Part shown: in pieces, positions 1-64,000 of the stretch
How positions within the stretch are numbered: position 1 is the stretch's first letter
How the letters are laid out: each line of letters opens with the position of its first letter
Source: Candidatus Fervidibacter sp.
GTDB taxonomy: Bacteria > Armatimonadota > Fervidibacteria > Fervidibacterales > Fervidibacteraceae
Assembly (NCBI GenBank): GCA_041446875.1
Contig: JBGOEW010000006.1
Location: 4,326-68,325 of the forward strand
Direction of reading: 5' to 3'
DNA: 64,000 bases
Program-made: the position numbers and the translations under genes
The notes under the pieces: model-generated
Told to the model about the DNA's origin: nothing
Database searches by the model: none
Seen by the model: only the letters and a program-made list of their open reading frames with translations

Positions 1-96
1 GGCGCCGGCGGTGGGTTCAGCGGGTTTGGTGGCGGTGGTGGAGGCGGCGGTTTTTCGGGAGGCGGGTTCGGTGGCGGCGGAGGCGGCGGTTGGTGA
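1..96 (+). CDS. 3' end of a gene with a Gly-rich C-terminus (probably TPM/DUF477 family), truncated by the window edge
   Basis: Frame 1 reads GAGGGFSGFGGGGGGGGFSGGGFGGGGGGGW*. The GGGFSGGGFGGGGGGGW tail is typical of TPM-domain (YgcG-like) proteins. Confidence 0.6.
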   Translation, partial: GAGGGFSGFGGGGGGGGFSGGGFGGGGGGGW

Positions 97-300
97 AAAC
101 GGCAGCGACTGGCGAATAGCGATTGGCGACCGGTCAAACGGCAGCGATGGGCGATTAGCGACTGGTAAACGGCAGCGAAGCGAATAGCAAACTGGCGAAT
201 TGTGGCTATTTAGCCACGACGGAAAAAACAGCCACGACGGAAAACGGAAGCAGCCACGACGAAAACAATCAGCCACGACGGAAAACCGAAGCGAATGGAG
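97..300. repeat. Composite intergenic repeat: heptamer blocks plus AGCCACGACG(G)AAAA tandem copies
   Basis: AAACGGCAGCGA at 97, 136 and 167. GTGGCTA-TT-TAGCCAC palindrome at 202-217. AGCCACGACG(G)AAAA at 212, 230, 252 and 271. Confidence 0.85.
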
Positions 301-307
301 TGAGCCA

Positions 308-1855
308 TCAAAGGGGCAAGGCAACGCCGTCGCCGCGAAGGTCGGCACAGCCGCACCAACTGTCGCCGACCCGCTCAATGCCGTGCGCCACGCCCGTCCC
401 ACCAGGGTAAGGGACGAGTTGCGGTTGCCAGCCGAGGGAGAACAACTCTGTCGGGTCAGCCAACCCTTGCTCCACGAGCAAAGTTCGCCCGCCCAGCCAA
501 AGGGCGCGGGGTGCTTCTATCGCCGCTTGCAACGACATCCCAAAATCCAGCCAACGGAGCAAAATCCATGCGTGAATGGTCGGGCGGAAATCGCCGCCAC
601 TGGTGCCTAAAAGCCCTTTCACTGCGCCCCGTTCGTCCAACACCAGCAACACCGAAAGGGTGTGGCGGGGTCGTTTACCGCCCATCAGTTCGTTGGGATG
701 TCCTTCCGTCAGCACGAAGTTGGCGCCGCGATTTTGAAAGAGCACGCCCGTTTGAGGCTCCAAAATGCCCGACCCGAAAGCGTGAAAGAGGCTTTGAATG
801 GCTGAGAGGGCGTTGCCGTCAGCGTCCACGATGACGAAGTTAGTCGTGTCGCCGTCCGAGGAAGCCAACCGAAGGGGCGGTTGCGAAAGGCGTTGGCGCA
901 AGCGCTCAAGGCGTTCGGGGCTCAAAAGCATTTCGGGCGGATGAGGCACAAAGTCTGGGTCGGCAAGGTAAGCGTCCCGCTCTTCGGCGACGAGGGTGGC
1001 GATGGCAGCGACATGGGCGACTAATTCCGCTGCTTTCCACCGATTGACAGGCAACGATTGCAGCAGCGCCATCGTTTGGAGCGTGGCGATGCCCAACGAA
1101 TTAGGTGGAAGTTCCAACAGCGTGACATTGCGGTAGCGCAGGGAAATTGGTGACACCCATTCGCCACGATGGCTGGCGAAATCGTTGGGCGTCATCGGGC
1201 TGCCCAAGCGTTGCAAATGAGTCGCCAACTTTTGTGCTGTCTCGCCCGCATAAAACCCGTCTCGCCCTTCGGCGGCGATGCGCTGAAGGGTTTGCGCCAA
1301 AGCGGGTTGGCAAAGGCGTTGCCCTGCGGTCAAGGGCTTGCCGTTGCGGAAGAAGACGGCGCGACAACCTTCATCGTGCGCCAATCGTTCGGCGTTGGTG
1401 GCGATGGCGTGGGCAAGTTTGGGTGAAACGACGAAACCTTCCTCGGCGACAGCGATAGCGAATTGCCAAAGCGATGCCCATCGGAGTCGTCCAAAGCGTT
1501 GATGGAGTTGCCAGAGGGCATCCACCAAGCCCGGGGCGGTGACCGAAAGAACGCTGTAGGTGGGCATCGTTCGCAAACCTCGTCGGCGCAAATCGGCGGC
1601 GGAAAGATTTTTGGGGGCGCGCCCACTGCCGTTGAAAGCGAGGGCGGTTTGCTCTTTCGCCAACCAAGCCAACCCAAAAAAGTCGCCACCCAACCCACAA
1701 AGGTGCGGGGTGACGACGGCGAGGGTGGCGCCGACGGCGACAGCGGCGTCGGCGAAGTTACCGCCTTGACGAAGAATTTGCCAACCTGCCAGCGTTGCGA
1801 GCGGATGTTCCGAAACAATCATCCCCTTGACAGACCAGGCGGGCATCTTGAGCAT
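308..1855 (-). CDS. ggt: Gamma-glutamyltransferase family protein
   Basis: N-terminal GGNFADAAVA...PHLCGLGGD, autoprocessing GDTTNF (Thr nucleophile), KRPRHTLS and GTSGG motifs. The start is placed at ATG 1855, just after the upstream stop; the ORF track starts at 1879. Confidence 0.92.
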   Translation of the reverse strand: MLKMPAWSVKGMIVSEHPLATLAGWQILRQGGNFADAAVAVGATLAVVTPHLCGLGGDFFGLAWLAKEQTALAFNGSGRAPKNLSAADLRRRGLRTMPTYSVLSVTAPGLVDALWQLHQRFGRLRWASLWQFAIAVAEEGFVVSPKLAHAIATNAERLAHDEGCRAVFFRNGKPLTAGQRLCQPALAQTLQRIAAEGRDGFYAGETAQKLATHLQRLGSPMTPNDFASHRGEWVSPISLRYRNVTLLELPPNSLGIATLQTMALLQSLPVNRWKAAELVAHVAAIATLVAEERDAYLADPDFVPHPPEMLLSPERLERLRQRLSQPPLRLASSDGDTTNFVIVDADGNALSAIQSLFHAFGSGILEPQTGVLFQNRGANFVLTEGHPNELMGGKRPRHTLSVLLVLDERGAVKGLLGTSGGDFRPTIHAWILLRWLDFGMSLQAAIEAPRALWLGGRTLLVEQGLADPTELFSLGWQPQLVPYPGGTGVAHGIERVGDSWCGCADLRGDGVALPL

Positions 1856-1860
1856 CGTCG

Positions 1861-3969
1861 TCACCACCGCGTCAGCCATTCAATGAGGGATTGCCACGAC
1901 CATTGGGAGCGGACGAACCAGCGGGCGTAGTTGCGGGCTTGTTGGCGGAAAGTTTGCAGGGCTTGGCGGGCGGCTTGGCAATCTTCATCGGACGGTTCAA
2001 CGCCTGCGTAAAGCGTTATCACGACCAAATCCGCCAAGCGTCGGAAGGCTGACCTGCCCGCGACGGGGAAGCGAGGGATGGTGTCGCACCGTTGGGCGTT
2101 TTCCCAAGGGGTGTCGCGAATGTCAAGGGGCAAACCCAAGCGGCGGGCATAACGGACGGCGGAAAGGTAAGCGTCTACGAGGCGGCGCCAACGGGGCTTA
2201 GGGCGATAAGTCTCCCAAGCGAGGCGCCCCGCTTGAACGGCGAGGGGGAAGGCAGCCATCATCCAAAGGGCAGCAACCAGCCACCAGATGAAATTGGGAC
2301 TGACAAGGGAGAGGCGGTAAGAGCGGGACACCCATTGCTGCATGCGTTGGAGGAGATTTTGGCGGCGGGTGATGGCGCCGCTGGGGGTGGCGTCCAAAGT
2401 GACCCAACCGTGCCCGTCAATGTAGGCTTCCACCCAAGCGTGGGCATGGCTGGCGCGAATCAAAAGCGTCCCTTCGGGGGTGACTTCATCGCTGTAAAAG
2501 CCCGTGATGACGCGGGCGGGAATACCGACGGCGCGGCACATCAAAGTCAGGGCACTGGCGAACCAATCGCAGGCGCCCTCTCTGGCTTCAAAGAGGAAGA
2601 ACGCCACGACATCACGAGGTTCGCGCCAAGCAGGCGGAGGGGAAATGGAATAGCGATAGTGTGTCCGAAGGAAGGCTTCCAAGGCTTTCGCCTTTGCGTA
2701 AGGTGTGTCCAAGCCCTGCGTGATTTGTTGGGCTAAGAGGCGGACGGGATGCAAGTAGTAGGGAAAGGCGGTAAGGAGACGCCGCTCCATGGGTTTCAAG
2801 GGTGGGTCGGTGTCAGGGGGCGGGGGAAGTTCGGGGAGGGGACGGGCACTCACGCGATAGCGATAAGTTTCCAGTTGACGCAAGGGCAGCAGACAACCGC
2901 TGGGCGTTCGGGGCACAGGGAAGGGCGAAGTTTGACGGATGCGAAGCCGTTGGACGACGCCAGGAACGGGCAGTTCATTCAGGAAACCCAAGGGGGCGGT
3001 GATGATGGCAGTTTGGGTCGGCAGGCGGTGGGGCGGGTTGGTTTCCCAGACCAACTCCACCACACCCGGTCGGTTGGTGGGGCGCACCGAGAGGGGTAGT
3101 TGAGGCTCGGTGTCCAAAGGACTAACGCGCCAGCCTGAGCCGAGGTAATGAGTGTAAGAACGAACCCGCCAACGGGGATAAGTTGTGCCCCGCACCTCGT
3201 AAATCACGGTGTCGGGCAAGTTGATCGGACCACCGGGCATCGTGAAGACATCGGGGAATTCCACGCCGCTACCGACAAGGGTCGCAAACTGGATGCGGGG
3301 CAGGCGCATCAGTTGGCGGCTTAAGGGCTCTTGCAAGAGGGTGGCGGGGGGCACCAACAGCAAGCCGATAGTCAACACGAAGGCGCTGGCGATCACGGCT
3401 AATCGCCAACAGTAGCGCAAAAACATCGGCGCCGTGATAGCGCCCAAATGTCCCCGTTGCCATCGGATCAAAAGGCTTTCGGCGCTGACCAAGAACAAGC
3501 CGATGACCATCGCCATGACGATGCCCCAGACACTCTCTGCCGTCACAAATAGCGGGATAATCAGCCCAAAGAGGGAAAGGGTGGGGACGACGAGGAAGGA
3601 AAGCCCTGCGTAAAATTGCCCCCAGTTTCGCCCGACCCAGAAAGCGACCAAGACAGTGACGATGCTGACCACCGCCAGCCATGCGATATCAGCAGGGGCG
3701 TTCCCTAAGAAGGCGAGGGGAAATTGGGTGACCAAGAGGGAAAGGAGCGTCCCTTGTCCGCCCAGCCAAAGGAGCCATCCGATGCCTTTGCCCCAAGGGG
3801 TGTGGGTTTGAAGGAAATTCGCCACGATTCCAAGGCTCGCCAGCGAAAAACACATCAAGGCAAAGGAAGGGCTTTCCACCGTCAAACCGACCATCCAGAA
3901 ATCCACCGCCAACAAAACGAGGGCAGCAAGATAAAGGGGCGAAAAAACCACCCACTTTCGCGTCGTCAT
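1861..3969 (-). CDS. Membrane-anchored transglutaminase-like protein (TgpA/DUF3488 type)
   Basis: Several N-terminal TM segments and the catalytic GACDWFASAL (Cys), HAWVE (His), LDATP (Asp) triad. ATG 3969 overlaps the upstream stop (ATGA). Confidence 0.9.
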   Translation of the reverse strand: MTTRKWVVFSPLYLAALVLLAVDFWMVGLTVESPSFALMCFSLASLGIVANFLQTHTPWGKGIGWLLWLGGQGTLLSLLVTQFPLAFLGNAPADIAWLAVVSIVTVLVAFWVGRNWGQFYAGLSFLVVPTLSLFGLIIPLFVTAESVWGIVMAMVIGLFLVSAESLLIRWQRGHLGAITAPMFLRYCWRLAVIASAFVLTIGLLLVPPATLLQEPLSRQLMRLPRIQFATLVGSGVEFPDVFTMPGGPINLPDTVIYEVRGTTYPRWRVRSYTHYLGSGWRVSPLDTEPQLPLSVRPTNRPGVVELVWETNPPHRLPTQTAIITAPLGFLNELPVPGVVQRLRIRQTSPFPVPRTPSGCLLPLRQLETYRYRVSARPLPELPPPPDTDPPLKPMERRLLTAFPYYLHPVRLLAQQITQGLDTPYAKAKALEAFLRTHYRYSISPPPAWREPRDVVAFFLFEAREGACDWFASALTLMCRAVGIPARVITGFYSDEVTPEGTLLIRASHAHAWVEAYIDGHGWVTLDATPSGAITRRQNLLQRMQQWVSRSYRLSLVSPNFIWWLVAALWMMAAFPLAVQAGRLAWETYRPKPRWRRLVDAYLSAVRYARRLGLPLDIRDTPWENAQRCDTIPRFPVAGRSAFRRLADLVVITLYAGVEPSDEDCQAARQALQTFRQQARNYARWFVRSQWSWQSLIEWLTRW

Positions 3970-5165
3970 ACCCTTCCCTCCCCTGCCCCTATCGGGCGTG
4001 ATGGGATGGCTACTTCCTGTGAGCGCCACGGCAATTGCCAAACGAGCCAACCTGCCTGCGCCGCCCCCTCAAATCGGGCTAAGAAGGGCGACAAGGGCGT
4101 CGTCAAAATCACGCCCGCACCTTGCTCGGCGAAATCCTCAGGCAACATGTAAGGCTCAGGGGAAAGCAACGCCAGCGAGCGCCAAAGGGCGTGCCAATCT
4201 TTGCCCGTCACGGTCAAAGGTGGGTCGGGCGGCACCCAAAAATGCACCTGATAGCCATCCCGAAACCATCTTTGCAGCAAAAAAGCGGCGAACCGCACCA
4301 ACTCATCCAGCGTCGTCTCTTCGTCGGTCAAGGGGCAATGGGCGTGGGGATGGCGATCCAGCAAAAGCAGGCAACCTTCCCGCAGGGCAGGCAACATCTG
4401 TCGGACGAACAACTCGTCCCGATGGGCAGTGATTTTCCAGTGGAGATAGCGCAAAGGGTCGCCCGGTTGATAAGGGCGGACGCCCCACGCTTCTGCGCCT
4501 GTCGGCGTCGGCAGCCAAAGGGCTGCGGTCGTCTCCTCCCACCGAGGGATTTGCTCAGCACCACGCGGTGTCAAGTCAAGGGGCTTGGGTCGGGGATAGA
4601 CGAGGATAGCAGCATCCATCTTCACCGACCGCCGCACGATGAACAACCCGAGGGGGTCTTGCCCCCAAAGTTCTGCCGTCCCGACAGGATGCAAACCCCG
4701 TCGGCGAAACCAAACTGTCAAGGTCGCTTCCGCTGGTTGTTGACGGGTGGCATGCCCAAAGACGAGGTGCGAAGGTCGGTCCGTTTGCGCCCCGCTGGGC
4801 AAAGTCACCCGCGCCTCCACGAGGAAGCGAGGCAATCGCCCCTCGTTCACCAACCGCAAGCGCAAAGTCGTCGGTTGCCCCTCTACCACTTCAGGGGTGG
4901 CGACCACTTCCAGCCGCAGGGGATGCAAAAGCCAATGGGCAAAGAAGAAGGCAAACGCCCAAAGCAACATCAGGCTGAAAGTGATCAGGAACAGCAACGG
5001 GATGCCCAAGACGAGGCTGACTAAGGCGAAGACGATGATGGCGGTCAGCAACGCCGTCCGACGAAGGCGGGGCGTTAGCAGGGTCGTCTCCATGTCATTG
5101 GGCAGCCTTTGAGCGTCTTGGGCATCCATGCCTTCTCGCTCCCTTTCCCCTAAGGGTTTTGTCAT
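3966..5165 (-). CDS. DUF58 domain-containing protein
   Basis: N-terminal TM, RRGLHPVG...DPLGLF...LVYP and VRPYQPGDPLRYLHWK motifs. Lies between moxR and the transglutaminase with ATGA overlaps. Confidence 0.9.
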   Translation of the reverse strand: MTKPLGEREREGMDAQDAQRLPNDMETTLLTPRLRRTALLTAIIVFALVSLVLGIPLLFLITFSLMLLWAFAFFFAHWLLHPLRLEVVATPEVVEGQPTTLRLRLVNEGRLPRFLVEARVTLPSGAQTDRPSHLVFGHATRQQPAEATLTVWFRRRGLHPVGTAELWGQDPLGLFIVRRSVKMDAAILVYPRPKPLDLTPRGAEQIPRWEETTAALWLPTPTGAEAWGVRPYQPGDPLRYLHWKITAHRDELFVRQMLPALREGCLLLLDRHPHAHCPLTDEETTLDELVRFAAFLLQRWFRDGYQVHFWVPPDPPLTVTGKDWHALWRSLALLSPEPYMLPEDFAEQGAGVILTTPLSPFLARFEGAAQAGWLVWQLPWRSQEVAIPSRPIGAGEGRV

Positions 5166-6127
5166 CGCTCCAAAGGGGGCGGAGTATTGTGAAGGACTTC
5201 TGCGACGATTTGCTCAACGGTTAAGTGACGGGCGGTTGCCTCTGCCTTCAGGATAAGCCGATGGGAAAGGACCGCGGTGGCGACGGCTTTGATGTCATCA
5301 GGCGTTACGAAAGTCCGTCCGTGCATCAATGCCCACGCCTGACCTGCCCGCATCAGCCCTAACGACCCGCGAGGGCTTGCGCCCAAGGCAACAGCGGGAT
5401 GCTGGCGGGTGGCTGTCACTAATTGGACGATGTAGCGACGAAGGGCGGGGCTCAAATGCACCTGCCGCACCAGCCGCTGCACCGCCAAAACCCCCGCACT
5501 GTCAAGGACTGGCTCTAAGCGTTCCAACGGGTGTTCAAGGGCTTGCTGTTGCAAGATGAGGGCTTCTTCCTCAGGTTGGGGATAACCCAAGTGCACCCGC
5601 ATCAAAAAGCGATCCAGTTGGGCTTCGGGCAAAGGGTAAGTGCCATGCCGCTCAATGGGGTTTTGGGTGGCGATGACAAAGAAGGGGCGAGGTAAAGGGT
5701 AAGTGACTCCGTCCACGCTCACTTGCCCTTCCCCCATCGCTTCCAGCAAAGCCGATTGCGTTCGCGGGGTCGTTCGGTTGATTTCGTCCGCCAAAACGAT
5801 GTTAGCGAACACCGCACCGGGGCGAAACTCAAACTCGCCTGTCTTCTGGTTGAAGACCGTCACACCCGTGATGTCGGAAGGCAATAGGTCAGGTGTGAAT
5901 TGGATGCGCTTGAAAGTCCCGCCGATGCATTTCGCTAAGGCTTTCGCCAAAGTCGTTTTGCCCACGCCAGGGATGTCTTCAATGAGCAAATGCCCCTCGG
6001 CAAAAAGCGTCGCCACTGCCAAGCGCACGGCGTAACTTTTGCCGAGGATGACTTTCTCCACCGCCTCCGCCACTGCCGCCATCGCTTGGGCTGCGCGCTC
6101 AAACTCTTGCGATACTGTCAACGCCAA
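5162..6127 (-). CDS. moxR: MoxR family AAA+ ATPase
   Basis: HLLIEDIPGVGKT (Walker A), RIQFTPDLLPSD, LADEINR (Walker B), ATQNPIE and LDRF motifs. Confidence 0.95.
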   Translation of the reverse strand: MALTVSQEFERAAQAMAAVAEAVEKVILGKSYAVRLAVATLFAEGHLLIEDIPGVGKTTLAKALAKCIGGTFKRIQFTPDLLPSDITGVTVFNQKTGEFEFRPGAVFANIVLADEINRTTPRTQSALLEAMGEGQVSVDGVTYPLPRPFFVIATQNPIERHGTYPLPEAQLDRFLMRVHLGYPQPEEEALILQQQALEHPLERLEPVLDSAGVLAVQRLVRQVHLSPALRRYIVQLVTATRQHPAVALGASPRGSLGLMRAGQAWALMHGRTFVTPDDIKAVATAVLSHRLILKAEATARHLTVEQIVAEVLHNTPPPLER

Positions 6128-6157
6128 AACCTCCTTGACGGCACTGGCTTTTTCCCG

Positions 6158-7069
6158 CTACCGAAGGGATGAAAGACGCCAATGCCGCCCGTCTGTCCAG
6201 ACCAGTAACCCACCCTGTGCATCGGTTCGCCAAATCGTGGCGTTTAAGGCTTGCAACGCCGCCAGCGTTTTGGCAGCGGGATGCCCGAAGGGATTATTGC
6301 GCCCTGAAGAGATGACCGCTACCTTTGGACGCACCGCCCGAAGGAAAGGCGCAAGGACATGCCGCGAACCGTGATGAGGCACATCCAATATCGTCGCCTG
6401 CAAATCCATCCCGCTGTGCAAGAGCCATCGTTGGGCTTGCTCGCCCGCATCGCCCGTCGCCAGCAAACTCACCGCACCAAACCGCACTTTGATAACGGCG
6501 GAAGCGTCATTGGCATCCATCGGCGACGAACGCGCTGGCATCCCGTCAGGCGGACCGAGCACTTCGGCGACGACGCCATGACGAGCATCCAACCACAACT
6601 TTTGTCCTTGACGAATGCGAACGATTTTTGCCCTTGCTTGTTGTATCGCCGCTTCAACGGAGAGATAACCTGCCTCCACACTGGAAACAATCGGTTGCCA
6701 AAACAGAGTGGGCGGCAACGCCTGCACGAGCGTAGGCAGCGCATTGCAATGGTCATCGTGGGGATGGGAGACGAGGACGGCATCCAAGCGGCGCACGCCC
6801 AGCCGACGCAGAACAGGCAAGATGGTTCGCTCCGCCACTTCCGCGCCTCGGTTGTCTTCGCCGTAAGCATGGCTGCCGCCGTCTATCATCAGCGTCCGCC
6901 CGTTGGGTGCTACGACGAGCAAGCATTTGCCCTGCCCGACATTTACGAAGGCGAAAAGCGCGGTGGGATGCCATTCTCTCCATGCCGTCCAACCGCTCCA
7001 TCCCATTAGCAGCAGCAACCCGAACAAAGCGATGTGCCTTCCCCTTGACAACATCCCTTCTGCCTTCAT
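6158..7069 (-). CDS. ComEC/Rec2-like metallo-beta-lactamase fold hydrolase (standalone, one N-terminal TM)
   Basis: VNVGQG, LIDGG, SHPHDDH, NDASAV, LATGDA, VPHHGS and NNPFGHP motifs of the ComEC C-terminal MBL domain. Confidence 0.85.
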   Translation of the reverse strand: MKAEGMLSRGRHIALFGLLLLMGWSGWTAWREWHPTALFAFVNVGQGKCLLVVAPNGRTLMIDGGSHAYGEDNRGAEVAERTILPVLRRLGVRRLDAVLVSHPHDDHCNALPTLVQALPPTLFWQPIVSSVEAGYLSVEAAIQQARAKIVRIRQGQKLWLDARHGVVAEVLGPPDGMPARSSPMDANDASAVIKVRFGAVSLLATGDAGEQAQRWLLHSGMDLQATILDVPHHGSRHVLAPFLRAVRPKVAVISSGRNNPFGHPAAKTLAALQALNATIWRTDAQGGLLVWTDGRHWRLSSLR

Positions 7070-7090
7070 GCCGCACCCGCCCTTTCACGG

Positions 7091-8986
7091 CTAATGCCGC
7101 TCTTCCCGCACCTCTGCCGTCTCTCGTCCCGTTGGGAAACGGTGCCACGAACGGCTGCGGATGAACTCCACCAGCGGCAGGGCGTATTCGGCACGGGAGA
7201 AAGGTGGGACGAGGAAAACGCCAGGGCAATGCGCCAACGCGACTTCAATCAACTCTTGGGCGATGGCGATGCCTTCGGCAAGTTGTCGCTCCTTTGGGGC
7301 ACTTTCCATGCGACGCAGCACTTCGTCGGGCAACCGCACCCCAGGGACGGTTTTCCAAAATGCCGCATTGCGGGCGCTAATGAGGATGGCGATGCCGACG
7401 AAAATCGGGACGCCGATTTCTTCCATGACTTGCCCACACGCCGTGATGCGCTCGGGATCAAAGACGGCTTGCGTCAGGACGAACTGCGCGCCTTTAGCGA
7501 CTTTGCGTCTCAGCCGTTTCACTTCCGCCGCCAAGTTGGGCACATTGGGGTTGAAGCCTGCGCCGATCAAAAAATCCGTCCGCTTGCCGATGGGCGCATC
7601 CACCCAGTTGACGCCCCGATTGAGTTTGCTCAGCAACTCCATCAGTTGGAAACTGTTCAGGTCATAGACGCTGCTGGCGCCGACATCGGGCGCTAAGCGG
7701 GCGGGGTCGCCTGTCACCGCCAAGACGGCGGGGATGCCCAACACCGCCATCCCCATCAACAGCGATTGCGCCCCGATGAGGTTGTGGTCGCGCCCAGCGA
7801 AATGGCAAATGGTCGGAACTCCTGCTTCCCGTTGCATCAAAAACGCCATCACCAAATTGCTCAGTCGCACCGACGCTAAGGAGTTGTCGCCGAGGCTGAT
7901 GGCGTCCACGCCCGCCCGCGCCAACAACTTCGCCCCCTCCAAAATCGGCTCGTAATTAAGCCCGCGTGGCGGGTCTAACTCCACGATGACGATGGGTTTG
8001 CGCCAAAGTTTGCTCAAAAAGTTGGGCATGGGCGATTTCAGTTTCGGTTGCTCTTCGGGCTTGACTTCTATGCGACGGGCGATGCGGGGTTGAGGTGCTT
8101 TCGTTCGCAAGCGTTCAGCAAGCAAGCGGATGTGTTCAGGGGTCGTCCCGCAACAGCCGCCAATCAAATTCGCCCCTGCCTGCCGAAGGTCTTCGCCCAA
8201 CCTCGCAAACTCGTCGGGTTCGCCCAAATAGACGAACCGCCCGTCCACATATTGGGCGTAACCGAGGTTGGGAAACGCCGTGATGGGCAATTCAGTCAAT
8301 TTCGCCAGCGCCTGCACGATGCTCAGGTTGCGTGTCGGCGAAATGCCGCAGTTTGTCCCGATGCCGTCAATGCAAAGTCGCTCCAACTCAAAGACTGCCA
8401 GTGCTGCCCGCCCTTCCGCGCTCCGCTCCCCTTCATCCATCGCTGCCAACTGGGCGATGACAGGCAAGTCGCAAACTTGCTTGGCAACTTTCACGGCTCT
8501 GCGCAAATCGCTCAAATCCACGAAGGTTTCCAAAAGCAAAAGGTCAACATCGGCTTCCGCAAGGGTGACGATGAGTTGGTGGTAAGCGTTCTCCAACTCT
8601 TCGTCGCTCAACTCCAACGGGTCTTTCAACCGACCGATGGGACCGACCGAACCAGCGACGAAGGCGTCGGCGCCCGTTTCAGCGATCGCTTCACGCGCCA
8701 ACCGAACGGCGGTTGCCACGATGTCGCGCAACTGCCCGTCCAAGCCGTAACGCTGCAACCGCAGCGGGTTCGCCCCGAAGGTGTTCGTCGTGACGATTTG
8801 GGCACCTGCCAAAAGGTAATCGTGGTGGATGGCTCGCACCAAATCGGGGGCGGACAAATTCGCTTGTTCGGGCGGCAACCCTTGCGGGAAGCCCCGCCGC
8901 CAAAGTTCCGTCCCCATCGCCCCATCGCCGACAAAAACAACTTCCCGCAACCGCTCCATCAATTGACGCCCCCGTTGCGTTCCCAT
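7091..8986 (-). CDS. yitJ: Bifunctional homocysteine S-methyltransferase / 5,10-methylenetetrahydrofolate reductase
   Basis: DGAMGT, TNTFGAN, GTNC and IGGCCGTTPEHI (HMT domain), followed by VELDPP and TGDP (MTHFR domain). Confidence 0.92.
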   Translation of the reverse strand: MGTQRGRQLMERLREVVFVGDGAMGTELWRRGFPQGLPPEQANLSAPDLVRAIHHDYLLAGAQIVTTNTFGANPLRLQRYGLDGQLRDIVATAVRLAREAIAETGADAFVAGSVGPIGRLKDPLELSDEELENAYHQLIVTLAEADVDLLLLETFVDLSDLRRAVKVAKQVCDLPVIAQLAAMDEGERSAEGRAALAVFELERLCIDGIGTNCGISPTRNLSIVQALAKLTELPITAFPNLGYAQYVDGRFVYLGEPDEFARLGEDLRQAGANLIGGCCGTTPEHIRLLAERLRTKAPQPRIARRIEVKPEEQPKLKSPMPNFLSKLWRKPIVIVELDPPRGLNYEPILEGAKLLARAGVDAISLGDNSLASVRLSNLVMAFLMQREAGVPTICHFAGRDHNLIGAQSLLMGMAVLGIPAVLAVTGDPARLAPDVGASSVYDLNSFQLMELLSKLNRGVNWVDAPIGKRTDFLIGAGFNPNVPNLAAEVKRLRRKVAKGAQFVLTQAVFDPERITACGQVMEEIGVPIFVGIAILISARNAAFWKTVPGVRLPDEVLRRMESAPKERQLAEGIAIAQELIEVALAHCPGVFLVPPFSRAEYALPLVEFIRSRSWHRFPTGRETAEVREERH

Positions 8987-9023
8987 CGGTCAATCACCTT
9001 CCTTGCCCGTTCGCTGTGAAGCA

Positions 9024-10010
9024 TTAGGGCGCAAAGCCTTGCGCCCCTACTTTCCTGCGGCTCAACCGCAACTCGTGGCTGCCATCGGGTCGGCTCATCT
9101 CGTAGTAGCACCACAACTCGTCGCCAACAAGCACCGCATCCAAGTAACGCAACGAACCCGTCCCATACGGGGCAACAAGGGCGGGTCGGCTCAAACTCAC
9201 CCGCTCCCAACGCCGAAGGTCAAAACTGAAGGCGATGCCTGTCCGCTCCTCATAGTTTTCGTCCACCGTGCGACTGCCATCGTAAAAGGCGACGAAGACA
9301 GGTGGCAACCAGACGATGCTGCTGATGCGTCCCGCATAGCCGTCCCATTCGCCAAAGCGATTGCTGAACACCTCGCCTTGCCAGTGCCAATTTTCGGCAT
9401 CGGTGCTCATTGTCAAGCCTGTGGCGCTGCGGGAAAGCCCCGTCGCAAACACATCGCCCGTCGCATGCATCGCTTGGCGTATTTCTTCCGTGACGGACGG
9501 CGGGGTCGGCGAGAAACTGACGAACATCAGCCATAAACCTGCCAGTTGATAAATCACGGGGTCTTTGACACCTTCCACGCCCACTTCGCTGGCTGTCAAG
9601 ACTTTGCGCCGTTGCGTCGGGTCAAAGCGGTCAGGCGAGGGGGCGTCAAGGGCGTCAATGCGCCAGCGTCGGTCGGCAGGGTCAACGAAACTGACGAACA
9701 ACCGCCATCGGTTGGGTTCAAGGCGAAGGAGGGCGCATCGCTCCATGCTCTCCGTGCCCCACTGCTCCTTGCTTACTTCCCAAACGGTCGTGAAGTGGAT
9801 GCCGTCGGCGCTGCGGGCGATGCGCACCAAATAGCCCCGATGGGGATGGGGTTTCCGCAAGCGATAAACCAGCCACACATCACCGCTTTCGTCCCACCAG
9901 ACGCTGGGCGCTCCCGCCCAATTGCCCCGCCCTTCGGCAGGCGGCGGCACAAGGGTGGTGCCGTCCGTCGGGTCAAAAAGGGGCACGATACCCCAGCGGC
10001 GCATTTCCAT
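9024..10010 (-). CDS. Five-bladed beta-propeller glycoside-hydrolase-like protein (GH32/43/130-like clan)
   Basis: WAGAPS, ARSADGIHF, GVKDP, FYDG and RYLD motifs typical of propeller glycosidase folds. The start is uncertain (10004-10049). Confidence 0.6.
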   Translation of the reverse strand: MEMRRWGIVPLFDPTDGTTLVPPPAEGRGNWAGAPSVWWDESGDVWLVYRLRKPHPHRGYLVRIARSADGIHFTTVWEVSKEQWGTESMERCALLRLEPNRWRLFVSFVDPADRRWRIDALDAPSPDRFDPTQRRKVLTASEVGVEGVKDPVIYQLAGLWLMFVSFSPTPPSVTEEIRQAMHATGDVFATGLSRSATGLTMSTDAENWHWQGEVFSNRFGEWDGYAGRISSIVWLPPVFVAFYDGSRTVDENYEERTGIAFSFDLRRWERVSLSRPALVAPYGTGSLRYLDAVLVGDELWCYYEMSRPDGSHELRLSRRKVGAQGFAP

Positions 10011-10058
10011 TCCCCTTCCATTCCGCCGACTTACCGTCAACCTGCCCACTTGCCCGCT

Positions 10059-11267
10059 TCATAAGCGGCGGCGAGGGCGTTGGATGAGGCGGGGTTGTTC
10101 GGGTCGTTTGCCCAAAAGGTCACGGATGGCGTCCAAGATGTCGTCCTTGCTGCGGATGTCCGTTAGGCGCAAGTTGTCAAATTCGCTTTCAAACTCGTCG
10201 GCGAGGTCGTAAAGGAAGCGTCCCGTCCCCCAGTGGCTGTAAACTTGCCCGTAACCGAACAGGTTGACTTTCGGGAGCAATTTTTCCGCCAGCACTTCAA
10301 AGGCGTCCTCATCGTCTTCTTCCCAGTTGTCGCCGTCGCTGAAGTGGAAGGCGTAGATGTTCCATTCGGAAGGCGGATAGTGCTCCTCAATCAACTTGGC
10401 GCAGAGTTTGTATGCCGACGAAATCTTCGTCCCGCCACTTTCCCGCAGGCGATAAAACAGGTCTTCAGGGACTTCGCGGGCGGCAGCGTCGTGGACGATG
10501 TATCGGCGCTCTATGCCCTGATAGTGACGGCGAATCCACTGGTCAATCCAAAAAGCGGTGATGCGGACGATCTCTTTTTGCTCGTCGCCCATGCTCCCTG
10601 AGACATCCATCATGAAGAAGATGACGGCTTTGCTTTCAGGTTGGGGGACGAGTTCAAAACTACGGTAGCGACGGTCTTCGCGGATGGGGACGACTTTCGG
10701 GTCGTTGGGGTCGTAAGTGCCGCTCAGAATCTGCCGCTTTAACGCTTCCCGATAGGTGCGTTTGAAGTGACGCAGCGATTCAGGTCCGACACGGCGGATG
10801 CTTTTGTAGTGGGGTTTGGGCGATTGCAGTTGACCGAAACTTTTCGGTTGCAACCTCGGCAGTTCCAGCGCCTCACCCAACAGTTCCACCAACTCGTCCA
10901 GCGAGACTTCCACCTCTACGGGATGCAACCCTGGCAAAAAGCCCGCTCCCCGTCGCCCTTCGCCTTCCTCGCCTTCCAGCCAAAGGATGTCGCCCTCTTC
11001 GCCCTCGCCTTGCCCGACGCCTCCTGTGTCGCGCAGACGATAAGTGAAGTGGGGCAACTCCACCTGCGGGACGGGGATGGACACAATCGTCCGCCCCTGT
11101 CTCCCGATCAACTCCGTGTTGGTGATGAACTTGCGCAAGTTCTGACGGATTTTTCCCTTCACGATGTCGCGAAAGCGTGCCGCATCGCGTTCAATGCGTT
11201 CCACCATGTCGTAACTCCCACCCGCCCTTGCGGGCGCTTGCTGTCCATTGTCAGGTTGTTGGTTCAA
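10059..11267 (-). CDS. yhbH: DUF444 / YhbH (YeaH) family vWA-like protein
   Basis: RFRDIVKGKIR, GVGQGEGEEGD, MMDVSGSM, GGTKISSAY and HFSDGDNW motifs. TTG start preceded by GGAGG. Confidence 0.93.
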   Translation of the reverse strand: MNQQPDNGQQAPARAGGSYDMVERIERDAARFRDIVKGKIRQNLRKFITNTELIGRQGRTIVSIPVPQVELPHFTYRLRDTGGVGQGEGEEGDILWLEGEEGEGRRGAGFLPGLHPVEVEVSLDELVELLGEALELPRLQPKSFGQLQSPKPHYKSIRRVGPESLRHFKRTYREALKRQILSGTYDPNDPKVVPIREDRRYRSFELVPQPESKAVIFFMMDVSGSMGDEQKEIVRITAFWIDQWIRRHYQGIERRYIVHDAAAREVPEDLFYRLRESGGTKISSAYKLCAKLIEEHYPPSEWNIYAFHFSDGDNWEEDDEDAFEVLAEKLLPKVNLFGYGQVYSHWGTGRFLYDLADEFESEFDNLRLTDIRSKDDILDAIRDLLGKRPEQPRLIQRPRRRL

Positions 11268-11304
11268 TGTGCTCGCCTCCCAAAACGCAATTTGACGACC
11301 CTTT

Positions 11305-12075
11305 TCACGGTTGAACGCCTAAGGCTTTTCGGACGAACTCTCGCAACCTTTCCGCCTGCGGAATCCATTCCCGCCTCAACTCCTCCTCCGTCGGCGGATC
11401 AGCCAAACCAGGATAACGAGCCGCTACGAACTTCCCCACCCTCTGACACATCCCTTGATATTGCTGCAAGGAAGGTTCATGTTGAACGGCTTCCCTCAAT
11501 AAAGCCTCCAGATCGTGCGTCCGAACCAACTGCCATCCGTGATGAAGCAAAAACGCCTTCAACCACTTCTCCACCGCCTGCTGCAAATGAAAGGCAGCCA
11601 TGTAAACCATGCCGTTGTCCAAGGAGTAGAGGGTTAGACGCCAATCGTCTTCCGCCCAATCCAGCCACTCGTATGGGTAAAGGTTTTGGCTTTGTTGCAT
11701 GAGTTTGTCCACCTCCGCTATGACCTCTTCAAAGTGGCGACGGGAAAAGATGGGGATGCCTCTCTGCGTGATTTCTGCTACAAACCAGTTTCGCCTGAGC
11801 AACGCCTGCCGCCATTGAGACAGCGTGCATGCGTGCACTTCTAACCCGCCCCCAAAAACTTCATGCAAAATCGCCTTCGCTTTCTCCCGCCGCTCCTCAT
11901 CCGCTTCATCAGGAAAGACGACCAACACATCCACATCGCTGCCCTCGTGAGGTTCACCATAGGCAAACGAACCAAACAAAACGACAAACTCCACCTCGCA
12001 CTCCCCCAACATCGCTGACACCGCTTGATGCAACCGTTGGAGCACTTCGTCACGGGTCAAAGTTGCCGCTCGCAT
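11305..12075 (-). CDS. Fused minimal nucleotidyltransferase (MNT) + HEPN domain protein
   Basis: LFGSFAYGEPHEGSDVDVLV (MNT), then AFHLQQAVEKWLKAFL...RTHDL (HEPN). ATG 12075 is preceded by GGAGG. Confidence 0.88.
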   Translation of the reverse strand: MRAATLTRDEVLQRLHQAVSAMLGECEVEFVVLFGSFAYGEPHEGSDVDVLVVFPDEADEERREKAKAILHEVFGGGLEVHACTLSQWRQALLRRNWFVAEITQRGIPIFSRRHFEEVIAEVDKLMQQSQNLYPYEWLDWAEDDWRLTLYSLDNGMVYMAAFHLQQAVEKWLKAFLLHHGWQLVRTHDLEALLREAVQHEPSLQQYQGMCQRVGKFVAARYPGLADPPTEEELRREWIPQAERLREFVRKALGVQP

Positions 12076-12095
12076 GCGATGCGCCTCCAAAAGGA

Positions 12096-12123
12096 AAGCG
12101 GGCAGGCAGATGCCTGCCCGCTT
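12096..12123. terminator. Intrinsic terminator-like hairpin just downstream of prkA
   Basis: 12-bp perfect stem AAGCGGGCAGGC/GCCTGCCCGCTT with a 4-nt loop. T-rich tails on both strands (TTTCCTTTT on the minus strand). Confidence 0.7.
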
Positions 12124-12136
12124 GTTTTGTGTTCTT

Positions 12137-14239
12137 TCATCGGCGCGCTTCCTCGCGCTCTTTGATGTCGCCTCGGGCGAAGATGCTGGCGACATAAGTC
12201 AAAACATCGGTGGCGCAGACATCGCAGTAGCCGTAGTCGCGGATGAGCCGGGCTTTGATGACATCAATCTTCTCCTGCGTCTCCTTGTCAATGGCGCCAG
12301 TGACCAGAGCGCCCAGTCGGATGGAGTCTTTCTGGTCTTCAAAGAGTTTCAGTTCCAGCGCCCGCAGCAAGCGTTCGTTGCTCTTATAGTCAAACTGCTT
12401 CCCTTCCAAGGCGAGGCTGGCGATGTAGTTCATGATTTCACGGCGGAAGTCGTCTTTGCGAGATTCGGGGATGTCAATCTTCTCCTCAATGGAACGCATC
12501 AGGCGCTCGTCAGGTTCCTCAAGTTCGCCCGTGTAGCGATTGCGGACTTTCTCGCCCCGCACATACGCCTTGACATTCTCAATGTAGTTTTGACACAGGC
12601 GCTTGAGGGCTTCCTCGTCGGCGGTGATGGCTCGGCGGACTTCGTTCTTGATGATTTCCTCATATTCCTGCCGCACGATCGCCAGCAACTCGCGGTAGCG
12701 TTTGCGTTGCTCTTCGCTGCTGATGAGGGAGTAATGGTCTAAGCCTTCGTCCAATTCCTTCATGACCATAAAGGGGTTGACGCATTGGGGGTTCTCTTCG
12801 CTGACGAGGGCGTTAGAGATTTTGTCCATGATGTAGCGGGGGGAGATGCCGAACATGCCCTCGCGGAGGGCTTCCTCCCGAAGTTCCAAAACATGGTCTT
12901 CGGTAAATCCAGGCAAGGCTTTGCCGTCGTAGAGTTTGAGTTTCTGCATCAAGGTCAGGTGGAACTTTTTGGGTTCTTCCAAGCGCGTCAAAATCGCCCA
13001 CATGGCAGCGATTTCCAAGGTGTGGGGAGCGATGTGCTTGTTTTTGACCCGTCGGGGGTTGAAGAACTTCTCGTAAATCTTCACCTCGTCGCTGAGTTTG
13101 AGGACATAGGGGATGTCCACCTTGATGGTTCGGTCGCGCAGGGCTTCCATGTATTCGTTCTTTTGGAGTTTGCGGTATTCGGGTTCGTTGGTGTGGGCGA
13201 TGATGACCTCATCAATGTCGGTCTGGGCGAACTTTTTGGGCTTGATGACATGCTCTTGGGAAGCCCCCAGCAGGTCATAAAGGAAGGCGACTTCCAGTTT
13301 GAGCATCTCAATGAACTCAATGAGCCCTCGGTTGGCGATGCAGAACTCACCGTCAAAGCGGAACGCCCTTGGGTCACTGTCGGAGCCGTAGATGGCGATA
13401 AGGCGGTAATCAATGTCGCCTGTCAATTCGGTGCTGTCTTGGTTCTTTTCGTCTTTGGGCTGGAAAGTTCCGATGCCGATGCGGTCTTTTTCGCTGAAGA
13501 TGACTCGGCGGACGCGGATGTGTTTGTCCACGACCTGTTGCCAGTCGCCCTGATACTTTCTCAGGAACTCACGGAAGTAGAAGCGGCACAAGGGACAAAG
13601 GTCTCCTTCCACCCAAACTTGCTCCTCTTCTGTCTTGCCCTCGTTGAGCCGTTCCAGAAAACGCCCCCGCACTTCGGGTGGGATGAGTTTAAGGGGTTCT
13701 TCGTTAAGGGGGCAAGGGACGACAGTGCCATCTTCCAAGACCCAACTGAAGGAGTAAAGCGCACCTTCGGGAAGGCGGGTGTAATATTCCAACCCTTTCT
13801 TGAGCAAGCGAACGATGGTGCTCTTGGAACTGCCGACGGGACCGTGCAAAAGGATGATGCGCCGCTCCGTCCCGTAGCGGCGGGCGGCAGATTTGAAGAT
13901 GTTCACCAAGGTCATCAAGTAGCGGTCTAAGCCGAAGATAGCGTCTTCACCGTTGCCGATAGGGTCGTCAAAGAAGCGGTAGTGAACGAGTTTCTCTTTG
14001 TGCTGGGTGTATTCGGTGAAGCCAAAATGCACAATCATGTCGTAGAGGCGTTGGAAGGCGCTGCGGGCGACTTTGGGGTTGCGGGTGACGATTTCCAAGT
14101 AATCGGCGAAAGAACCTTCCCAGTGATACTCCCGATAACGCTGGGCGTCGTGCAGCGACGCCAACTCTGCTAAAATTTGCCGTCCCACCGCCCCATCATC
14201 CGATTGTGTGGCGTGCAGGCTCGTCCTTTGTTCCGTCAT
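12137..14239 (-). CDS. prkA: PrkA/YeaG family serine protein kinase (AAA+ type)
   Basis: [41 protein letters not shown] and AHTNEPEY motifs. The start is placed at ATG 14239. Confidence 0.95.
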
Positions 14240-14386
14240 GGATGAACGCCCCCTTTGGCGTTGCGGGATATAAAAAGGCTCACCCATCAATTCGGATTGG
14301 GGCTTGCCCGATTGAAGGGAAAGGTTGCCGTCCTACCCACCGCCTTGCCGAATTCTTTTCAAAGGTGCGTGGCGATTTCGCCTGCT

Positions 14387-14415
14387 ATTTTAGATGCGAC
14401 AAAGGGCGATGTCAA
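14387..14415 (-). promoter_or_regulatory. Sigma70-type promoter for prkA
   Basis: Minus strand TTGACA (14415-14410), 17-bp spacer, TAAAAT (14392-14387). Confidence 0.7.
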
Positions 14416-14444
14416 TGAGTCTTGCCGAACTTTAGCGTCCTGTC

Positions 14445-15815
14445 CTAATGAGTGACCTTCGGCAAATAGGTGCGGTAGTCAAAGTTCGGGCTGTTTTCTC
14501 GGTCGTGACAGCGGACGCAAATTTGCTCCGTTATTGTCGTCGTTGTCGGGCGTTCACCAGGGCGCTGACCGTGCATCCGCGCCATCGTCGGGTCGGCTAA
14601 ATCGGTGTGGCAATCCACGCACTCTACGCCCCGATTTTTGATGACGGTGACGACGCCCCGCATCTTGAACTCCAACGAATGGCAGGTCAGGCATTGCTTG
14701 TCCATGCGGTTTTGTTCCTTGAGGGTCATGATGGCTTGGGCATGTCGGGTCGTCAGCCATTGCTCATACTGGGACTGATGGCATGAGCCGCAAAATTCGG
14801 GCGTCACATAGTCCCGCTTTTGGGCGACAGCCAACAACTGCTGCATCTCCCGCTGCAGTTTCTTTTGGCGCATCGTGTAATAGGCGTCCACGATTTCTTT
14901 GACCTTCGGGTCGGGCGATTGACCGTAGGAACTGAGAGCCACTGCTTCCAGTTTGGGGGCAGTTTGTTTCCCATTCGCCCACAGCATCACCGACAGGACT
15001 TGGGAGCGGAATTGGGGGAGCGACGCCAACAAAACCTTGCCGACTTGCCGACCCGCCGCCCGCGTCCCATCCGCTGTCAAGATGTTCTCATCCGTCACAT
15101 TGTCATCCGCCAACAACACATCCACCAACCCGTTTAACCGTTGGGCGAGGGATTCTGCCGTTTTGCGGTCGGTGTAAGCGAGGGCGACGAGCAAAGTGTG
15201 GGGATGGCGAAGGGAGCGCAAAGCGGTGGCGATGAGTTGCCATGCCCGTTCCTCGGTGACCGACGGCGGCTCGCCCAAGTTCACCAGCACCACCTTCCAT
15301 TCTCCCAACTGCAAAGGAAAAGCGTCGGGGTTGTCACCATTGCGTTGGGGCGGCAACAAAGGCAAGCCATTGGCGTGGGCACGAATTTGGGAAAGATGCT
15401 TGGCATCACGGGGACTAAGGGCGATGACTTGATAGCCCATCGCTTGATAAGCCCGCAGGAGATACGGCGTGGCGTCGGGCTCACCGAGGAAGTCACCACC
15501 TTCTATGAGGGCGACTTGCGTGCCCCGACGACGATGTTGATCAATGGTCGTTTTTAGCAAAGCGGCGACCCGCGTCAAATCCTCTGCCCGTTTCCCAGGG
15601 CAACCGCACACTTCCAATTTGCCCTGCCGATTGGCGGTCACAAGGAGCATCAAGGTGGCGGGCTCTTTGGGCAAAGTGACGGGCGGAGGGATGGGGCGTT
15701 GTTGGCGCAACTGATGAACGACGATGATGGCAAAAAGGGCGGTCAACAAGGCGAACCCTGACAGCCCCAACCGAAGAAGGCGTTCTTCGGCACGCTTTTG
15801 GGTCATGGCGATCAC
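14445..15815 (-). CDS. Membrane-anchored tetraheme cytochrome c (c554-like) fused to a degenerate UshA/5'-nucleotidase-like domain
   Basis: N-terminal TM, GKLEVCGC motif, EGGDF, and four CxxCH motifs (CGSCH, CLTCH, CVDCH, CVRCH). Confidence 0.8.
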   Translation of the reverse strand: MIAMTQKRAEERLLRLGLSGFALLTALFAIIVVHQLRQQRPIPPPVTLPKEPATLMLLVTANRQGKLEVCGCPGKRAEDLTRVAALLKTTIDQHRRRGTQVALIEGGDFLGEPDATPYLLRAYQAMGYQVIALSPRDAKHLSQIRAHANGLPLLPPQRNGDNPDAFPLQLGEWKVVLVNLGEPPSVTEERAWQLIATALRSLRHPHTLLVALAYTDRKTAESLAQRLNGLVDVLLADDNVTDENILTADGTRAAGRQVGKVLLASLPQFRSQVLSVMLWANGKQTAPKLEAVALSSYGQSPDPKVKEIVDAYYTMRQKKLQREMQQLLAVAQKRDYVTPEFCGSCHQSQYEQWLTTRHAQAIMTLKEQNRMDKQCLTCHSLEFKMRGVVTVIKNRGVECVDCHTDLADPTMARMHGQRPGERPTTTTITEQICVRCHDRENSPNFDYRTYLPKVTH

Positions 15816-15846
15816 CGACCCAAAAATTTAGCACATCCGTCTCGCA

Positions 15847-16485
15847 TCAATCGCCAGAGGAATGAACAGTCACTTGGGCTTCGGCGCGCAAGTTGCCGAC
15901 CCGCACTCGCACCTCCCCTTTGCCTGGTCGTGTCGCCGTGAACAAGCCATCGGCGGTGATGGCACCGATGCCACCATGCACCGACCAGACAGGACGAAGC
16001 GGAAGGGGTTGACTGTCCATGAGGGCTTGAAATTGTTGGCGCTCGCCGACCCGCAAGGTCACGGCATCAGGGATAACCCGCAGCATTTTCAAAGGCGGTG
16101 GCGACACATCAAGGGGCAAAAGCGGGATGACGACTTGCACCTCATCATCGTCCACTTCCACTTCTACCTCCGCCGATTGGAAAAGGGTTGCCAGAAAAGC
16201 AGGCGGTCGCACGCTGACTTGATAAGTCTTGCCCTTCGGCAGCGACAGGACGAACTTGCCATCGGTGTCGGTCTTTGCCGAAAAGGAAAGCCCATCGGCG
16301 ACGATTTGCACGACAGCGTCAGCGATGGGCAAGGTGGGGTCTCGTTCGCTGACGACCGTGCCTGCCAAGCGGGCGGTGGCGGTCGTCGTCGGATTGCCGA
16401 TGGGCACATTGCGCCCCGACAACCCATCGCAGCCGACTAAAATGGCTGCCAACCCTCCAAGGATGAGCCAGCGCCAAAATCTCAC
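15847..16485 (-). CDS. Lipoprotein with carboxypeptidase-regulatory-like and Ig-like (Big_2) domains
   Basis: Lipobox ILVGC, LAGTVV...PIADAVV...TDTDGKF, and WSVHGGIGAITADGLFTA...GEVRV. Confidence 0.75.
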   Translation of the reverse strand: MRFWRWLILGGLAAILVGCDGLSGRNVPIGNPTTTATARLAGTVVSERDPTLPIADAVVQIVADGLSFSAKTDTDGKFVLSLPKGKTYQVSVRPPAFLATLFQSAEVEVEVDDDEVQVVIPLLPLDVSPPPLKMLRVIPDAVTLRVGERQQFQALMDSQPLPLRPVWSVHGGIGAITADGLFTATRPGKGEVRVRVGNLRAEAQVTVHSSGD

Positions 16486-16575
16486 AACCCGTCACCTCAG
16501 GAAGTTTGGCTCGGCAATTTTGTGCCATGAACGAGGCGAACAGGTGGGCAAATCGTTTTGCCGACTTTTGTCCGC

Positions 16576-18402
16576 TCACCTTTTACCCCTTTCCATCGCC
16601 CATTGCTCTTGCAAGGGAAGCCAACCCAGTTGGGCGATGAAGGCATCGGCAGCCTCTTGCCCGTGCGTTTGAACGAGGCAACGGGCGAAGAGCAAACAAA
16701 TCTGCTGCCGCAAAGGGTCTTCCAGCCAAGTGTCTTCGTGCCCTTCTTCTCGCCATCTTGAGCGCCAACTTTCCAGCATCGTCATGGCTTTCTGCCACAC
16801 AGCGAGGGCAAGTTCGCTTTCGCCTTTCGCCCAATGCCGTTCCCCTTTCGCCGCAAGGCAACGCCACAAAAGTTCGGCATCGCCCGTCTCTTTGGCAAAG
16901 CGTTCCGCTTCGTCGCCCCATCGGCGGGCTTCCTCGTCCCGTGACAGGGCACAGGCGATTTGCCCTTGCAGCCACGCCGCTAAGCCTGCCAAATGGCGCA
17001 TCCCTTTCTCGTCGGCGAGGGTGAAGGCTCTTTGGGCATCTTGCTGGGCATCGGTCAAATGCCCTTGTTGCCATGCCATCCATGCCCGAAGGCAAAGGGC
17101 ATGGGCGAACTCCATCGCATGGCGCATCCCTTCTGCCAACTCCGCCGCCGCTTGCACATGATAGCGAGCATCGTCGGGTTGCTCTTGACGCAGATAAGTT
17201 TCGGCGAGAACTTTGTGCGCCCAAAGTTCCCCTTGACGGGAATGCAGGCGAAGAGTTATCACCAACGCATCCTTTCCTCGCTCCTTCGCCTGATCAAAAT
17301 CGCCGACGATGGCAGCGATGGTTGCCAAAACCGTTTCGGCGACGGCAACCCGTTCGGCTTCATCGGCGAATTCCGAAAGGGAACGAACCCGCTCCGCCAA
17401 CGCCCACGCTGTTGCCCAATCGCCTAAATGGCGAAGGCAAACGGCTTGCGTCAGCCAATTTTCCAATTGCTGGTCGCGGTCGCTGAGCCGCTCTGCCAAT
17501 TCCCCCGCCGCCTTCGCCAATTTCAACGCTTCCGCAAAATCGCCACATGCCAAATAGACATTTGCCCGATTGGCAGCGACGAAGAGACGAACGACTTGGG
17601 CTGCCCGCTCGTTGGGGGCTTGCTGGCTCAACCCTTCCGCCTCGTCCAAATGGCTCATCGCTTGCTGCAAATCGCCCTTCCATTCGGCGACGGCAGCAAG
17701 GGCAACCATCGCTTCCCAACGGTTGTGCCAATGCTCGCTCTGGGCGGCTTGAGTGAATTCCCTTTCGGCTTCCTCAAGACGCCCCATCAACAGCAACGCC
17801 CGCCCGATGCTCTGGCGGCAAGCGAAAGCGTAAGGGGCATCATTCAGGCGCTCAAAAAGGGCGCGGGCTTGCTGAAGGGCGGTCACCGCCCCGTCCAAAT
17901 CGCCCAGCAACAAGCGCAAGTTGCCCAAGCGGAAAAGGGTGAGGGCTTCCGCCCGCTCGTCGCCCAACTCCCGCGCCAACGGTAAAATTTGCTCGCAGGT
18001 GGACGCGGCGGCTTTCCAATTGGGCGGAGTTGATTGGGCGTCCGCCAACGCCAACAAAGTTTCCAACCGCTCCCGAAGCCGTCGCTCCCGCTCCTCGGCT
18101 TGCTGGCGTTCCCACCCTGTCCGCTCCCGCTCTAAGGCTGCCCGCTCCGCTTCCACTAAGGGGCGCTCCCGCAGGTCAGCGCCGTAAAAATACGCCAGCG
18201 GCTTGCCCGTTCGGCGGGCGATGAGGGTCAACTTGTCAGGCTGGGCAAGGGTCGTGCCCGCAATGTATTGGTAAAGCAGCGCCCGAGAGCAGCCGATGTC
18301 TTTGGCGACCTGCTCTACGGACAAACCTGCCTCCCTGATCGCCCGCAAAATCAACTCGCCTTGCCGTTTTCGCCCCTCTGGCGTCGTCAAGTCCAGTTCC
18401 AT
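16576..18402 (-). CDS. XRE-family HTH + tetratricopeptide-repeat transcriptional regulator
   Basis: AIREAGLSVEQVAKDIGCSRALLYQYIAG...LAYFYG (HTH_3), a coiled coil, then multiple TPR-like helical repeats. Confidence 0.82.
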   Translation of the reverse strand: MELDLTTPEGRKRQGELILRAIREAGLSVEQVAKDIGCSRALLYQYIAGTTLAQPDKLTLIARRTGKPLAYFYGADLRERPLVEAERAALERERTGWERQQAEERERRLRERLETLLALADAQSTPPNWKAAASTCEQILPLARELGDERAEALTLFRLGNLRLLLGDLDGAVTALQQARALFERLNDAPYAFACRQSIGRALLLMGRLEEAEREFTQAAQSEHWHNRWEAMVALAAVAEWKGDLQQAMSHLDEAEGLSQQAPNERAAQVVRLFVAANRANVYLACGDFAEALKLAKAAGELAERLSDRDQQLENWLTQAVCLRHLGDWATAWALAERVRSLSEFADEAERVAVAETVLATIAAIVGDFDQAKERGKDALVITLRLHSRQGELWAHKVLAETYLRQEQPDDARYHVQAAAELAEGMRHAMEFAHALCLRAWMAWQQGHLTDAQQDAQRAFTLADEKGMRHLAGLAAWLQGQIACALSRDEEARRWGDEAERFAKETGDAELLWRCLAAKGERHWAKGESELALAVWQKAMTMLESWRSRWREEGHEDTWLEDPLRQQICLLFARCLVQTHGQEAADAFIAQLGWLPLQEQWAMERGKR

Positions 18403-18437
18403 CGTCAGTCACCTTGCTCTCCCTTCGCCTGCCCCTC

Positions 18438-18466
18438 ATTATAACGCCCTTTTGCTTGCTTGACAA
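18438..18466 (-). promoter_or_regulatory. Sigma70-type promoter for the XRE-TPR gene
   Basis: Minus strand TTGTCA (18466-18461), 17 bp, TATAAT (18443-18438). Confidence 0.65.
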
Positions 18467-18503
18467 GTTGTGCCAGACTTGCGTCTAACTGAAACGGACG
18501 AGT

Positions 18504-18531
18504 TTGGAACTTTCCGCCAGTGTGGTATAAT
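18504..18531 (+). promoter_or_regulatory. Extended -10 promoter for the lipoprotein cluster
   Basis: TTGGAA, 16 bp, TGGTATAAT (TATAAT at 18526-18531). AGGAGG RBS at 18552-18557. Confidence 0.6.
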
Positions 18532-18565
18532 GGAACTGGACGAAAAAGCAAAGGAGGCGAGCGAA

Positions 18566-19591
18566 ATGGTCTGTCGGTTCAGGTCGCCGCGATGGCAAGT
18601 CGCCAGCCTCATGGGGCTGATGGCAGTGTTAGTGGGTTGTGGCGGAGGCGGCGGGGTCAGCGGTCCGTCAGGAACGCTGACGGGCACCGTCCAAACCCTG
18701 CCAGGGCGACAAGCCCTCACCCCCGTCGCTTCGGGCACCGTGCAGGTTTACTTGGACGGCAACCGAGTTGCCAGTGGGGTCATCGGGGGCGGGCAATATC
18801 GCGTCACCGTCCCCTTACCGCCCGATGTGTCGCAAGCGACCGTTGTGGTGACGGCTAACTTTGTCGCTGGAGGCATCACCCAAGCCCGCAAGCACAAAAC
18901 GGTTGCGGTCGTCCGTGTCAATGCGACGCAGCAAGCCGACATCAATCCGACGACGACCCTTGCGACAGCAGCATTGGAGCAAGCGCCTAACACTGTGCCC
19001 CCCGACTTGGACATCAACGCCTTTGGGCAAGCCCAGCAAAGCCTTCAGGGCGTAGACCCTGCGCAAGTGGATTTCTCATCGGATGACAAAATTCAACAAG
19101 CGCTCCCTGTGATGCTGGTCGTCACCAGCAACCCCAGCGGGGCACAAGTGCTGGTCAACGGGCAACCGCAACAGCAAGCCAGCACGCCTTTCTTCCTTCG
19201 GTCAGGTTTGCAGGGCGGTGACACTCTCACGGTGCAGGTGCGCCGTCAAGCCACCATCGGCAATGAAACCATCACGACAACCCTGAGCAAATCCGTCACC
19301 CTCAAAGTTCGTGGTAGCACGCCTGTCCACTTTGACTTCACACCCCAAATCGTCAACGCCCAAGTTGAGAACGGCGCGCTGAATTTGCAGGTCAAAAACG
19401 CAGGCAGTGCCGACGAAAAAGTCATCGTCCGCTTCGGTGATACGCAAGCGGTCGTCGCCACGATTGCCAGCGTGGATGCCGATGGCGCGGCGACAATCAG
19501 TGTGACGATTCCGCAAGGCGTTTCAGGGCAAGTGCAAGTGCGGGTGCAAAACGCCGCCCGCACCAGCGCAGCGCAAAATGTGAGCCTCTGA
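18566..19591 (+). CDS. Lipoprotein with a PEGA-like and Ig-like (IPT) beta-sandwich domains
   Basis: AGGAGG RBS before ATG 18566, lipobox VLVGC, VTSNPSGAQVLVNG (PEGA) and VRFGDTQA...SVTIPQG (IPT-like). Confidence 0.72.
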   Translation: MVCRFRSPRWQVASLMGLMAVLVGCGGGGGVSGPSGTLTGTVQTLPGRQALTPVASGTVQVYLDGNRVASGVIGGGQYRVTVPLPPDVSQATVVVTANFVAGGITQARKHKTVAVVRVNATQQADINPTTTLATAALEQAPNTVPPDLDINAFGQAQQSLQGVDPAQVDFSSDDKIQQALPVMLVVTSNPSGAQVLVNGQPQQQASTPFFLRSGLQGGDTLTVQVRRQATIGNETITTTLSKSVTLKVRGSTPVHFDFTPQIVNAQVENGALNLQVKNAGSADEKVIVRFGDTQAVVATIASVDADGAATISVTIPQGVSGQVQVRVQNAARTSAAQNVSL

Positions 19592-19608
19592 TAAGGGAGG
19601 GATGAACG

Positions 19609-21438
19609 ATGCGTCGGTGGTCACTCATTGGGTTCAGTGTCGTCGTCGCCTTACTTGTCGGTTGCGGGGGTGGCAAAGCGCCGATCAAAGGCGGTGGAGA
19701 TGGTAGCGGGACGGCAAGCGCACCGACGGGGAGCGTGCAAGGGCGCTTAGCCAACTCAGGGACGCGCCAAGCCTCCTTCAGCCACTTCATCGCCCGCGTG
19801 CATGGGACGGAAGACAAGCAAAAACTTGCCGTCCAAGTCAAAACGGATGGGACTTTCCAAATTGACGGTGTGCCAACAGGTTGGCAGACGCTGACGGTAG
19901 AAGACACCCAAGGGCTTCAGGGCGCTGTCATCGTCGCCTTCGTTCGCCCCAACAAAGTAACGGATGTCGGCGAAATCGTCCCAAAGCCGATGGGCAAAAT
20001 CTCAGGCATTGTCGCCGAAGTGGATGCCAACGGCAATCGGGTCAAACCTATCGCCCGTGCCCGCCTCATTGCCCATCCCGTTCAAAGCGAGCAAGAGACA
20101 CTGGGCGACCTTTCCGAGCGTCCCGCTTTCACAACCCTCAGCGACGGCAATGGCAGTTATGAGTTGCTCGTTCCGCCTGGCGATTACCTCGTGGAAGCCT
20201 ACCATCCCGACTATGAGCCTGATGCCCAAACGGTGAGCGTGCAAGCCCTGAGAACTTCTTCTTTGGACTTTGGGCTTCACCCTCGCCCGCTCCATTTGGG
20301 CACGGTCGTCGGGACGGTCAAGGCGCAAGTGAACGGGCAAATTGTGGCGGTTGCTGGCGCCCTCGTCGGGCTCATCCCGAAAGAGCAACTCGTTCCCCAA
20401 CCTCCGCTCCCACCTTTCCTGACGGTCGGCGAACTGATGAGCGCCACGCAAAAGGGCAAGATGCATCCCGTTCCCCTTCGCTGGTTCTTCACCTTCACCA
20501 AAGCCGATGGGACTTTTGAGTTGACGGGCGTGCCCGCTGGCACTTACACCGCCATCGCCTTCAAGGGCGGGTTGGGTGAAGACCGAAAGGACATCACCGT
20601 CCAAGCGAATGCGACGGTGACGGTGGACTTTGTCCTTCAGATGCCCGTCGGCATCGTCCAAGGGCAAGTGACCGATGCGGTGACAGGGCAACCGATTGCT
20701 GGCGCCGTCATCGTCGCCGTCCGCAAGGGCGACCCTTGGTGGGACTGGGATGATTGGCGCCCCGAAGCGGAAGGGCGGAAGAAGCCCCACTGGGTTCGCC
20801 CCGAAGAGGACGACCATGCCCACCCAGGCACCCCACCCGACTTCGGTCTCCTTCCCCCGACCATCCCGCCCATTCGGGACGGCACTGTTACTGACAACGA
20901 CGGGCATTACCAGTTGCTTTTGCCCCCTGGCAGTTACTTCATCGCTGCGTTCGCCCACGGCTATCAAGCCCAAGCGCAGGAAGTGGACAACTTGCGGGCA
21001 GGGCAGACCGTGACCGTTAACTTCGCCCTCACCCCCGCTTCCGCTCCCCCGCCAACCGAATTAGAACATCTTTCGCTGCGATTGCGGGTAGAACCTCCTC
21101 AAGCGCATGCAGGTGAGAAAGTCACGATGCGACTGAAGGTGGAAAACGAAGGTAGCCGACCCGTGACCTTGACTTTCCCAACGGGGCAGCGTTACGACTT
21201 TGTGGTGATGACGCTTGACCAACAAGTCATCTGGGTTTGGTCGCACGGCAAGCAATTCACCCAAGCCGTCAACACCCTCACCCTCTCGCCAGGGCAGGAA
21301 GCGGAGTTTGAAGAGGAGTGGGATCAGACCGACAACGACGGCAACCCCATCCGACCTGGCACTTACTTTGTCAAGGGCATCCTGTCAACCCAACCTCCGA
21401 GGGAAACGGCATTGCAACGGTTGGTCATCCTTCCGTAA
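19609..21438 (+). CDS. Lipoprotein with repeated carboxypeptidase-regulatory-like domains and a C-terminal BsuPI (proteinase-inhibitor-like) domain
   Basis: Lipobox LLVGC and several G-x-V/TDxDGxY/F repeats. The C-terminal TLTFPTGQRYDFVV...IWVWSHGKQFTQAV...WDQTDNDGNPIRPGTY matches BsuPI. Confidence 0.75.
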   Translation: MRRWSLIGFSVVVALLVGCGGGKAPIKGGGDGSGTASAPTGSVQGRLANSGTRQASFSHFIARVHGTEDKQKLAVQVKTDGTFQIDGVPTGWQTLTVEDTQGLQGAVIVAFVRPNKVTDVGEIVPKPMGKISGIVAEVDANGNRVKPIARARLIAHPVQSEQETLGDLSERPAFTTLSDGNGSYELLVPPGDYLVEAYHPDYEPDAQTVSVQALRTSSLDFGLHPRPLHLGTVVGTVKAQVNGQIVAVAGALVGLIPKEQLVPQPPLPPFLTVGELMSATQKGKMHPVPLRWFFTFTKADGTFELTGVPAGTYTAIAFKGGLGEDRKDITVQANATVTVDFVLQMPVGIVQGQVTDAVTGQPIAGAVIVAVRKGDPWWDWDDWRPEAEGRKKPHWVRPEEDDHAHPGTPPDFGLLPPTIPPIRDGTVTDNDGHYQLLLPPGSYFIAAFAHGYQAQAQEVDNLRAGQTVTVNFALTPASAPPPTELEHLSLRLRVEPPQAHAGEKVTMRLKVENEGSRPVTLTFPTGQRYDFVVMTLDQQVIWVWSHGKQFTQAVNTLTLSPGQEAEFEEEWDQTDNDGNPIRPGTYFVKGILSTQPPRETALQRLVILP

Positions 21439-21445
21439 GGCGAAA

Positions 21446-21469
21446 GGGGCGGCGCCACAGCGCCGCCCC
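21446..21469 (+). terminator. GC-rich hairpin after the BsuPI lipoprotein gene
   Basis: GGGGCGGCGC-CACA-GCGCCGCCCC, a 10-bp perfect stem with a weak U-tract. Confidence 0.5.
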
Positions 21470-21517
21470 GTTCCTCACCGCACAATGATGCCGAGACTTT
21501 CAGCGAGGTGAGAAGCC

Positions 21518-22213
21518 ATGAAGCGTTGGAGCGTTTTGGCTGTCGCTGCCTCTTTGCTCTATGCCGCTTTCTCCCAAGAGTTCAGCATCACCGCCATCGC
21601 CCAAAAGAGTGGGCTGAGTTGGGAGGAAGCGGCAGCGGCGCTGCTTTTGGCGAAAACTTTCGGCGTGGACATGACGATGGTCATCAGCACCCGAAAGGAA
21701 GCGGCGACGCCTGTCTTTGCCCTTGCCCCTGCCGTTGTCATCGCCAAAGTCAGCAAAAAAGACCTGCGGGAAATCTTGAAGGCGCACAGCAAGGGGCACG
21801 GCTGGGGCGTCATCGCCCACCAACTGGGCGTCCATCCCAGCGCCTTCAACAAGCAACGGGTCGCCCTCAACAAACTCAGCGATGACGACTTGGAAGCGTC
21901 CGTTTGGCTTTCGGTGCTCTCGCAAGTTTTCGGGACGCCTTCCGAACAAATCGTCGTCTTGCGCCGTCAAGGGCTGAACTGGGGCGATGTCATCGCCGCC
22001 TTGCAAGTCGCTTCAGCAACCCGCCAATCCCCTGACAAAGTGCTGGTCATCTGGCAGCAATCAGGCAAAGACTGGACAAAGGTGCGGGCAAAGTTAGGTG
22101 TCTCCCCCGATTGGCTGCCTTCTCCCCAAAAGAGCGACGAAGATGCAAAGGAGGCGAAAGGCAAAGGGCACGAGAAGGGGCAAGGCAAAGGGCAGGGGAA
22201 GGGAAAGCACTGA
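21518..22213 (+). CDS. Exported hypothetical protein with GxxWGx(I/V)A helical repeats and a Lys/Gly-rich tail
   Basis: Signal peptide-like N-terminus, GHGWGVIAHQLGV / GLNWGDVIAAL / GKDWTKVRAKLGV repeats, and GAGGTGA RBS. Confidence 0.75.
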   Translation: MKRWSVLAVAASLLYAAFSQEFSITAIAQKSGLSWEEAAAALLLAKTFGVDMTMVISTRKEAATPVFALAPAVVIAKVSKKDLREILKAHSKGHGWGVIAHQLGVHPSAFNKQRVALNKLSDDDLEASVWLSVLSQVFGTPSEQIVVLRRQGLNWGDVIAALQVASATRQSPDKVLVIWQQSGKDWTKVRAKLGVSPDWLPSPQKSDEDAKEAKGKGHEKGQGKGQGKGKH

Positions 22214-22276
22214 GGACGCTATGATGAGTAGGCGATAGCCCGACAGGTCGTCAACCCTTTTCGGAGGTGACAGACG

Positions 22277-22684
22277 ATGAAGCGATTCATCGGTGTTGCG
22301 TTGGTCGTAGCCGTCGTGGTCGGTGGCGTGTTGGCGCAGGAACAAATCTTGAAGGGCATCGGGGCAATTGCCCTAACGAAAGCCCTCGCTAACGAGTTGA
22401 ACAAGGGCATCAACACCGTCATGGGGCGCAACGGCATCAAAGCCCAGTCCACCAAGGTCGTCCCCATCATCAGTGTCGGGGAAGGGCTTCGGGTCGGCGC
22501 CGCCCAAGTGATGGGTTCGCCTTCGCTCGTCAAGAAGGTAGAAGCCGTCGCCCAATTGGAAGCCAACTTGATGGGTTCGGCGCGGGCGAAAATTTTGGTG
22601 CCCGTCTCCGATGTCAATGTCACCCGAGGCATCAAGCAGGTCACGGGGGTCGGTGTCTCGGCGATCATTGACTTGAAGTTGTGA
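22277..22684 (+). CDS. Exported hypothetical protein
   Basis: GGAGGTGA RBS, signal peptide ending VLA-Q, and a compact beta-rich 135-aa ORF. Confidence 0.75.
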   Translation: MKRFIGVALVVAVVVGGVLAQEQILKGIGAIALTKALANELNKGINTVMGRNGIKAQSTKVVPIISVGEGLRVGAAQVMGSPSLVKKVEAVAQLEANLMGSARAKILVPVSDVNVTRGIKQVTGVGVSAIIDLKL

Positions 22685-22690
22685 GTCACC

Positions 22691-22734
22691 AAAACGGCAG
22701 CGAATAGTGAGTAGCGAATGGCGAGTGGCGAATG
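22691..22734 (+). repeat. Tandem heptamer array (GCGA(A/G)T(A/G)-type) led by AAAACGGCA
   Basis: GCGAATA-GTGAGTA-GCGAATG-GCGAGTG-GCGAATG at 22700-22734. Confidence 0.85.
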
Positions 22735-22740
22735 ATTTGG

Positions 22741-22767
22741 CGGGATGTTTTGGTCTAACACGATCAT
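22741..22767 (-). pseudogene. 9-codon relic of a PIN-like (DUF5615-type) toxin gene
   Basis: ATG overlaps the DUF433 stop (ATGA). Reads MIVLDQNIP, like the hhLDENhP PIN start, then runs into the heptamer array. Confidence 0.55.
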
Positions 22768-23039
22768 TGAGCACTCCCGACCTTTGCCACTGTTACCCGC
22801 TGTCGGTTCACCTGTCGCATTAGGGCGTCCTTTGCTAACTTCACCGCTTCAGCGATATGTTCGTGGGTCAGATAGCCGTCAAAGTTGCGGCAGATTTCGT
22901 CCCAACTCATGCCCTTTGCCACCATGTCCAAGACGACGGAGACGAGGATTCTCGTGCCCTTGAAAGTCAGCGCCCCATGACAAACTTTCGGGTCGCTGAC
23001 GATATAGCGCCCATACTCTCGCCGCTTCATCGCGGTCAA
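22764..23039 (-). CDS. DUF433 domain-containing protein (antitoxin-like)
   Basis: IVSDPKVCHGALTFKGTRILVSVVLDMVAKGMSWDEI...LTHEHIAEAV is the DUF433 signature. Confidence 0.9.
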   Translation of the reverse strand: MTAMKRREYGRYIVSDPKVCHGALTFKGTRILVSVVLDMVAKGMSWDEICRNFDGYLTHEHIAEAVKLAKDALMRQVNRQRVTVAKVGSAQ

Positions 23040-23054
23040 CCTCCTTGCGCGCCA

Positions 23055-24659
23055 TCATGCTGACAGGGCGACGCCGCCACCTGCTGGGTCGGAAGCGCCG
23101 ACCCATCGGCGTCCTTGTCGCATCGCCGCCTGCACCAACGCAATGCCGCCATAACTTTGTGGGAACTTGACGCACGGTTGCCCTTTCCGTTGCACTTCGT
23201 CCAGCACCCACGAAGGGATGCGGGCTTGACACTCAATGGCGTGAACTTGAGCATCAAAGCGAGGCGCAGCGACGGCTTCTGTCGGTGACATCTGAAAGTC
23301 CACGATGTTCAGCAACACTTGCACGATGCCGCTGACGATGCGGGCGCCGCCTGGTGCGCCCAAAACTAACATCGGCTCACCGTCGCGAAAAACGATGGTC
23401 GGTGCCATCCCTGAAAGGCGCGCTTTGCCGGGGGCGATGGAGTTAGGGTTGCCGGGCAAGGGATGAAAGCCCACCATCGCGTTGTTGAGCATGAAACCCG
23501 TCCCGCGTGGGATAACGCCTGACGATGAGCCCAGCGTGTGCGTCAAGGCGATGATGTTGCCGTCGCTATCCACGACGGTGAGATGCGTCGTGCCGTGTGG
23601 CTCGGCGATCAAGCGAGGCACTGTCAGCACTTCGCCCCGTTCAATGCGTGCCCGCCACGCCGACAAATGCCCGTCGGAAAGCAATTTGTCAACGGGCACG
23701 GAAACAAACTCTGGGTCGCCCAGATGACGCACCTTGTCGGTGAAGGCGGCTTTAAAGGCTTGGGCGACGACGAACAAGTAATCGGGCGAGTTGTGCCCCA
23801 ACTTTGTCAAGTCAAACCCTTCCAGCAACCGAAGGATTTGCAAAACGGTCAAGCCCCCCGCAGGCAGTGGAGCGGAAACGACTTCGTAACCCCGATAAGT
23901 TGCCCGAAGGGGTTCATGCCAACGGACGCGGTAGCGCTCCAAGTCTTGACGGGTGAAATGACCGCCCCGCTCCTCCACTTCGGCAAGGATGGCGGCAGCG
24001 ATAGCGCCCCGATAAAACTCGTCAAGACCATGCTCTGAAAGCGCCGTCAATGTCCGAGCCAAATCGGGATTGCGCAAAACTTCTCCTGCCTCGTAAGGAG
24101 CGCCATTGGGTTTGAGAAAGAGGCGGTGGGCTTCGGGAGACATCTGCAAGCGCTGCAGCAAAGACGGGCGTTCAGGGAAAGCCTCGCGGGCTTTCCAACT
24201 GCGAGCCAGTTCGGCGCTGACGACAAACCCTTCCGAAGCGATGTGGATGGCAGGCTGCAAAACTTGCTGCCACGACCAAGTGCCGTAACGCTGCAGCAAG
24301 GCATAAAGCCCTGCGACCGTCCCCGGCACACCGACAGAAGCAGGTCCGACATCGTTGACGGCATCCCGAAGGAAGAAGCCAAAACCGTCGGGTGCTTCCC
24401 GCAGCACCTTATCTGCCCACATGTCAGGCGTCGCTTTGCTCCCTGCGCGGGCGTGGAAGGAAAGGCAATCCACGCGCTTTGCCTTAGCGTCGTAAATGAG
24501 GGCGACACCGAACCCGCCGATGCCGCACATTTGCGGGTCAATGACGCCCTGCACCATCGCAGCGGCGACCGCCGCATCAGCGGCGTTTCCACCTTGCCGC
24601 AAGACTTTGACGCCTTCTTCTACCGCCACCACTTGCGGGGCGACGACCAACCCTGCCAT
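23055..24659 (-). CDS. ggt: Gamma-glutamyltransferase (second paralog)
   Basis: GGNAADAAVA...DPQMCGIGG, HGTTHLTVVD (Thr nucleophile), LSGMAPT and GAPGG motifs. Confidence 0.93.
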   Translation of the reverse strand: MAGLVVAPQVVAVEEGVKVLRQGGNAADAAVAAAMVQGVIDPQMCGIGGFGVALIYDAKAKRVDCLSFHARAGSKATPDMWADKVLREAPDGFGFFLRDAVNDVGPASVGVPGTVAGLYALLQRYGTWSWQQVLQPAIHIASEGFVVSAELARSWKAREAFPERPSLLQRLQMSPEAHRLFLKPNGAPYEAGEVLRNPDLARTLTALSEHGLDEFYRGAIAAAILAEVEERGGHFTRQDLERYRVRWHEPLRATYRGYEVVSAPLPAGGLTVLQILRLLEGFDLTKLGHNSPDYLFVVAQAFKAAFTDKVRHLGDPEFVSVPVDKLLSDGHLSAWRARIERGEVLTVPRLIAEPHGTTHLTVVDSDGNIIALTHTLGSSSGVIPRGTGFMLNNAMVGFHPLPGNPNSIAPGKARLSGMAPTIVFRDGEPMLVLGAPGGARIVSGIVQVLLNIVDFQMSPTEAVAAPRFDAQVHAIECQARIPSWVLDEVQRKGQPCVKFPQSYGGIALVQAAMRQGRRWVGASDPAGGGVALSA

Positions 24660-24720
24660 GCCATCCCACTCCTTCCGTCGCTAAAGTTGAAGCCGCCGTT
24701 AAGTTTGTGACCGATGGACG

Positions 24721-25749
24721 GTGGCTAACAGCCATTCCAACAACCGTTGGCAAGGCGAGGTGACAAGGGTGCCGACCGCCGTCATCACCGATGCCGAGTT
24801 TGCCGACTTTTCGTGGGAGCGACAATTTTTTGCCGACCACGACATCACGCTTGTCATCGGCAATTGTCGGACGCCGCAGGAAGCAGCGGCGTTAGCCACG
24901 GACGCCGATGCCATCATCACCAACCGCTGCCCCATCAACCGAGAAGTTATCGCTCGCCTGAACCGTTGCCGCATCATCGTCCGTTACGGGGTCGGCGTGG
25001 ACAATGTGGACATCGCTGCCGCGACGGAAAAGGGCATCCTTGTGTGCAATGTGCCCGATTACAGCGTCAACGAAGTCGCCACCCACGCCGTCGCCTTGCT
25101 CCTTTGTTGCTGGCGGAAGGTGCATGTCGGCGACGCAGGGTTGAAGCGAGGCGAGTGGCAAAACTACCGAACTATCGCCCCCGTTCATCGGACGATCGGA
25201 AAAACGGTGGGGCTTTTCGGTTTCGGTCGCATCGCCCGTCGCGTCGCCGAGTTGCTTTACCCCTTTGGCTTTCGCCCCATCGCTTTTGACCCTTATGTGC
25301 CCGACGAAGAGATGCTGTTGCACGGGACGGAGAAGGTGGACTTTGCGACTTTGCTGGAACGCAGCGACGCTATTTCTGTCCATGCGCCTTTGACCGACGA
25401 AACACGAGGCATCTTTAACCGCGACGCTTTCGCCCGAATGAAACGAGGCGTTGTCTTCGTCAATACAGCGCGAGGCGGTTTGGTGGATGAGGAAGCGTTG
25501 CTTTGGGCGTTGGACGAGGACATCGTTTCGGCGGCGGGTTTGGATGTGTTCGTCAATGAACCTCATCCTGACCTGCGCTTGGTCTGCCATCCGAAAGTCA
25601 TCGCTACGCCCCATTGGGCTTGGTATTCCGAGGAAGCCCTTTGGGAGTTGCGGCGGAAAGTCGCCGAGCAAGTCGTTCAGGCGCTGAAAGGAGAACGCCC
25701 CGCTTATGCCCTGAACTTTGAGGCTGTCACGGCAAAAAAGAGCGAGTAG
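24721..25749 (+). CDS. D-isomer-specific 2-hydroxyacid dehydrogenase (CtBP/SerA-like)
   Basis: RYGVGVDNVD, GLFGFGRI, VNTARGG, AGLDVF and TPHWAWYS motifs. The start may be GTG 24760. Confidence 0.9.
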   Translation: MANSHSNNRWQGEVTRVPTAVITDAEFADFSWERQFFADHDITLVIGNCRTPQEAAALATDADAIITNRCPINREVIARLNRCRIIVRYGVGVDNVDIAAATEKGILVCNVPDYSVNEVATHAVALLLCCWRKVHVGDAGLKRGEWQNYRTIAPVHRTIGKTVGLFGFGRIARRVAELLYPFGFRPIAFDPYVPDEEMLLHGTEKVDFATLLERSDAISVHAPLTDETRGIFNRDAFARMKRGVVFVNTARGGLVDEEALLWALDEDIVSAAGLDVFVNEPHPDLRLVCHPKVIATPHWAWYSEEALWELRRKVAEQVVQALKGERPAYALNFEAVTAKKSE

Positions 25750-25815
25750 CCACGACAGGCTATCAGCCGCAACAAGTTATCAGCCCCGATGGGCTATCAA
25801 CGGCGAGAGGCGAAG
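25747..25815 (+). repeat. Short intergenic repeat with 17-bp period, related to the AGCCAC motif
   Basis: TAGCCACGAC at 25747, then TATCA(G/A)C at 25761, 25778 and 25795. Confidence 0.6.
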
Positions 25816-25824
25816 CCCGAAAGG

Positions 25825-26802
25825 CTAAGGTGTCTTTGAAAGGAGCGCAAGTAAAGTCGCCATGTCTTCGGGGACGGGCGCTTCCACTTGCAGGCGTTCC
25901 TTTGTGCGGGGATGGTCAAAGGCGAGCCGCCAAGCGTGCAAAGCAAAGCCGTTCAGTTGGGCGATGCGGTCGGCAAGGTCAAAGCGTTTTTGAGCGCGAG
26001 CAACCCGCAAGGCTTTCGCCTGCCCGTTGTAAGTTTCGTCGCCGACGACAGGTAAACCCAAATGTCGCAAGTGCACCCGAATTTGGTGGGTGCGTCCCGT
26101 GATGGGATGCACTTCCAACAATGCAAAACCGTCAAAACGCTGTCGCACCCAAAATTCCGTCACGGCATCAATGGCATGAGGCGATGGGCGAGTGGCGACG
26201 GTGAAGCGTTCAGGGTCGTCGGGATGGCGCATCAATGGCGCTGCGACGATGCGGTGTTCAAAGTCAGGCACGCCGACGACAAGGGCGAGGTAGCGCTTGT
26301 CCACTTGGTGCTCGGCAAACTGCCGCGCTAACCGCAAATGGGCAAAGTTCGTTTTGGCGATGACCATCGCCCCTGAAGTGCCTTTGTCCAGCCGATGAAC
26401 GATGCCCCGCCGTTGCGGTCCTGCGATGTCCGAAAGCGGGATGCCCAACGCCAGCAAAGCATGAACCAGCGTCCCCCTCTTGACGCCCGCACCAGGGTGC
26501 ACGACCATCCCGCGTGGCTTGTTGACGACCAGCAAGTCGTCGTCCTCGTAGAGGATGGGCAAAGGGATGGGTTCAGGTTGCAAATCGGTCGGTTCAGGTT
26601 CGGGCAAACGCACCGTCACCCGTTCGTCGCCTTGCAGCAGAAAACTGGGTTTCGTCACCGTCACCCCATTGACCTGCACAGCACCGCAACGGATGAGGTG
26701 TTGACAGCGGGAGCGCGAAAGGTCGGGCAAATGGTGCGCCAAGAAAGCGTCCAATCGCATTCCTGCGATTCCGTGCAGTTCAACGAGTTCGCCCATCCCC
26801 AT
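25825..26802 (-). CDS. RluA/RluD family pseudouridine synthase
   Basis: S4-like RLDAFLA...SRSRCQHLI, VNKPRGMVVHP, IVHRLDKGTSG and TGRTHQIRVH motifs. The start is placed at 26802/26796. Confidence 0.93.
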   Translation of the reverse strand: MGMGELVELHGIAGMRLDAFLAHHLPDLSRSRCQHLIRCGAVQVNGVTVTKPSFLLQGDERVTVRLPEPEPTDLQPEPIPLPILYEDDDLLVVNKPRGMVVHPGAGVKRGTLVHALLALGIPLSDIAGPQRRGIVHRLDKGTSGAMVIAKTNFAHLRLARQFAEHQVDKRYLALVVGVPDFEHRIVAAPLMRHPDDPERFTVATRPSPHAIDAVTEFWVRQRFDGFALLEVHPITGRTHQIRVHLRHLGLPVVGDETYNGQAKALRVARAQKRFDLADRIAQLNGFALHAWRLAFDHPRTKERLQVEAPVPEDMATLLALLSKTP

Positions 26803-26827
26803 TTGCCCCCGTCCGTCGGGCGCATCC

Positions 26828-27928
26828 TCAGGTTTCAGCGAGGACTTGGCGCAAAGTGGCAAGGAAGCGTTCAACTTGTTCAGGCGTGCCGACATCCACC
26901 CGCAAATGGGTCGGCAACCCAAAGACATCGCAAGGGCGAACGATGATGCCTTTGCGCAACAACGCATCGGCAACGACACGACAATCGCGCCCGACATCCA
27001 TCAAAACGAAGTTGGCTTCCGTCGGCACATAACGGATGCCCAGTTGCTCCAAACCGCGATAGAGCAACCGCTTGCTCGTCCAGACAGTTTTGCGCACCCG
27101 CTCCAAAAACTCGCGGTCGTCCAACGCCGCTTCAGCAGCGGCGGCGGCAATACTGCTGACATTGAAAGGCTCGCGCACTTTCAAAAGCAGTTGGGCGATT
27201 TCGGGGGGCGCAAAGCCATAACCGATGCGCAAACCTGCCAAGCCATAGGCTTTGGAGAAAGTCCGCAGGACGACGACGGGTCGTCCGTCCCGAACGAAGT
27301 CCAGCCCGTCGGGATAGTCGGAGGCTTCCACGAACTCGGCGTAGGCTTCATCCAGCACCAACAAAATGCCGTCGGGCAATTCGTTTAGCAACGCCCGCAC
27401 CGCCCGCTCCCGCAAAATCGTTCCCGTCGGGTTGTTGGGGTTGTCAAGGAAGACGACCTTCGTTTTTGAGGTGACAGCGCTCAGCAAGGCAGCGACATCG
27501 TGGACGAAATCTTTCAGCGCCACCTTGACAGGCGTTGCGCCCATCAGGGTCGTGAGGATGCCATACATCACGAAGGACGGGTCGCTCATGACGGCTTCGT
27601 CGCCGTCGCCCAGAAAAGTTTGGGCGATGTGCAAAAGCAACTCGTCCGAACCCCGCCCCAACAAAATCGTCTCCACTGGCATCTGGTAAACTTGCGCCAG
27701 TTTGTGCCGCAGGCGGTAGTAACTGTCATCGGGATAGCGATGGGCTTCTTGCAACGCTTGCATCGCCGCTTCAAGGGCTTTGGGCGACGGACCGAGCGGG
27801 TTTTCGTTGGACGCCAGTTTGATGACTTCCGTCAAACCCAACTCTCGCTGGACTTGCTCAATGGGTTTGCCGGGCACATAAGGTTTGAGGCGATGGATGG
27901 CAGGACGCGCCCTTGATGCCCAATCCAT
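26828..27928 (-). CDS. hisC: Histidinol-phosphate aminotransferase
   Basis: YVPGKP, KLASNENP, NPNNPTG, DEAY and RTFSKAYGLAGLRIGY motifs. The long upstream ORF extension overlaps iscA and is discarded. Confidence 0.93.
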   Translation of the reverse strand: MDWASRARPAIHRLKPYVPGKPIEQVQRELGLTEVIKLASNENPLGPSPKALEAAMQALQEAHRYPDDSYYRLRHKLAQVYQMPVETILLGRGSDELLLHIAQTFLGDGDEAVMSDPSFVMYGILTTLMGATPVKVALKDFVHDVAALLSAVTSKTKVVFLDNPNNPTGTILRERAVRALLNELPDGILLVLDEAYAEFVEASDYPDGLDFVRDGRPVVVLRTFSKAYGLAGLRIGYGFAPPEIAQLLLKVREPFNVSSIAAAAAEAALDDREFLERVRKTVWTSKRLLYRGLEQLGIRYVPTEANFVLMDVGRDCRVVADALLRKGIIVRPCDVFGLPTHLRVDVGTPEQVERFLATLRQVLAET

Positions 27929-28036
27929 TCTCCGTCCGCTCCTTTCCGTCTCCGTGAGTAGCGTCCCCATTTTGCCACCGCATTGCCTTGATAGGCGTGG
28001 CATAATCAAGGCGACCCACGCAAGGAGGGATGGACG

Positions 28037-28423
28037 ATGGCTGAAGTGACCGTTATGCCCGTGACCTTGACGGAGAAGGCAGCCGAAATCGTCAAGGCGA
28101 TTTTGGAGAAGAAGCAGAAACCCAACGCTGCCTTGCGCCTGTTCATCATGCAGGGCGGATGTTGCGGTTTTCAGTATGGCTTGGGCATCACCGAGAAGGT
28201 CAACGACGATGACGCCATCTTTGAGTCGCACGGCGTGCGCATCGTCGTAGACCCGCTGAGCCTTCAATTTGTGCAAGGGTCGGTCATTGACTACGAGGAC
28301 GATGACTTGATGGGCGGCGGATTTCGTGTGGACAACCCCAATGCCACCGCCGAATGCGAATGCGGTCATTCCTTCAAAGCGCCCGGCGCCCCCGAAGGCA
28401 AGCCGTGCTGCGGGATGCGCTAA
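28037..28423 (+). CDS. iscA: A-type Fe-S cluster assembly accessory protein (HesB/IscA/ErpA family)
   Basis: LTEKAA, GGCCGFQYGL, GFRVDNPNA and CECGHSF motifs. Confidence 0.9.
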   Translation: MAEVTVMPVTLTEKAAEIVKAILEKKQKPNAALRLFIMQGGCCGFQYGLGITEKVNDDDAIFESHGVRIVVDPLSLQFVQGSVIDYEDDDLMGGGFRVDNPNATAECECGHSFKAPGAPEGKPCCGMR

Positions 28424-28429
28424 ACGCAG

Positions 28430-29299
28430 GTGGCGAAGGCGATGGCGTTGCTGGGCGCTCACTTGCCGACGCGGGGCAACTTGGCGTCGGCGTTGGAATT
28501 GGGTGCTCGTCTCGGTTGTCAAGTCGTGCAACTGTTCGTGAAAAGCCCAATACAGTGGACGGCACCGCCGCTGACGGAGGCGGCGGTGTCAGCGTTTTGG
28601 GATGCCCGCTCCCACACGAAACCTCAACTCCTTGTCGCCCACGCCGCTTACCTCATCAACTTGGCGTCGCCGAAGCGTGAAGTGTTGGCACTTTCGCGCA
28701 AGGCGCTTTGGGAAGAAGCGCAACGCTGCCAGCAATTGGGCGTTGCCTTCTTGGTTGTCCATGCTGGAGCGCATCTGGGTAGCGGTGAACGCGTGGGACT
28801 GCGCCGCTTGCGGGATAGTTTGCACTGGCTTTTAGACCGCCTTGACAATTCATCACCGCCCGTGGCGCTCCTTTTGGAAAACACGGCGGGGCAAGGAAGT
28901 TGCTTGGGTGCTCGGTTGGAGCAACTGGCGACAGTGATCAGCGACTTGCCCTGCGACCTTGTCGGCGTTTGCCTTGACACTTGTCACCTTTTTGCGGCGG
29001 GTTACGAACTGCGGACAGAAGAAAGCGTTGCGGCGCTGGCGAAGGAAATTGCGGAAACGGTCGGGTGGCAGCGGGTGCGATTACTGCACGCCAATGACTC
29101 CTTGCGCCCTTTCGGAAGCCGCGTAGACCGTCATTGGCACATCGGCGAAGGGCACATCGGCATGGACGGGTTTCGGGCATTGTTGCGCCATCCGCAATTT
29201 TCGTCGCTGCCCATCGTTTTGGAGACGCCCCAAGCCGAGCGACGGCATGCGGAAAACTTGCGGCGGTTGCGCTCCCTGCTCGCCACGCCACAATCTTAG
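28430..29299 (+). CDS. nfo: Endonuclease IV
   Basis: LGAH, HAAYLINLAS, LENTAGQG, LDTCHLFAAGY, HANDS, DRHWHIGEG and LETP motifs. Confidence 0.95.
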   Translation: MAKAMALLGAHLPTRGNLASALELGARLGCQVVQLFVKSPIQWTAPPLTEAAVSAFWDARSHTKPQLLVAHAAYLINLASPKREVLALSRKALWEEAQRCQQLGVAFLVVHAGAHLGSGERVGLRRLRDSLHWLLDRLDNSSPPVALLLENTAGQGSCLGARLEQLATVISDLPCDLVGVCLDTCHLFAAGYELRTEESVAALAKEIAETVGWQRVRLLHANDSLRPFGSRVDRHWHIGEGHIGMDGFRALLRHPQFSSLPIVLETPQAERRHAENLRRLRSLLATPQS

Positions 29300-29333
29300 C
29301 GGCGAAACCCAAAACGAAGGGAGCGATGGAGCG

Positions 29334-30365
29334 ATGGGGGAGCGTTCCTTGCGGGTCGGCGTCGTGAGTTTGGCGCATGTCCATGCCCCTGCTTTGATCC
29401 GAGCCTTTCAGTCCCATCCGCAGGCGCAAGTCGTCGCCATCGCCCACGATGACCTTTCCCAAGCCCAACAACTTGCTGACCAACTGCAAGTGCCCCGCGT
29501 TTACCTGAGCGCCGAGACGATGTTGGACAAAGAGCCGTTGGATGCTGTCCTTTGTTGTGCGCCCAACGCCCAACATCATGAGGTCGTGGAATTGGCGACT
29601 GCCAAAGGATTGCCCGTGTTCGTGGAGAAGCCGATGGCGGCGACCGTAGAACAAGCACGGCGGATGTTGACAGCGGCGCAAAAGGGTGGCACTTTGCTGA
29701 TGGTCAATTATCCCAGCACTTGGAACCCTGCCTTGCACACCGCCAAGCGATTGCTGGACGAGGGCGCAATCGGTCAACCCGTTTACTTCCGCTGGCGGGC
29801 GGGGCATCGCGGTCCGTTGGCGCATTTGTCGCCCGAAGAGCAAGCAAAGTCGTGGTGGCATCAACGGTTGCTGGGCGGCGGAGCATTGCTGGACTTTTGC
29901 TGTTATGGCGCTAACATTTCCCTCTGGTGGTTCGGCGAGTTGCCCTTCAGCGTTCTGGGCGTCGCCGACCGATTGGCGAAACCGTTCGGCGATGCGGAAG
30001 ACAACGCCATTTTGGTCGCCCGTTACCCGAAAGCCTTTGCAGTGTTGGAAGCGTCGTGGAGTCAAGGCGGGTCGGTGTCGGGCGGTCCGATGGTTGTCGG
30101 GACGGAAGGCGCTATGACGGTGACGCAACGGGAAGGGCAGGCAGGCGTGCTGTTGACGCGGGACGGGAAAGAAGAGTTCGTCGCTGCCGATGCGTTGCCG
30201 CCGAACTTCCAAAGCGGTGTGGCGCATTTCGTCGCGGCACTCCTTGAGGGCACATCGCTGCATTTGACCGTCTCGCCTGATTTCAATGTCGGCGTGCAGG
30301 CGATCTTGGAGGCGGGTTTGCTTTCGGCGAAGACAGGGACGGCGGTCAACCCGCGCCTTTTGTGA
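29334..30365 (+). CDS. Gfo/Idh/MocA family oxidoreductase
   Basis: Rossmann-like start RVGVVSLAHVH, VFVEKPMA, and GGGALLDFCCYG. Confidence 0.9.
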   Translation: MGERSLRVGVVSLAHVHAPALIRAFQSHPQAQVVAIAHDDLSQAQQLADQLQVPRVYLSAETMLDKEPLDAVLCCAPNAQHHEVVELATAKGLPVFVEKPMAATVEQARRMLTAAQKGGTLLMVNYPSTWNPALHTAKRLLDEGAIGQPVYFRWRAGHRGPLAHLSPEEQAKSWWHQRLLGGGALLDFCCYGANISLWWFGELPFSVLGVADRLAKPFGDAEDNAILVARYPKAFAVLEASWSQGGSVSGGPMVVGTEGAMTVTQREGQAGVLLTRDGKEEFVAADALPPNFQSGVAHFVAALLEGTSLHLTVSPDFNVGVQAILEAGLLSAKTGTAVNPRLL

Positions 30366-30380
30366 GGGCGCATCGGGACG

Positions 30381-31259
30381 GTGATGGCGATGGTGCGTCA
30401 TCCCCTTGTGGCGGGCATGTTCTATCCGCACCATTCGCACGCTTTGCAGCAGCAATTGGAATGGTGCTTTCGGCACAAACTTGGTGCGGGCGATTTGCCA
30501 AAGGTGAACGAGCAAGGGCGACGCCGCATCGTCGGTTTGGTCGTGCCCCATGCAGGCTACATCTATTCGGGCATGACGGCTTCGCGGGCTTACGCTGCGT
30601 TAGCGGACGATGGCATCCCGCAAGTGGCGGTTTTGTTCGCCCCCGCTCACTATCGCCCCGGCGCCCCTTTCGCCGTCTGGACGAAAGGCGCTTGGGAGAC
30701 GCCCTTAGGACAAGTCAAAGTGGCGGAGGAGTTAGCGCAAGCCTTGGTCGCTGCCGATGAAGGTTACGCCGAAGATGTCAACCCCCACTTGGGCGGGTTC
30801 GGTCATGGCGAGCACAGCATTGAGGTGCAGTTGCCCTTCCTGCAATTCGTCTTCGGCGACCGAACGCCTGCTATCGTCCCGATCGCTGTTAGTTGCCATG
30901 AGTTGGATGAACTGAAGCGGGCTGGTCAGGTGTTGGCGGAAGTGGTGCAGCGGCAAAATGGCGATGTCGTGCTCATCGCCAGTTGCGACCTCACCCATTA
31001 CGAACCCCATGTCGTCGCTGAACGGCACGACCGAGAGACACTGGAGCGGTTGATAGCGTTGGACGCCGATGGCGTTTGGGATTGTGTGCGGCGCTATCCC
31101 AGCCAATCGGATGTGCTGGTTGCCATCCCCGTCGTGGAAGCGGCGAAAGGGCTGGGAGCGACAGAAGGCGTCATCTTGGGCTACAGCACTTCGGGACAGG
31201 TGACGGGCGATTTGAGCGAAGTCGTCGGCTACGGTGCCGCCGCTTTGTTGCGCCCGTGA
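30381..31259 (+). CDS. amrB: AmmeMemoRadiSam system protein B (MEMO1 family)
   Basis: AGMFYP, PHAGYIYSG, WETPLG, EHSIEVQLPFLQ, SCDLTHY and VVGYGA motifs. Confidence 0.9.
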   Translation: MMAMVRHPLVAGMFYPHHSHALQQQLEWCFRHKLGAGDLPKVNEQGRRRIVGLVVPHAGYIYSGMTASRAYAALADDGIPQVAVLFAPAHYRPGAPFAVWTKGAWETPLGQVKVAEELAQALVAADEGYAEDVNPHLGGFGHGEHSIEVQLPFLQFVFGDRTPAIVPIAVSCHELDELKRAGQVLAEVVQRQNGDVVLIASCDLTHYEPHVVAERHDRETLERLIALDADGVWDCVRRYPSQSDVLVAIPVVEAAKGLGATEGVILGYSTSGQVTGDLSEVVGYGAAALLRP

Positions 31260-31318
31260 CGGATGCCCTTTGCCCCCAACGGGCTTGGCAAAAGGGCTTG
31301 ACAAAGGAGGGACACCGA

Positions 31319-32212
31319 ATGCGTCGGGTGACAGGCTTCGTTTTTGTCGGCATCGTCGCCATCGGGTTGGTCGGCTGTGGGCGAGTGCAAACGGGAGAAA
31401 AGGCTGGTCAGGCGACTTTAGTTTCGGAACGCCCCCGCCCCAAAGCCGCCAAGCCAACATCGGAAGCGCCCAAACCTGCGCCCCTCGTTGCGCCTGCTAC
31501 GGGGATGACGACCGCTGCACCGTCACCGACTGCCCCAACCCCTTCCGCTACACCTTCTCCCGCAACTTCTCCGACACCTTCGCCGACGAGTGAGAAAGTT
31601 TCCCCGCCTGAGCCTGAAAAGCCAACTCCGCCGCCAGTTTCGCCATCTCCCACACCTGCAGCGGCACCGACCCAAAAAAGCCAACCGACGCCGACCGTTG
31701 AAGTTTTGCCGTTGGCGGATGAAGTTCGGAGCGTGCGGGCGATTTTGGAATCGCTGCGGACGCAGTTTGACCGCCTTCCGCCTGAAGAGGTGCGGATGCG
31801 CCTTTTGCTGGCGGAGCAAGGGTTGAGCGAAATTGAGGTTCGTTCCCCTGCGTTGGTGCTTTGGCGGACGGCGCTGCGGTTGGAGGCGTTGCAGAAAGCC
31901 CCGACGCCTGACCTTGCCCTTGCAAAGGCGTGGCTTTTGCGAGCCCGCCAGTGGCTTTCTGAGGAGGGCTTGACGGCTATCACCGAAGCGGAAAAGGCAC
32001 TGGCAGCCAACCGATGGGCGGATGGGATTGGGGCGTTGCGGTCAGCGGCGCAACGATGGCGAGCGGAGGAGCAATTGGCCGCCATCGCTCAAACCCGCAC
32101 CAGTTTGCTGAACGCTTTGGACGCTTTAGAGCGGCAGAAACCCGCCGTCGCTAAAGCTGAAATCGGCGAAAGTTTGAAGGGCATAGACCGCTTGCTGACG
32201 GCGCTGCCATAA
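31319..32212 (+). CDS. Lipoprotein with a Pro/Thr/Ser-rich linker and a helical C-terminal domain
   Basis: AGGAGG RBS before ATG 31319, lipobox GLVGC, and a long PT/PS low-complexity tract. Confidence 0.75.
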   Translation: MRRVTGFVFVGIVAIGLVGCGRVQTGEKAGQATLVSERPRPKAAKPTSEAPKPAPLVAPATGMTTAAPSPTAPTPSATPSPATSPTPSPTSEKVSPPEPEKPTPPPVSPSPTPAAAPTQKSQPTPTVEVLPLADEVRSVRAILESLRTQFDRLPPEEVRMRLLLAEQGLSEIEVRSPALVLWRTALRLEALQKAPTPDLALAKAWLLRARQWLSEEGLTAITEAEKALAANRWADGIGALRSAAQRWRAEEQLAAIAQTRTSLLNALDALERQKPAVAKAEIGESLKGIDRLLTALP

Positions 32213-32333
32213 CTGACGGCATTTTTGCGCTCCGTCAAAACCTTTCCCCGCCGAATGCCGCAACTTTTTCCCTGCCTGACTTTTTGAGGCAACGGAAAAG
32301 GCTTCGCCCGACCTTTTGGAGGTGACTTTTTCG

Positions 32334-32864
32334 GTGAGTGCTGCGCCCTTGCAAACGGTGGAAGAAGCCCGCCCACGCCTTTACGACATCGCTGCCCGAC
32401 TAACTGCCGACCGAGAGTTGCGAGAGGATTTGGTCAGCGAGATGACGCTGTTTTTGTTGGAGCGGTGGAAGGAGTTGAGTGACAAGCCCGACGCTTACAT
32501 CTTCCGCGCCTGCTATCGTCACGCCATTGATGTCCTTCGGCGGGGCAAAAGCATAGACAGCAAGTCCCGCAGTGGCGTCGTCGTGGAGAGCCTTTGTGTT
32601 TTGTGCGAGCGGTTAGGCGTGGACGAATGCTTGTTCGCTTGCTCGGTCAATGGCAACGATGACCCTGAAGCCATCTTCATAGCCCGCTGCCTAATGCGGG
32701 AGTTGCTGGCTCGCTTGACGCCGACCCAACGGGAAGTCTTGCTGTTGCTGGTGGAAGGTTACCGTCCCGCCGAAATCGCCGCCAAGCGAGGCGTCTCCAA
32801 ACCGACGGTGACGAAATGCCTGCGGGCGATCCAGCGCACCCTCGCCCAATTGCGCAAGGGATAG
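32334..32864 (+). CDS. Sigma-70 family (ECF-like) sigma factor
   Basis: Region 2-like REDLVSEMTLFLLE...YIFRACYRHAID and region 4 LTPTQREVLLLLVEGYRPAEIAAKRGVSKPTV. GGAGGTGA RBS before GTG 32334. Confidence 0.75.
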   Translation: MSAAPLQTVEEARPRLYDIAARLTADRELREDLVSEMTLFLLERWKELSDKPDAYIFRACYRHAIDVLRRGKSIDSKSRSGVVVESLCVLCERLGVDECLFACSVNGNDDPEAIFIARCLMRELLARLTPTQREVLLLLVEGYRPAEIAAKRGVSKPTVTKCLRAIQRTLAQLRKG

Positions 32865-32878
32865 TCCCGCTTTGAGGT

Positions 32879-34945
32879 TTACTTTTCGCCCCCTTGTTCG
32901 GGCGTCCGCAGCCGAAGCGTCCCCTCTTGCCACTCCACCGACTTGCCCAATGCCTGCCCTAAAGAGCGCAAGGGCAGGAAGGTGCGATTGCCCAACAGGA
33001 AAGGCGCTATTGGGAGAACCAGCCGCTCCCCATTGACCGCCAGTTCCTTCTTCCCGATGGTCGCCAGCAAGCGCAGCGACCCCAGAGTGGCGGTGGCTTG
33101 CTTGTGGGTGTTGTCCCAATCCACGACGCCCCCACTGGCTTCCACAACGGCGCGGAAGGGACCGACGACCATCCCGTCCCGAAGGAAAGCGGGGGTCTCA
33201 CTTTTGACGAGGCGGTCATCCGCCCAAACTTTCACCGATGGGGCAGGCACCCAAATTTGTTGACCGACCCGTAAAGGAGCACGAACAGACAATCCATTGG
33301 CAGCCGCCAGCACCTCAGGGGCAATGCCAAACCGTTCTGCCAAATTTTGGAGGGTGTCACCTGCGATAGCAGTGTAGCGGAAGCCATGAAGGGGTTGGAG
33401 TTTGGGTGACCGAACCTGCCAGCGGGCAGGCGTCGGCGCAGCGGGATGGGGCAACTCAGGCAAGGGCAAAACCCGATCAGGTTCAGGCAACGGCGCCGCC
33501 GCCAATGACCTTGAAGGCGGCGCCATCGCCATTCGCCGTGCCGTCAACAGGATAAAACGAGGGGTTTCTGGCAGGGACGCTGTCATCCCTTCAGGCTTGG
33601 GGAGAACGGGCAATGCCCCTACTTGCCCCATCGTCTTCGGCAAGGCAAGGTCGGATCGGAAAGTTTGCACTCCTATCGTCGGTCGGGGTTGAGCCGACAA
33701 GGGCACAGAAATGCCCGACGCTAAGGACACTCGCTGAGGTGGTGACGACGGGCTTTGAGGGACGGGAGAAACAGAGCGAGAGAGTTCCAGACCTTGCGCC
33801 GTTTGAGGGGAGGGCAAGGAGGAAGGGGCGGAAGGCATGGGCATCACGCCGAGCGGGCGGGAAACTGCCTCAGCGAGTTGAAGGGACGAGCGGGAAGAGG
33901 GCAAACCTTGCGCCGTTTGAGGGGAGGGCAAGGGGGAAGGGGCGGAAGGCATGGGCATCACGCCGAGCGGGCGGGGCATCGTCTCGGCGAGTCGGGGAGA
34001 TGGGCGCATGCCCGACGGGGATGTCCATTGCGGTTGAAGGCGAGAGGTCGGCGTGGGCAAGGGGTTAAGCATAGCAATCAAGGGCGCCATGGCGACGGTC
34101 GGAAGGGCGAGGGTCGTTGTCGCCATCGTGATGGTCGCTAAGGTTGCGCCCCCTCTCGGTGGCGGGGCGGGCGTCGCTTGAGATAGGACGGGTTGGGCAA
34201 CTTTGTTTTGGACGATGACCAACACCTCGTTAGAGAAAGTCCGTTGCCCTTGTTCGTTGACGACCCACGCTTGCAAGAGGTAAACGCCATCAGGGAAGAG
34301 CGGTTCGCCCGTATTGGGATGGGTGACTGTTGTGTCCCAACGCACTTGCACTTCCACTTCTTGCCCTCGCAAAGTCCCCGTGTAAATGGACTGGTCACGC
34401 AAGGTCGCCTGCTCCTTCGCCCGCAAGACTAACCCCCGTAACCCTTTGTCATCACGGGCGCGGATGAGGACAATGACCGTCCCTCGCACTAAAGCGCCGC
34501 TGGTCGGGCTAACGATGTCCACTTTGGCGGGGCGGGGCACTTGCCCCTTGATCAGTCGCAGCGACCCACTTCCTTCCCGCCCTTTCGCGTCCGCGACGCG
34601 GATGGTAATGGTGTAAACGCCGTCGGGAAACTGGCGGACACCTTGCCAAACCAGCGCCAACTCCACTTCAGGGGATGGCGGTTCAATGGGGATGGGGTCG
34701 TTGCCTGGGTGCCCATTGACAAAGGGTTGATAGCGCATCAGGTTCGTCCCATCGGGGCTGGTCAGGCGGAAACGGATGGTGACCGTTTCCGCATCGGCAG
34801 GGATAACGGCATCCTCTTGGGGCTCTATGAAGGTAACTTTGGGGATGGCTTGGTCTTGCCCCCATCCTTTGCCCAAAGCCAAGAAGACGCCCAACACGCC
34901 GACCAACCACCAAAACCTTCGTCGCTGGCTTCCATCCCGCCACAT
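32879..34945 (-). CDS. Exported multidomain protein: Ig-like domains, Pro-rich stalk, LysM, copper-amine-oxidase-N-like anchor domain
   Basis: Signal peptide, two Ig-like repeats (DGVYTITIRVADAKG; DGVYLLQAWVVNEQG), LysM YTAIAGDTLQNLAERFGI...LRVGQQIWVP, and PFRAVVEASGGVVDWD...TFLPLRSLGQALG. Confidence 0.8.
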   Translation of the reverse strand: MWRDGSQRRRFWWLVGVLGVFLALGKGWGQDQAIPKVTFIEPQEDAVIPADAETVTIRFRLTSPDGTNLMRYQPFVNGHPGNDPIPIEPPSPEVELALVWQGVRQFPDGVYTITIRVADAKGREGSGSLRLIKGQVPRPAKVDIVSPTSGALVRGTVIVLIRARDDKGLRGLVLRAKEQATLRDQSIYTGTLRGQEVEVQVRWDTTVTHPNTGEPLFPDGVYLLQAWVVNEQGQRTFSNEVLVIVQNKVAQPVLSQATPAPPPRGGATLATITMATTTLALPTVAMAPLIAMLNPLPTPTSRLQPQWTSPSGMRPSPRLAETMPRPLGVMPMPSAPSPLPSPQTAQGLPSSRSSLQLAEAVSRPLGVMPMPSAPSSLPSPQTAQGLELSRSVSPVPQSPSSPPQRVSLASGISVPLSAQPRPTIGVQTFRSDLALPKTMGQVGALPVLPKPEGMTASLPETPRFILLTARRMAMAPPSRSLAAAPLPEPDRVLPLPELPHPAAPTPARWQVRSPKLQPLHGFRYTAIAGDTLQNLAERFGIAPEVLAAANGLSVRAPLRVGQQIWVPAPSVKVWADDRLVKSETPAFLRDGMVVGPFRAVVEASGGVVDWDNTHKQATATLGSLRLLATIGKKELAVNGERLVLPIAPFLLGNRTFLPLRSLGQALGKSVEWQEGTLRLRTPEQGGEK
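33791..33970. repeat. Intragenic direct repeat with a 114-bp period
   Basis: ACCTTGCGCCGTTTGAGGGGAGGGCAAGG... at 33791 and 33905. Encodes RPLGVMPMPSAPS(P/S)LPSPQTAQGL twice, 38 aa apart. Confidence 0.9.
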
Positions 34946-35094
34946 GGCGCTCGCCTCCTCGTCGCACCTGCAGGCTGTTGACCGACCAGTTTATGCCACA
35001 ACCCGTCCCATTTGTCAACCCCCTTGCCCTTCAGGAAGGCTGTGGCATCATCAAAAGCGTCTGCAAACAAGCGCCTGTAAGGAGGCGGTTGACG

Positions 35095-36042
35095 ATGGGG
35101 CGGGCTGGATGGCTGGTGTTGCTGATAGCGATGGTCTCGGTCGCCCCAGCGATGCAGGAAACGGAGAAAGAGCCACCTCAAACGCAACTTTTGCGTTTGG
35201 ACGGGAGCGTTCGGGGCATCATCATCGGGCTGAACCGAGCGACCTTAGCCATCCTCTCTGCCCAACAGGTCGTCACCTACCTGCACTTGCCCATTGACAA
35301 ACTTCCCAACTGGGTGCGGACGGGTGTGGCAGTCACTGTCCTCTATCGGGTCAACGAAAACGGCGAATTTTGGGCGGAGCAAATTTCTCCACCATCGCCG
35401 ACCGAGCCGCAAGAACCTTCCCCGACCACGCCCAAAATTGTCATCGTGCCCTTAGAATCGCTGATCAAGACCGAGCCGTCCCGACAAGGCTCCCTAATGG
35501 AGCAGCGACAGCGTTCCCTTCCCTCGCGGGGTCTGAACATTTTGCAGGCGCGGCTTCGCACGACCCTCAGCCCGATGGAAAGCGAAGTCCAACGGTTGCT
35601 GCCCCATTATCGGGCTGCCGTGAAATTTTTCAACGCCACCTTGACCGACGAGCAGGTTGATGCCATCGCCAGCACCATCATCCGCTGTGGCTTGCGATAC
35701 GGCATAGACCCGCGTTTGATTGTCGCCGTCATCGCTTGTGAGTCCAGTTTCCGTCCCAACGCCGTCGGCAAAAAGGGCGAAATTGGCTTGGGGCAACTCA
35801 AGCCTGAGACGGCAGCGGGGTTGGGCGTCAACCCTTACGACCCCATCCAGAACATTGATGGTTGCGCCCGCTACCTGCGGCAGCAGTTGGAGCGTTTCGG
35901 TGACCTCGCCTTAGCGCTGGCGGCTTACAACGCTGGTCCGAATGCCGTCCTCAAAGCGGGCGGCATCCCGCAAAATGGCATCACGCCCCGCTATGTGCAG
36001 AAGGTGCTGGACCTTTACCGCCGTCTCTGTGGTCAACCGTGA
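35095..36042 (+). CDS. Lytic transglycosylase (SLT domain)
   Basis: AVIACESSF, GEIGLGQL, NIDGCARYL and ALAAYNAG motifs. AGGAGG RBS before ATG 35095. Confidence 0.9.
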   Translation: MGRAGWLVLLIAMVSVAPAMQETEKEPPQTQLLRLDGSVRGIIIGLNRATLAILSAQQVVTYLHLPIDKLPNWVRTGVAVTVLYRVNENGEFWAEQISPPSPTEPQEPSPTTPKIVIVPLESLIKTEPSRQGSLMEQRQRSLPSRGLNILQARLRTTLSPMESEVQRLLPHYRAAVKFFNATLTDEQVDAIASTIIRCGLRYGIDPRLIVAVIACESSFRPNAVGKKGEIGLGQLKPETAAGLGVNPYDPIQNIDGCARYLRQQLERFGDLALALAAYNAGPNAVLKAGGIPQNGITPRYVQKVLDLYRRLCGQP

Positions 36043-36048
36043 ACGGGC

Positions 36049-36807
36049 GTGACGCTGATGGCAGGCGAGGAACGACAGGATGTTCAGCAACCTGCCTTCC
36101 CTGCCCCTTTCGTCTCCGTCATCATTCCCGCCCACAATGAAGCCGACCGCATCGCCCCAACAATCGCCGCTTTGAAGCGGGCGGCGGAGCGAAGTGGATG
36201 GGCTTGGGAACTGATTGTCGTGGACGACGCTTCCGATGATGACACCGCCACCGTCGCCGCTCAAGCGGGGGCGACCAAAGTTTTCCGCCTTTCTCGTCCC
36301 TCGTCCCTCGTCCCTCGTCCCTTCGGCAAGGGGGCTGCTTTGCGAAGGGGCATCGCCGAAGCGAAGGGTGACATCGTGCTCTTCGTGGACGCCGACATCG
36401 GCGACGATGCCGAAAAATTTTGGACGCTGGTGGAGTGGGTTCGGCGGGGCGATGCCGACATGGCGATCGCCGCCCCGCCCCCCGACCCGAAGGGCGGAGG
36501 TTTCGGAATTGTCAAGACTTTTGCGGCGTGGGCAATCCAAAGGGCAACGGGTTTTCAACCGCAAGCGCCTTTGTCGGGGCAACGAGCCTTGCGCCGAACT
36601 GTGTTGGAACGCCTCCCAATCGCTGACGGCTACGCGGTGGAGACGGCGTTGACGATAGATGCCTTGCGAGCCCATTTTCGGGTCGTGGAAGTGCCCATCC
36701 CTTTCGGGCATCGGGCGTTGGGGAAAAGTTGGCGGGGCTTTTTGCATCGGGCAAAACAACTTTGGGACATCGCCAAAGCCGTCCTGCCCCGATTGCTGTC
36801 CAAGTGA
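36049..36807 (+). CDS. Glycosyltransferase family 2
   Basis: VSVIIPAHNEA, VVDDASDD, GKGAAL, FVDADI, PLSGQRA and GYAVET motifs. Confidence 0.9.
   Translation: MTLMAGEERQDVQQPAFPAPFVSVIIPAHNEADRIAPTIAALKRAAERSGWAWELIVVDDASDDDTATVAAQAGATKVFRLSRPSSLVPRPFGKGAALRRGIAEAKGDIVLFVDADIGDDAEKFWTLVEWVRRGDADMAIAAPPPDPKGGGFGIVKTFAAWAIQRATGFQPQAPLSGQRALRRTVLERLPIADGYAVETALTIDALRAHFRVVEVPIPFGHRALGKSWRGFLHRAKQLWDIAKAVLPRLLSK
36293..36320 (+). repeat. 4x CTCGTCC heptamer inside the GT2 gene
   Basis: Exact tandem CTCGTCC x4, read in frame as SRPSSLVPRP. Confidence 0.9.
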
Positions 36808-36822
36808 AAGGGTGACCGCACC

Positions 36823-38379
36823 ATGACCTTAGAGCGCTTGCGCTTTGACCGAATGCCCGAACCGTTGGCGCAATTGGTGAAGGCAGCGGCAACCCTCGCC
36901 AACCAACACCGCTTGCGCCTTTACCTCGTCGGCGGCTGGCTACGGGATTTTGTAACGGCAGCGAGTGGCGAATGGCGAATGGCGAATAGCGACTACTCGC
37001 TACTCACTACTCGCTACTCGCCATTGGACATGGATTTCGCCATCTCCGCCGACCCGCTTCCTTTCGTGGAGCAGTTAGCGAAGCAAGTGGGAGGGCGGGT
37101 CGTTCGGCTGCACGATGACTTGCCGACGGTGCGATTAGCCCGATGGCTGGAAGACAACCCCGATGCTGTCGCCGATTTCACGGCGCTTCAAGGCGACTTG
37201 GAGAGCGATTTGCGCCGACGGGATTTCACCTGCAATGCCCTCGCCGTTGACGCCGTTGAACTAACGCAGCGTGGCGAAGCCCCCATCTTTGACCCGCTGG
37301 GCGGGTTGCAGCACATCATCCAGAGGTTGCTTGTGCTGACGCACAAACGAGCGCTGCAAAATGACCCCGTTCGCATCCTGCGCGCCTTCCGCTTCGCCGC
37401 CACTTTGGGTTTTGCTATCGCCCCCGAGACAAAAGTTGCCCTCGCCGAAGCGGCGCCCTTGCTGCTCAACGCTGCGCCCGAACGATTAACGATGGAACTG
37501 GCGTGGACTTTGCAAACGCCTCAAGCCGCCGAGATGCTCGCCTTGATGGACGAAGTTAGCGTGCTGACTTTTTTGCTGCCCGAATTGATGCCGCTAAAAG
37601 AAGTGCCTGCCGCTGGCTACCACCACTTGGATGGCTTTTGCCACACGCTGGAAGCCGTTCGGCAAATAGAGCGCGTGCTGCGGGCGGAGACGGAAGACGA
37701 CGAGTTCAACGCACTCCTTTCGCAGGTGCGGGACACTTTCAATGAGCGCTTCGGTTATCGGCGCACGGGTGTTTGGGTCGTCAAGTTTGCGACGCTCTTG
37801 CATGACATCGGCAAACCCGAAACGATGACGGTCGGCGACGACGGTTCAGTGCATTTTTATGGGCATGAAAAAGTGGGGGCTGAAAAGGCGGGAGGGATTT
37901 GCCAACGGTTGCGTTTGTCTCGGCGGGAGAAAGGCATCGTCGTCAGTTTGGTGCGCTACCACATGCGTCCCGTCTCGTTGGCAGGCGCCCACCGATTGAC
38001 GGAGCGCGCCCTACGGCGCTTTTGGCGTGACCTCGGCGATTTGGCGGGCATCTACTGCGTGGCGTTGTCGGCAGCCGATTTGATGGCGACGCGTGGGGCG
38101 GCGATGACCGACGAACATCGCCGACGCCACTATTTCGTCCTGCGCCGCTTGTTGGAGACGCACTTCGCCCTGCAAGAGATGCGACAACGACCTCGGTTGG
38201 TGACAGGACACGAAATCATGGAACGCTATGGCATCGGACCTTCGCCCCTCGTCGGTCAAGCCTTGCGCTTGGTGGAAGAAGCCATCTTGGATGGGCGGGT
38301 GCAAACGAAAGACGAGGCGTGGCGATTGCTGGACGAAGCGATGGCGCAAGGGCTTGAAAAGGCAAGCCAAAAACCTTAA
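36823..38379 (+). CDS. Class II tRNA nucleotidyltransferase (CCA-adding/poly(A) polymerase family) with HD domain
   Basis: YLVGGWLRD...DMDF, DLRRRDFTCNA, DPLGG, DPVRILRAFRFA and LLHDIGKP (HD) motifs. Confidence 0.92.
   Translation: MTLERLRFDRMPEPLAQLVKAAATLANQHRLRLYLVGGWLRDFVTAASGEWRMANSDYSLLTTRYSPLDMDFAISADPLPFVEQLAKQVGGRVVRLHDDLPTVRLARWLEDNPDAVADFTALQGDLESDLRRRDFTCNALAVDAVELTQRGEAPIFDPLGGLQHIIQRLLVLTHKRALQNDPVRILRAFRFAATLGFAIAPETKVALAEAAPLLLNAAPERLTMELAWTLQTPQAAEMLALMDEVSVLTFLLPELMPLKEVPAAGYHHLDGFCHTLEAVRQIERVLRAETEDDEFNALLSQVRDTFNERFGYRRTGVWVVKFATLLHDIGKPETMTVGDDGSVHFYGHEKVGAEKAGGICQRLRLSRREKGIVVSLVRYHMRPVSLAGAHRLTERALRRFWRDLGDLAGIYCVALSAADLMATRGAAMTDEHRRRHYFVLRRLLETHFALQEMRQRPRLVTGHEIMERYGIGPSPLVGQALRLVEEAILDGRVQTKDEAWRLLDEAMAQGLEKASQKP
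36954..37026. repeat. Inverted pair of heptamer arrays (hairpin) inside the nucleotidyltransferase gene
   Basis: AACGGCA then GCGAGTG-GCGAATG-GCGAATG-GCGAATA-GCGA, followed by TACTCGC-TACTCAC-TACTCGC-TACTCGC (reverse-complement units). Confidence 0.9.
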
Positions 38380-38382
38380 TGC

Positions 38383-39663
38383 TCAATCCATCGTCAACTC
38401 CAACCCGTTGACGATGATGCGATCGCCTGCTTTCGCTCCCGCTTTTCGGAGGGCTTTCCAGATGCCGTGCCGAAGGAGGCGCTCTTTGATTTCCGCCAAG
38501 GCTTGCGGGTGCGACGCATTGATGAGCCGTGTGAGCCGTTCCACTTCGCCCCCTTGCACGAGCCAAGTCTCTTCGTCCAAGCGCTCAATTGTCAAGGGCG
38601 CTTCGGTTCGCTTAGGTGGGGCGACGATGACTTCCTCGGACGCTTCGGGCAAAGGTGCCGTCGGCTGCATCGCTTTCACCAACTCTGCCATCCGATAGAC
38701 GAGGGGCTCAATCCCTTCACCTGTCAAGGCGGAGATGGCGAACACTTCATAACCTCGCTGACGCCAATAGGGCAAGCAGCGCCGCAAGTTTTCGGGGGCA
38801 TTGGGCAAGTCCATTTTGTTGGCGACGACAACTTGGGGCTTTTTCGCCAGTTCGGGGCTGTAAAGGCGCAACTCTTCGTTGATGGTCTCAAAGTCGCAGA
38901 TAGGGTCGCGCCCTTCTACGGCAGCGATGTCCACCATGTGCAAAAGGAGCAAAGTCCGCTCGGCATGGCGCAAAAACTGATGCCCCAAACCGACGCCTTT
39001 ATGGGCGCCCTCAATCAAGCCGGGCAAATCCGCCACGACAAAACTGAAGTTGTCCACCCGCACCGTTCCCAGGTTGGGCACGAGGGTCGTGAAAGGGTAG
39101 TCGGCGATTTTGGGGCGGGCAGCACTGATGCGGCTGATGAGGGTGGACTTGCCGACATTGGGGTAACCGATGATGCCCACATCAGCCAGCAACTTCAACT
39201 CCAACCGCAAAGTCCGTTCCTCGCCCGGTTCGCCCAACTCGGCAAAAACAGGCGTTTGGCGGGTAGGGGTGGCAAAGGCAGCGTTGCCCCGACCGCCCCG
39301 ACCGCCGCGCGCCACGACGACCCTTTGCCCCGGCTTGACCAAATCAGCGAGCAACTCGCCTGTTTCAGCATCGTAAATGACCGTCCCGACGGGCACGCGG
39401 ATGACCAAATCTTTGCCATCCGCCCCGTGCTTGTTGCTGCCTTGTCCGTGTTGACCATTCTCGGCTTTATAGGTTCGCTGCAGGTGCAAGTCCACAAGGG
39501 TTTTCACCGACGGGTCAGCGAGCAAGATGACATGCCCGCCCCGACCACCATCGCCCCCCGCAGGACCGCCACGCGGGACGAATTTCTCCCGCCGAAAAGC
39601 GACACACCCATTGCCTCCATTCCCTGCCTTGACATGAATGACTGCCTCGTCCACAAAGTGCAT
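38383..39663 (-). CDS. obgE: GTPase Obg
   Basis: AGNGGNG...[36 protein letters not shown] and C-terminal DUF1967 (GAKAGD). GAGGTGA RBS before ATG 39663. Confidence 0.97.
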
Positions 39664-39727
39664 CGCCAAGTCACCTCAAAAAGTGCAACAGAAAGATGCG
39701 GGCAAATGATGCGAAGGGTTGGCAAGG

Positions 39728-40129
39728 TCACCGCTGCAGCGTCAGGGAGTTGTCCGAGAAGTTGAAGGTGACCACCGAGAAGCGGTGCAAGTAACTCAAC
39801 CCAACCAAGCCATCCAACCCCACTTGGGGCGGAAGGCTTAGCGCCAAGCAATCCACATTTGCTTCTTCCGCCCCGATGACTCCGAACCGTTCCAGCGTCA
39901 CCTGCGGGGCGGTGAGGGCTTGGGCGTGGATGCCGTAAATCGTCATCGGGCGCGCTACCGTCAGGTCGTAGCCCAGACCAACCAAAATGTCTGGCTTGAT
40001 CATCACCAGCGAGGCGCCGCTGTCCACAGCCATGCGTAAGACGATGTATCGGCTGCCCCGCCAGAGGACACATTGGACGACCAACAATGGCGCCGTCGCT
40101 AAAAAGGGCACTCGCACTATTGGGCGCAT
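39728..40129 (-). CDS. Retropepsin-like (clan AA) aspartic protease, single domain
   Basis: MAVDSGAS catalytic motif and C-terminal GLVGLSYL motif. Confidence 0.8.
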   Translation of the reverse strand: MRPIVRVPFLATAPLLVVQCVLWRGSRYIVLRMAVDSGASLVMIKPDILVGLGYDLTVARPMTIYGIHAQALTAPQVTLERFGVIGAEEANVDCLALSLPPQVGLDGLVGLSYLHRFSVVTFNFSDNSLTLQR

Positions 40130-40350
40130 AGGACGAAAATCCCCTTGATTTCACCCGTCCAGACGATATACGCTGCTTGCGGACGCAAGCGAAGGTAAGC
40201 CTCGTCTATGACGCTTCGGTCGGGCGAGTGCGCTAAAAGGCGCCCCCGCAACGGCGAACCGTGCTCGTCCAGTTCCACGATCTCAAAGAGCAGCCATTCG
40301 TCGGGATACTGCTTTTCGGTTTCAGGGATGAGGACGATGTCTTCGGGCAT
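40117..40350 (-). CDS. Small acidic protein (DUF5678-like) partnered with the retropepsin
   Basis: KQYPDEWLLF...GRLLAHSPDRSVI...WTGE resembles the small partners found upstream of bacterial retropepsins. Overlaps the protease start. Confidence 0.6.
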   Translation of the reverse strand: MPEDIVLIPETEKQYPDEWLLFEIVELDEHGSPLRGRLLAHSPDRSVIDEAYLRLRPQAAYIVWTGEIKGIFVLCAQ

Positions 40351-40389
40351 GGCTGTCACGCCCCTTCGCCGCTTTCGGTGGCGGTTCGT

Positions 40390-40650
40390 TTAAGCCGTCG
40401 GGGCGGGCAAGACATTCACGCGCACCTTGTCGCCCTTGCGGTCATAGACGACGACGCCATCGGTCAGGGCGAAAAGGGTAAAGTCGTTGCCCATGCCGAC
40501 ATTGCGCCCAGGCAAAAAGCGCGTCCCCCGTTGGCGGACGAGCACATAGCCCGCTTTGACAAACTCACCGCCATAGGCTTTCACGCCCAACCGCTTGGAG
40601 CGGCTATCGCGCCCGTTCTTGCTGGCGCCGCCCGATTTCTTGTGCGCCAT
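40390..40650 (-). CDS. rpmA: 50S ribosomal protein L27
   Basis: [24 protein letters not shown]...RQRGT...LFALTDG. Confidence 0.98.
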
Positions 40651-40676
40651 CGTCTCTCACCTCCGTCGTTCTAAGT

Positions 40677-40769
40677 CTAACGCTCTATCGCTTGCGGCAA
40701 AGGCAAGGGTTCGTCGGTCTGGATGATTTGCTCGCCCGCAACTTTGCCCTTGACGATGGGAAGGCTCAT
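40677..40769 (-). CDS. 30-aa small ORF (not in the ORF track), possibly an antitoxin-like relic
   Basis: GAGGTGA RBS 6 nt before ATG. Translates as MSLPIVKGKVAGEQIIQTDEPLPLPQAIER*. Confidence 0.45.
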   Translation of the reverse strand: MSLPIVKGKVAGEQIIQTDEPLPLPQAIER

Positions 40770-40785
40770 CGTGTGTCACCTCGGC

Positions 40786-41124
40786 TCAACCGCTGGGCAC
40801 TTCAATGCGCTCAATTTGCAACTCGGTGAACCATTGGCGGTGTCCCTTCTTGCGCATGTAGCGCTTTTTCGGCTTGAACTTGAAGACGATGATTTTCGGA
40901 CCGCGCCCATGTCGGCGGACTTTAGCGACGACTTTAGCGCCGGGCACATAAGGCGTGCCGACGAGGACTTGTTCGGGCGTGCGGACCAAAAGCACGCGGT
41001 CGGTCTCAAAAGTTTCGCCCTCAGCGATTTCCAATTTCTCCACCCGCACGATCGTCCCTGGCGCAACTTCATACTGTTTTCCGCCTGTCTCAATGACGGC
41101 ACGAATGGACTGGACAAGTTCCAT
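40786..41124 (-). CDS. rplU: 50S ribosomal protein L21
   Basis: [18 protein letters not shown] and KGHRQWFT motifs. Confidence 0.97.
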
Positions 41125-41219
41125 GTCGGTGAACCCCCTTGAGAGGTGGCGTCGTCGGGATGAAGTGGCATGCTAATTTTGCGACACCGACTCACCCTGT
41201 CAAGCGAGGGCGTTAGACG

Positions 41220-42065
41220 ATGGCTCGTTGGCTCTTTGCCTTCTTCGGGTTGATGCTGTTGACGAGTTGTCAAGGGCGGGACCGTCCCGTTGCCCGCGCC
41301 GATGGCGTCGTCGTGACGGAACGGGAGTTGCGACAAGCCCTTTGGGAACGCTACGGCGCGGCGACTTTGCAGGAGTTGCTCGTCTGGAAACTGGCGAAAG
41401 CGGAGGCGCAAAAGCGGGGCATCACCGTCAGCGAGGCGGAGGTGCAAAACGCCCTAAAGCGTCGCTTTTTGCCCACTACGCCCCGCCATCTTGTGGAGAC
41501 GGAGTTGCTTTTGGAAAAATTGGCTTGGGCGATGGCGGAGGTCAGCGAGGGAGAAGCCCGCCGTTACTTTGAGGCGCATCGGGACGAGTTTGAGCGCCCT
41601 GAACGAGTCCGCTTGCGCGACATCACTTTGGAGAGCAAAGAGAACGCCGAAGCCATCTATCAAGCCCTTCGGCTGCGCAATGGGACGAACTTCGCCGACC
41701 TTGCCCGTCACTTTTCCGTCAACCCTGCCACCCGTCAACATGGTGGCGACATGGGCGTTGTGCCCTTGGGGGATTTGCATCCAAAGTTGCAAGCCGTCGT
41801 GCGGAAGTTAAAAGTCGGTGAGTTTAGCCGTCCCATCCTGTTGGACGGTGAATGGGTCATCGTGAAGTTGGAGGGGCGGATTCCAGCGGAGCGGAAAACC
41901 TTTGAGGAAGTGCAGGGGCAAGTCATCGCTTCCCTGCGACGGCGGAAAGCGGCGGAATTGAAGTTGACTTTGCCCGAACGATGGTTGCGTCAAGGGAAGG
42001 TGCAAGTGTTGGACGCTTCCTTGCGAAAATCGCTGACCTTGCCGAAAGGAGCGGAGCGACGATGA
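41220..42065 (+). CDS. Lipoprotein peptidyl-prolyl isomerase (PpiC/PrsA/SurA type)
   Basis: Lipobox LLTSC and the parvulin motif FADLARHFS...GGDMG...GEFSRPI...WVIVK. Confidence 0.9.
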   Translation: MARWLFAFFGLMLLTSCQGRDRPVARADGVVVTERELRQALWERYGAATLQELLVWKLAKAEAQKRGITVSEAEVQNALKRRFLPTTPRHLVETELLLEKLAWAMAEVSEGEARRYFEAHRDEFERPERVRLRDITLESKENAEAIYQALRLRNGTNFADLARHFSVNPATRQHGGDMGVVPLGDLHPKLQAVVRKLKVGEFSRPILLDGEWVIVKLEGRIPAERKTFEEVQGQVIASLRRRKAAELKLTLPERWLRQGKVQVLDASLRKSLTLPKGAERR

Positions 42066-42724
42066 GCCGAACGAGGCGAGAGAAAGAGCGGGCACAAAAA
42101 CTTTGGGCGGAGCGGCGGGAGTTGATTCGCTTCGGCTACGGCAAATTGGCGGAGGCTATCGTCCGTCAGGCGCGGGCGCATTACCAGCGTGCCCTTCAGG
42201 CATGGCAGCAGGGCAACCTCTCGGAGGCAGAGACGGTGCTTCGGCAGGCATTGGAACTCAACCCCGACGCCCCCGACCCGTTGATAGCGTTGGGGCGGTT
42301 GCTGGTGGAAGTGGGGCGAGCCGAGGAAGCCATCGGCGTGTTGAGCAAGGCATGTGAGTTGGACGCCGAAAACCCAGAGGCTCATTTTTTGTTCGGGCAA
42401 GCGTTGGAAGCGGCACAACGATGGCGGCGAGCGAGGGACGCTTACGAACGGGCGATGCGTTTGCAACCGTCAGCGGAGTTGGCAGAACAATTGCGGGAGC
42501 GCTTGACGGCTTTGGAACAGCGCCTTGCCGCCGAGCCGACGGCTGCCCTCTCCGAGGAAGTCGCTGCCGAGTTGGAGGAAGCCTTGCATTGGGCGCGGTT
42601 TTACTTGGAGATGGGTTTTCCCCGACGGGCGAGGGAATATGGGTTGCAGGCTCATCAAATCGCTCCCGAACACCCGCAAGTGCGGGAAATCATGGCAGCC
42701 ATAGAGCGCGCCTTGAGCGATTAA
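42062..42724 (+). CDS. Tetratricopeptide repeat protein
   Basis: Canonical 34-aa TPRs (ALELNPD, ACELDAEN). ATGA overlap with the PPIase stop. Confidence 0.85.
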   Translation: MSRTRREKERAQKLWAERRELIRFGYGKLAEAIVRQARAHYQRALQAWQQGNLSEAETVLRQALELNPDAPDPLIALGRLLVEVGRAEEAIGVLSKACELDAENPEAHFLFGQALEAAQRWRRARDAYERAMRLQPSAELAEQLRERLTALEQRLAAEPTAALSEEVAAELEEALHWARFYLEMGFPRRAREYGLQAHQIAPEHPQVREIMAAIERALSD

Positions 42725-43695
42725 CCACCCAAACCCGTCCTCAGCACTTGAATGACCGCAGGACCGAGGATGACGATGAACAGCGTCGGGAAGATGAACA
42801 GCACCAGCGGGAAAATCAGTTTGACGGGTAGTTTGGCGATTTGCTCTCTAATCATGCGCAACCGCTTCTTGCGTAACTCTTCCCCCAAGGCTTTCAAGGC
42901 GTTTGCGAGAGGCGAACCCAAGGTTTCGGCTTGATGGACAGCGGAAACCAGCAAAGAGATGTCTTCCAGTTTCAACCGCTCCGCCATATCCCGAAGGGCT
43001 TGGGCTCTGGGTTTCCCTAAGGTCACTTCCCGCATCACCTTCATCAGTTCGTCGGCAAGTGGTCCCTTGAACCGTCGGGCTGCTTCGTAGACGGCGCCGT
43101 CAAAAGCCAATCCCGCTTCTATGGACAAGGTGATCAAATCCAACATGTCGGGCAGTTGGCGGCGAATGAGGTGACGGCGACGCATCGCCGCTCGCCGGAG
43201 CCAGAAGGCAGGTCCGAGAAAACCTGCGAACGCCAAAATCGCCGTTGCAAAAAGGGGAAGGGACGGGTCAAAGAAATTGGGACGCCAAAGGGAGAGGAGG
43301 ATGGGAAGGAGAATGCCTAAGGCTGCCCCGACGAAAGTGCAGAGCAATCGCAGTCCCATGAAATCGCTGGCAGTCAGTCCAAAGGGATAACCCGCCATCG
43401 CCAGCAACTCTTCCGTCCCCTTCAAAGTTGCCCCACTTTGAGGGAGCAAACGGCTGAGCCGCTGTATCCAAGGCAGAAGGAGGGCGCGAAAGAGGCGTTG
43501 GACGATGGATTGGCGGAGTTCTTCCTCTTCGGGCATTTCAGTGGGCATCTCTTCTTCCGTCGTCATGCGGGTTCGGACGAGGCGGGCGACCCGTTCCCGC
43601 AATTGGCGGGCACGCACCTCTTGCAGGATGGAAACGCCCGTCATCGCTAACGCCAATACCCACAAGCCGATGACGAACATCAGTTCCAGAGACAT
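42721..43695 (-). CDS. tadC: Tad pilus assembly protein TadC (T2SS F family)
   Basis: LPDMLDLITLSIEAGL, GPLADEL and KLPVKLIFPLVLFIFP motifs. Confidence 0.9.
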   Translation of the reverse strand: MSLELMFVIGLWVLALAMTGVSILQEVRARQLRERVARLVRTRMTTEEEMPTEMPEEEELRQSIVQRLFRALLLPWIQRLSRLLPQSGATLKGTEELLAMAGYPFGLTASDFMGLRLLCTFVGAALGILLPILLSLWRPNFFDPSLPLFATAILAFAGFLGPAFWLRRAAMRRRHLIRRQLPDMLDLITLSIEAGLAFDGAVYEAARRFKGPLADELMKVMREVTLGKPRAQALRDMAERLKLEDISLLVSAVHQAETLGSPLANALKALGEELRKKRLRMIREQIAKLPVKLIFPLVLFIFPTLFIVILGPAVIQVLRTGLGG

Positions 43696-43710
43696 CGCCT
43701 CGTGCCTCCC

Positions 43711-44538
43711 TCACAACTCCACTTGCAAAAGTTTGCGAATCCACAGCATCCCTAAAGTTTGCATGACGACCCCTGTCCAAATCATCTTCCGACCCAATTC
43801 GGTGTCCAGCAAAAGGCGCATCCATTGGGGGTTGATGATGAAGACCATCGTCGCAACGGCGAAGGGCAAAGCCATCAAAATCCAACCGCTAAAGCGTGCC
43901 TGAGCGGTGGAAGCGGCGATTTCGCCCCGAAGTTCAATGCGTTGGCGGATGGTGTCGGCGATGGTGTTGAGGATGCGGGATAGGTTACCGCCCCGCCGCA
44001 ATTGGACAAGGATGGCGGAGACGGTGATGTCGTAGTCGTAACTTTGAATGCGCTCCGCCATGATTTGGAGGGCTTGTTCTACGGGCATGCCCAGTGACGA
44101 GAGGCGAACAACCCGTTCCAGTTCCTCCGAGATGGGCGGGGGTAATTGGTCGGCTGCCAACTTTGCCCCTTGCAGGAAACTGTAACCTGCCGACAAACCA
44201 GCGGCGATGATCGTCAAAGCGTCCGCCAATTGATTTTCCAGCAAAGTTTTTCGCTGGGCAATGCGCCAGTTGAGGGCAAGATTGGGGGCGTAAAAACCCA
44301 AAGCACCACCGACCAAAAAACCCCACCACTGGCGGGAAAGAATGGTGACGATGGCAGCCAAGCCGACTGTCGTGAACAAAAGTAGGATGAGAAACTCTTC
44401 GCCCCGAATAGGAAGTCCCGCTGCCATCATCTTGCGGCTATATTGGCGCGCCAAGCGGGTCTGGGAGAAAAGGCGCGTCAGCAGGGGAAAGCGTTCCCGC
44501 TCTTCAGGAAGGGTCACTGGGGTCTGGGTCGTCATCAC
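43711..44538 (-). CDS. tadB: Tad pilus assembly protein TadB (T2SS F family)
   Basis: QLADALTIIAAGLSAGYS, GGNLSRIL and STAQARFSGWIL motifs. Confidence 0.9.
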   Translation of the reverse strand: MMTTQTPVTLPEERERFPLLTRLFSQTRLARQYSRKMMAAGLPIRGEEFLILLLFTTVGLAAIVTILSRQWWGFLVGGALGFYAPNLALNWRIAQRKTLLENQLADALTIIAAGLSAGYSFLQGAKLAADQLPPPISEELERVVRLSSLGMPVEQALQIMAERIQSYDYDITVSAILVQLRRGGNLSRILNTIADTIRQRIELRGEIAASTAQARFSGWILMALPFAVATMVFIINPQWMRLLLDTELGRKMIWTGVVMQTLGMLWIRKLLQVEL

Positions 44539-44593
44539 CCGTCACCGTCCTTAGCCCCCGAAAAACTTCGGACAGGCAAGCGAACCTCTCGCT

Positions 44594-46063
44594 TCAGCCA
44601 CCGAAAAACAAATCTTCGGGCAAGTTGATTCCCGCTACCCGAATGCGGTCGGCGCAAAGGGGACGGAAGCCTGCCACTTTATGCCGACCGATGACTTTGC
44701 CCTGACTGTCAATCCCTTGCTGCTCAAAGACGAAGATGTCCTGCAGCAACACGGTGTCCCCTTCCAAACCCTGCACTTCGGTGATGTGGGTGACTTTTCG
44801 GCTGCCGTCGGAAAGGCGGGCTTGATGGACGATCAATTGCACCGCCGAGGAAATCTGACGGGCGATGGCTTTCTGAGGTAATTCCATCCCCGCCATCATG
44901 ATCATCGTCTCCAAGCGGTAGATGGTGTCGCGGGGTGAGTTGCTGTGAAGGGTGGACATAGAACCGTCATGTCCCGTGTTCATCGCCTGAATCATGTCCA
45001 ACGCCTCAGGACCTCGGCATTCGCCGACGATGATGCGGTCGGGACGCATGCGCAAGGCGTTGCGGACCAAATCGCGGATGGTCACTTCTCCGACCCCTTC
45101 AATGTTGGCAGGTCGGGCTTCCAAAGCGACCCAGTTTTCATGCTGCAGTTGTAACTCGGCGGAATCTTCCACCGTCACCAACCGTTCCCATGGCGGGATG
45201 AAGTTGCTCAGGACATTTAACATCGTCGTCTTTCCCGAACCCGTTCCGCCTGAGACGATGATGTTCACCCTCGCTTGGACAGCCGCTTGCAGGAAAATCG
45301 CCATCGGTTCTGTCAGCGACCCGAACTCTATGAGTTTCTCAATGGTCAAGGGCTTGCGGGAGAATTTGCGGATGGTGATGCAGGGACCCTTGATGGCGAG
45401 GGGCGGAATGACGACATTGACGCGGCTGCCGTCGGGCAAACGGGCGTCCATCAGCGGGATGCGTTCGTTCACTTGTCGTCCTAAAGGCGAAAGGATTTTG
45501 TCAATGATGCGCAAGACATGTTCGTCATTGTCAAAGCGTTGGTCGCTCAGGTAGATGCGTCCCCGCCGCTCGTAGAAAATCTTGTCGGCGCTGTTGACCA
45601 TGATTTCGGAGATGGTCGGGTCATCCAAGAAGGCTTGAAGCGGTCCGTAGCCAACGATTTCGTCCAAGACCTCTTGAACTAACAACTCCCGCAGTTTGGC
45701 GGGCAGGGCGACTTCCTCTTCTTGCATCATCTCTTGGGCAACATTCTCCACCAAAGGGCGCAATTGCTGGGGATTGTGCATGTCCACGCCCCGCGCAAAT
45801 CCCCGCTCAAAATCCGACACGACCCTTTGATGCACCTTTCCCCGCAACCGCAAAATCAACGCCCGCTCTTCTTTGGACAGTCTCGGGCGGTCACCGATGG
45901 GCGCAGGGTCTTCCCAAGAGATTTCTTCCTTCGGGATGGTCAGAACCAACCTTGACGGGGCTTCCGTCGGCGGGCTTTCCCTTGCCTGCCCATCCGTCGG
46001 TTCTGCCGTCGGGGCGGTCGGTGTCGGTTGGGAAGGCTCGGCGGTCCTTCGGCGAATTAACAT
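44594..46063 (-). CDS. cpaF: Tad/CpaF secretion ATPase
   Basis: GYGPL, DARLPDGSRVN, SGGTGSGKTT, LRMRPDRIIVGE and AMNTGHDG motifs. Confidence 0.95.
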   Translation of the reverse strand: MLIRRRTAEPSQPTPTAPTAEPTDGQARESPPTEAPSRLVLTIPKEEISWEDPAPIGDRPRLSKEERALILRLRGKVHQRVVSDFERGFARGVDMHNPQQLRPLVENVAQEMMQEEEVALPAKLRELLVQEVLDEIVGYGPLQAFLDDPTISEIMVNSADKIFYERRGRIYLSDQRFDNDEHVLRIIDKILSPLGRQVNERIPLMDARLPDGSRVNVVIPPLAIKGPCITIRKFSRKPLTIEKLIEFGSLTEPMAIFLQAAVQARVNIIVSGGTGSGKTTMLNVLSNFIPPWERLVTVEDSAELQLQHENWVALEARPANIEGVGEVTIRDLVRNALRMRPDRIIVGECRGPEALDMIQAMNTGHDGSMSTLHSNSPRDTIYRLETMIMMAGMELPQKAIARQISSAVQLIVHQARLSDGSRKVTHITEVQGLEGDTVLLQDIFVFEQQGIDSQGKVIGRHKVAGFRPLCADRIRVAGINLPEDLFFGG

Positions 46064-46132
46064 CGGACATCACCTCGCATAGCGCCTTCACGCCGTCGGT
46101 CAAAAGGATAACACATACGCCCTCTTAGGCGC

Positions 46133-46348
46133 TTAGGTTGTCCGCTGGACAGTTCGGACTACCCGCCAAGTCACCTCCACTTCCAGCCACTCATAGCCAT
46201 CGTCCTGCGGCTCCGTGAACAGATAGGGCAAGTTGTAAACGGCTGCCCCCGTGTGCAGGCGGACAGGTTGGCGCTGCTGGATTTCCTCCCATGCCTGCCT
46301 GCGCACATAACCGACTAATCGCATCTCCTTCGGTGATTGCTCCGCCAT
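46133..46348 (-). CDS. Small hypothetical protein
   Basis: GGAAGGGAAGG RBS before ATG 46348. Fills the gap between gap and cpaF, in the same direction. Confidence 0.55.
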   Translation of the reverse strand: MAEQSPKEMRLVGYVRRQAWEEIQQRQPVRLHTGAAVYNLPYLFTEPQDDGYEWLEVEVTWRVVRTVQRTT

Positions 46349-46378
46349 CGCCCTTCCTTCCCTTCCCACGGATTGGGC

Positions 46379-47416
46379 TTAAATACCTCGCTCCGCCATG
46401 TAAGCGATCAAGTCGGCGACACGGCAGGAATAGCCCCATTCGTTGTCATACCATGCCGTCACCTTCACCATCCCGCCAGGACCGACGAAGGTGAAAGCGG
46501 GATCGCCATCTACGATGGCAGAGTGGGGGTCACCCTTGAAGTCGCTGGAGACGCAGGGGTCTGTTTCCACGCGCAAGATGCCGCCCAGCCCGCCTTCCCG
46601 CCAAGGCGCCTTTTCCGCTTCTTTGAAGGCGTCAATGAGTTCCTCCGTCGTCGCCTCCTTGCTCGTCACGACATTCAGGTCAATGACGGAGACAGTGGAG
46701 ACAGGCACACGCAAGGCAACGCCGTGCAATTTGCCTTTCAGTTCAGGCAGCACCAAATGAATGGCTTTAGCGGCGCCCGTCGTCGTCGGGACGATGTTCA
46801 TCGCCGCAGCCCGGGCTCTTCGCAAGTCTTTGTGCACCAAGTCCAAGATACGCTGGTCGTTGGTGTAAGCGTGGACGGTCGTCATCAACCCAAACTCAAT
46901 GCCGAACCGCTCGTGCACGACTTTGCACACGGGCGCTAAGCAATTGGTCGTGCAGGATGCGTTGGAGACGATGTGGTGCTCTTTCGGGTTGTAGGCGGTG
47001 TGGTTGACGCCCAAGACGACGGTGATGTCTTCGTTGGTGGCAGGGGCGCTGATGATGACCTTTTTCGCCCCCGCTTCCAAATGGGCGCGGGCTTTTGCGC
47101 CATCCGTGAAGATGCCCGTTGACTCCACCACGATGTCCACGCCCAACTCCTTCCAAGGCAACTTGCCAGGCTCTTTTTCGCTCAGCACTTTGATTTCATC
47201 GCCGTTGATGACCAAGTTACCGTCCCGCACTTCCACTGTGCCATTGAAGCGCCCGTAGTTGGTGTCGTAGCGGAAAAGGTGGGCGTTCGTTTCGGGGTCG
47301 GCTAAGTCGTTGACTGCCACGATGTCGGCGACGCCCGGATGGCGCTCCAACAGGGCTTTCAAAACTTGTCGTCCGATGCGTCCGAACCCATTGATCGCCA
47401 CGCGCACAGCCGCCAT
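46379..47416 (-). CDS. gap: Type I glyceraldehyde-3-phosphate dehydrogenase
   Basis: [22 protein letters not shown] and [10 protein letters not shown] motifs. Confidence 0.98.
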
Positions 47417-47477
47417 GTTCGTCTGCCTCCTTCGCCGAGGAATTCGCCCTCTCGCCATCGTCCGTTAGTCGGGCAAA

Positions 47478-47486
47478 AATTTAGCA
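47478..47486 (-). promoter_or_regulatory. Extended -10 element (TGcTAAATT) upstream of gap
   Basis: Minus strand TGCTAAATT. The same element occurs at 15825-15833 (minus) before the cytochrome gene. Confidence 0.45.
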
Positions 47487-47522
47487 CGCCTTCCGAAGGC
47501 TTGCTGTAAGGGGCTCAAAGAG

Positions 47523-48347
47523 ATGCGATGGCGATTGTGGCTTTTCAACGCGACGCTACTTGCACTCCTATCGCTCAGTGTCAAACCGCTGTGGTGGTTG
47601 CCTTGCCTTTCGTTGGCGGCGTTTCTTTGGTTAGTGCCATCACGGCGTCGCCCGCCTTTTGATTGGGGCGATTGGCATCCTGTCTGGGCGACTTTGGTCA
47701 CTACTCCCTTCGCCAAAGGTTTATCTCGGTGGGTGCGTCACCACAAAATCATCGGTGGCGACAGCCTCACCCTCATCTCAACGCCTCAGGGTGCTGCCGC
47801 CGTCTTGTTGGATTTGAGCAAAAACGATTTGGAGACTTTCTTGCACTTCGTTTGGGTGCGGGCGGTGTTGGCGACATTGCACGGTCGCCCGATAGCGACC
47901 GTCCGAAAAATCCTCGCTTCCTTGCCATCCCTTAGCGACCGCGTGGGCATTACTTACCTGATGGGCAAATTTTCGGGGCGGGAAGTGCAATGGGAAAGCG
48001 TCGGATGCTTCGGCATCGGATGGTGGACGCCAGTGAGTCAGCAAACCCGTATCTTGCCGACTTTGGCGAAAACTTTCTGGCGCACCCGCAAAGTCGTGGG
48101 CTGGATGGTCACCACCGATGGCGCTGCCCCCCATTTGCCTTCCTTGCTTCACGCCTTGCGCGTCAACGGCACAGTGCATGACGGATTGATCCGCTCCATC
48201 GCCCAAGACGACTTGACTGTCGTCTGGATAGCGCCTGCCCTAAAATTTTGCCCGCCCAATGCGATTTCCCCGATCAAGGGACAGGAGGCGTTAAGGGATG
48301 CGTCATCCATTGCTGATGCTCGTGGAGCAGAAATACTTGCGCCCTGA
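47523..48347 (+). CDS. Divergent membrane-anchored SpoIIE/RsbU-like (PP2C) phosphatase
   Basis: Hydrophobic N-terminus. GGD, LLDLS, TTDG and QDDLTVV appear in PP2C order. Confidence 0.5.
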
Positions 48348-48732
48348 CATCCCTGACTTTCGCCCGGGCGACACAGTGCGGGTGACGGTGCGCTTGTCCA
48401 AAGAGGAGGTGACGATGGGCGACCAACAGAAAAAGGAAGGGCGCAAGGAGCGCGAACCCGTCGCTGTTTTTGAAGGCGTCGTCCTCCGTCGGCGCGGCGA
48501 GGGCACGAACGCCACCTTCACCATCCGCAAAATCGCTCACGGCGTCGGGACAGAACGCACCTTTTACTTGCATTCGCCCAACATCCTTCGCATAGAAGTC
48601 CTTCGGCGCGGTCGGGTGCGTCGGGCGCGGCTCTACTACCTGCGGGGCATGTCCGCTAAGGAAGCCCGCATCAAGGAAGATTTGCGCCGTGCCCTCAAAG
48701 ACCGACAAGCCGCCAAAGAAACATCCAACTGA
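48298..48732 (+). CDS. rplS: 50S ribosomal protein L19
   Basis: [26 protein letters not shown] and [12 protein letters not shown] motifs. Confidence 0.97.
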
Positions 48733-48758
48733 CCCTTGCAGCGAAGGGGCGAAGGGTT

Positions 48759-49478
48759 GTGCCGTTTGCTTGGGATTCTGTCTGGGGCTACCTGATCGTC
48801 GTCGGCGTCCTCCTCGTGCTGGCGCAATTGCGCCTCGCCCTTTCCCGCGAACGATGGGAAGATGAGCGGCTGCAAAACTTCCTGATGGAAGGGTGCGACT
48901 CCTTGATGATTGCCTTAGCCCTCGTCTTCTTCCTCATCCGCCCCTTTGTCGTCCACGCCTTCCTCATCCCGTCAGGCTCTATGGAGCCGACTTTGCTTAT
49001 CAGCGACCGCTTGCTCGTTAACAAGTTCGTCTATCGTCTCCGCCCGCCTCATCGGCAGGAAATTGTCGTCTTCAAAGCCCCTAAGTTAGCCCTGCAAAAA
49101 TCGGGCAAGCCCGACCAGACCGACTACATCAAGCGGCTCATCGGGTTGCCCGGCGATTTGGTGCGCGTGGAGCAAGGGCGCGCTTGGGTCAACGGCAAGC
49201 CATTAACCGAACCTTACCTCCCACCCTTGACAGGCGGCGATGTTTTCCCCGATGGCTACTTGCAGCAAACGCCTTGGAACGCCACCTATCGCCACCTGAT
49301 AGAAATGCACTGGGGCAAACTGTGGGTGCGAGTGCCTGAGGGGCATTACTTCGTTTTGGGCGACAATCGCGCCCAAAGTTTAGATAGCCGCTCGTGGGGC
49401 TTTGTGCCCCACGATGCCCTCATCGGCAAATCCCTCGTCCGTTTTTGGCCCCTCCCTCGCATCGGCTTCATCCATTAG
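48759..49478 (+). CDS. lepB: Signal peptidase I
   Basis: IPSGSMEPTL (Ser), YIKRLIGLPGD (Lys) and GDNRAQSLDSR motifs. Confidence 0.96.
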   Translation: MPFAWDSVWGYLIVVGVLLVLAQLRLALSRERWEDERLQNFLMEGCDSLMIALALVFFLIRPFVVHAFLIPSGSMEPTLLISDRLLVNKFVYRLRPPHRQEIVVFKAPKLALQKSGKPDQTDYIKRLIGLPGDLVRVEQGRAWVNGKPLTEPYLPPLTGGDVFPDGYLQQTPWNATYRHLIEMHWGKLWVRVPEGHYFVLGDNRAQSLDSRSWGFVPHDALIGKSLVRFWPLPRIGFIH

Positions 49479-50044
49479 CCACAAAGCCGAAGGAAGTATT
49501 CGTGGATGCGGGTGTCGTCGGTCAATTCGGGATGGAAAGTGCTGGCAAGGATGCGTCCTTGCTGCACCAGAACGGGTTTCCCGTCCAACTCTGCCAACAC
49601 TTCCACGCCCTTCCCCACCGCCTCAATAATCGGCGCCCGAATAAACACGCCCCGAAGGGGCGGGTCACCCAACTTCGGCACCCGAATGAGCGCCTCAAAA
49701 CTGTCCTTTTGTCGCCCGTAAGCGTTGCGGTTGACCACGATGTCCAAGATGCCGATGCGGGGTTGATCGCTTTCCAAAATCGTCCGCGCCAACACAATCG
49801 CCCCCGCGCAAGTCCCAAAGGCAGGCAATCCCGCTTTAAGCCGCTCCCGCAACGCTTCCAAGACGCCGTAGCGTGTCCCGACGATGCCCAATGTCGTGCT
49901 CTCCCCGCCAGGCAAGATGATGCCGTCAATTTCTTCCAAGTCCTGCGTCAATCGCACTTTCACCGCCTCCACGCCCAACCGCTGCAACATCGCCATGTGC
50001 TCCGCAAAATCGCCTTGAATGGCTAACACGCCGATACGCATCAC
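49475..50044 (-). CDS. pdxT: Pyridoxal 5'-phosphate synthase glutaminase subunit
   Basis: GVLAIQGDF, LPGGEST, GTCAG, RNAYGRQKDSF and FHPEL motifs. Confidence 0.97.
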   Translation of the reverse strand: MMRIGVLAIQGDFAEHMAMLQRLGVEAVKVRLTQDLEEIDGIILPGGESTTLGIVGTRYGVLEALRERLKAGLPAFGTCAGAIVLARTILESDQPRIGILDIVVNRNAYGRQKDSFEALIRVPKLGDPPLRGVFIRAPIIEAVGKGVEVLAELDGKPVLVQQGRILASTFHPELTDDTRIHEYFLRLCG

Positions 50045-50074
50045 CAGTCACCTCCGAAGAGTTGCTTTCGTTGC

Positions 50075-50341
50075 TTACCGATAGGCTTCCGACCTTAGGC
50101 GGACTTTTTCTACCCGCACGATGCGTTGTTCGGTGTCTACGCTGTAAATGATGCGATACTTGCCGACGCGCAATCGCCAACGGTTGCGCTCCCCTTGTAG
50201 TTTCTCGCAGCCTGAAGGGAACGGATTAGACGCCAACCCTCGGATGGCATCTTCAACCCGCTTTCGGATTTCCGAAGGCAACCCTTGAATTTCTTTGTCC
50301 GACGACCGAGCCACCCGCACCTCGTAAAACCGCCCCGCCAT
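50075..50341 (-). CDS. relE: RelE/ParE family toxin
   Basis: LASNPFPSGCEKLQGERNRWRLRVGKYRIIYSVD. Confidence 0.9.
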   Translation of the reverse strand: MAGRFYEVRVARSSDKEIQGLPSEIRKRVEDAIRGLASNPFPSGCEKLQGERNRWRLRVGKYRIIYSVDTEQRIVRVEKVRLRSEAYR

Positions 50342-50952
50342 TATCCCGACCCCTCACCGCCGTAGATGACATACTCGCCCCGCTCAATCTCCGCTAACGC
50401 CTCTTCATGCTCCCTGATCAACTCCGAGTCGGTGGCGAGTAAGTGGTCTTCGTAGTCCGCTAACGCCTCATCCATCAAACCCCAAAGAAAATCCCGCTCC
50501 GCCTCCCGCATCCCCTTGACAGCAGCGATCAACGCCTCCACCAAACCCTCGCCACCTTCCACTTGCACCCGACATCGCCCCGACCTTTCCCGCCTCACTT
50601 CTATCGCCACCAGCAAAACTCGCCCTCCCCATTCCATCGGCATCAAGAACTTCCATCCCACAACTTGCCCCTTGCCCCTTGCCCCCCGTCCCTCCTTTCC
50701 CCGCTTTCCTTCCCATCGCACCCACGCCTCTCCCGAAACCGCAACTTTCACCACAACCTCGCCTGCCTCGCCTTCTCCGTCTTCCTGCCCCTCAAAGAAG
50801 CGACGCAAATCAGGGTGGAAGGCGGAAAAGAAGCGATAGCGCAGTTTGGACGGCAAAAGCCACAAGATGGCTGCCAACCATCCGATGCGTTGCCGCTCCT
50901 CTTCCGTCAACCCTTCCTCTTTCACCTTCGCTGTCAGGCTCATCGCTTTCAC
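50341..50952 (-). CDS. Putative antitoxin, unusually long (203 aa)
   Basis: Directly upstream of and abutting relE. The acidic C-terminus LADYEDHLLA...ALAEIERGEYV is antitoxin-like, and there is an internal purine-rich low-complexity tract. Confidence 0.55.
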   Translation of the reverse strand: MKAMSLTAKVKEEGLTEEERQRIGWLAAILWLLPSKLRYRFFSAFHPDLRRFFEGQEDGEGEAGEVVVKVAVSGEAWVRWEGKRGKEGRGARGKGQVVGWKFLMPMEWGGRVLLVAIEVRRERSGRCRVQVEGGEGLVEALIAAVKGMREAERDFLWGLMDEALADYEDHLLATDSELIREHEEALAEIERGEYVIYGGEGSG

Positions 50953-51107
50953 CCCTTCGTTGCGTCATCATCTCGTCGGAGTGCCGAAAAGGCGCGACAA
51001 AAAATGCGCCATCAGCACGGCAGGCTTCTTTCGCTATTTCGTCGTGGCTGTTAGCCACTCCAACCCTTTGACGCCCCATCGGAGCGCCAAAAAAGCGTGA
51101 CTAAGTT

Positions 51108-51170
51108 CCTTTGCCTTTCGCCGTTCGCTAACTCACTATTCGCTACTGGCTATTCGCCACTCGCTGTCTT
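51108..51170 (-). repeat. Heptamer array downstream of yraN
   Basis: Minus strand GCGAGTG-GCGAATA-GCCAGTA-GCGAATA-GTGAGTT(A)-GCGAACG-GCGAAAG. Confidence 0.85.
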
Positions 51171-51172
51171 CC

Positions 51173-51580
51173 TCAAAAGGCATCGGGAATGTGCTCAAGG
51201 CGGACGACATTGCCTTGTTCGTCCAAATCAACGGCAATCAGGTCAAAGCGCACCGTTTTACCTTGCCAACCTTTTCGGGCGGCGAGCCATTCACCCGCTC
51301 GGCGCAATCGCTGTTGCTGGCGCGGGCGCAACGCTTCTATCGGCGTCCCGAATTCCTCCGACGAGCGCGCCTTCACTTCCGTGATGGCGATGATTTCATC
51401 CTTTTCCGCCACCAAGTCAATTTCGCCGAAAGGCGTCCGCAGGTTTTGGGCAAGGATGCGGTAACCCCGCCGACGCAAGTAAAGGGCTGCCTCCCGCTCT
51501 GCCCTCCGCCCCCGTTCCGACGCGCTGAGCGGACGAAACCGCTCCATCCACCAACGCCAAAGTCGTGTTAGCAACCGCAT
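51173..51580 (-). CDS. yraN: YraN family protein (UPF0102)
   Basis: GRRAEREAALYL..RGYRIL..N.R...GEIDLVA...EVKAR and RFDLIAV motifs. Confidence 0.92.
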   Translation of the reverse strand: MRLLTRLWRWWMERFRPLSASERGRRAEREAALYLRRRGYRILAQNLRTPFGEIDLVAEKDEIIAITEVKARSSEEFGTPIEALRPRQQQRLRRAGEWLAARKGWQGKTVRFDLIAVDLDEQGNVVRLEHIPDAF

Positions 51581-51612
51581 GAGCCATCCCGCCTTCACGA
51601 CACCAACGAAAA

Positions 51613-51650
51613 GCGACTGGCGATTGGCGACAGGCGAACGGCTAAGCGAG
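51613..51650 (+). repeat. Heptamer array upstream of yraN and the FG-GAP gene
   Basis: GCGACTG-GCGATTG-GCGACAG-GCGAACG. Confidence 0.8.
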
Positions 51651-51715
51651 CCTTGTGCCCATTTCCATCGGCTCAATTTTGCGGCAGGATGAAGGGACGA
51701 TTTCAAAGGCAGGTG

Positions 51716-53389
51716 ATGCCGATGCGCCGACAATGGCTTTGGCTGCTCGCTTTCTTCGTCGTCATCGCATCCGTTGCAACGCTGGTGGTGAACCCCAAGC
51801 GACCCACTTTGCCCGTTGAGCGAACCGTTGTCGCCCAAGTCCCTCCCGATTTCACCAACTGGCTGGCGACGGATTTGGATGGCGACGGCAAAGCGGAAGT
51901 CTTGCTGAATTACTTCAACCGACCGCCCTTGCTCCTTCGCTTGCCGACTTCCCCGACCTCGCCCGCATCGCTCATCCCGTTCCCCAAAGTTCGCCTTATC
52001 TTCCCAACCACGACGGAAATCCGAAAAGCGTCGTTGCCTTTGGCAAAAGCAGTGCCGATTCGGGACGGGCGCATCTTACGGTTAGTGCACTGGCGAAATA
52101 ATCGCTTCGTCTTTGAAACCCTGACCGACACACCGACCTACCCTGAATGGCACGATGTGGATGGCGACGGAAAAGCCAATGACCTGATTGCCTACGGTTC
52201 GCAAAAACGGTTTTGGTTCGTGTTGGACGGGCAAGGCGAATGGCGGTTCAAAACCGTTTTGCCCATCAAACCCATTCGCCCCCTCTTTGATGTCGGCGAC
52301 ATAGATGGCGACGGGAAATTGGATTGCCTTGTCGGTGGCGAAACCCGCTCCATCCTTTGGGGCGATGGCAAATCAGCGACTGTCTTGGGCAAAGCCTATG
52401 CCGAAGTAAATCACCTGCGCCTAACCGACATGGATGGCGATGGGCGCGAAGAAGTTGTCGGCTTCAAGCGGGAAGGGCACAACTATCGGATGGCGATCTG
52501 GACCTTTGACCGCCAGCGAAAGCGCTTGAGCCTTGTCGCCCTCTCCGACCCATTTCCCATCCGCCTCTCTTTTCGCACTAACATCAGCGGACACACCGTT
52601 CAAGGCTCACTACAATGCTTCAACTTCCTGCTGATAGACTTGGACGGGGATGGGCGCAAAGAAATCGTGGCGATTTGGAATGCGACGAATTTTCAAGTCG
52701 TTGCCTTCAAGCGTCCTGTCCCTGCCTTCCTCGCCCTTTTGTCACCGCCCTCTACCGAACTTGAATACGAACTACCCCGAGTTTGGCGACTCTTTTGGCG
52801 GGACGGTCAACGCTTGCGGTCACAGCCGTTGCGAATGCCCAAAGACTGGAAGGGTTTCCTGCTCACCAGAACCCCGCTGAACCTGCAAGGGCAACGCTTT
52901 CTCGTCACGACCCGCCTAATCTTTCGGCGTCGCTTCCATCCTCATCTGCTCTCGCTCCGACCGCTGCAATGGGACTTTTGGGAAAGTGCCCGCGTTTGGC
53001 GAGGCGCCATCTGGCGATTGCCCAACGGCAGAGACGCTTTCAATCCCGAAAAATGGACGAAAGTCGCCGAGTTGTCTGGCAGACCTCTCATCGCCGATTT
53101 GAATGGCGATGGGCAACCTGAAATCGTTTGGGATGGGACGGAAGAGCGGAACTTCGGTTGGCATGGGCAGCGTTGCCGAATAAATCTCCGATTTGGCATT
53201 GCCCTTTTTGACGGCAAACAGTGGCGACAATTTGAATGGCATCCTCAAAAGCCCCAACTGCCTGCGCACATCCAGCAACTCCCCGTTTTTCCCTTTCTGT
53301 CTCGCTTCCTTTTGCTCCCTGAAGGCAACCGAAAAGTTCTTCTCCTTGCCTTGCCCGACGGGACGATGGAACGGGTGGCGATGCGGTGA
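51716..53389 (+). CDS. Exported FG-GAP/VCBS repeat protein
   Basis: N-terminal TM or signal sequence and repeated DxDGDGxxE/D Ca-binding loops (DLDGDGKAE, DVDGDGKAND, DIDGDGKLD, DMDGDGREE, DLDGDGRKE, DLNGDGQPE). Confidence 0.85.
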   Translation: MPMRRQWLWLLAFFVVIASVATLVVNPKRPTLPVERTVVAQVPPDFTNWLATDLDGDGKAEVLLNYFNRPPLLLRLPTSPTSPASLIPFPKVRLIFPTTTEIRKASLPLAKAVPIRDGRILRLVHWRNNRFVFETLTDTPTYPEWHDVDGDGKANDLIAYGSQKRFWFVLDGQGEWRFKTVLPIKPIRPLFDVGDIDGDGKLDCLVGGETRSILWGDGKSATVLGKAYAEVNHLRLTDMDGDGREEVVGFKREGHNYRMAIWTFDRQRKRLSLVALSDPFPIRLSFRTNISGHTVQGSLQCFNFLLIDLDGDGRKEIVAIWNATNFQVVAFKRPVPAFLALLSPPSTELEYELPRVWRLFWRDGQRLRSQPLRMPKDWKGFLLTRTPLNLQGQRFLVTTRLIFRRRFHPHLLSLRPLQWDFWESARVWRGAIWRLPNGRDAFNPEKWTKVAELSGRPLIADLNGDGQPEIVWDGTEERNFGWHGQRCRINLRFGIALFDGKQWRQFEWHPQKPQLPAHIQQLPVFPFLSRFLLLPEGNRKVLLLALPDGTMERVAMR

Positions 53390-53392
53390 CGG

Positions 53393-54355
53393 TCACTTTC
53401 GCACGATGTAGCCGAAGCGCCGCAAAGCATTTTCGTCCTTTCGCCAATTCTTGGCGACCTTCACCCACAAGTCCAGAAAAACCTTTTTGCCCAACCAACG
53501 CTCAATTTCCTGCCGCGCCATCGTCCCAATCTTTTTGAGCATCTGCCCCCCTTGCCCGATGATGATGCCCTTTTGGCTTTCCTTCTCCACGAAAATTGTC
53601 GCCTTGACATACGCCAATTGCTCGCTGCGGTGCTCCAATTCGTCCACGACGACGGCGACGGCATGCGGGACTTCCTCGTGGGTGTAGTGCAGGACGGCTT
53701 CGCGGATGGCTTCGGCGATGGGCAACTTTTCGGGTTGGTCAGTGACCGTGCCCAGCGGGTAGTAAGGCGGTCCTTCGGGCAATCGGTCAATCACTTTCCG
53801 CAGCAGCAATGGCACGCCCTCACCCGTCAACGCCGAAATCGTCACCGTCTCGTCGTAGCGACCCAACGCTTCATAAAGCAATCGGCGCTCCTGCAACAGC
53901 GCAGGCGAGACAGCGTCCATCTTGTTGACGACGAGCAGGACAGGATGGGGCGCTTCCCGCAGCAAACTGTTGAGCAACTGGGCGGCGCGCTCATCGTCAG
54001 GCGTGGGCGGTTCGGTTGCGTCCACCATGAACAGGACGACATCGCTTTGCTCCAACGCCCCTCGCGCTTCGGCGACCAAGTATTCGCCTAACTTGTGGCG
54101 GGGATGATGGACGCCGGGCGTGTCCAAAAAGACGATTTGCGCCATCTCCGTCTCCACGACGCCGACGATGCGGTTGCGGGTCGTTTGCGGTTTGGGCGAG
54201 ACGATGGCGATTTTTTCGCCGACGAGGTAATTGAGCAGCGTGGACTTGCCGACATTGGGCCTGCCCCACAAGACGGCATAGCCCGATTTGAAACCGGGTG
54301 GGACAAAAAATTCGGTCGGAACATCCGCTTGGAATTGCTGCCGCTTCATAGCCAT
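53393..54355 (-). CDS. era: GTPase Era
   Basis: [28 protein letters not shown] and the KH-domain GIIIGQGG motif. Confidence 0.97.
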   Translation of the reverse strand: MAMKRQQFQADVPTEFFVPPGFKSGYAVLWGRPNVGKSTLLNYLVGEKIAIVSPKPQTTRNRIVGVVETEMAQIVFLDTPGVHHPRHKLGEYLVAEARGALEQSDVVLFMVDATEPPTPDDERAAQLLNSLLREAPHPVLLVVNKMDAVSPALLQERRLLYEALGRYDETVTISALTGEGVPLLLRKVIDRLPEGPPYYPLGTVTDQPEKLPIAEAIREAVLHYTHEEVPHAVAVVVDELEHRSEQLAYVKATIFVEKESQKGIIIGQGGQMLKKIGTMARQEIERWLGKKVFLDLWVKVAKNWRKDENALRRFGYIVRK

Positions 54356-54389
54356 CTAACGCTCCCTCCAACCGCTCAACACTTGGATG

Positions 54390-54634
54390 TTGTTGCGGCT
54401 AATAGCCACTCCAACAGAAGGTCAGACGGAGTGCCAGGTTGCTCATCCCTGTTGGAGTAGCGATTAGCCACGACGCTCCAAAACCCATCCACGACTTTCC
54501 GAACATCCTCAACAAATCTTGGGACATTTTGCCAACCTGCGTTACAATTGAAAGTGCCTTGGAAGGGTGAGGCTCTTGCCGACCCGACCATATCGGCAAT
54601 CGTGAGAGAGGTAAAGTCGGCAGGTTGGACAAAA
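54390..54634. repeat. Nested inverted repeats (REP/MITE-like) in the era intergenic region
   Basis: ACTCCAACAG (54408) / CTGTTGGAGT (54449); TTTTGCCAACCTGC (54527) / GCAGGTTGGACAAAA (54620); inner TTGCCGA / TCGGCAA (54576 / 54593). Confidence 0.7.
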
Positions 54635-54713
54635 GTGGCTCAATGAGAGGTTCGCTTTCCTTTTAGGAGTTAAATCCCGAACACCTTCATGCCTTAAAGG
54701 GAGGCAGGCAGGT

Positions 54714-55037
54714 GTGACCGACGCTGAAATCCGAGACAAAATTCTCGCCGCTCTTTACGGCGTGTGGAAGGAACGAGGGTTTGATGCTTGGGTGCCGCTT
54801 CTTTTCTTGTCCGAACGCTTGAATCTTGAGCCTGTTGCTGCTGAGCGCAATGTGGAACTTTTGGCTAAACTCGGCTTAGTGGAAGGGCAGCGCTTCATCG
54901 GTGGAGGTGGTCTTTACCGTCTCTCGGCTAATGGCGTATTGGAATGTGAGCGGAAAGGCTTGCAGCCCGATTTTGCCCTGGTGAAAAGAGAGGGAAGAGG
55001 GAGTGCTTTGGGCAAAGGTCGGAGAGGCACTCGTTGA
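54714..55037 (+). CDS. Small hypothetical protein, possible winged-helix
   Basis: GGAGG RBS and GTG start. IRDKILAALY...LSERLNL...VELLAKLGLVE...YRLSANG resembles a wHTH. Confidence 0.55.
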   Translation: MTDAEIRDKILAALYGVWKERGFDAWVPLLFLSERLNLEPVAAERNVELLAKLGLVEGQRFIGGGGLYRLSANGVLECERKGLQPDFALVKREGRGSALGKGRRGTR

Positions 55038-55224
55038 CTTGGAAGAGGTGCAAGCATTAACGGTCGGCGAGACGGTGGAAGGAAAGTTTACGCTGGTCAT
55101 CGTTTTCAAGAACGGGCAAAGCCTTTCCTTTGGAAACTATTCGGATCGCGAAGAGGCTTTGAAGGAACTGACGAACCTTCTGATCAGGCTGAAGAGCCTG
55201 AGCCCAAAGGCGGTCTTGACATAA
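55003..55224 (+). CDS. Small hypothetical protein
   Basis: Purine-rich RBS before GTG 55003. 73-aa ORF ending just before the pdxS RBS. Confidence 0.55.
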   Translation: MLWAKVGEALVDLEEVQALTVGETVEGKFTLVIVFKNGQSLSFGNYSDREEALKELTNLLIRLKSLSPKAVLT

Positions 55225-55245
55225 TTGCCAAAGGAGGGGCAAGCG

Positions 55246-56160
55246 ATGGAGATCAAAGCGACCCGCTGGACTGACGAACGCGTTTGGGGCACTTGGCGGG
55301 TGAAAGTTGGGCTGGCGGAAATGCTTCGGGGTGGCGTCATCATGGATGTGACCAATGCCGAACAAGCCCGCATCGCCGAAGAAGCAGGCGCTGTCGCCGT
55401 GATGGCGCTTGAGCGGGTTCCCGCCGACATCCGCAAGGAAGGTGGCGTCGCCCGCATGGCAGACCCCGAAAAAATCTTGGAAATCATGGAAGCCGTCACC
55501 ATCCCTGTTATGGCGAAGTGTCGCATCGGTCACTTCGTGGAAGCCGAAATCTTGGAAGCCCTCGGCGTAGACTTCATTGACGAGAGCGAAGTCCTCACGC
55601 CTGCCGACGAGCAATTCCACATCAACAAGCATGCCTTCAAAGTCCCCTTCGTCTGCGGCGCCCGCGACTTGGGTGAAGCCCTCCGACGCATCGCCGAAGG
55701 GGCGGCGATGATTCGCACCAAAGGCGAAGCGGGCACGGGCAATGTCGTGGAAGCCGTCCGTCACATGCGCAAGATTATGGACGAAATCCGCCGCATCCAG
55801 ATGCTTCCCGAAGAGGAACTCGTCACCGTCGCCAAAAACTTGGGGGCGCCTTACGAACTTGTCAAGTGGGTGCACGAGCATGGTCGCTTACCCGTCCCCA
55901 ATTTCGCCGCTGGTGGCATCGCTACACCTGCCGATGCGGCACTGATGATGCGCTTGGGGGCGGAAGCCGTCTTCGTCGGCAGCGGCATCTTCAAGAGCAG
56001 CGACCCTTACAAGCGAGCGAAAGCCATCGTGGACGCCGTGACCTACTACGACCAACCCGAAATCCTCGCCGAAATTTCGCGGGGCTTAGGCGAACCGATG
56101 CGAGGCATTGATGTCCGCACCCTCTCGGAAGCCGAGTTGCTGCAAGTGCGGGGTTGGTGA
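55246..56160 (+). CDS. pdxS: Pyridoxal 5'-phosphate synthase lyase subunit
   Basis: [33 protein letters not shown] and [14 protein letters not shown] motifs. AGGAGG RBS. Confidence 0.98.
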
Positions 56161-56194
56161 TGTAATGCCACCAACAAGCAAGAGCCAGCCCCTA

Positions 56195-56728
56195 TCAGTT
56201 CTCTTCGCCCCACAACTTCTCCACGAGCAAATAGACGGCGATGCCGAAGGCGATGGCGACATTGAGTGACTCCTTTTCGCCGAACTGGGGAATTTCCAGC
56301 ACCATGTCTGCCGCCGCTAACACCCGCTCATCCACGCCCGTCACCTCGTTGCCGATGACCAACGCCAATGGGAGATGCGTCCGTTGAACCGATTGGATGG
56401 GCACGCTCTCGTCGGTAATTTCCAACGCCGCAATCGTCCAACCTTCGTCCCGCAAATGGCGGATGGCATCCAGCGTGTCGGGAAAGTATTGCCAAGGCAC
56501 CAACTGCGTCGTCCCCAGTGCTGTCTTTTCCACCTTGCGATGAGGTGGCGTCGCCGTGATGCCGCAGAGGACTAACTTGGCGATATAAGCACATTCTGCC
56601 GTCCGAAACATCGCCCCGACATTGTAAGCGCTGCGGATGTTGTCCAAGACAGCAGCGATGGGGAAGCGACGATGAGGACGATACTTTGCCCATCGTTTAA
56701 TGCGTTCAATGCCGACCAATTTGCGCAC
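56195..56728 (-). CDS. TrmH/SpoU family RNA methyltransferase
   Basis: LDNIRSAYNVGAMFRTA, GNEVTGV and ESLNVAIA motifs. Confidence 0.93.
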   Translation of the reverse strand: MRKLVGIERIKRWAKYRPHRRFPIAAVLDNIRSAYNVGAMFRTAECAYIAKLVLCGITATPPHRKVEKTALGTTQLVPWQYFPDTLDAIRHLRDEGWTIAALEITDESVPIQSVQRTHLPLALVIGNEVTGVDERVLAAADMVLEIPQFGEKESLNVAIAFGIAVYLLVEKLWGEEN

Positions 56729-56796
56729 GACCCATCACCGCCGCTTAATTGTGCCAATGCGTGGGCTGCTAAAGTTGGGAAACGGAGGGATGAGCG

Positions 56797-59106
56797 ATGA
56801 GGCGTTGGACAGCACGAAACTTGGTGGATTTAAAAGTTCCGATGGAGGTCGCCCTTAGTGCCGATGGCACCAAGATTGCCATCGTCGTCAGTGAACCCGA
56901 TTGGGAAGCAGGCGAAGTTTGGTCGCACCTTTGGCTTTGGCGGGACGGCGAACTTCAGCAATGGACTTTTGGCAAAGAGCGCGTCAGTCAACCCCGCTTC
57001 TCCCCCGACGGCAAATGGCTGGCTTTTTGGGCGCAACGGGGTGAACCCAAAGATAGCACTGAACCGAAGGCGCAACTTTGGCTGATGCCGTTGAGCGGGG
57101 GCGAACCCCGAGCCATCACCGATACCGACGAAGGCGTGACTGCTTTCGCTTGGCATCCTGACGGGACAGCCATTTGGGCAATCATCCCTGAACCCAAGCC
57201 CGACGAACGCAAACGCGCCGAAGACGCCGACCGAAAACGCAAACGCGACTACGCCTTCCATGACGACGAACTTCCCCGATGCGTTCTCTGGCGCTTCCGA
57301 ATGCCCGACGGAGATGGCGAGCGAGTGTTCATCGGCGATGCGGGCATTTACGAAATCACCTTGTCACCTGATGGCAACCGCCTTATTTTCGCCACGACTC
57401 AAACGGGCAAACGGGACGACTGGCGTCGCTCCAAACTTTTCTGGCTCGCCCTTGACAGTGCGGAAAAAACGCCCGTCGCCCTTTGCGAGCGGGCGGGCGC
57501 GCAATTTTCGCCCCGCCCTTCGCCCGACGGAAACTTCGTCGCCTTTTTAGGTTGGCGCAACCCTGAGCGCAGTTTCTCGCATCACTGCCTCTTCGTCGCC
57601 GACTTTGAGGGTAACTGGCGCGAAATCGCCTCGCTCCCCGATTTGGAAGTGGACGAACTGCGTTGGGTGCGCGACGGCTTTTGTTGCCTGCTGCAAACGG
57701 GCGTCACCTCGCAACTTTGGCGATTGGACGAAAGGGAAGCGATGCCCATCACCGATGCCGACTGGGTGATCACGGCATTGGATGTCACGCCCGATGGTAA
57801 CACTTTCGTCGCCATCCGCACCGATGACCAAAATCTGCCCGATGTGTGGCTTGGGAAAGACGACGGCGAACGAGTGCGATGGACAAAGGTGAGCGATTTC
57901 AACCCGCAAGTGAAAAGTTGGCAGTTGCCGAAGGCGCACCTCATTCAATGGCGCTCGGATGATGGCATGGCGATTGAAGGTGTCTTGTGGCTCGCTTCGG
58001 ACGAACCTCGCCCACCTGCCCCTTGCCCCACCGTCGTTTGGGTTCATGGCGGACCGAAAGGGCGGGCGATGAAGGCGATGCTTTCGGCGGCGGGTTTCCC
58101 CGCGTTTCTGGCGGCGAACGGTTACGCCGTTTTGGCACCCAACTTTCGTGGCAGCGGCGGTTACTCGGATGCCTTTGCGACGGCGAACTTTTGTGACTTA
58201 GGTGGCGGCGATTTCCGCGACATCCTTGCGGGCGTGGAATGGTGCATTTCTCAAGGCATCGCTGACCCCCATCGCATCGGGATTGCAGGCGGAAGTTACG
58301 GCGGCTACATGACCAACTGGGCGTTGGCGCATTCGGAGCGCTTCAAAGCAGGCGTTTCCCTTTTCGGTATCGCCCTGCTCTTCAGCGATTTCGGCAACAG
58401 CGACAATCCTTCTTGGGAGCCCGATTACTTGGGCGGGATGCCTTGGGAAGCCACCGACCTTTACCTGCATCGCTCGCCCTTCGTCTATGCCCATCGCATC
58501 CAAGCGCCTTTGCTCTTGCTGCACGGCGAAAGCGACCGCAACACCTTCATCAGCAACAGCCAAGAGATGTTCACGGCGCTGAAGAAATTGGGGCGGACGG
58601 TGCAGTTCGTCCGCTACCCCCGCGAAGGGCATGGCTTCCGCGAGCCTTATCACCGCGTTGACGCTTTGGAGCGCACCTTGCGCTGGTTTGACCGATGGCT
58701 GAGGGGCGACGCCTTTGCCAGTGCCACCCCTTTGGGCGAGAGGGCAGCCGATGACGAGTGGCAAGTTTGCCTGGCGCAAGTCCGCTATCCTGTTAGATGG
58801 GTGAATTGCCAACCGAGGGATGGGGAAGGGTTGGCGGAAGCGACGATCACTTTGCAAGCGAAGCGGGAAGGGATTCGGGTTTCGCTGGCGAAGGAAATTC
58901 GGCTGTGGGATGAGGAAGGGCGAGAGCATCCGCCATTGGGCATCGTGCAAGGGGAAGGCGAAAACAGTTTCGTCGTGGAAGGCGACTTGCAGGTTGCTGT
59001 GCCGAAGGGGCGCTCCCTTCCCTTGCGCCTTGCCTTCCGCTTGCCTTCCGACCGACACCCTTGTGCCTTGCAAATTCGTTACCTCACTTTGCGCTGCCAA
59101 TCCTAA
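56797..59106 (+). CDS. S9 family (acylaminoacyl/dipeptidyl) peptidase with a C-terminal extension
   Basis: PD40-like propeller (PRFSPDGKWLAF), VHGGP, GGSYGG (Ser), HGESD (Asp) and EGHG (His). Confidence 0.93.
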   Translation: MRRWTARNLVDLKVPMEVALSADGTKIAIVVSEPDWEAGEVWSHLWLWRDGELQQWTFGKERVSQPRFSPDGKWLAFWAQRGEPKDSTEPKAQLWLMPLSGGEPRAITDTDEGVTAFAWHPDGTAIWAIIPEPKPDERKRAEDADRKRKRDYAFHDDELPRCVLWRFRMPDGDGERVFIGDAGIYEITLSPDGNRLIFATTQTGKRDDWRRSKLFWLALDSAEKTPVALCERAGAQFSPRPSPDGNFVAFLGWRNPERSFSHHCLFVADFEGNWREIASLPDLEVDELRWVRDGFCCLLQTGVTSQLWRLDEREAMPITDADWVITALDVTPDGNTFVAIRTDDQNLPDVWLGKDDGERVRWTKVSDFNPQVKSWQLPKAHLIQWRSDDGMAIEGVLWLASDEPRPPAPCPTVVWVHGGPKGRAMKAMLSAAGFPAFLAANGYAVLAPNFRGSGGYSDAFATANFCDLGGGDFRDILAGVEWCISQGIADPHRIGIAGGSYGGYMTNWALAHSERFKAGVSLFGIALLFSDFGNSDNPSWEPDYLGGMPWEATDLYLHRSPFVYAHRIQAPLLLLHGESDRNTFISNSQEMFTALKKLGRTVQFVRYPREGHGFREPYHRVDALERTLRWFDRWLRGDAFASATPLGERAADDEWQVCLAQVRYPVRWVNCQPRDGEGLAEATITLQAKREGIRVSLAKEIRLWDEEGREHPPLGIVQGEGENSFVVEGDLQVAVPKGRSLPLRLAFRLPSDRHPCALQIRYLTLRCQS

Positions 59107-59125
59107 ATGCGAAGGAGGTTCGGCG

Positions 59126-59386
59126 ATGGAGCAGATAGAGAGGTTGATGGAAGAGGGCATCAATCTTGCCGATTTAGGTCGCCTTGAGGAAGCCATCGGC
59201 TGTTATGAGGAAGCCATCAACCTCTGTCGGCAATGGGCAGAAGGAAAAGGGCGGGAAGAGTTTTTAGCGAGGGCGCTGTCAAACAAAGGCGCAGCCCTTC
59301 GGCGATTGGGGCGTCTTGAAGAATCGCTGAATTGCCTGAATGAAGCCGTCGCCCTTTATCAGCAATTGACGAAATTGGAGGGGTGA
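59126..59386 (+). CDS. TPR-repeat protein, N-terminal fragment (in frame with the next ORF)
   Basis: AGGAGG RBS before ATG 59126. Two ~47-aa TPR-like repeats ending at TGA 59384-59386. Confidence 0.7.
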   Translation: MEQIERLMEEGINLADLGRLEEAIGCYEEAINLCRQWAEGKGREEFLARALSNKGAALRRLGRLEESLNCLNEAVALYQQLTKLEG

Positions 59387-59392
59387 AAGGAT

Positions 59393-60802
59393 TTGTCGGA
59401 TAAGTTGGCAGGGGCGTTGGTGAACAAAGGCAATGTGTTGGATGATTTGGGTCGCCCCCACGAAGCCCTCCAGTGCTATGAGGAAGCCATCATCCTCTTT
59501 AAGCGGTCAATGGAAAGACGAGGGCGAGCGGAATTGAACGAAGAATTAGCGTTGGCACTGATGAACAAGGGCGTGACGCTGCGAGGTTTGGGTCGCCTTG
59601 AAGAATCGCTGAACTGCTTTGATGAAGCCATCACGATTTATCGGCAACTTTGGGAGCAAGGGCAAGGAGCGCCCGCATATGAATTTGCGATGACGCTGAT
59701 GAACAAGGGCGAAACCCTTCTGCGATTAGGTCATCCTGAAGAAGCGCTGAGTTACTTTGATGAAGCCGTCGGAATTTTTCGGCGATTGGTGGAGAAGCAT
59801 CAGGGGTTCGCAGAATGGCTGGCATGGACATTAAGGGGCGAAGGCAAGGCGCTGGATGATTTGGGTCGGCAGGAAGAAGCGCTGGCACGCTACGATGAAG
59901 CCATCGCCCTCTATCGGCAATTGGTGGGGGTTGAAGGGCGAAAAGAGTTGGAAATGGAGTTGGCGGCGGCAATGATGAATAAGGGTGTCACCCTTCGGCG
60001 AGGAGGATGTTTGGAAGATGCGCTTCACTGCTTTGAAGAAGCCATCGGGATTTACCGACGATTGGTGGAAGTCGGAGGGCGAAGGGAACTGGTGAGCGAG
60101 TTGGCGTCAGCGTTGGTGAGCAAAGGAAATGCGCTCGCCGATGCGGATCGTCCAGAGGAAGCGTTGACATGCTATGACGAAGCCATCAGGGTCTATCGGC
60201 AACTGGTGGAAGTGGAGGGGCGAGGGGAGTTGGTGAGCGATTTGGCAGGGATACTGGTGAACAAGGGCAACGCACTCGCCGATCTGGATCGCTTTGAGGA
60301 AGCCCTCTGTCGCTTTGACGAAGCCGTCGCCATTTATCGGCAATTGGTGGAAAGGCAGGGGCAAAAGGAATGGACAGATAAGTTGGCAGCGGGGTTGATG
60401 AACAAGGGCGCAACCTTAGATGATCTGGGTCGCTTTGAGGAGGCGCTGCAATGTTACGACGAAGGCATCAGGTGGTGGGAGGAAGTGATGGAAGCGGGTT
60501 CAAAGCATGTGGCAGCCTGGCTTCTTCAAGGACTGGGCGTTCGGTTTGAACTGAAGCGACGAATGAAGGATTGGCGAGGGGCGGCGGAAGACATTTACCG
60601 AGCCCTTGCGGTCGTCCGACCTTTCTTCGGTGCAGAATCGCCCCCTGAAGTAACGGTGATGGCACTGACAGAGTTTCTCTTTCGGCTTCGCCTGTTAACG
60701 CCAGAAGAGTGGGCGGAACTGGACGAAGTGATGGGCGAAGAGAGTTTAGAGGAACTGCGGGATTGGTTTGAGCGATGGGGCAATGAACCTGTAAGCCAAT
60801 GA
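59393..60802 (+). CDS. TPR-repeat protein, C-terminal fragment (probable nonsense-split gene)
   Basis: Eight ~47-aa LAxALxNKGxxLxxLGRxEEALxCYDEAI repeats, in the same reading frame as 59126..59386. Confidence 0.85.
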   Translation: MSDKLAGALVNKGNVLDDLGRPHEALQCYEEAIILFKRSMERRGRAELNEELALALMNKGVTLRGLGRLEESLNCFDEAITIYRQLWEQGQGAPAYEFAMTLMNKGETLLRLGHPEEALSYFDEAVGIFRRLVEKHQGFAEWLAWTLRGEGKALDDLGRQEEALARYDEAIALYRQLVGVEGRKELEMELAAAMMNKGVTLRRGGCLEDALHCFEEAIGIYRRLVEVGGRRELVSELASALVSKGNALADADRPEEALTCYDEAIRVYRQLVEVEGRGELVSDLAGILVNKGNALADLDRFEEALCRFDEAVAIYRQLVERQGQKEWTDKLAAGLMNKGATLDDLGRFEEALQCYDEGIRWWEEVMEAGSKHVAAWLLQGLGVRFELKRRMKDWRGAAEDIYRALAVVRPFFGAESPPEVTVMALTEFLFRLRLLTPEEWAELDEVMGEESLEELRDWFERWGNEPVSQ

Positions 60803-61135
60803 CCGACGCCCCCATTCAACCTCCTGCCCAGCGGCGAAGAAAGCAGCCCTTCGGAGGGCGGGTTGTCACTTTGATACCCACTTTCACACGGACCACCGAG
60901 TCAAAATGACGACGGAAAGGAAATGCCCTTTGACTTTCTTTGCCTATGTTGCGTCGCCGTCAGTTCCGCCACCAAAGGCGAAAGTTCAGCGTCAGACCAA
61001 AAAGGCGTTGAGGTGCGCCTCAACATACACTAAGGTGTGTCCGCAAGGCAATGGCTATCACTTCCAGAAGCCTTTCAGCCAGAAAGATGAGGTAGGGGCG
61101 AGGCATCAGAGGGGTAAGGCAAGAGAGGGGCAAGG

Positions 61136-62227
61136 TTATCGGAGGCGATGAAGCAAAAGGATGGCACCGAAGAGGCTGAGCAAGTTGGCGAAGTGGCTGC
61201 CAAGGAGGGGCGGAAGGGAGCCTGCCTTCGCTAAAAGCGTCCCAATGTTCCAAGCGAAGTAGTAAAGCAAGACGAAAACGATGCTGACGCCGACGGCAAT
61301 GCCCCCGCCCCGACTTAATCGCAACGCTACTGGCGCCCCCAACATCGCCAGCATCAAGCAACTGAGGGACAGGGCGAAACGGTTGTGCCACTCTACGAGG
61401 TAGTCGGCGATTTTTTCGCGAGGCACGCGCCAGTGTTGTAGCAAGCGGATTTGGGCAGTCAAGGCAGGAAGGCTTAAGCGGTTAGGGGCAAATTGTTTGC
61501 TGTCGCCCGAAAAATTTTCGGGCGGACGCAAGGGGACGAGGCGGGAGAGGCGGGCAAAGTGTTGGCGCATGATGGGTTTGTCAAGGGGAGCGATGCGCTG
61601 GACGAAACCGTCCCGAAACTCCACTCGGTTGCCGACCCACCGAGCCGAAGTCGCTTCCACATAGAGCCGTTCTTCCCGATCCATTCGTTCCAACAGCCAG
61701 ACCCCTTCTAACTCCCCGCTTTTGGGGTTGAACCGACGGGCACCTAAAACGATGCGGGGGTCGTTGGGTGGTTGAGCGATAAGGATTTCGCGGGAAATGC
61801 CTTCCCTGCGCTCCCGATAGCGCCAGAGCAGCGCATCGGCAGCGCCGTAGGTGGGGGGGACGACGAAAGCGTTTAGCCAAAAGGCGAAAACGCTTAGCCC
61901 CACCGCCATCCCAGCGATGGGCAAGAGCAAACGGTGGAAACTGATGCCCGCTGAAAGCAACGCCACGATCTCCAAGTCATGGCTCATCCGCCCGATGGTC
62001 ATGACGACGGCAAGGAGTGTCGCCATCGGGAGGCTGAGGGCGATGAGGTTAGGGAGCGCCAGCAGAAACCAGCGCACGGCATCGCCGACAGGGGCTTTGA
62101 GCAAAAAGAGCAACTCAATGCCTTTGCTGAACACTTCGCCGACCATCAGGAATCCGACGAAGACCGCCAGCCCTGTCAGCCACGCGTTCGTTAACTCCCG
62201 CATCAAGTAGCGGTCTAAGATGGTCAT
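61136..62227 (-). CDS. LptF/LptG family LPS export permease
   Basis: MTILDRYLMREL, LALSLPMATLLA, EIVALLSAGIS and EWHNRFALSLSCL motifs. Confidence 0.92.
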   Translation of the reverse strand: MTILDRYLMRELTNAWLTGLAVFVGFLMVGEVFSKGIELLFLLKAPVGDAVRWFLLALPNLIALSLPMATLLAVVMTIGRMSHDLEIVALLSAGISFHRLLLPIAGMAVGLSVFAFWLNAFVVPPTYGAADALLWRYRERREGISREILIAQPPNDPRIVLGARRFNPKSGELEGVWLLERMDREERLYVEATSARWVGNRVEFRDGFVQRIAPLDKPIMRQHFARLSRLVPLRPPENFSGDSKQFAPNRLSLPALTAQIRLLQHWRVPREKIADYLVEWHNRFALSLSCLMLAMLGAPVALRLSRGGGIAVGVSIVFVLLYYFAWNIGTLLAKAGSLPPLLGSHFANLLSLFGAILLLHRLR

Positions 62228-62244
62228 GGCAAAAACGCCTACCT

Positions 62245-62979
62245 TTACAACGCAAAACTTTCGCCCAAGTAATGGCGGCGGGCGATGGGGTCGTTGACGA
62301 TTTCCTGAGGCGTCCCGTGCGTGCGAATAACGCCTTCGGAGATGATGTAACTGCGGTCAGTGATTTTCAAGGTCTCGCGGACATTGTGGTCGGTAACGAG
62401 GATGCCGATGCCTTTTTGCCTGAGTTGAATGATAGCGCGTTGCAAGTCTTCCACGGCGATGGGGTCAACGCCCGTGAAGGGTTCGTCTAACAGCAAAAAT
62501 TTGGGGTCGGTCGCTAAGGCGCGGGCAATTTCCACCCGCCGTCGTTCCCCACCCGACAACTCTTGCCCCCAGTTGCGGCGGAGATGGGTGAGGTTGAACT
62601 CTTCCAGCAATCGTTCGGCGATTTCTCGCTGCTGGCGGGGCGGGATGCCCCGCATCTCCAAAACCAAACGGATGTTCTCTTCCACCGTCAGTTTGCGGAA
62701 GACGGACGGCTCTTGTGGCAAGTAACTGATGCCCAAACGGGCACGGCGATACATCGGCAAGTCGGTGATGTCTTGTCCATCAAAAAGCACCCGTCCACCA
62801 TTGGGGCGGATGAAACCCGTGAGCATGTAAAAAGTTGTCGTCTTGCCCGCGCCGTTAGGACCGAGCAACCCGACGACTTCGCCTTGACGCACTTGCAGGG
62901 AAACGCCGTTGACGACCCATCGTTGACGATAGCGTTTCCTCAATTCCCGCCCTTCCAACAATAATGGCGTTTCGCTCAT
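62245..62979 (-). CDS. lptB: LPS export ABC transporter ATP-binding protein
   Basis: [46 protein letters not shown] and TDHNVRETL motifs. Confidence 0.96.
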
Positions 62980-63608
62980 GGGCTCTTCGCTCCCCACGAA
63001 GGATTGTCAGGGCGACGGTGCCAGCGGAGTTGGGGATGGCGCAAGTGTAACCTCTGCAAGGTCGTGTCGCCTTCCATCCCTTCCGCAACGCCCGTCACCT
63101 GCTCCCCGTCCAAACGGACAGGTCCTGAGCCTGTCAGGTGCCCTTGCCGCCAATCCCAAGTCAATTGGGGTAATCGCACTTTAAGCCGTGCCAGTTTGCC
63201 GATGGCGGTAACACCGCCTTCCATCGCCATTACCTGTTCCCGAAACCGAACGAGGATTTGAGGGGCAGAAAAAACCGTGATGACCTTCCCCTTACGCTTG
63301 ACTTGACAGATGCTTCCTTTCGTGACAGCGACTTGCGTTTTGGGGTCGTAGCGCCCTTGACGGAATTGAAGCGTCCAAACTTCGTTGCGTTCTGGCACTT
63401 CCACGATTAGTTGCCCCTGCATCACCTGCACCTCTTCGGATGGCTTGGGTGTAGGCGGCAAGGTAGGTCGGGGCATGGCGGTCAAAGTGACGGCGAGCCA
63501 CCATGCTAAGGTCAGGATCATCAGCAAGCCCGCAACGCCCAGCAAAGGCAACCATACCTGACGCAAAGGCAAGTCACCTGTCCTTAAAGCATGAGACATT
63601 AGCGCCAT
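62976..63608 (-). CDS. lptC: LptC-like LPS export protein
   Basis: Single N-terminal TM followed by a beta-jellyroll-like region. ATGA overlap with lptB. The upstream ORF extension is antisense tRNA. Confidence 0.65.
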
Positions 63609-63622
63609 TCCCGTCCCCACTG

Positions 63623-63650
63623 TTGCGCCATCCTTCTCGGTCGTTATAAT
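63623..63650 (+). promoter_or_regulatory. Sigma70-type promoter for tRNA-Gln
   Basis: TTGCGC, 16 bp, TATAAT (63645-63650), 19 bp upstream of the tRNA. Confidence 0.55.
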
Positions 63651-63669
63651 TGTGTGTCGGCAAAAAGGC

Positions 63670-63745
63670 TGGGGCGTGGTGCAGTCGGTAGCACGCGGGA
63701 CTCTGGATCCCGAGGTCCCTGGTTCGAAGCCAGGCGCCCCAGCCA
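63670..63745 (+). tRNA. tRNA-Gln(CTG)
   Basis: Acceptor stem TGGGGCG/CGCCCCA, anticodon arm CGGGA-CT-CTG-GA-TCCCG, GGTTCGAAG T-loop and encoded CCA. Confidence 0.96.
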
Positions 63746-63960
63746 TGCCAGTTTCTTCCCGGGGCTGTTCAACGGGTTTGTTCAACTTGGGCATTGACCT
63801 TCCTCCCCTCTTACGGAAATTCTGTCGGCTTCCGCAAATAGTTACCCGCCCCAGACCCTCTCAACCTGAGGGCGAAAAGTTTTGACCAGAAAGTGGAGGG
63901 GTTTCAGTGGAACTTCCTGCGGGAGCGTGTTAAAATCCCAAGCGACACCGCTGACTTGAC

Positions 63961-64000
63961 GGCCCCGTCGTCTAGCCTGGTCAGGACGCTGGCCTCTCAA
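63961..64000 (+). tRNA. tRNA-Glu(CTC), 5' part (truncated by the window edge)
   Basis: GGCCCCGTCGTCTAGCCTGGTCAGGACGCTGGC-CT-CTC-AA. TGTTAAAAT extended -10 at 63928-63936. Confidence 0.88.

Follow-up and report, generated by a model that had tools for sequence, protein, structure and literature searches.

Tandem heptanucleotide runs in the genome of Candidatus Fervidibacter, a hot-spring bacterium of the Armatimonadota, are in our judgement, and with moderate confidence, genus-wide modules resembling the STRR repeats, which turn over by slippage and repair without a dedicated transposase and whose link with toxin-antitoxin genes is incidental. The DNA analysed is a stretch of 64,000 nt from a MAG of this organism, hereafter referred to as the window, and its features are listed in Table 1.

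Period-7 runs in the window and in the genome

The window carries 5 period-7 runs, where 100 dinucleotide shuffles averaged 0.47, and a total of 193 such runs was found in the genome. A strict scan of the genome yielded 40 runs of period 7 and 0–4 for each of the periods 3–6 and 8–13, the only other high periods being 14 (28 runs), a multiple of 7, and 15 (12 runs). Two array patterns gave 54 and 70 matches in the genome, and the reversed-pattern controls gave 0. Shuffles, strict scan and reversed patterns all support an excess of 7-bp periodicity, and a chance origin of the runs is excluded. Seven of the eight sites listed in the original prediction are indeed heptamer arrays; the eighth (61094–61135) was assigned a period of 16 nt by TRF.

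Table 1. Features of the window related to the heptanucleotide modules
Position	Strand	Feature	Context
97–200 (97–135, 136–166, 167–200)	+	Three tandem GCGANTN modules, each AAACGGCA plus 3–4 heptamers	First module directly after the TGA (94–96) of a gene with a glycine-rich tail
201–292	+	Companion hairpin GTGGCT-ATTT-AGCCAC, then four AGCCACGACGRAAAAC repeats	Part of extragenic mosaic
22691–22734	+	Leader plus five GCGANTN units	Deletion junction; begins 7 nt after TGA
22741–22767	-	Relic start MIVLDQNIP of deleted DUF433 partner gene	Matches N-terminus of the intact G014 gene
22764–23039	-	DUF433 gene	PF04255, E=1e-15
36293–36322	-	G-type array (GGGACGA)x4 = CTCGTCC x4.3, perfect	
36954–37026	+	Leader, four GCGARTR units, then directly their reverse complement	
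50664–50693	-	G-type array (GGGGCAA)x3 plus degenerate unit	Sense in gene 50341–50952
51030–51064	-	Hairpin companion GTGGCT-AAC-AGCCAC-GACGAAA	Kept in G017 and G014
51108–51170	-	GCGANTN array	Directly downstream of the yraN (UPF0102) stop, sense orientation
51613–51650	+	Short degenerate GCGANTN array	Between yraN and FG-GAP gene; in all three genomes
61094–61135		TRF period 16 nt, not heptamer	

As predicted, three arrays of the window lie in frame within genes, those for a GT2 glycosyltransferase, a PolyA_pol/CCA-type nucleotidyltransferase and a 203-aa partner of a ParE toxin. The first, in antisense orientation, encodes SRPSSLVPRP within the GT2 gene (36049–36807). The second contributes about 24 residues to the product of the PolyA_pol-family gene (36823–38379), between its RD and DxD motifs, and has a predicted RNA fold of -36 kcal/mol at 37 C and -8.6 at 80 C. 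The third (CTTGCCC x3 at 50664–50685) lies in a gene that overlaps the start of the ParE toxin gene (50075–50341). Three other arrays, at 97, 22691 and 51108–51170, were confirmed to follow closely on stop codons.

The G-type class within genes

Most arrays of the genome belong to the G-type class, within housekeeping genes. The module consists of four GGGRCRN units, mostly of exactly 27 nt (110/144 arrays), and each of its six frames is free of stop codons. In-frame location inside genes was found for 105 of 127 arrays (83%), the coding fraction of the genome being 91%, and the encoded inserts of 7–9 residues lie in protein loops. Genuine host genes include those for ValRS, Mfd, a MiaB-like protein, UDP-GlcNAc 2-epimerase, TamB and a rhamnosidase, and the ValRS arrays are located at or beside gaps in the alignment with the T. 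thermophilus structure 1GAX. Repeat-encoded loop inserts were found in 81 of 2399 genes, about 3%. A few arrays of TTGGTCA-like and GGGGAYT-like units, which recall the STRR of cyanobacteria, are also present in the genome.

Exactly four units were counted in 77 of the 105 G-type arrays inside genes and in 18 of the 22 outside; since the extragenic arrays, which include tandem 27+10-nt modules with a period of 37 nt, share this number, the length cannot be put down to reading frame alone. Composition differs among the four units according to their position in the array, a hint of either a master sequence or selection. Leaders of the type AAACGG(A/C)AA stand ahead of G-type arrays, most clearly in phages. 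Copying and pasting of whole G-type arrays was considered and rejected: identical 27-mers numbered 47 against 12 expected, but shuffling within the GGGRCG family gave 37 +/- 7 (P=0.11).

The preference for four units raises the possibility that the arrays are kept for folding, as a G-quadruplex or an inverted-array hairpin in DNA or mRNA, with effects on transcription ends, mRNA stability or translation. The preference holds inside and outside genes, as in the repeats of Rehm et al. 2015 (PMC4692102), and variation is least at the G-tract positions (2.2% versus 9.4% in the flanks, a comparison subject to ascertainment bias). The G-rich strand is the sense strand in 74 in-gene arrays and the antisense strand in 31, and near gene 3' ends it is sense in 13 versus 3; GCGANTN arrays near 3' ends show a similar orientation bias (39 versus 12), and convergent spacers are enriched for arrays (odds ratio 3.1, P=0.0014), all in favor of a folding role. 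Against such a role, the same slots in relatives hold GCGANTN units, which are incapable of forming a G4, only 2 of 94 GCGANTN arrays form inverted pairs, and the host genes cover all functions. Adding three units (21 nt) to one seed unit is also the shortest expansion that preserves the reading frame of a gene. Furthermore, the RNA G4 was given -9.5 kcal/mol at 37 C by ViennaRNA and was unfolded at 70–80 C in this crude model; the cultivated Fervidibacter relative grows near 80 C. We consider maintenance for folding improbable.

The GCGANTN class and its companion hairpins

GCGANTN arrays are framed by the AAACGGCA leader and a TGGTCAA trailer, and only 15 of 94 lie in genes, most being extragenic and just downstream of genes. 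Some units hold TAG or TAA, with TAG in one frame in 45% of units. The 11-mer AACGGCAGCGA occurs in 97 genomic copies, where about one is expected by chance according to our own arithmetic. As the conserved leader shows, GCGANTN modules derive by copying from one shared sequence, and this leader and the trailer, together with the 97 copies of the 11-mer, indicate that local slippage alone is insufficient for the spread of the class. Leader and trailer are not inverted copies of one another, as the ends of a MITE would be. In addition, 52 hairpin companion modules were identified in the genome, of which 42 are extragenic and 19 lie within 200 nt of a GCGANTN array.

Distribution among relatives and change in place

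Of 18 genomes of the genus that were searched, that of the window among them, only 5 contain GCGANTN arrays; G-type arrays occur in 16 of the 17 relatives within the genus. In the other Armatimonadota families, G-type arrays were found in none of eight, and matches to the GCGANTN pattern numbered 0–3 per genome, not enriched. This genus-limited distribution supports the predicted lineage-specific process of repeat generation, and filled, empty and resized states at orthologous loci, which were likewise anticipated, were all observed among relatives.

The GT2 site contains four units in L002 and one in L001 and L003, the difference being exactly 21 nt, and 21-nt steps (one versus four units) were also found at C7 9945, C28 29321 and ValRS site 3 (four metagenome lineages). 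The slot at 36954–37026 carries GCGACTG-type units on both arms in L001 and L002, a short remnant in L003 and nothing in L004–L010. At some orthologous slots position and length are kept and the unit family is different; such switches were identified at C7 12190, C28 27151, 27879 and 29321, C14 8902, the CCA-type gene and ValRS sites 1–3. Indels were present in 6 of 21 orthologous array pairs, at 7–12% sequence divergence, and the copy number of extragenic arrays varies between species. The locus of 97–200, for instance, comprises seven modules plus a 390-nt mosaic in G017; the matching spacer of G014 is devoid of the mosaic, and its upstream gene differs. The array at 50664–50693 is kept in G017, and G014 lacks both the array and the adjoining low-complexity sequence, while the array at 51108–51170 has about one unit more than in G017 and is represented by only ~2 units in G014. 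We rejected a tie between the array at 51613 and the length change of the neighboring FG-GAP gene, because the extra 1.5 kb lies within the gene, past the shared N-terminus; it probably arose by repeat recombination.

Some events suggest gain of whole modules. A +36-nt event at C14 1414 equals leader plus array, and at ValRS site 1 a single unit is followed by a leader and then by four new units. These observations bear on a rival explanation, in which the modules are very small mobile elements (~36 nt, leader plus 3–4 heptamers) copied by a trans-acting activity that prefers existing arrays and could be host-encoded or belong to Mu-like phages. The conserved leaders of both classes, the TGGTCAA trailer, the de novo appearance of arrays in the DUF433 partner gene, the patchy distribution of GCGANTN arrays across species and the dense arrays of phages encoding MuA- and MuB-like proteins (see below) agree with mobility. 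Neither target-site duplication, as expected for a MITE, nor clean insertion was seen at filled-versus-empty sites, however, and filled sites substitute for existing sequence instead of adding to it; in one case a new array beside a resident array takes the place of 23 nt, which also agrees with the slippage and repair view. No flank-sharing pairs were found among the arrays, and within the GGGRCG family whole arrays are identical no more often than expected. Taking into account also the enzyme searches described next, we regard the mobile-element explanation as rather unlikely.

Candidate enzymes, CRISPR and phages

A co-distributed RAYT/TnpA-like enzyme had been proposed as a possible driver, but PF01797 (Y1_Tnp) was absent from G000, G017, G013 and G014 in a search of MAGs 84–95% complete. 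Reverse transcriptase (PF00078, RVT_1) was found only in G011 among 18 genus genomes and was absent from the array-rich genomes. Both enzymes were rejected as drivers because their distribution does not track the arrays. A CRISPR origin of the GTTGGAGTGGCTATCAGCCACGACGGAAAAC module was also rejected, since the only real CRISPR array (C54) has an unrelated 30-nt repeat and the module spacing is irregular; in the heptamer arrays, no constant repeat alternating with unique 30–40-nt spacers was seen.

The organism's own CRISPR spacers 28 and 29 match Mu-like phage contigs. These Mu-like phages carry both array classes at about 7 times the host density, with 0.49 arrays per kb on 13 phage contigs, picked by portal homology alone, versus 0.073 in the host. 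No prophage was detected in the MAG, and Mu transposases act on Mu ends and not on heptamers, which both speak against phage-driven mobility. The 7-fold density would not be expected from a passive process in the host and counts against the slippage and repair view. A further possibility is one micro-element system common to Fervidibacter and its Mu-like phages, in which a trans activity, either a phage function or a break-triggered host repair pathway, would write modules of a leader and four units into fixed slots of genes and spacers, and phages would serve as the main reservoir and interspecies vehicle. We assign such a system a low probability; if it exists, the modules could be phage recombination linkers, or host-like sequence that CRISPR cannot target without self-damage.

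Relation to toxin-antitoxin genes

The original prediction saw in the arrays the scars, or the handles, of a process by which small toxin-antitoxin-like cassettes are inserted and deleted. Two genes of toxin-antitoxin type do have an array at the junction of a deletion. The first, the DUF433 partner gene (22691–22767), is intact in Ca. F. canadensis; at this locus G014 has ~950 nt comprising the intact gene (131 aa; no match in a Pfam search) and a gene of 146 aa, and in G017 arrays lie within the partner gene. The second, on contig C7, is a small ORF that resembles addiction modules. The position of yraN between two arrays of opposite orientation could likewise be read as a cassette, but the gene and both arrays are present in all three species compared, and housekeeping genes hold most arrays. 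The prediction is partly supported: arrays lie at deletion points in the two genes, and no genome-wide link with small genes was found.

The predicted association was not supported for small or multicopy small genes, with genome-wide odds ratios of 0.56–1.03. Small genes adjoin 17 of 65 array-bearing spacers and 856 of 2220 other spacers (odds ratio 0.56), as determined with a crude gene caller of our own by which small genes may be missed, and multicopy small genes adjoining arrays were not enriched (odds ratio 1.03). The cassette explanation is largely refuted by these tests, and we consider it very improbable. The toxin-antitoxin association looks like a by-product, because such genes decay often.

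Proposed origin and use of the modules

Under the explanation that we favor, replication slippage, in combination with short-homology recombination or templated repair among arrays, would create the arrays and keep them changing in any DNA that Fervidibacter cells replicate. The sites at which arrays survive would be set by selection acting on stop-codon content, reading frame and loop tolerance, and a dedicated transposase would not be required. G-type and GCGANTN units share only CGA, which makes homology-driven conversion between them hard to picture. Other points that weigh against this explanation are the conserved leader and trailer of the GCGANTN modules, the four-unit length of extragenic G-type arrays, the positional differences among their units and the low variation of G-tract positions.

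Fervidibacter offers an unusually clean system, with discrete four-unit modules, dozens of fixed slots in essential genes that flip between one and four units and between unit families, CRISPR-linked phages and a cultivated relative. It makes testable whether replication and repair machinery or a mobile activity is at work, and whether selection favors the four-unit form as a quadruplex. Annotation and structure prediction should expect repeat-encoded loop inserts.

Comparison with known repeat systems

Heptamer repeats have been known since 1990, in which year STRR heptamers were reportedly described in cyanobacteria by Mazel et al. The Fervidibacter arrays resemble STRR in that tandem 7-nt units are in excess over other periods, several unit families are scattered through the genome of one lineage, and copy number at the same site differs among near relatives; they differ in phylum and dominant units, and in-frame use in essential genes is the rule in Fervidibacter. 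The Rickettsia palindromic elements (RPE) of Ogata et al. (2000) are said to be palindromic, about 100–150 bp in length and not tandem heptamers. Like RPE, the arrays lie in frame in conserved genes and are tolerated as extra peptide segments, whereas they measure 27–70 nt and resize in place. The extragenic mosaics of short modules with hairpins, favoring gene 3' ends and convergent spacers, recall REP/BIME, but heptamer arrays are not palindromic units and RAYT was not found in array-rich genomes. Small dispersed repeats (SDR) of Nostoc, reported by Elhai et al. in 2008 (a study cited in PMC4390886), are said to be 21–27-nt modules located in genes and nested in other repeats; to our knowledge no enzyme is known for them and no phage link has been described. 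SDR would thus share with the Fervidibacter modules the location in genes, the nesting in other repeats and the 21–27-nt form without a known enzyme, and would differ in not being built from heptamers.

A literature search for Fervidibacter repeats found nothing. The closest description is of the G-rich heptameric repeats GGGAATC in Xanthomonas and GGGGA(C/T)T in Nostoc PCC 7120 (Rehm et al. 2015, PMC4692102), with which the Fervidibacter arrays agree in the 7-nt unit with one G-tract, genome-wide dispersal, preference for four units, variation of length and sequence at the same site between close relatives, and scarcity between divergent genes. One G3+ tract per unit together with the four-unit preference was observed for the G-type only, not for GCGANTN arrays. 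The repeats of Rehm et al. are enriched in non-coding DNA, with a deficit in ORFs and on the coding strand, in contrast to the G-type arrays, which show no such bias, lying for the most part (83%) in genes and mostly in sense. New relative to that report are a second class, which is non-G4 and has a leader and a trailer, the phylum, the thermophilic host and the heavy load of arrays in its phages. The Fervidibacter modules are a variant of the known heptamer repeat class and not markers of toxin-antitoxin cassettes, and they are set apart from the known heptamer repeats by their in-gene bias, their leaders and their phage load.

Two classes of heptamer array in the genome

The heptamer runs that the original prediction had read from the window were borne out at seven sites by Tandem Repeats Finder and direct reading (see table), and 5 runs of period 7 were counted in the window, where dinucleotide shuffles average 0.47. 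The run at 61094-61135, likewise taken as heptameric, has a period of 16 nt and falls outside the family; it is a purine-rich repeat directly past the stop of an lptF/lptG-type gene. A 141-nt tandem repeat (60023-60352; 2.3 copies, 73% matches) lies within a TPR gene (59393-60802). For the whole genome assembly (114 contigs, 2.66 Mb, completeness 91.6%), a strict scan detected 40 runs at period 7 and 0-4 at periods 3-6 and 8-13, a level exceeded only at period 14 (28 runs; itself a multiple of 7) and at period 15 (12 runs); a looser threshold gave 193 period-7 runs. All counts of array position relative to genes rest on our own crude codon-usage call of 2399 genes (91% coding).

Coordinates of repeat features in the window and in other contigs (C) of the source genome, G000
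Feature	Location	Strand	Remark
Heptamer array	window 97-200		
Heptamer array	window 22691-22734		
Heptamer array	window 36293-36322		
Heptamer array	window 36954-37026		
Heptamer array	window 50664-50693		
Heptamer array	window 51108-51170		
Heptamer array	window 51613-51650		
Tandem sets of four-unit G-type arrays	C1, about 40571-40680	minus	also C56, C70, C14
Host CRISPR array	C54:14450-17751		51 repeats

The G-type arrays, (GGGRCRN)n, total 127 in the genome, 105 in genes and 22 outside, the G-rich strand of the in-gene arrays being sense in 74 and antisense in 31. A length of exactly 27 nt (four units) was found for 77/105 in-gene and 18/22 extragenic arrays. Since 7 and 3 have no common factor, every reading frame of a G-type array gives the same cyclic peptide, GTRDEGR from one strand and SSLVPRP from the other, with stop codons on neither. 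The 81 host genes (3.4%), 16 of which carry at least two arrays, are ordinary and conserved, and by Pfam include valyl-tRNA synthetase (ValRS; three arrays), Mfd, a MiaB-like radical-SAM enzyme, UDP-GlcNAc 2-epimerase, TamB, a rhamnosidase and an M48 peptidase. After alignment of ValRS with Thermus thermophilus 1GAX, two of the three arrays appear as insertions of 7 and 9 residues where the alignment has gaps, and the third lies in a variable stretch adjoining a gap. In the tandem sets of four-unit arrays, GAAACGGAAY spacers of 9-10 nt separate the arrays and the period is 36-37 nt, so that in at least one case it is no multiple of 3.

The second class, GCGANTN, totals 94 arrays, 72 extragenic and 7 at gene edges, and its length distribution falls away like that of an ordinary microsatellite (18 nt, n=45; 25 nt, n=27; 32 nt, n=5; 39 nt, n=2). 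Their conserved leader is AAACGGCA (each position at 55-67%), and their trailer is NTGGTCAA. TAG is present in one frame of 110/242 units (GCGAATA, GCGAGTA, GCGATTA), which is sufficient alone to account for their scarcity in genes. A gene 3′ end lies within 60 nt of 51/80 extragenic arrays (39 sense, 12 antisense), and convergent spacers are over-represented (odds ratio 3.1, P=0.0014); inverted pairs, as in the PolyA_pol-family (CCA-type) gene of the window, are scarce (2/94). GCGANTN arrays often sit in mosaics with other short modules, chiefly the hairpin GTGGCT-N3-AGCCAC followed by GACGRAAA (52 copies genome-wide; in the window at 201-292 and 51030-51064), and the spacers beside heptamer arrays also hold GGGCGAAC-N4-GTTCGCCC and GCGCCT-N3-AGGCGC (17 copies each). 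Together these form mosaics of the BIME kind in the absence of a RAYT. In the gene that ends at position 96 (window 1-96), the C-terminal tail is long, rich in Gly and of FG type. The TGA of this gene lies within a trailer-like GGTGAAAACGGCA context, and a repeat module may thus supply its stop codon.

Comparison of orthologous sites

About 150 kb was compared with the related genomes G017 (approximately 93% nucleotide identity) and G014 (Ca. F. canadensis; 86-91%) and with three more distant species. Steps of exactly 21 nt were observed at several sites: the array inside the glycosyltransferase gene (36049-36807) numbers 4 units in the window and in the relatives' locus L002, as against a single unit in L001 and L003; C7 9945 and C28 29321 have 1 unit in G014 and 4 in most species; and four metagenome lineages carry a single unit at ValRS site 3, where the others carry 4. 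Elsewhere slot and length are kept and the unit family differs. At C7 12190, G000 has units of GGGACGA type, and both G017 and G014 have GCGACTG-type ones; the C28 rhamnosidase gene switches between GGGACGN and GGGACAN at four slots; the arms at the CCA-type slot are GCGAATG-type in the window versus GCGACTG-type in L001 and L002; C14 8902 carries GGAGCAT x6 in another relative, G011; and GTGCGGR units occur as well at the ValRS sites. Array slots are kept across species despite flanks only ~70% identical, and are empty in the non-Fervidibacter outgroups. Growth beside an existing array is seen at ValRS site 1, where in some lineages AACGGAAA stands between a first unit and four new ones after it, and in G014, where a second array stands in place of 23 nt of coding sequence. 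Length differed from the G000 site for 11/42 arrays found in G017 or G014, and 6/21 aligned array pairs contained indels. At 51108-51170, G017 is shorter than the window by about one unit (8 nt), and G014 has ~2 units in all. The 97-200 site has three modules in the window and seven in G017; in G014 the spacer that precedes this downstream gene is free of modules, although the upstream gene there differs.

The two PolyA_pol-family genes of G000 are C39:18271-18651 and 36823-38379, the latter having its relatives in Candidatus Fervidibacter (Armatimonadota; Ca. F. canadensis protein 91% identical). The window copy carries a 24-residue array insert adjoining the catalytic DxD, and its weaker Pfam match suggests that it may not be the sole CCA-adding activity.

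Arrays were proposed to mark insertion and deletion points of small toxin-antitoxin-like cassettes. Some indel points are indeed marked, with arrays lying at two deletion junctions. At 22691-22767, G014 has ~950 nt with an intact 131-aa DUF433 partner gene and another gene, and the window has 47 nt of array and then MIVLDQNIP, the relic start of the partner gene, which in G017 has arrays inside; at C7 7872 an array stands in place of ~190 nt that in G017 and G014 encode a small addiction-module-like ORF. The accessory genes near the window arrays (DUF433, ParE, UPF0102/YraN) are also genuine, and yraN with both its arrays is common to all three species compared. These junction arrays stand, but the tie to cassettes does not, because the enrichment and RAYT tests were negative: flanking genes of ≤170 aa were found at 17/65 GCGANTN spacers versus 856/2220 others (odds ratio 0.56), multicopy small-gene families were not enriched at GCGANTN spacers (odds ratio 1.03), and the expected co-distributed Y1/RAYT transposase was absent from G000, G017, G013 and G014. 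Reverse transcriptase was found in G011 only, among 18 genus genomes searched. The FG-GAP repeat gene (51713-53389) is ~1.5 kb longer in the window than in G017 and G014, which retain the N-terminus and a short remainder only; this probably reflects recombination between internal repeats.

Distribution among genomes and phages

Among the MAGs compared, GCGANTN pattern matches numbered 54 in G000, 151 in G017, 8 in G014, 7 in G011 and 66 in G013, the last count being inflated if this bin is a mix of two Fervidibacter populations, as it may be because its loci at ~85% to G000 (L144 and others; most loci are ~71% identical) carry arrays identical to those of G017. The pattern search found GCGANTN arrays in 0 of 12 other genus genomes. 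G-type arrays were present in 16/17 genus genomes, with 1-5 matches in the sister genus and order and in 0 of eight other Armatimonadota families by pattern search. Reversed-pattern controls gave at most one match per genome (GCGANTN none, G-type one, in G007).

Leader plus array was found in ten viral contigs by the viral contig scan, and among the genes of these contigs are those for portal, terminase, capsid, tail tube and tape measure. The G000 CRISPR array has two spacers, 28 and 29, that match these contigs (33/33 nt in L256, 35/37 nt in L253), which indicates that the matched phages infect this lineage. The group (L253, L256, L262-L280) has a Mu-type portal and gpA terminase, and a single contig of 31 kb carries genes for MuA-like and MuB-like proteins, hence its classification as Mu-like transposable phages. 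To avoid choosing by arrays, density was determined on thirteen independent contigs (135 kb) gathered by homology to the portal protein: 66 period-7 runs, or 0.49 per kb, versus 0.073 per kb in the host with the same detector, and next to nothing at periods 6, 8 and 9. Two members of this set have zero period-7 arrays, as do distant portal relatives (34-38% identity, GC 63-69%). The phage arrays are of both classes with clear leaders, intergenic and in frame in portal and terminase genes. Arrays aside, no stretch of the phage contigs matched the MAG at E ≤ 1e-20.

Possible mechanism and known heptamer repeats

Heptamer arrays change size where they stand, in slots that persist, and one unit family can take the place of another; leaders are conserved, and phage DNA is affected too. 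Slippage would yield 7-nt steps, of which 21-nt multiples alone would survive within genes; recombination or templated repair between arrays would account for the exchange of unit families, for lateral growth and for the arrays left where deletions joined; and selection acting on reading frame, on stop codons and on what loops tolerate would sort the two classes. Slippage and repair account poorly for the length of four units outside genes, the tandem modules of 37 nt, the position-specific unit make-up, the lower substitution rate at G-tract positions (2.2% versus 9.4% in flanks, a comparison with ascertainment bias) or the 7-fold phage excess. The same five observations keep alive two rivals, a mobile activity that makes arrays in trans and selection for folding that maintains them. 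A quadruplex role is weakened, because the same slots are filled by non-G4 units and modelling predicts no RNA G4 at 70-80 °C.

G-rich heptamer repeats with a four-unit preference have been described in Xanthomonas and Nostoc, enriched in non-coding DNA, depleted in ORFs and on the coding strand, and with no known function; polymerase slippage, an idea from Mrazek 2007, was mentioned (Rehm et al. 2015, PMC4692102). The Fervidibacter arrays resemble them in unit size, in preferring four units and in varying between species. In contrast, they are biased to genes and the sense strand, belong to a different phylum, and add a leader-bearing non-G4 class and a phage load. What is new in the Fervidibacter case is the leaders and the link to phages.

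Follow-up and report, generated by a model that had tools for sequence, protein, structure and literature searches.

An in-frame heptamer hairpin in motif A of a probable CC-adding tRNA nucleotidyltransferase from Candidatus Fervidibacter

Within the window analyzed here, a stretch of 64,000 nucleotides placed in Candidatus Fervidibacter (Armatimonadota) by the genus name on related contigs, a tRNA nucleotidyltransferase gene carries a hairpin of tandem heptamers in motif A, two residues ahead of the catalytic DxD. Based on sequence comparison and structure prediction, we consider it rather probable that this insert is a tolerated, translated passenger loop in the motif A connector of a working CC-adding enzyme. 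The features of the gene and its insert are as follows.

36823-38379, + strand: class II tRNA nucleotidyltransferase gene with an HD domain, 518 aa, host of the insert (Pfam, phmmer, Foldseek)
36954-36960, + strand: family leader AACGGCA, the consensus upstream of arrays; an exact 11-mer recurs elsewhere in the window
36955-37023, + strand: insert as conceptually translated, residues 45-67 (TAASGEWRMANSDYSLLTTRYSP), from alignment with 17 genus or family orthologues
36961-36995, + strand: left arm, five GCGANTR heptamers (GCGAGTG, GCGAATG, GCGAATG, GCGAATA, GCGACTA), the last of which is the hairpin turn
36996-37023, + strand: right arm, four heptamers (CTCGCTA, CTCACTA, CTCGCTA, CTCGCCA)
37027-37035, + strand: catalytic DMD (D69, D71), with which strand beta-2 begins (45-sequence alignment and AlphaFold2 model)

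The open reading frame at 36823-38379 is uninterrupted and passes from GGWLRD through 26 residues, including ASGEWRMANSDYSLLTTRYSP, to DMD. The same 26 residues between RD and DMD had been counted in an earlier note on this DNA, and the translation bears the count out. The insert lengthens the native connector by 18 residues, and the remaining two frames across it contain stops, as read from the sequence. The tryptic peptides predicted to span the insert are MANSDYSLLTTR, followed by one starting YSPLDMDF.

Direct reading of the sequence also confirms the heptamer hairpin previously described at 36954-37026. The right-arm heptamers are the reverse complement of GCGAGTA-type units, and both arms were reported by Tandem Repeats Finder (GCGAATG, 4.6 copies; CTACTCG, 4.1 copies). 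The two variable positions of the unit are not the same in both arms, which gives each heptamer of the stem one mismatch and one G-U pair. The RNA fold of the 101-nt stretch has an energy of -41.9 kcal/mol with a z-score of -6.5, and none of 200 shuffles was as stable; at 75 °C, -11.6 kcal/mol remains. Across the hairpin alleles, the energies at 37 °C are -39 to -49 kcal/mol, and those at 75 °C are -12 to -19 kcal/mol. No Rfam family reached its gathering score in the hairpin, and the one match, to mir-197 (26 bits vs 74), reflects a generic hairpin. An intrinsic terminator was considered and rejected: several intergenic hairpins of the family end in the inverted leader TGCCGTTTT and are terminator-like, whereas inspection of the sequence after the right arm at 37023 revealed neither an inverted leader nor a T-run.

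The 11-mer AACGGCAGCGA of the hairpin recurs exactly at 98, 137, 168, and 22693 in the window, in agreement with the intergenic copies reported earlier near 97-178 and 22691. With up to one mismatch, 10 matches were found in the window vs 2.2 expected. The GCGANTR-family members elsewhere in the window are listed below.

98-200, + strand: three tandem leader-plus-array modules between genes
22693-22734, + strand: leader and five-unit array after a stop codon
51124-51165, - strand: array found by Tandem Repeats Finder and the family search
51613-51640, + strand: four-unit array of pyrimidine (Y) type units

In the genome of the hot-spring host (G000), 212 arrays of at least three units were counted, compared with 0-14 for four control patterns. 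Arrays of three to eight units number 72, 107, 22, 8, 1, and 2, respectively, with four units being the commonest, and AACGGCA is the consensus just upstream of 140 arrays of at least four units (62-79% per position). Collectively, the 212 arrays and their conserved leader support the earlier claim that the hairpin belongs to a dispersed repeat family. Dispersed, non-coding-enriched 7-nt repeats that prefer four units are also represented by the cyanobacterial STRR heptamers. In a census that relied on our own crude codon-usage gene caller, by which 89% of the genome is coding, 114 of 181 clusters (63%) are intergenic, against approximately 11% of the genome that is non-coding; the arrays called inside genes near 5' ends probably reflect over-extended ORFs. 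Most family members are single direct arrays, and a palindromic, forward-then-inverted layout occurs in only 11 of the 181 clusters, so that the family as a whole is not the palindromic one that had been proposed. The in-gene copy has the family leader and shares its forward-then-inverted layout with the 10 other hairpin-type copies. Among the genomes searched, four-unit matches number 135 in G017, 61 in G013, 46 in G000, 6 in G014, and 5 in G011, and 0 in the others. Additionally, a second heptamer family, GGGRCAN, which has a GGG run, was detected in 20 of 31 related genomes.

The host protein contains the Pfam domains PolyA_pol, PolyA_pol_RNAbd, HD, and tRNA_NucTran2_2. In its head domain (PF01743, E = 4.5e-11), GGWLRD lies at 37-42 and DMD at 69-71, with an abnormal connector of 26 vs 8 residues. 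Motif B, RRRDFTCNA, occupies 131-139, and motif D, NDPVRILRAFRF, occupies 180-191, with N in place of E as its first residue. In the 45-sequence alignment, G37, G38, R41, and D71 are invariant, as are R133, D134, D181, R184, and R187, and D69 is at least 90% conserved. The closest solved relatives are 3WFO-3WFS (phmmer E = 6.2e-56 for 3WFO vs 5e-22 for the Bacillus CCA enzyme), which also take all of ranks 1-17 in the Foldseek search of the model, with a target-normalized TM of 0.81. From title and release date, we take these entries to be the Aquifex aeolicus CC-adding enzyme structures of PMC3925840, where the PDB codes are absent. A short flexible head-domain loop is described as a hallmark of the CC-adding type (Neuenfeldt 2008, cited in PMC3925840). 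According to the translations, the stretch between the third carboxylate, D118, and RRD (132) measures approximately 13 residues in the host protein and approximately 28 in a second nucleotidyltransferase of the genome, a 424-aa paralogue (L184:686-1957, minus strand). The best match of this paralogue is the NCBIfam A-adding model (230 bits, under the model cut-off), and its connector has the canonical 8 residues. Because 3WFO-3WFS are closest, the loop before motif B is short, and an A-adding-like paralogue is present in the genome, the host gene is most likely, as far as such comparisons can tell, the CC-adding half of a split CC-adding/A-adding pair. The earlier assignment to a CCA-type enzyme therefore stands as regards a nucleotidyltransferase but not as regards a full CCA enzyme.

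The CC-adding enzyme from A. aeolicus (AaS; 2014, as cited in PMC3925840) resembles the host protein in being its best match by both sequence and fold; moreover, each has a short loop ahead of motif B, an HD domain in its C-terminal half, and an A-adding paralogue as partner. In contrast, the helix-to-DxD connector of AaS, like that of all other homologues examined, is of the canonical short form, whereas the Fervidibacter protein has 18 extra residues at this point.

The spacing from the GG turn to DxD is among the most constant features of Pol-beta-type nucleotidyltransferases, whose signature spacing is x9-13. Among 152 homologues from many phyla, the RD-to-DxD connector is exactly 8 residues long in 138, and the remainder outside the Fervidibacter clade have 7-9. 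Connectors of 16-26 residues were found only within the close Fervidibacter clade; thus, distant orthologues sharing the long loop, for which the earlier note had suggested a check, are missing from this set. The more distant Armatimonadota orthologues also have an 8-residue connector. Within the genus, 13 orthologues lack the insert, and 12 or 13 of them have the 8-residue form, depending on the ambiguous DxD register of G010; nearly all insert-free orthologues conform to the native consensus FLLGRESW. Fewer than half of the orthologues bear any insert. Collectively, these alignments indicate that the long connector is lineage-specific.

The insert site is occupied by four allelic forms.

G000, +54 nt: both arms built of purine-type units, GCGA[A/G]TR
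G017 and G014, +45 nt: pyrimidine-type, GCGACTG x4 facing GCGATTR-type units, without the leader
G012, +24 nt: degenerate leader and outermost half-units around a GGGCACGG core, with no significant structure
G008 (67% identity), +27 nt: resembles a degenerate four-unit array of GGGRCAN, a different heptamer family

The extra length of every form is divisible by three, and each is open in the frame of the gene alone. Their peptides are unlike one another (GEWRMANSDYSLLTTRYS, GDWRLATGIQSLIANRQS, SGEGHGDAS), and the RNA structure of the G012 and G008 alleles is insignificant (z about 0). A wider protein search returned four clusters and no further allele forms. G014 and G017 differ at six bases, each of them in a loop, mismatch, or wobble-preserving position. 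An insert identical to the G000 form is present in an independent metagenome contig, L118, whose protein is 97% identical, and identical recurrences in metagenome contigs were also found for the G017 form (6), the G014 form (1), and the G012 form (1). Because the forms recur unchanged in independent contigs, the insert is no artefact and is not hypervariable within species. The assembly is in 114 contigs, and repeats are prone to misassembly, which is what could be said for an assembly or binning artefact; nevertheless, with the same insert in L118, in-frame alleles in at least eight further contigs of other assemblies, and an intact reading frame, that explanation is exceedingly improbable, and the artefact that the earlier note had allowed for is contradicted. 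Translational bypass of the insert was rejected, since a bypass at GAT TTY, the sole match for take-off and landing codons, would remove DxD, and all alleles are open in frame. An order of events taken from a simple species tree was also rejected: at this locus, G000, G012, G014, and G017 form a recombination mosaic, so that ancestral states are unreadable from one tree.

The alignment of orthologues, which had been proposed for defining the insert boundaries, assigns residues 45-67 to the insert. It contains no remnant of the native LGRESW codons at this position, and no target-site duplication is present at the insert borders, which are flanked by native-frame codons (TTTGTA and TTGGAC). Judged from this alignment, the element replaced the native loop and did not split it. 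The insert does not match a MITE, as the target-site duplication expected beside terminal inverted repeats is missing and the native loop is gone. Moreover, searches of G000, G013, G014, and G017 returned 0 matches to Y1 transposase (PF01797) and 0 to reverse transcriptase (PF00078). REP elements, which RAYT (Y1) transposases mobilize, are likewise short, abundant, mostly extragenic repeats, some of them palindromic; however, REPs are not built of tandem heptamers, and an REP/RAYT origin was rejected because no Y1 transposase (IS200/IS605-like) was found in the repeat-rich genomes. Templated replacement by a reverse transcriptase or a DGR-like system (Avd/PF05635 with a reverse transcriptase) was rejected because no RVT_1 match was found in these genomes.

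A comparable overwriting of codons was observed in a class III aminotransferase domain, which contains the leader and four units in antisense. Compared with eleven orthologues, its length is unchanged: LATRHSPLAA has overwritten the native LASKFPQIVE, and an intermediate sequence is found in G012. Collectively, these observations do not bear out the earlier description of a mobile or self-expanding element that had "landed" in the gene: neither a target-site duplication nor a Y1 transposase or reverse transcriptase was found, in an assembly that is 92% complete, the LGRESW loop is replaced, the insert of the more distant G008 resembles an array of another heptamer family, and aminotransferase codons are overwritten at unchanged length.

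Based on these observations, we propose the following course of events. The insert would be a gene-less, hairpin-type copy of the family, composed of the leader AACGGCA and (GCGANTR)n facing an inverted array. In an ancestor of a small Fervidibacter clade, the repeat would have taken the place of the 8 native residues that connect helix alpha-A (GGxxRD) to the strand carrying DxD. Transcribed and translated with the gene, the insert would form a disordered loop, and the enzyme fold and catalytic residues would therefore stay in place. It would persist as a tolerated passenger, neutral or mildly costly, and the site could turn over through slippage or ectopic recombination with other arrays, with selection removing variants that contain stops or whose length is not divisible by three.

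The state of the host gene is consistent with this proposal. Among the species that bear an insert, the remainder of the gene has a dN/dS of 0.11-0.26 and is, by this measure, subject to purifying selection. The AlphaFold2 model, built from the 45-sequence alignment, has a mean pLDDT of 90.1, and residues 51-65 alone fall below 50; the low-pLDDT stretch is flanked by a helix (38-47) and a strand (69-74), and the modelled loop probably faces the surface. Recruitment of the inserted peptide, for instance as an additional head-domain loop that contacts tRNA or has a regulatory role, would agree with its in-frame retention in at least four species-level lineages and with its position next to the active site in the model. 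Nevertheless, we regard such recruitment as improbable, since the peptide differs wholly between alleles, is modelled as disordered, and has the sequence of whatever the heptamers encode in any frame.

An insert two residues from the catalytic aspartate, with the x9-13 spacing broken, may reduce activity, as far as this can be read from the sequence. A stronger version of this effect, in which catalysis is crippled and the protein is kept for an HD phosphohydrolase or repair role or as a pseudoenzyme, could draw on the broken catalytic signature and on the first carboxylate, which is E, not D, in G014, G008, and G018. In addition, ARAGORN found CCA encoded in approximately 36 of 44 tRNA genes, which would lessen the need for de novo CC addition. 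However, G018 is free of the insert, and the ExD form is also that of the active site of the class I archaeal enzyme (Glu59, Asp61; PMC3925840); the exchange is therefore not read as loss of function. The head-domain residues are invariant and dN/dS is low, and CCA is absent from approximately 8 tRNA genes, so that CC addition is probably still required in the host genome. We therefore regard a crippled enzyme as improbable.

The stability of the hairpin raises the question of a role at the RNA level. A very stable hairpin may influence translation or serve as the substrate of a double-strand RNase. If the stem in the mRNA slowed ribosomes, or were cut by RNase III as happens to the stems beside 23S rRNA intervening sequences, it could determine how much CC-adding enzyme is made, leaving the peptide as a by-product. 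Even at 75 °C the stem remains stable, two alleles built of different heptamer units both keep a hairpin of four units per arm, and the differences between G014 and G017 spare the stem. In contrast, the G012 and G008 alleles are structureless although the gene is conserved there, and the insert is confined to a minority of orthologues. Furthermore, native arms match no better than swapped arms: for this hairpin, the native right arm was equalled or surpassed in its pairing with the left arm in 9 of 10 swaps, and the overall means are -1.36 kcal/mol per nt for native and -1.23 kcal/mol per nt for swapped arms. A co-adapted or tuned stem is thus unsupported by the arm swaps, and selection on the stem could exist, on evidence that is weak and mixed. 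Overall, we consider an RNA-level role unlikely, and a passenger loop remains our preferred reading.

A further point in favor of an RNA-level role is that GCGANTR-type arrays also bracket genes of PF05635, a family encoded in rRNA intervening sequences that are excised by RNase III (PMC4990558). G000 has three PF05635 genes, each bracketed by inverted arrays of a different unit.

C23:652-963: PF05635 gene between GCGANTR arrays at 590-618 (+ strand) and 1023-1058 (- strand), with an AACGACA leader
C9: PF05635 gene bracketed by the octamer TCGGNNNN
C48: PF05635 gene bracketed by GGGRCAN

Across 11 genomes, inverted period-7/8 arms scoring at least 31 were found at 10 of the 11 PF05635 loci that could be scored, compared with 1 of 300 control small genes, for which the median arm score is 18. 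The units vary from cassette to cassette, and PF05635 gene counts across genomes do not track the counts of GCGANTR arrays. The G013 cassette orthologous to C23 has four units on each side, with pyrimidine-type arms vs the purine-type arms of G000, and this paired switch is the same as that between the insert alleles of the CC-adding gene. From such resemblances in sequence, it is plausible that the hairpin in the CC-adding gene is a gene-less relative of the PF05635 cassettes. A broader and doubtful, though possible, extension is that the heptamer hairpins are gene-less derivatives of PF05635 elements (IVS-protein or Avd-like) that spread and overwrite codons by an as yet undescribed mechanism requiring neither transposase nor reverse transcriptase, and whose in-gene copies act as RNase III-type stems that set host mRNA levels. 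Similar to the cassettes, the 23S rRNA intervening sequences of Coxiella burnetii with an S23p/PF05635 ORF combine a small four-helix-bundle gene with flanking inverted repeats capable of forming a long stem (PMC4990558). However, the Fervidibacter cassettes lie between protein genes and not in rRNA, and the copy in the CC-adding gene differs from the C. burnetii elements by the absence of an ORF of its own.

Comparison with known systems reveals partial similarities. Rickettsia palindromic elements, as presented in PMC10969869, are also dispersed palindromic repeats that occur in frame in unrelated housekeeping genes and encode peptides accommodated by the fold. They are approximately 100-150 bp long and non-tandem, encode a conserved peptide, and comprise ten families (Ogata et al. 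2000, in PMC10969869). In contrast, the Fervidibacter element measures 54-63 nt, consists of tandem heptamers behind a 7-nt leader, and is mostly intergenic; its clusters are seldom palindromic, it has no sequence relation to the Rickettsia elements, and it replaced a loop instead of splitting one. The Rickettsia analogy drawn in the earlier note thus applies to behavior, with in-frame copies in unrelated genes, but fails for size, structure, and homology, given the tandem build and a peptide that varies between alleles. The GGGAATC arrays of Xanthomonas and the GGGGAYT arrays of Nostoc (Rehm et al. 2015, PMC4692102) are similar in their 7-nt unit, genome-wide distribution, and enrichment in non-coding DNA near gene ends. 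The preference for four units is also shared (107 of 212 arrays in G000; PMC4692102). However, GCGANTR has no G-tracts, and the G-quadruplex account of four units (PMC4692102) is therefore inapplicable. GCGANTR further differs in its conserved leader, in its in-frame copy within a catalytic motif, and in bracketing PF05635 genes. By structure or sequence, the element belongs neither to the Rickettsia palindromic elements nor to the Xanthomonas and Nostoc arrays.

Fervidibacter sacchari, a cultivated member of the genus, grows at 65-87.5 °C (PMC11535203). With 18 extra residues in a hyperthermophile enzyme under purifying selection, the insert would illustrate the tolerance of the connector, and the site supplies three natural allelic versions for testing. 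Moreover, the case ties the unexplained four-unit heptamer arrays to PF05635 cassettes in a genus with a cultivated member (PMC11535203), and the origin and spread of heptamer arrays could become experimentally testable in Fervidibacter.

Further arrays of the family were observed in candidate ORFs, from crude gene calls, with matches to TamB, SMC-hinge, and FlgA.

GCGANTR arrays, most of which carry the leader AACGGCA, occur within the following reading frames of the source genome (G000).

C78:218-1459 (locus L189), residues 333-343: leader and four GCGANTR units, antisense in a class III aminotransferase gene
C27:8146-14451 (locus L185): predicted 2102-aa ORF with a TamB domain at its C-terminus

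Compared with 11 orthologues, the array-bearing aminotransferase has the same length, and its native LASKFPQIVE codons seem to be replaced, giving LATRHSPLAA; the related Fervidibacter genome G012 has an intermediate form at this site. Because the length is unchanged, the native codons are apparently overwritten and G012 is intermediate, the sequence comparison suggests that the array arose by conversion rather than by insertion. The predicted TamB-domain ORF holds three complete antisense elements, each a leader with four units, at residues ~850, ~985 and ~1646, and all are read through. Separately, within 22684-22767 of the window, the heptamer array at 22700-22734 adjoins a DUF433-type gene, the partner ORF of which appears truncated, as would be consistent with arrays overwriting sequence.

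Short-period arrays also flank genes of PF05635, the four-helix-bundle family of 23S rRNA IVS proteins. The cassettes considered here are as follows.

G000 C23:590-1058: PF05635 gene, inverted GCGANTR arrays
G000 C9:38830-39330: PF05635 gene, inverted octamer TCGGNNNN arrays
G000 C48:18560-19150: PF05635 gene, inverted GGGRCAN arrays
G013:C31:36750-37450 (L220): cassette orthologous to that at G000 C23:590-1058

Inverted arrays bracket all three PF05635 genes of G000, with a different unit at each, and across the genus they bracket 10 of 11 such genes versus 1 of 300 control genes. Between the orthologous cassettes the two arms switch type jointly: G013 has pyrimidine-type units (GCGACTG) on both sides, G000 purine-type ones (GCGAGTA / GCGAATG). 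At L221 (G017:C82:4150-4950), a divergent PF05635-like gene lies between long ATGACCA / ATGAGCGA-type arrays in direct, not inverted, orientation. Elsewhere in G017 (C8:36935-37246), paired heptamer arrays repeat at a 123-bp period, so that the array modules themselves form a tandem repeat of higher order.

A further heptamer family, GGGRCAN, is rich in G and reads CTTGCCC from the opposite strand; it is found in 20 of 31 related genomes and at two places in the window.

50664-50693: GGGRCAN-family array
61094-61135: GGGRCAN-family array

This family is probably the source of the different insert that G008 carries in its CC-adding gene, at the position of the heptamer hairpin in G000.

Around the CC-adding gene (35322-39800, and loci L002-L004), the closest partners by pairwise divergence among G000, G012, G014 and G017 change along the sequence; at 35322-35900, G000 is near G017 and G014 near G012 (5% vs 27-30%). 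This switching of partners points to frequent recombination between homologous loci of these Fervidibacter species. In the enzyme itself, Glu replaces Asp as the first catalytic carboxylate in the orthologues of three species, one of which (G018) has no insert.

L002 (G014), L005 (G008), L018 (G018): Glu-first CC-adding orthologues (EMD, EAD, ECD)

Despite the putative split CC-adding/A-adding pair, ~36 of the 44 tRNA genes of G000 encode the 3' CCA; the remaining ~8 are Pro-TGG, Ser-TGA, Arg-CCG, Arg-CCT, Leu-TAA, SeC and two atypically long calls.
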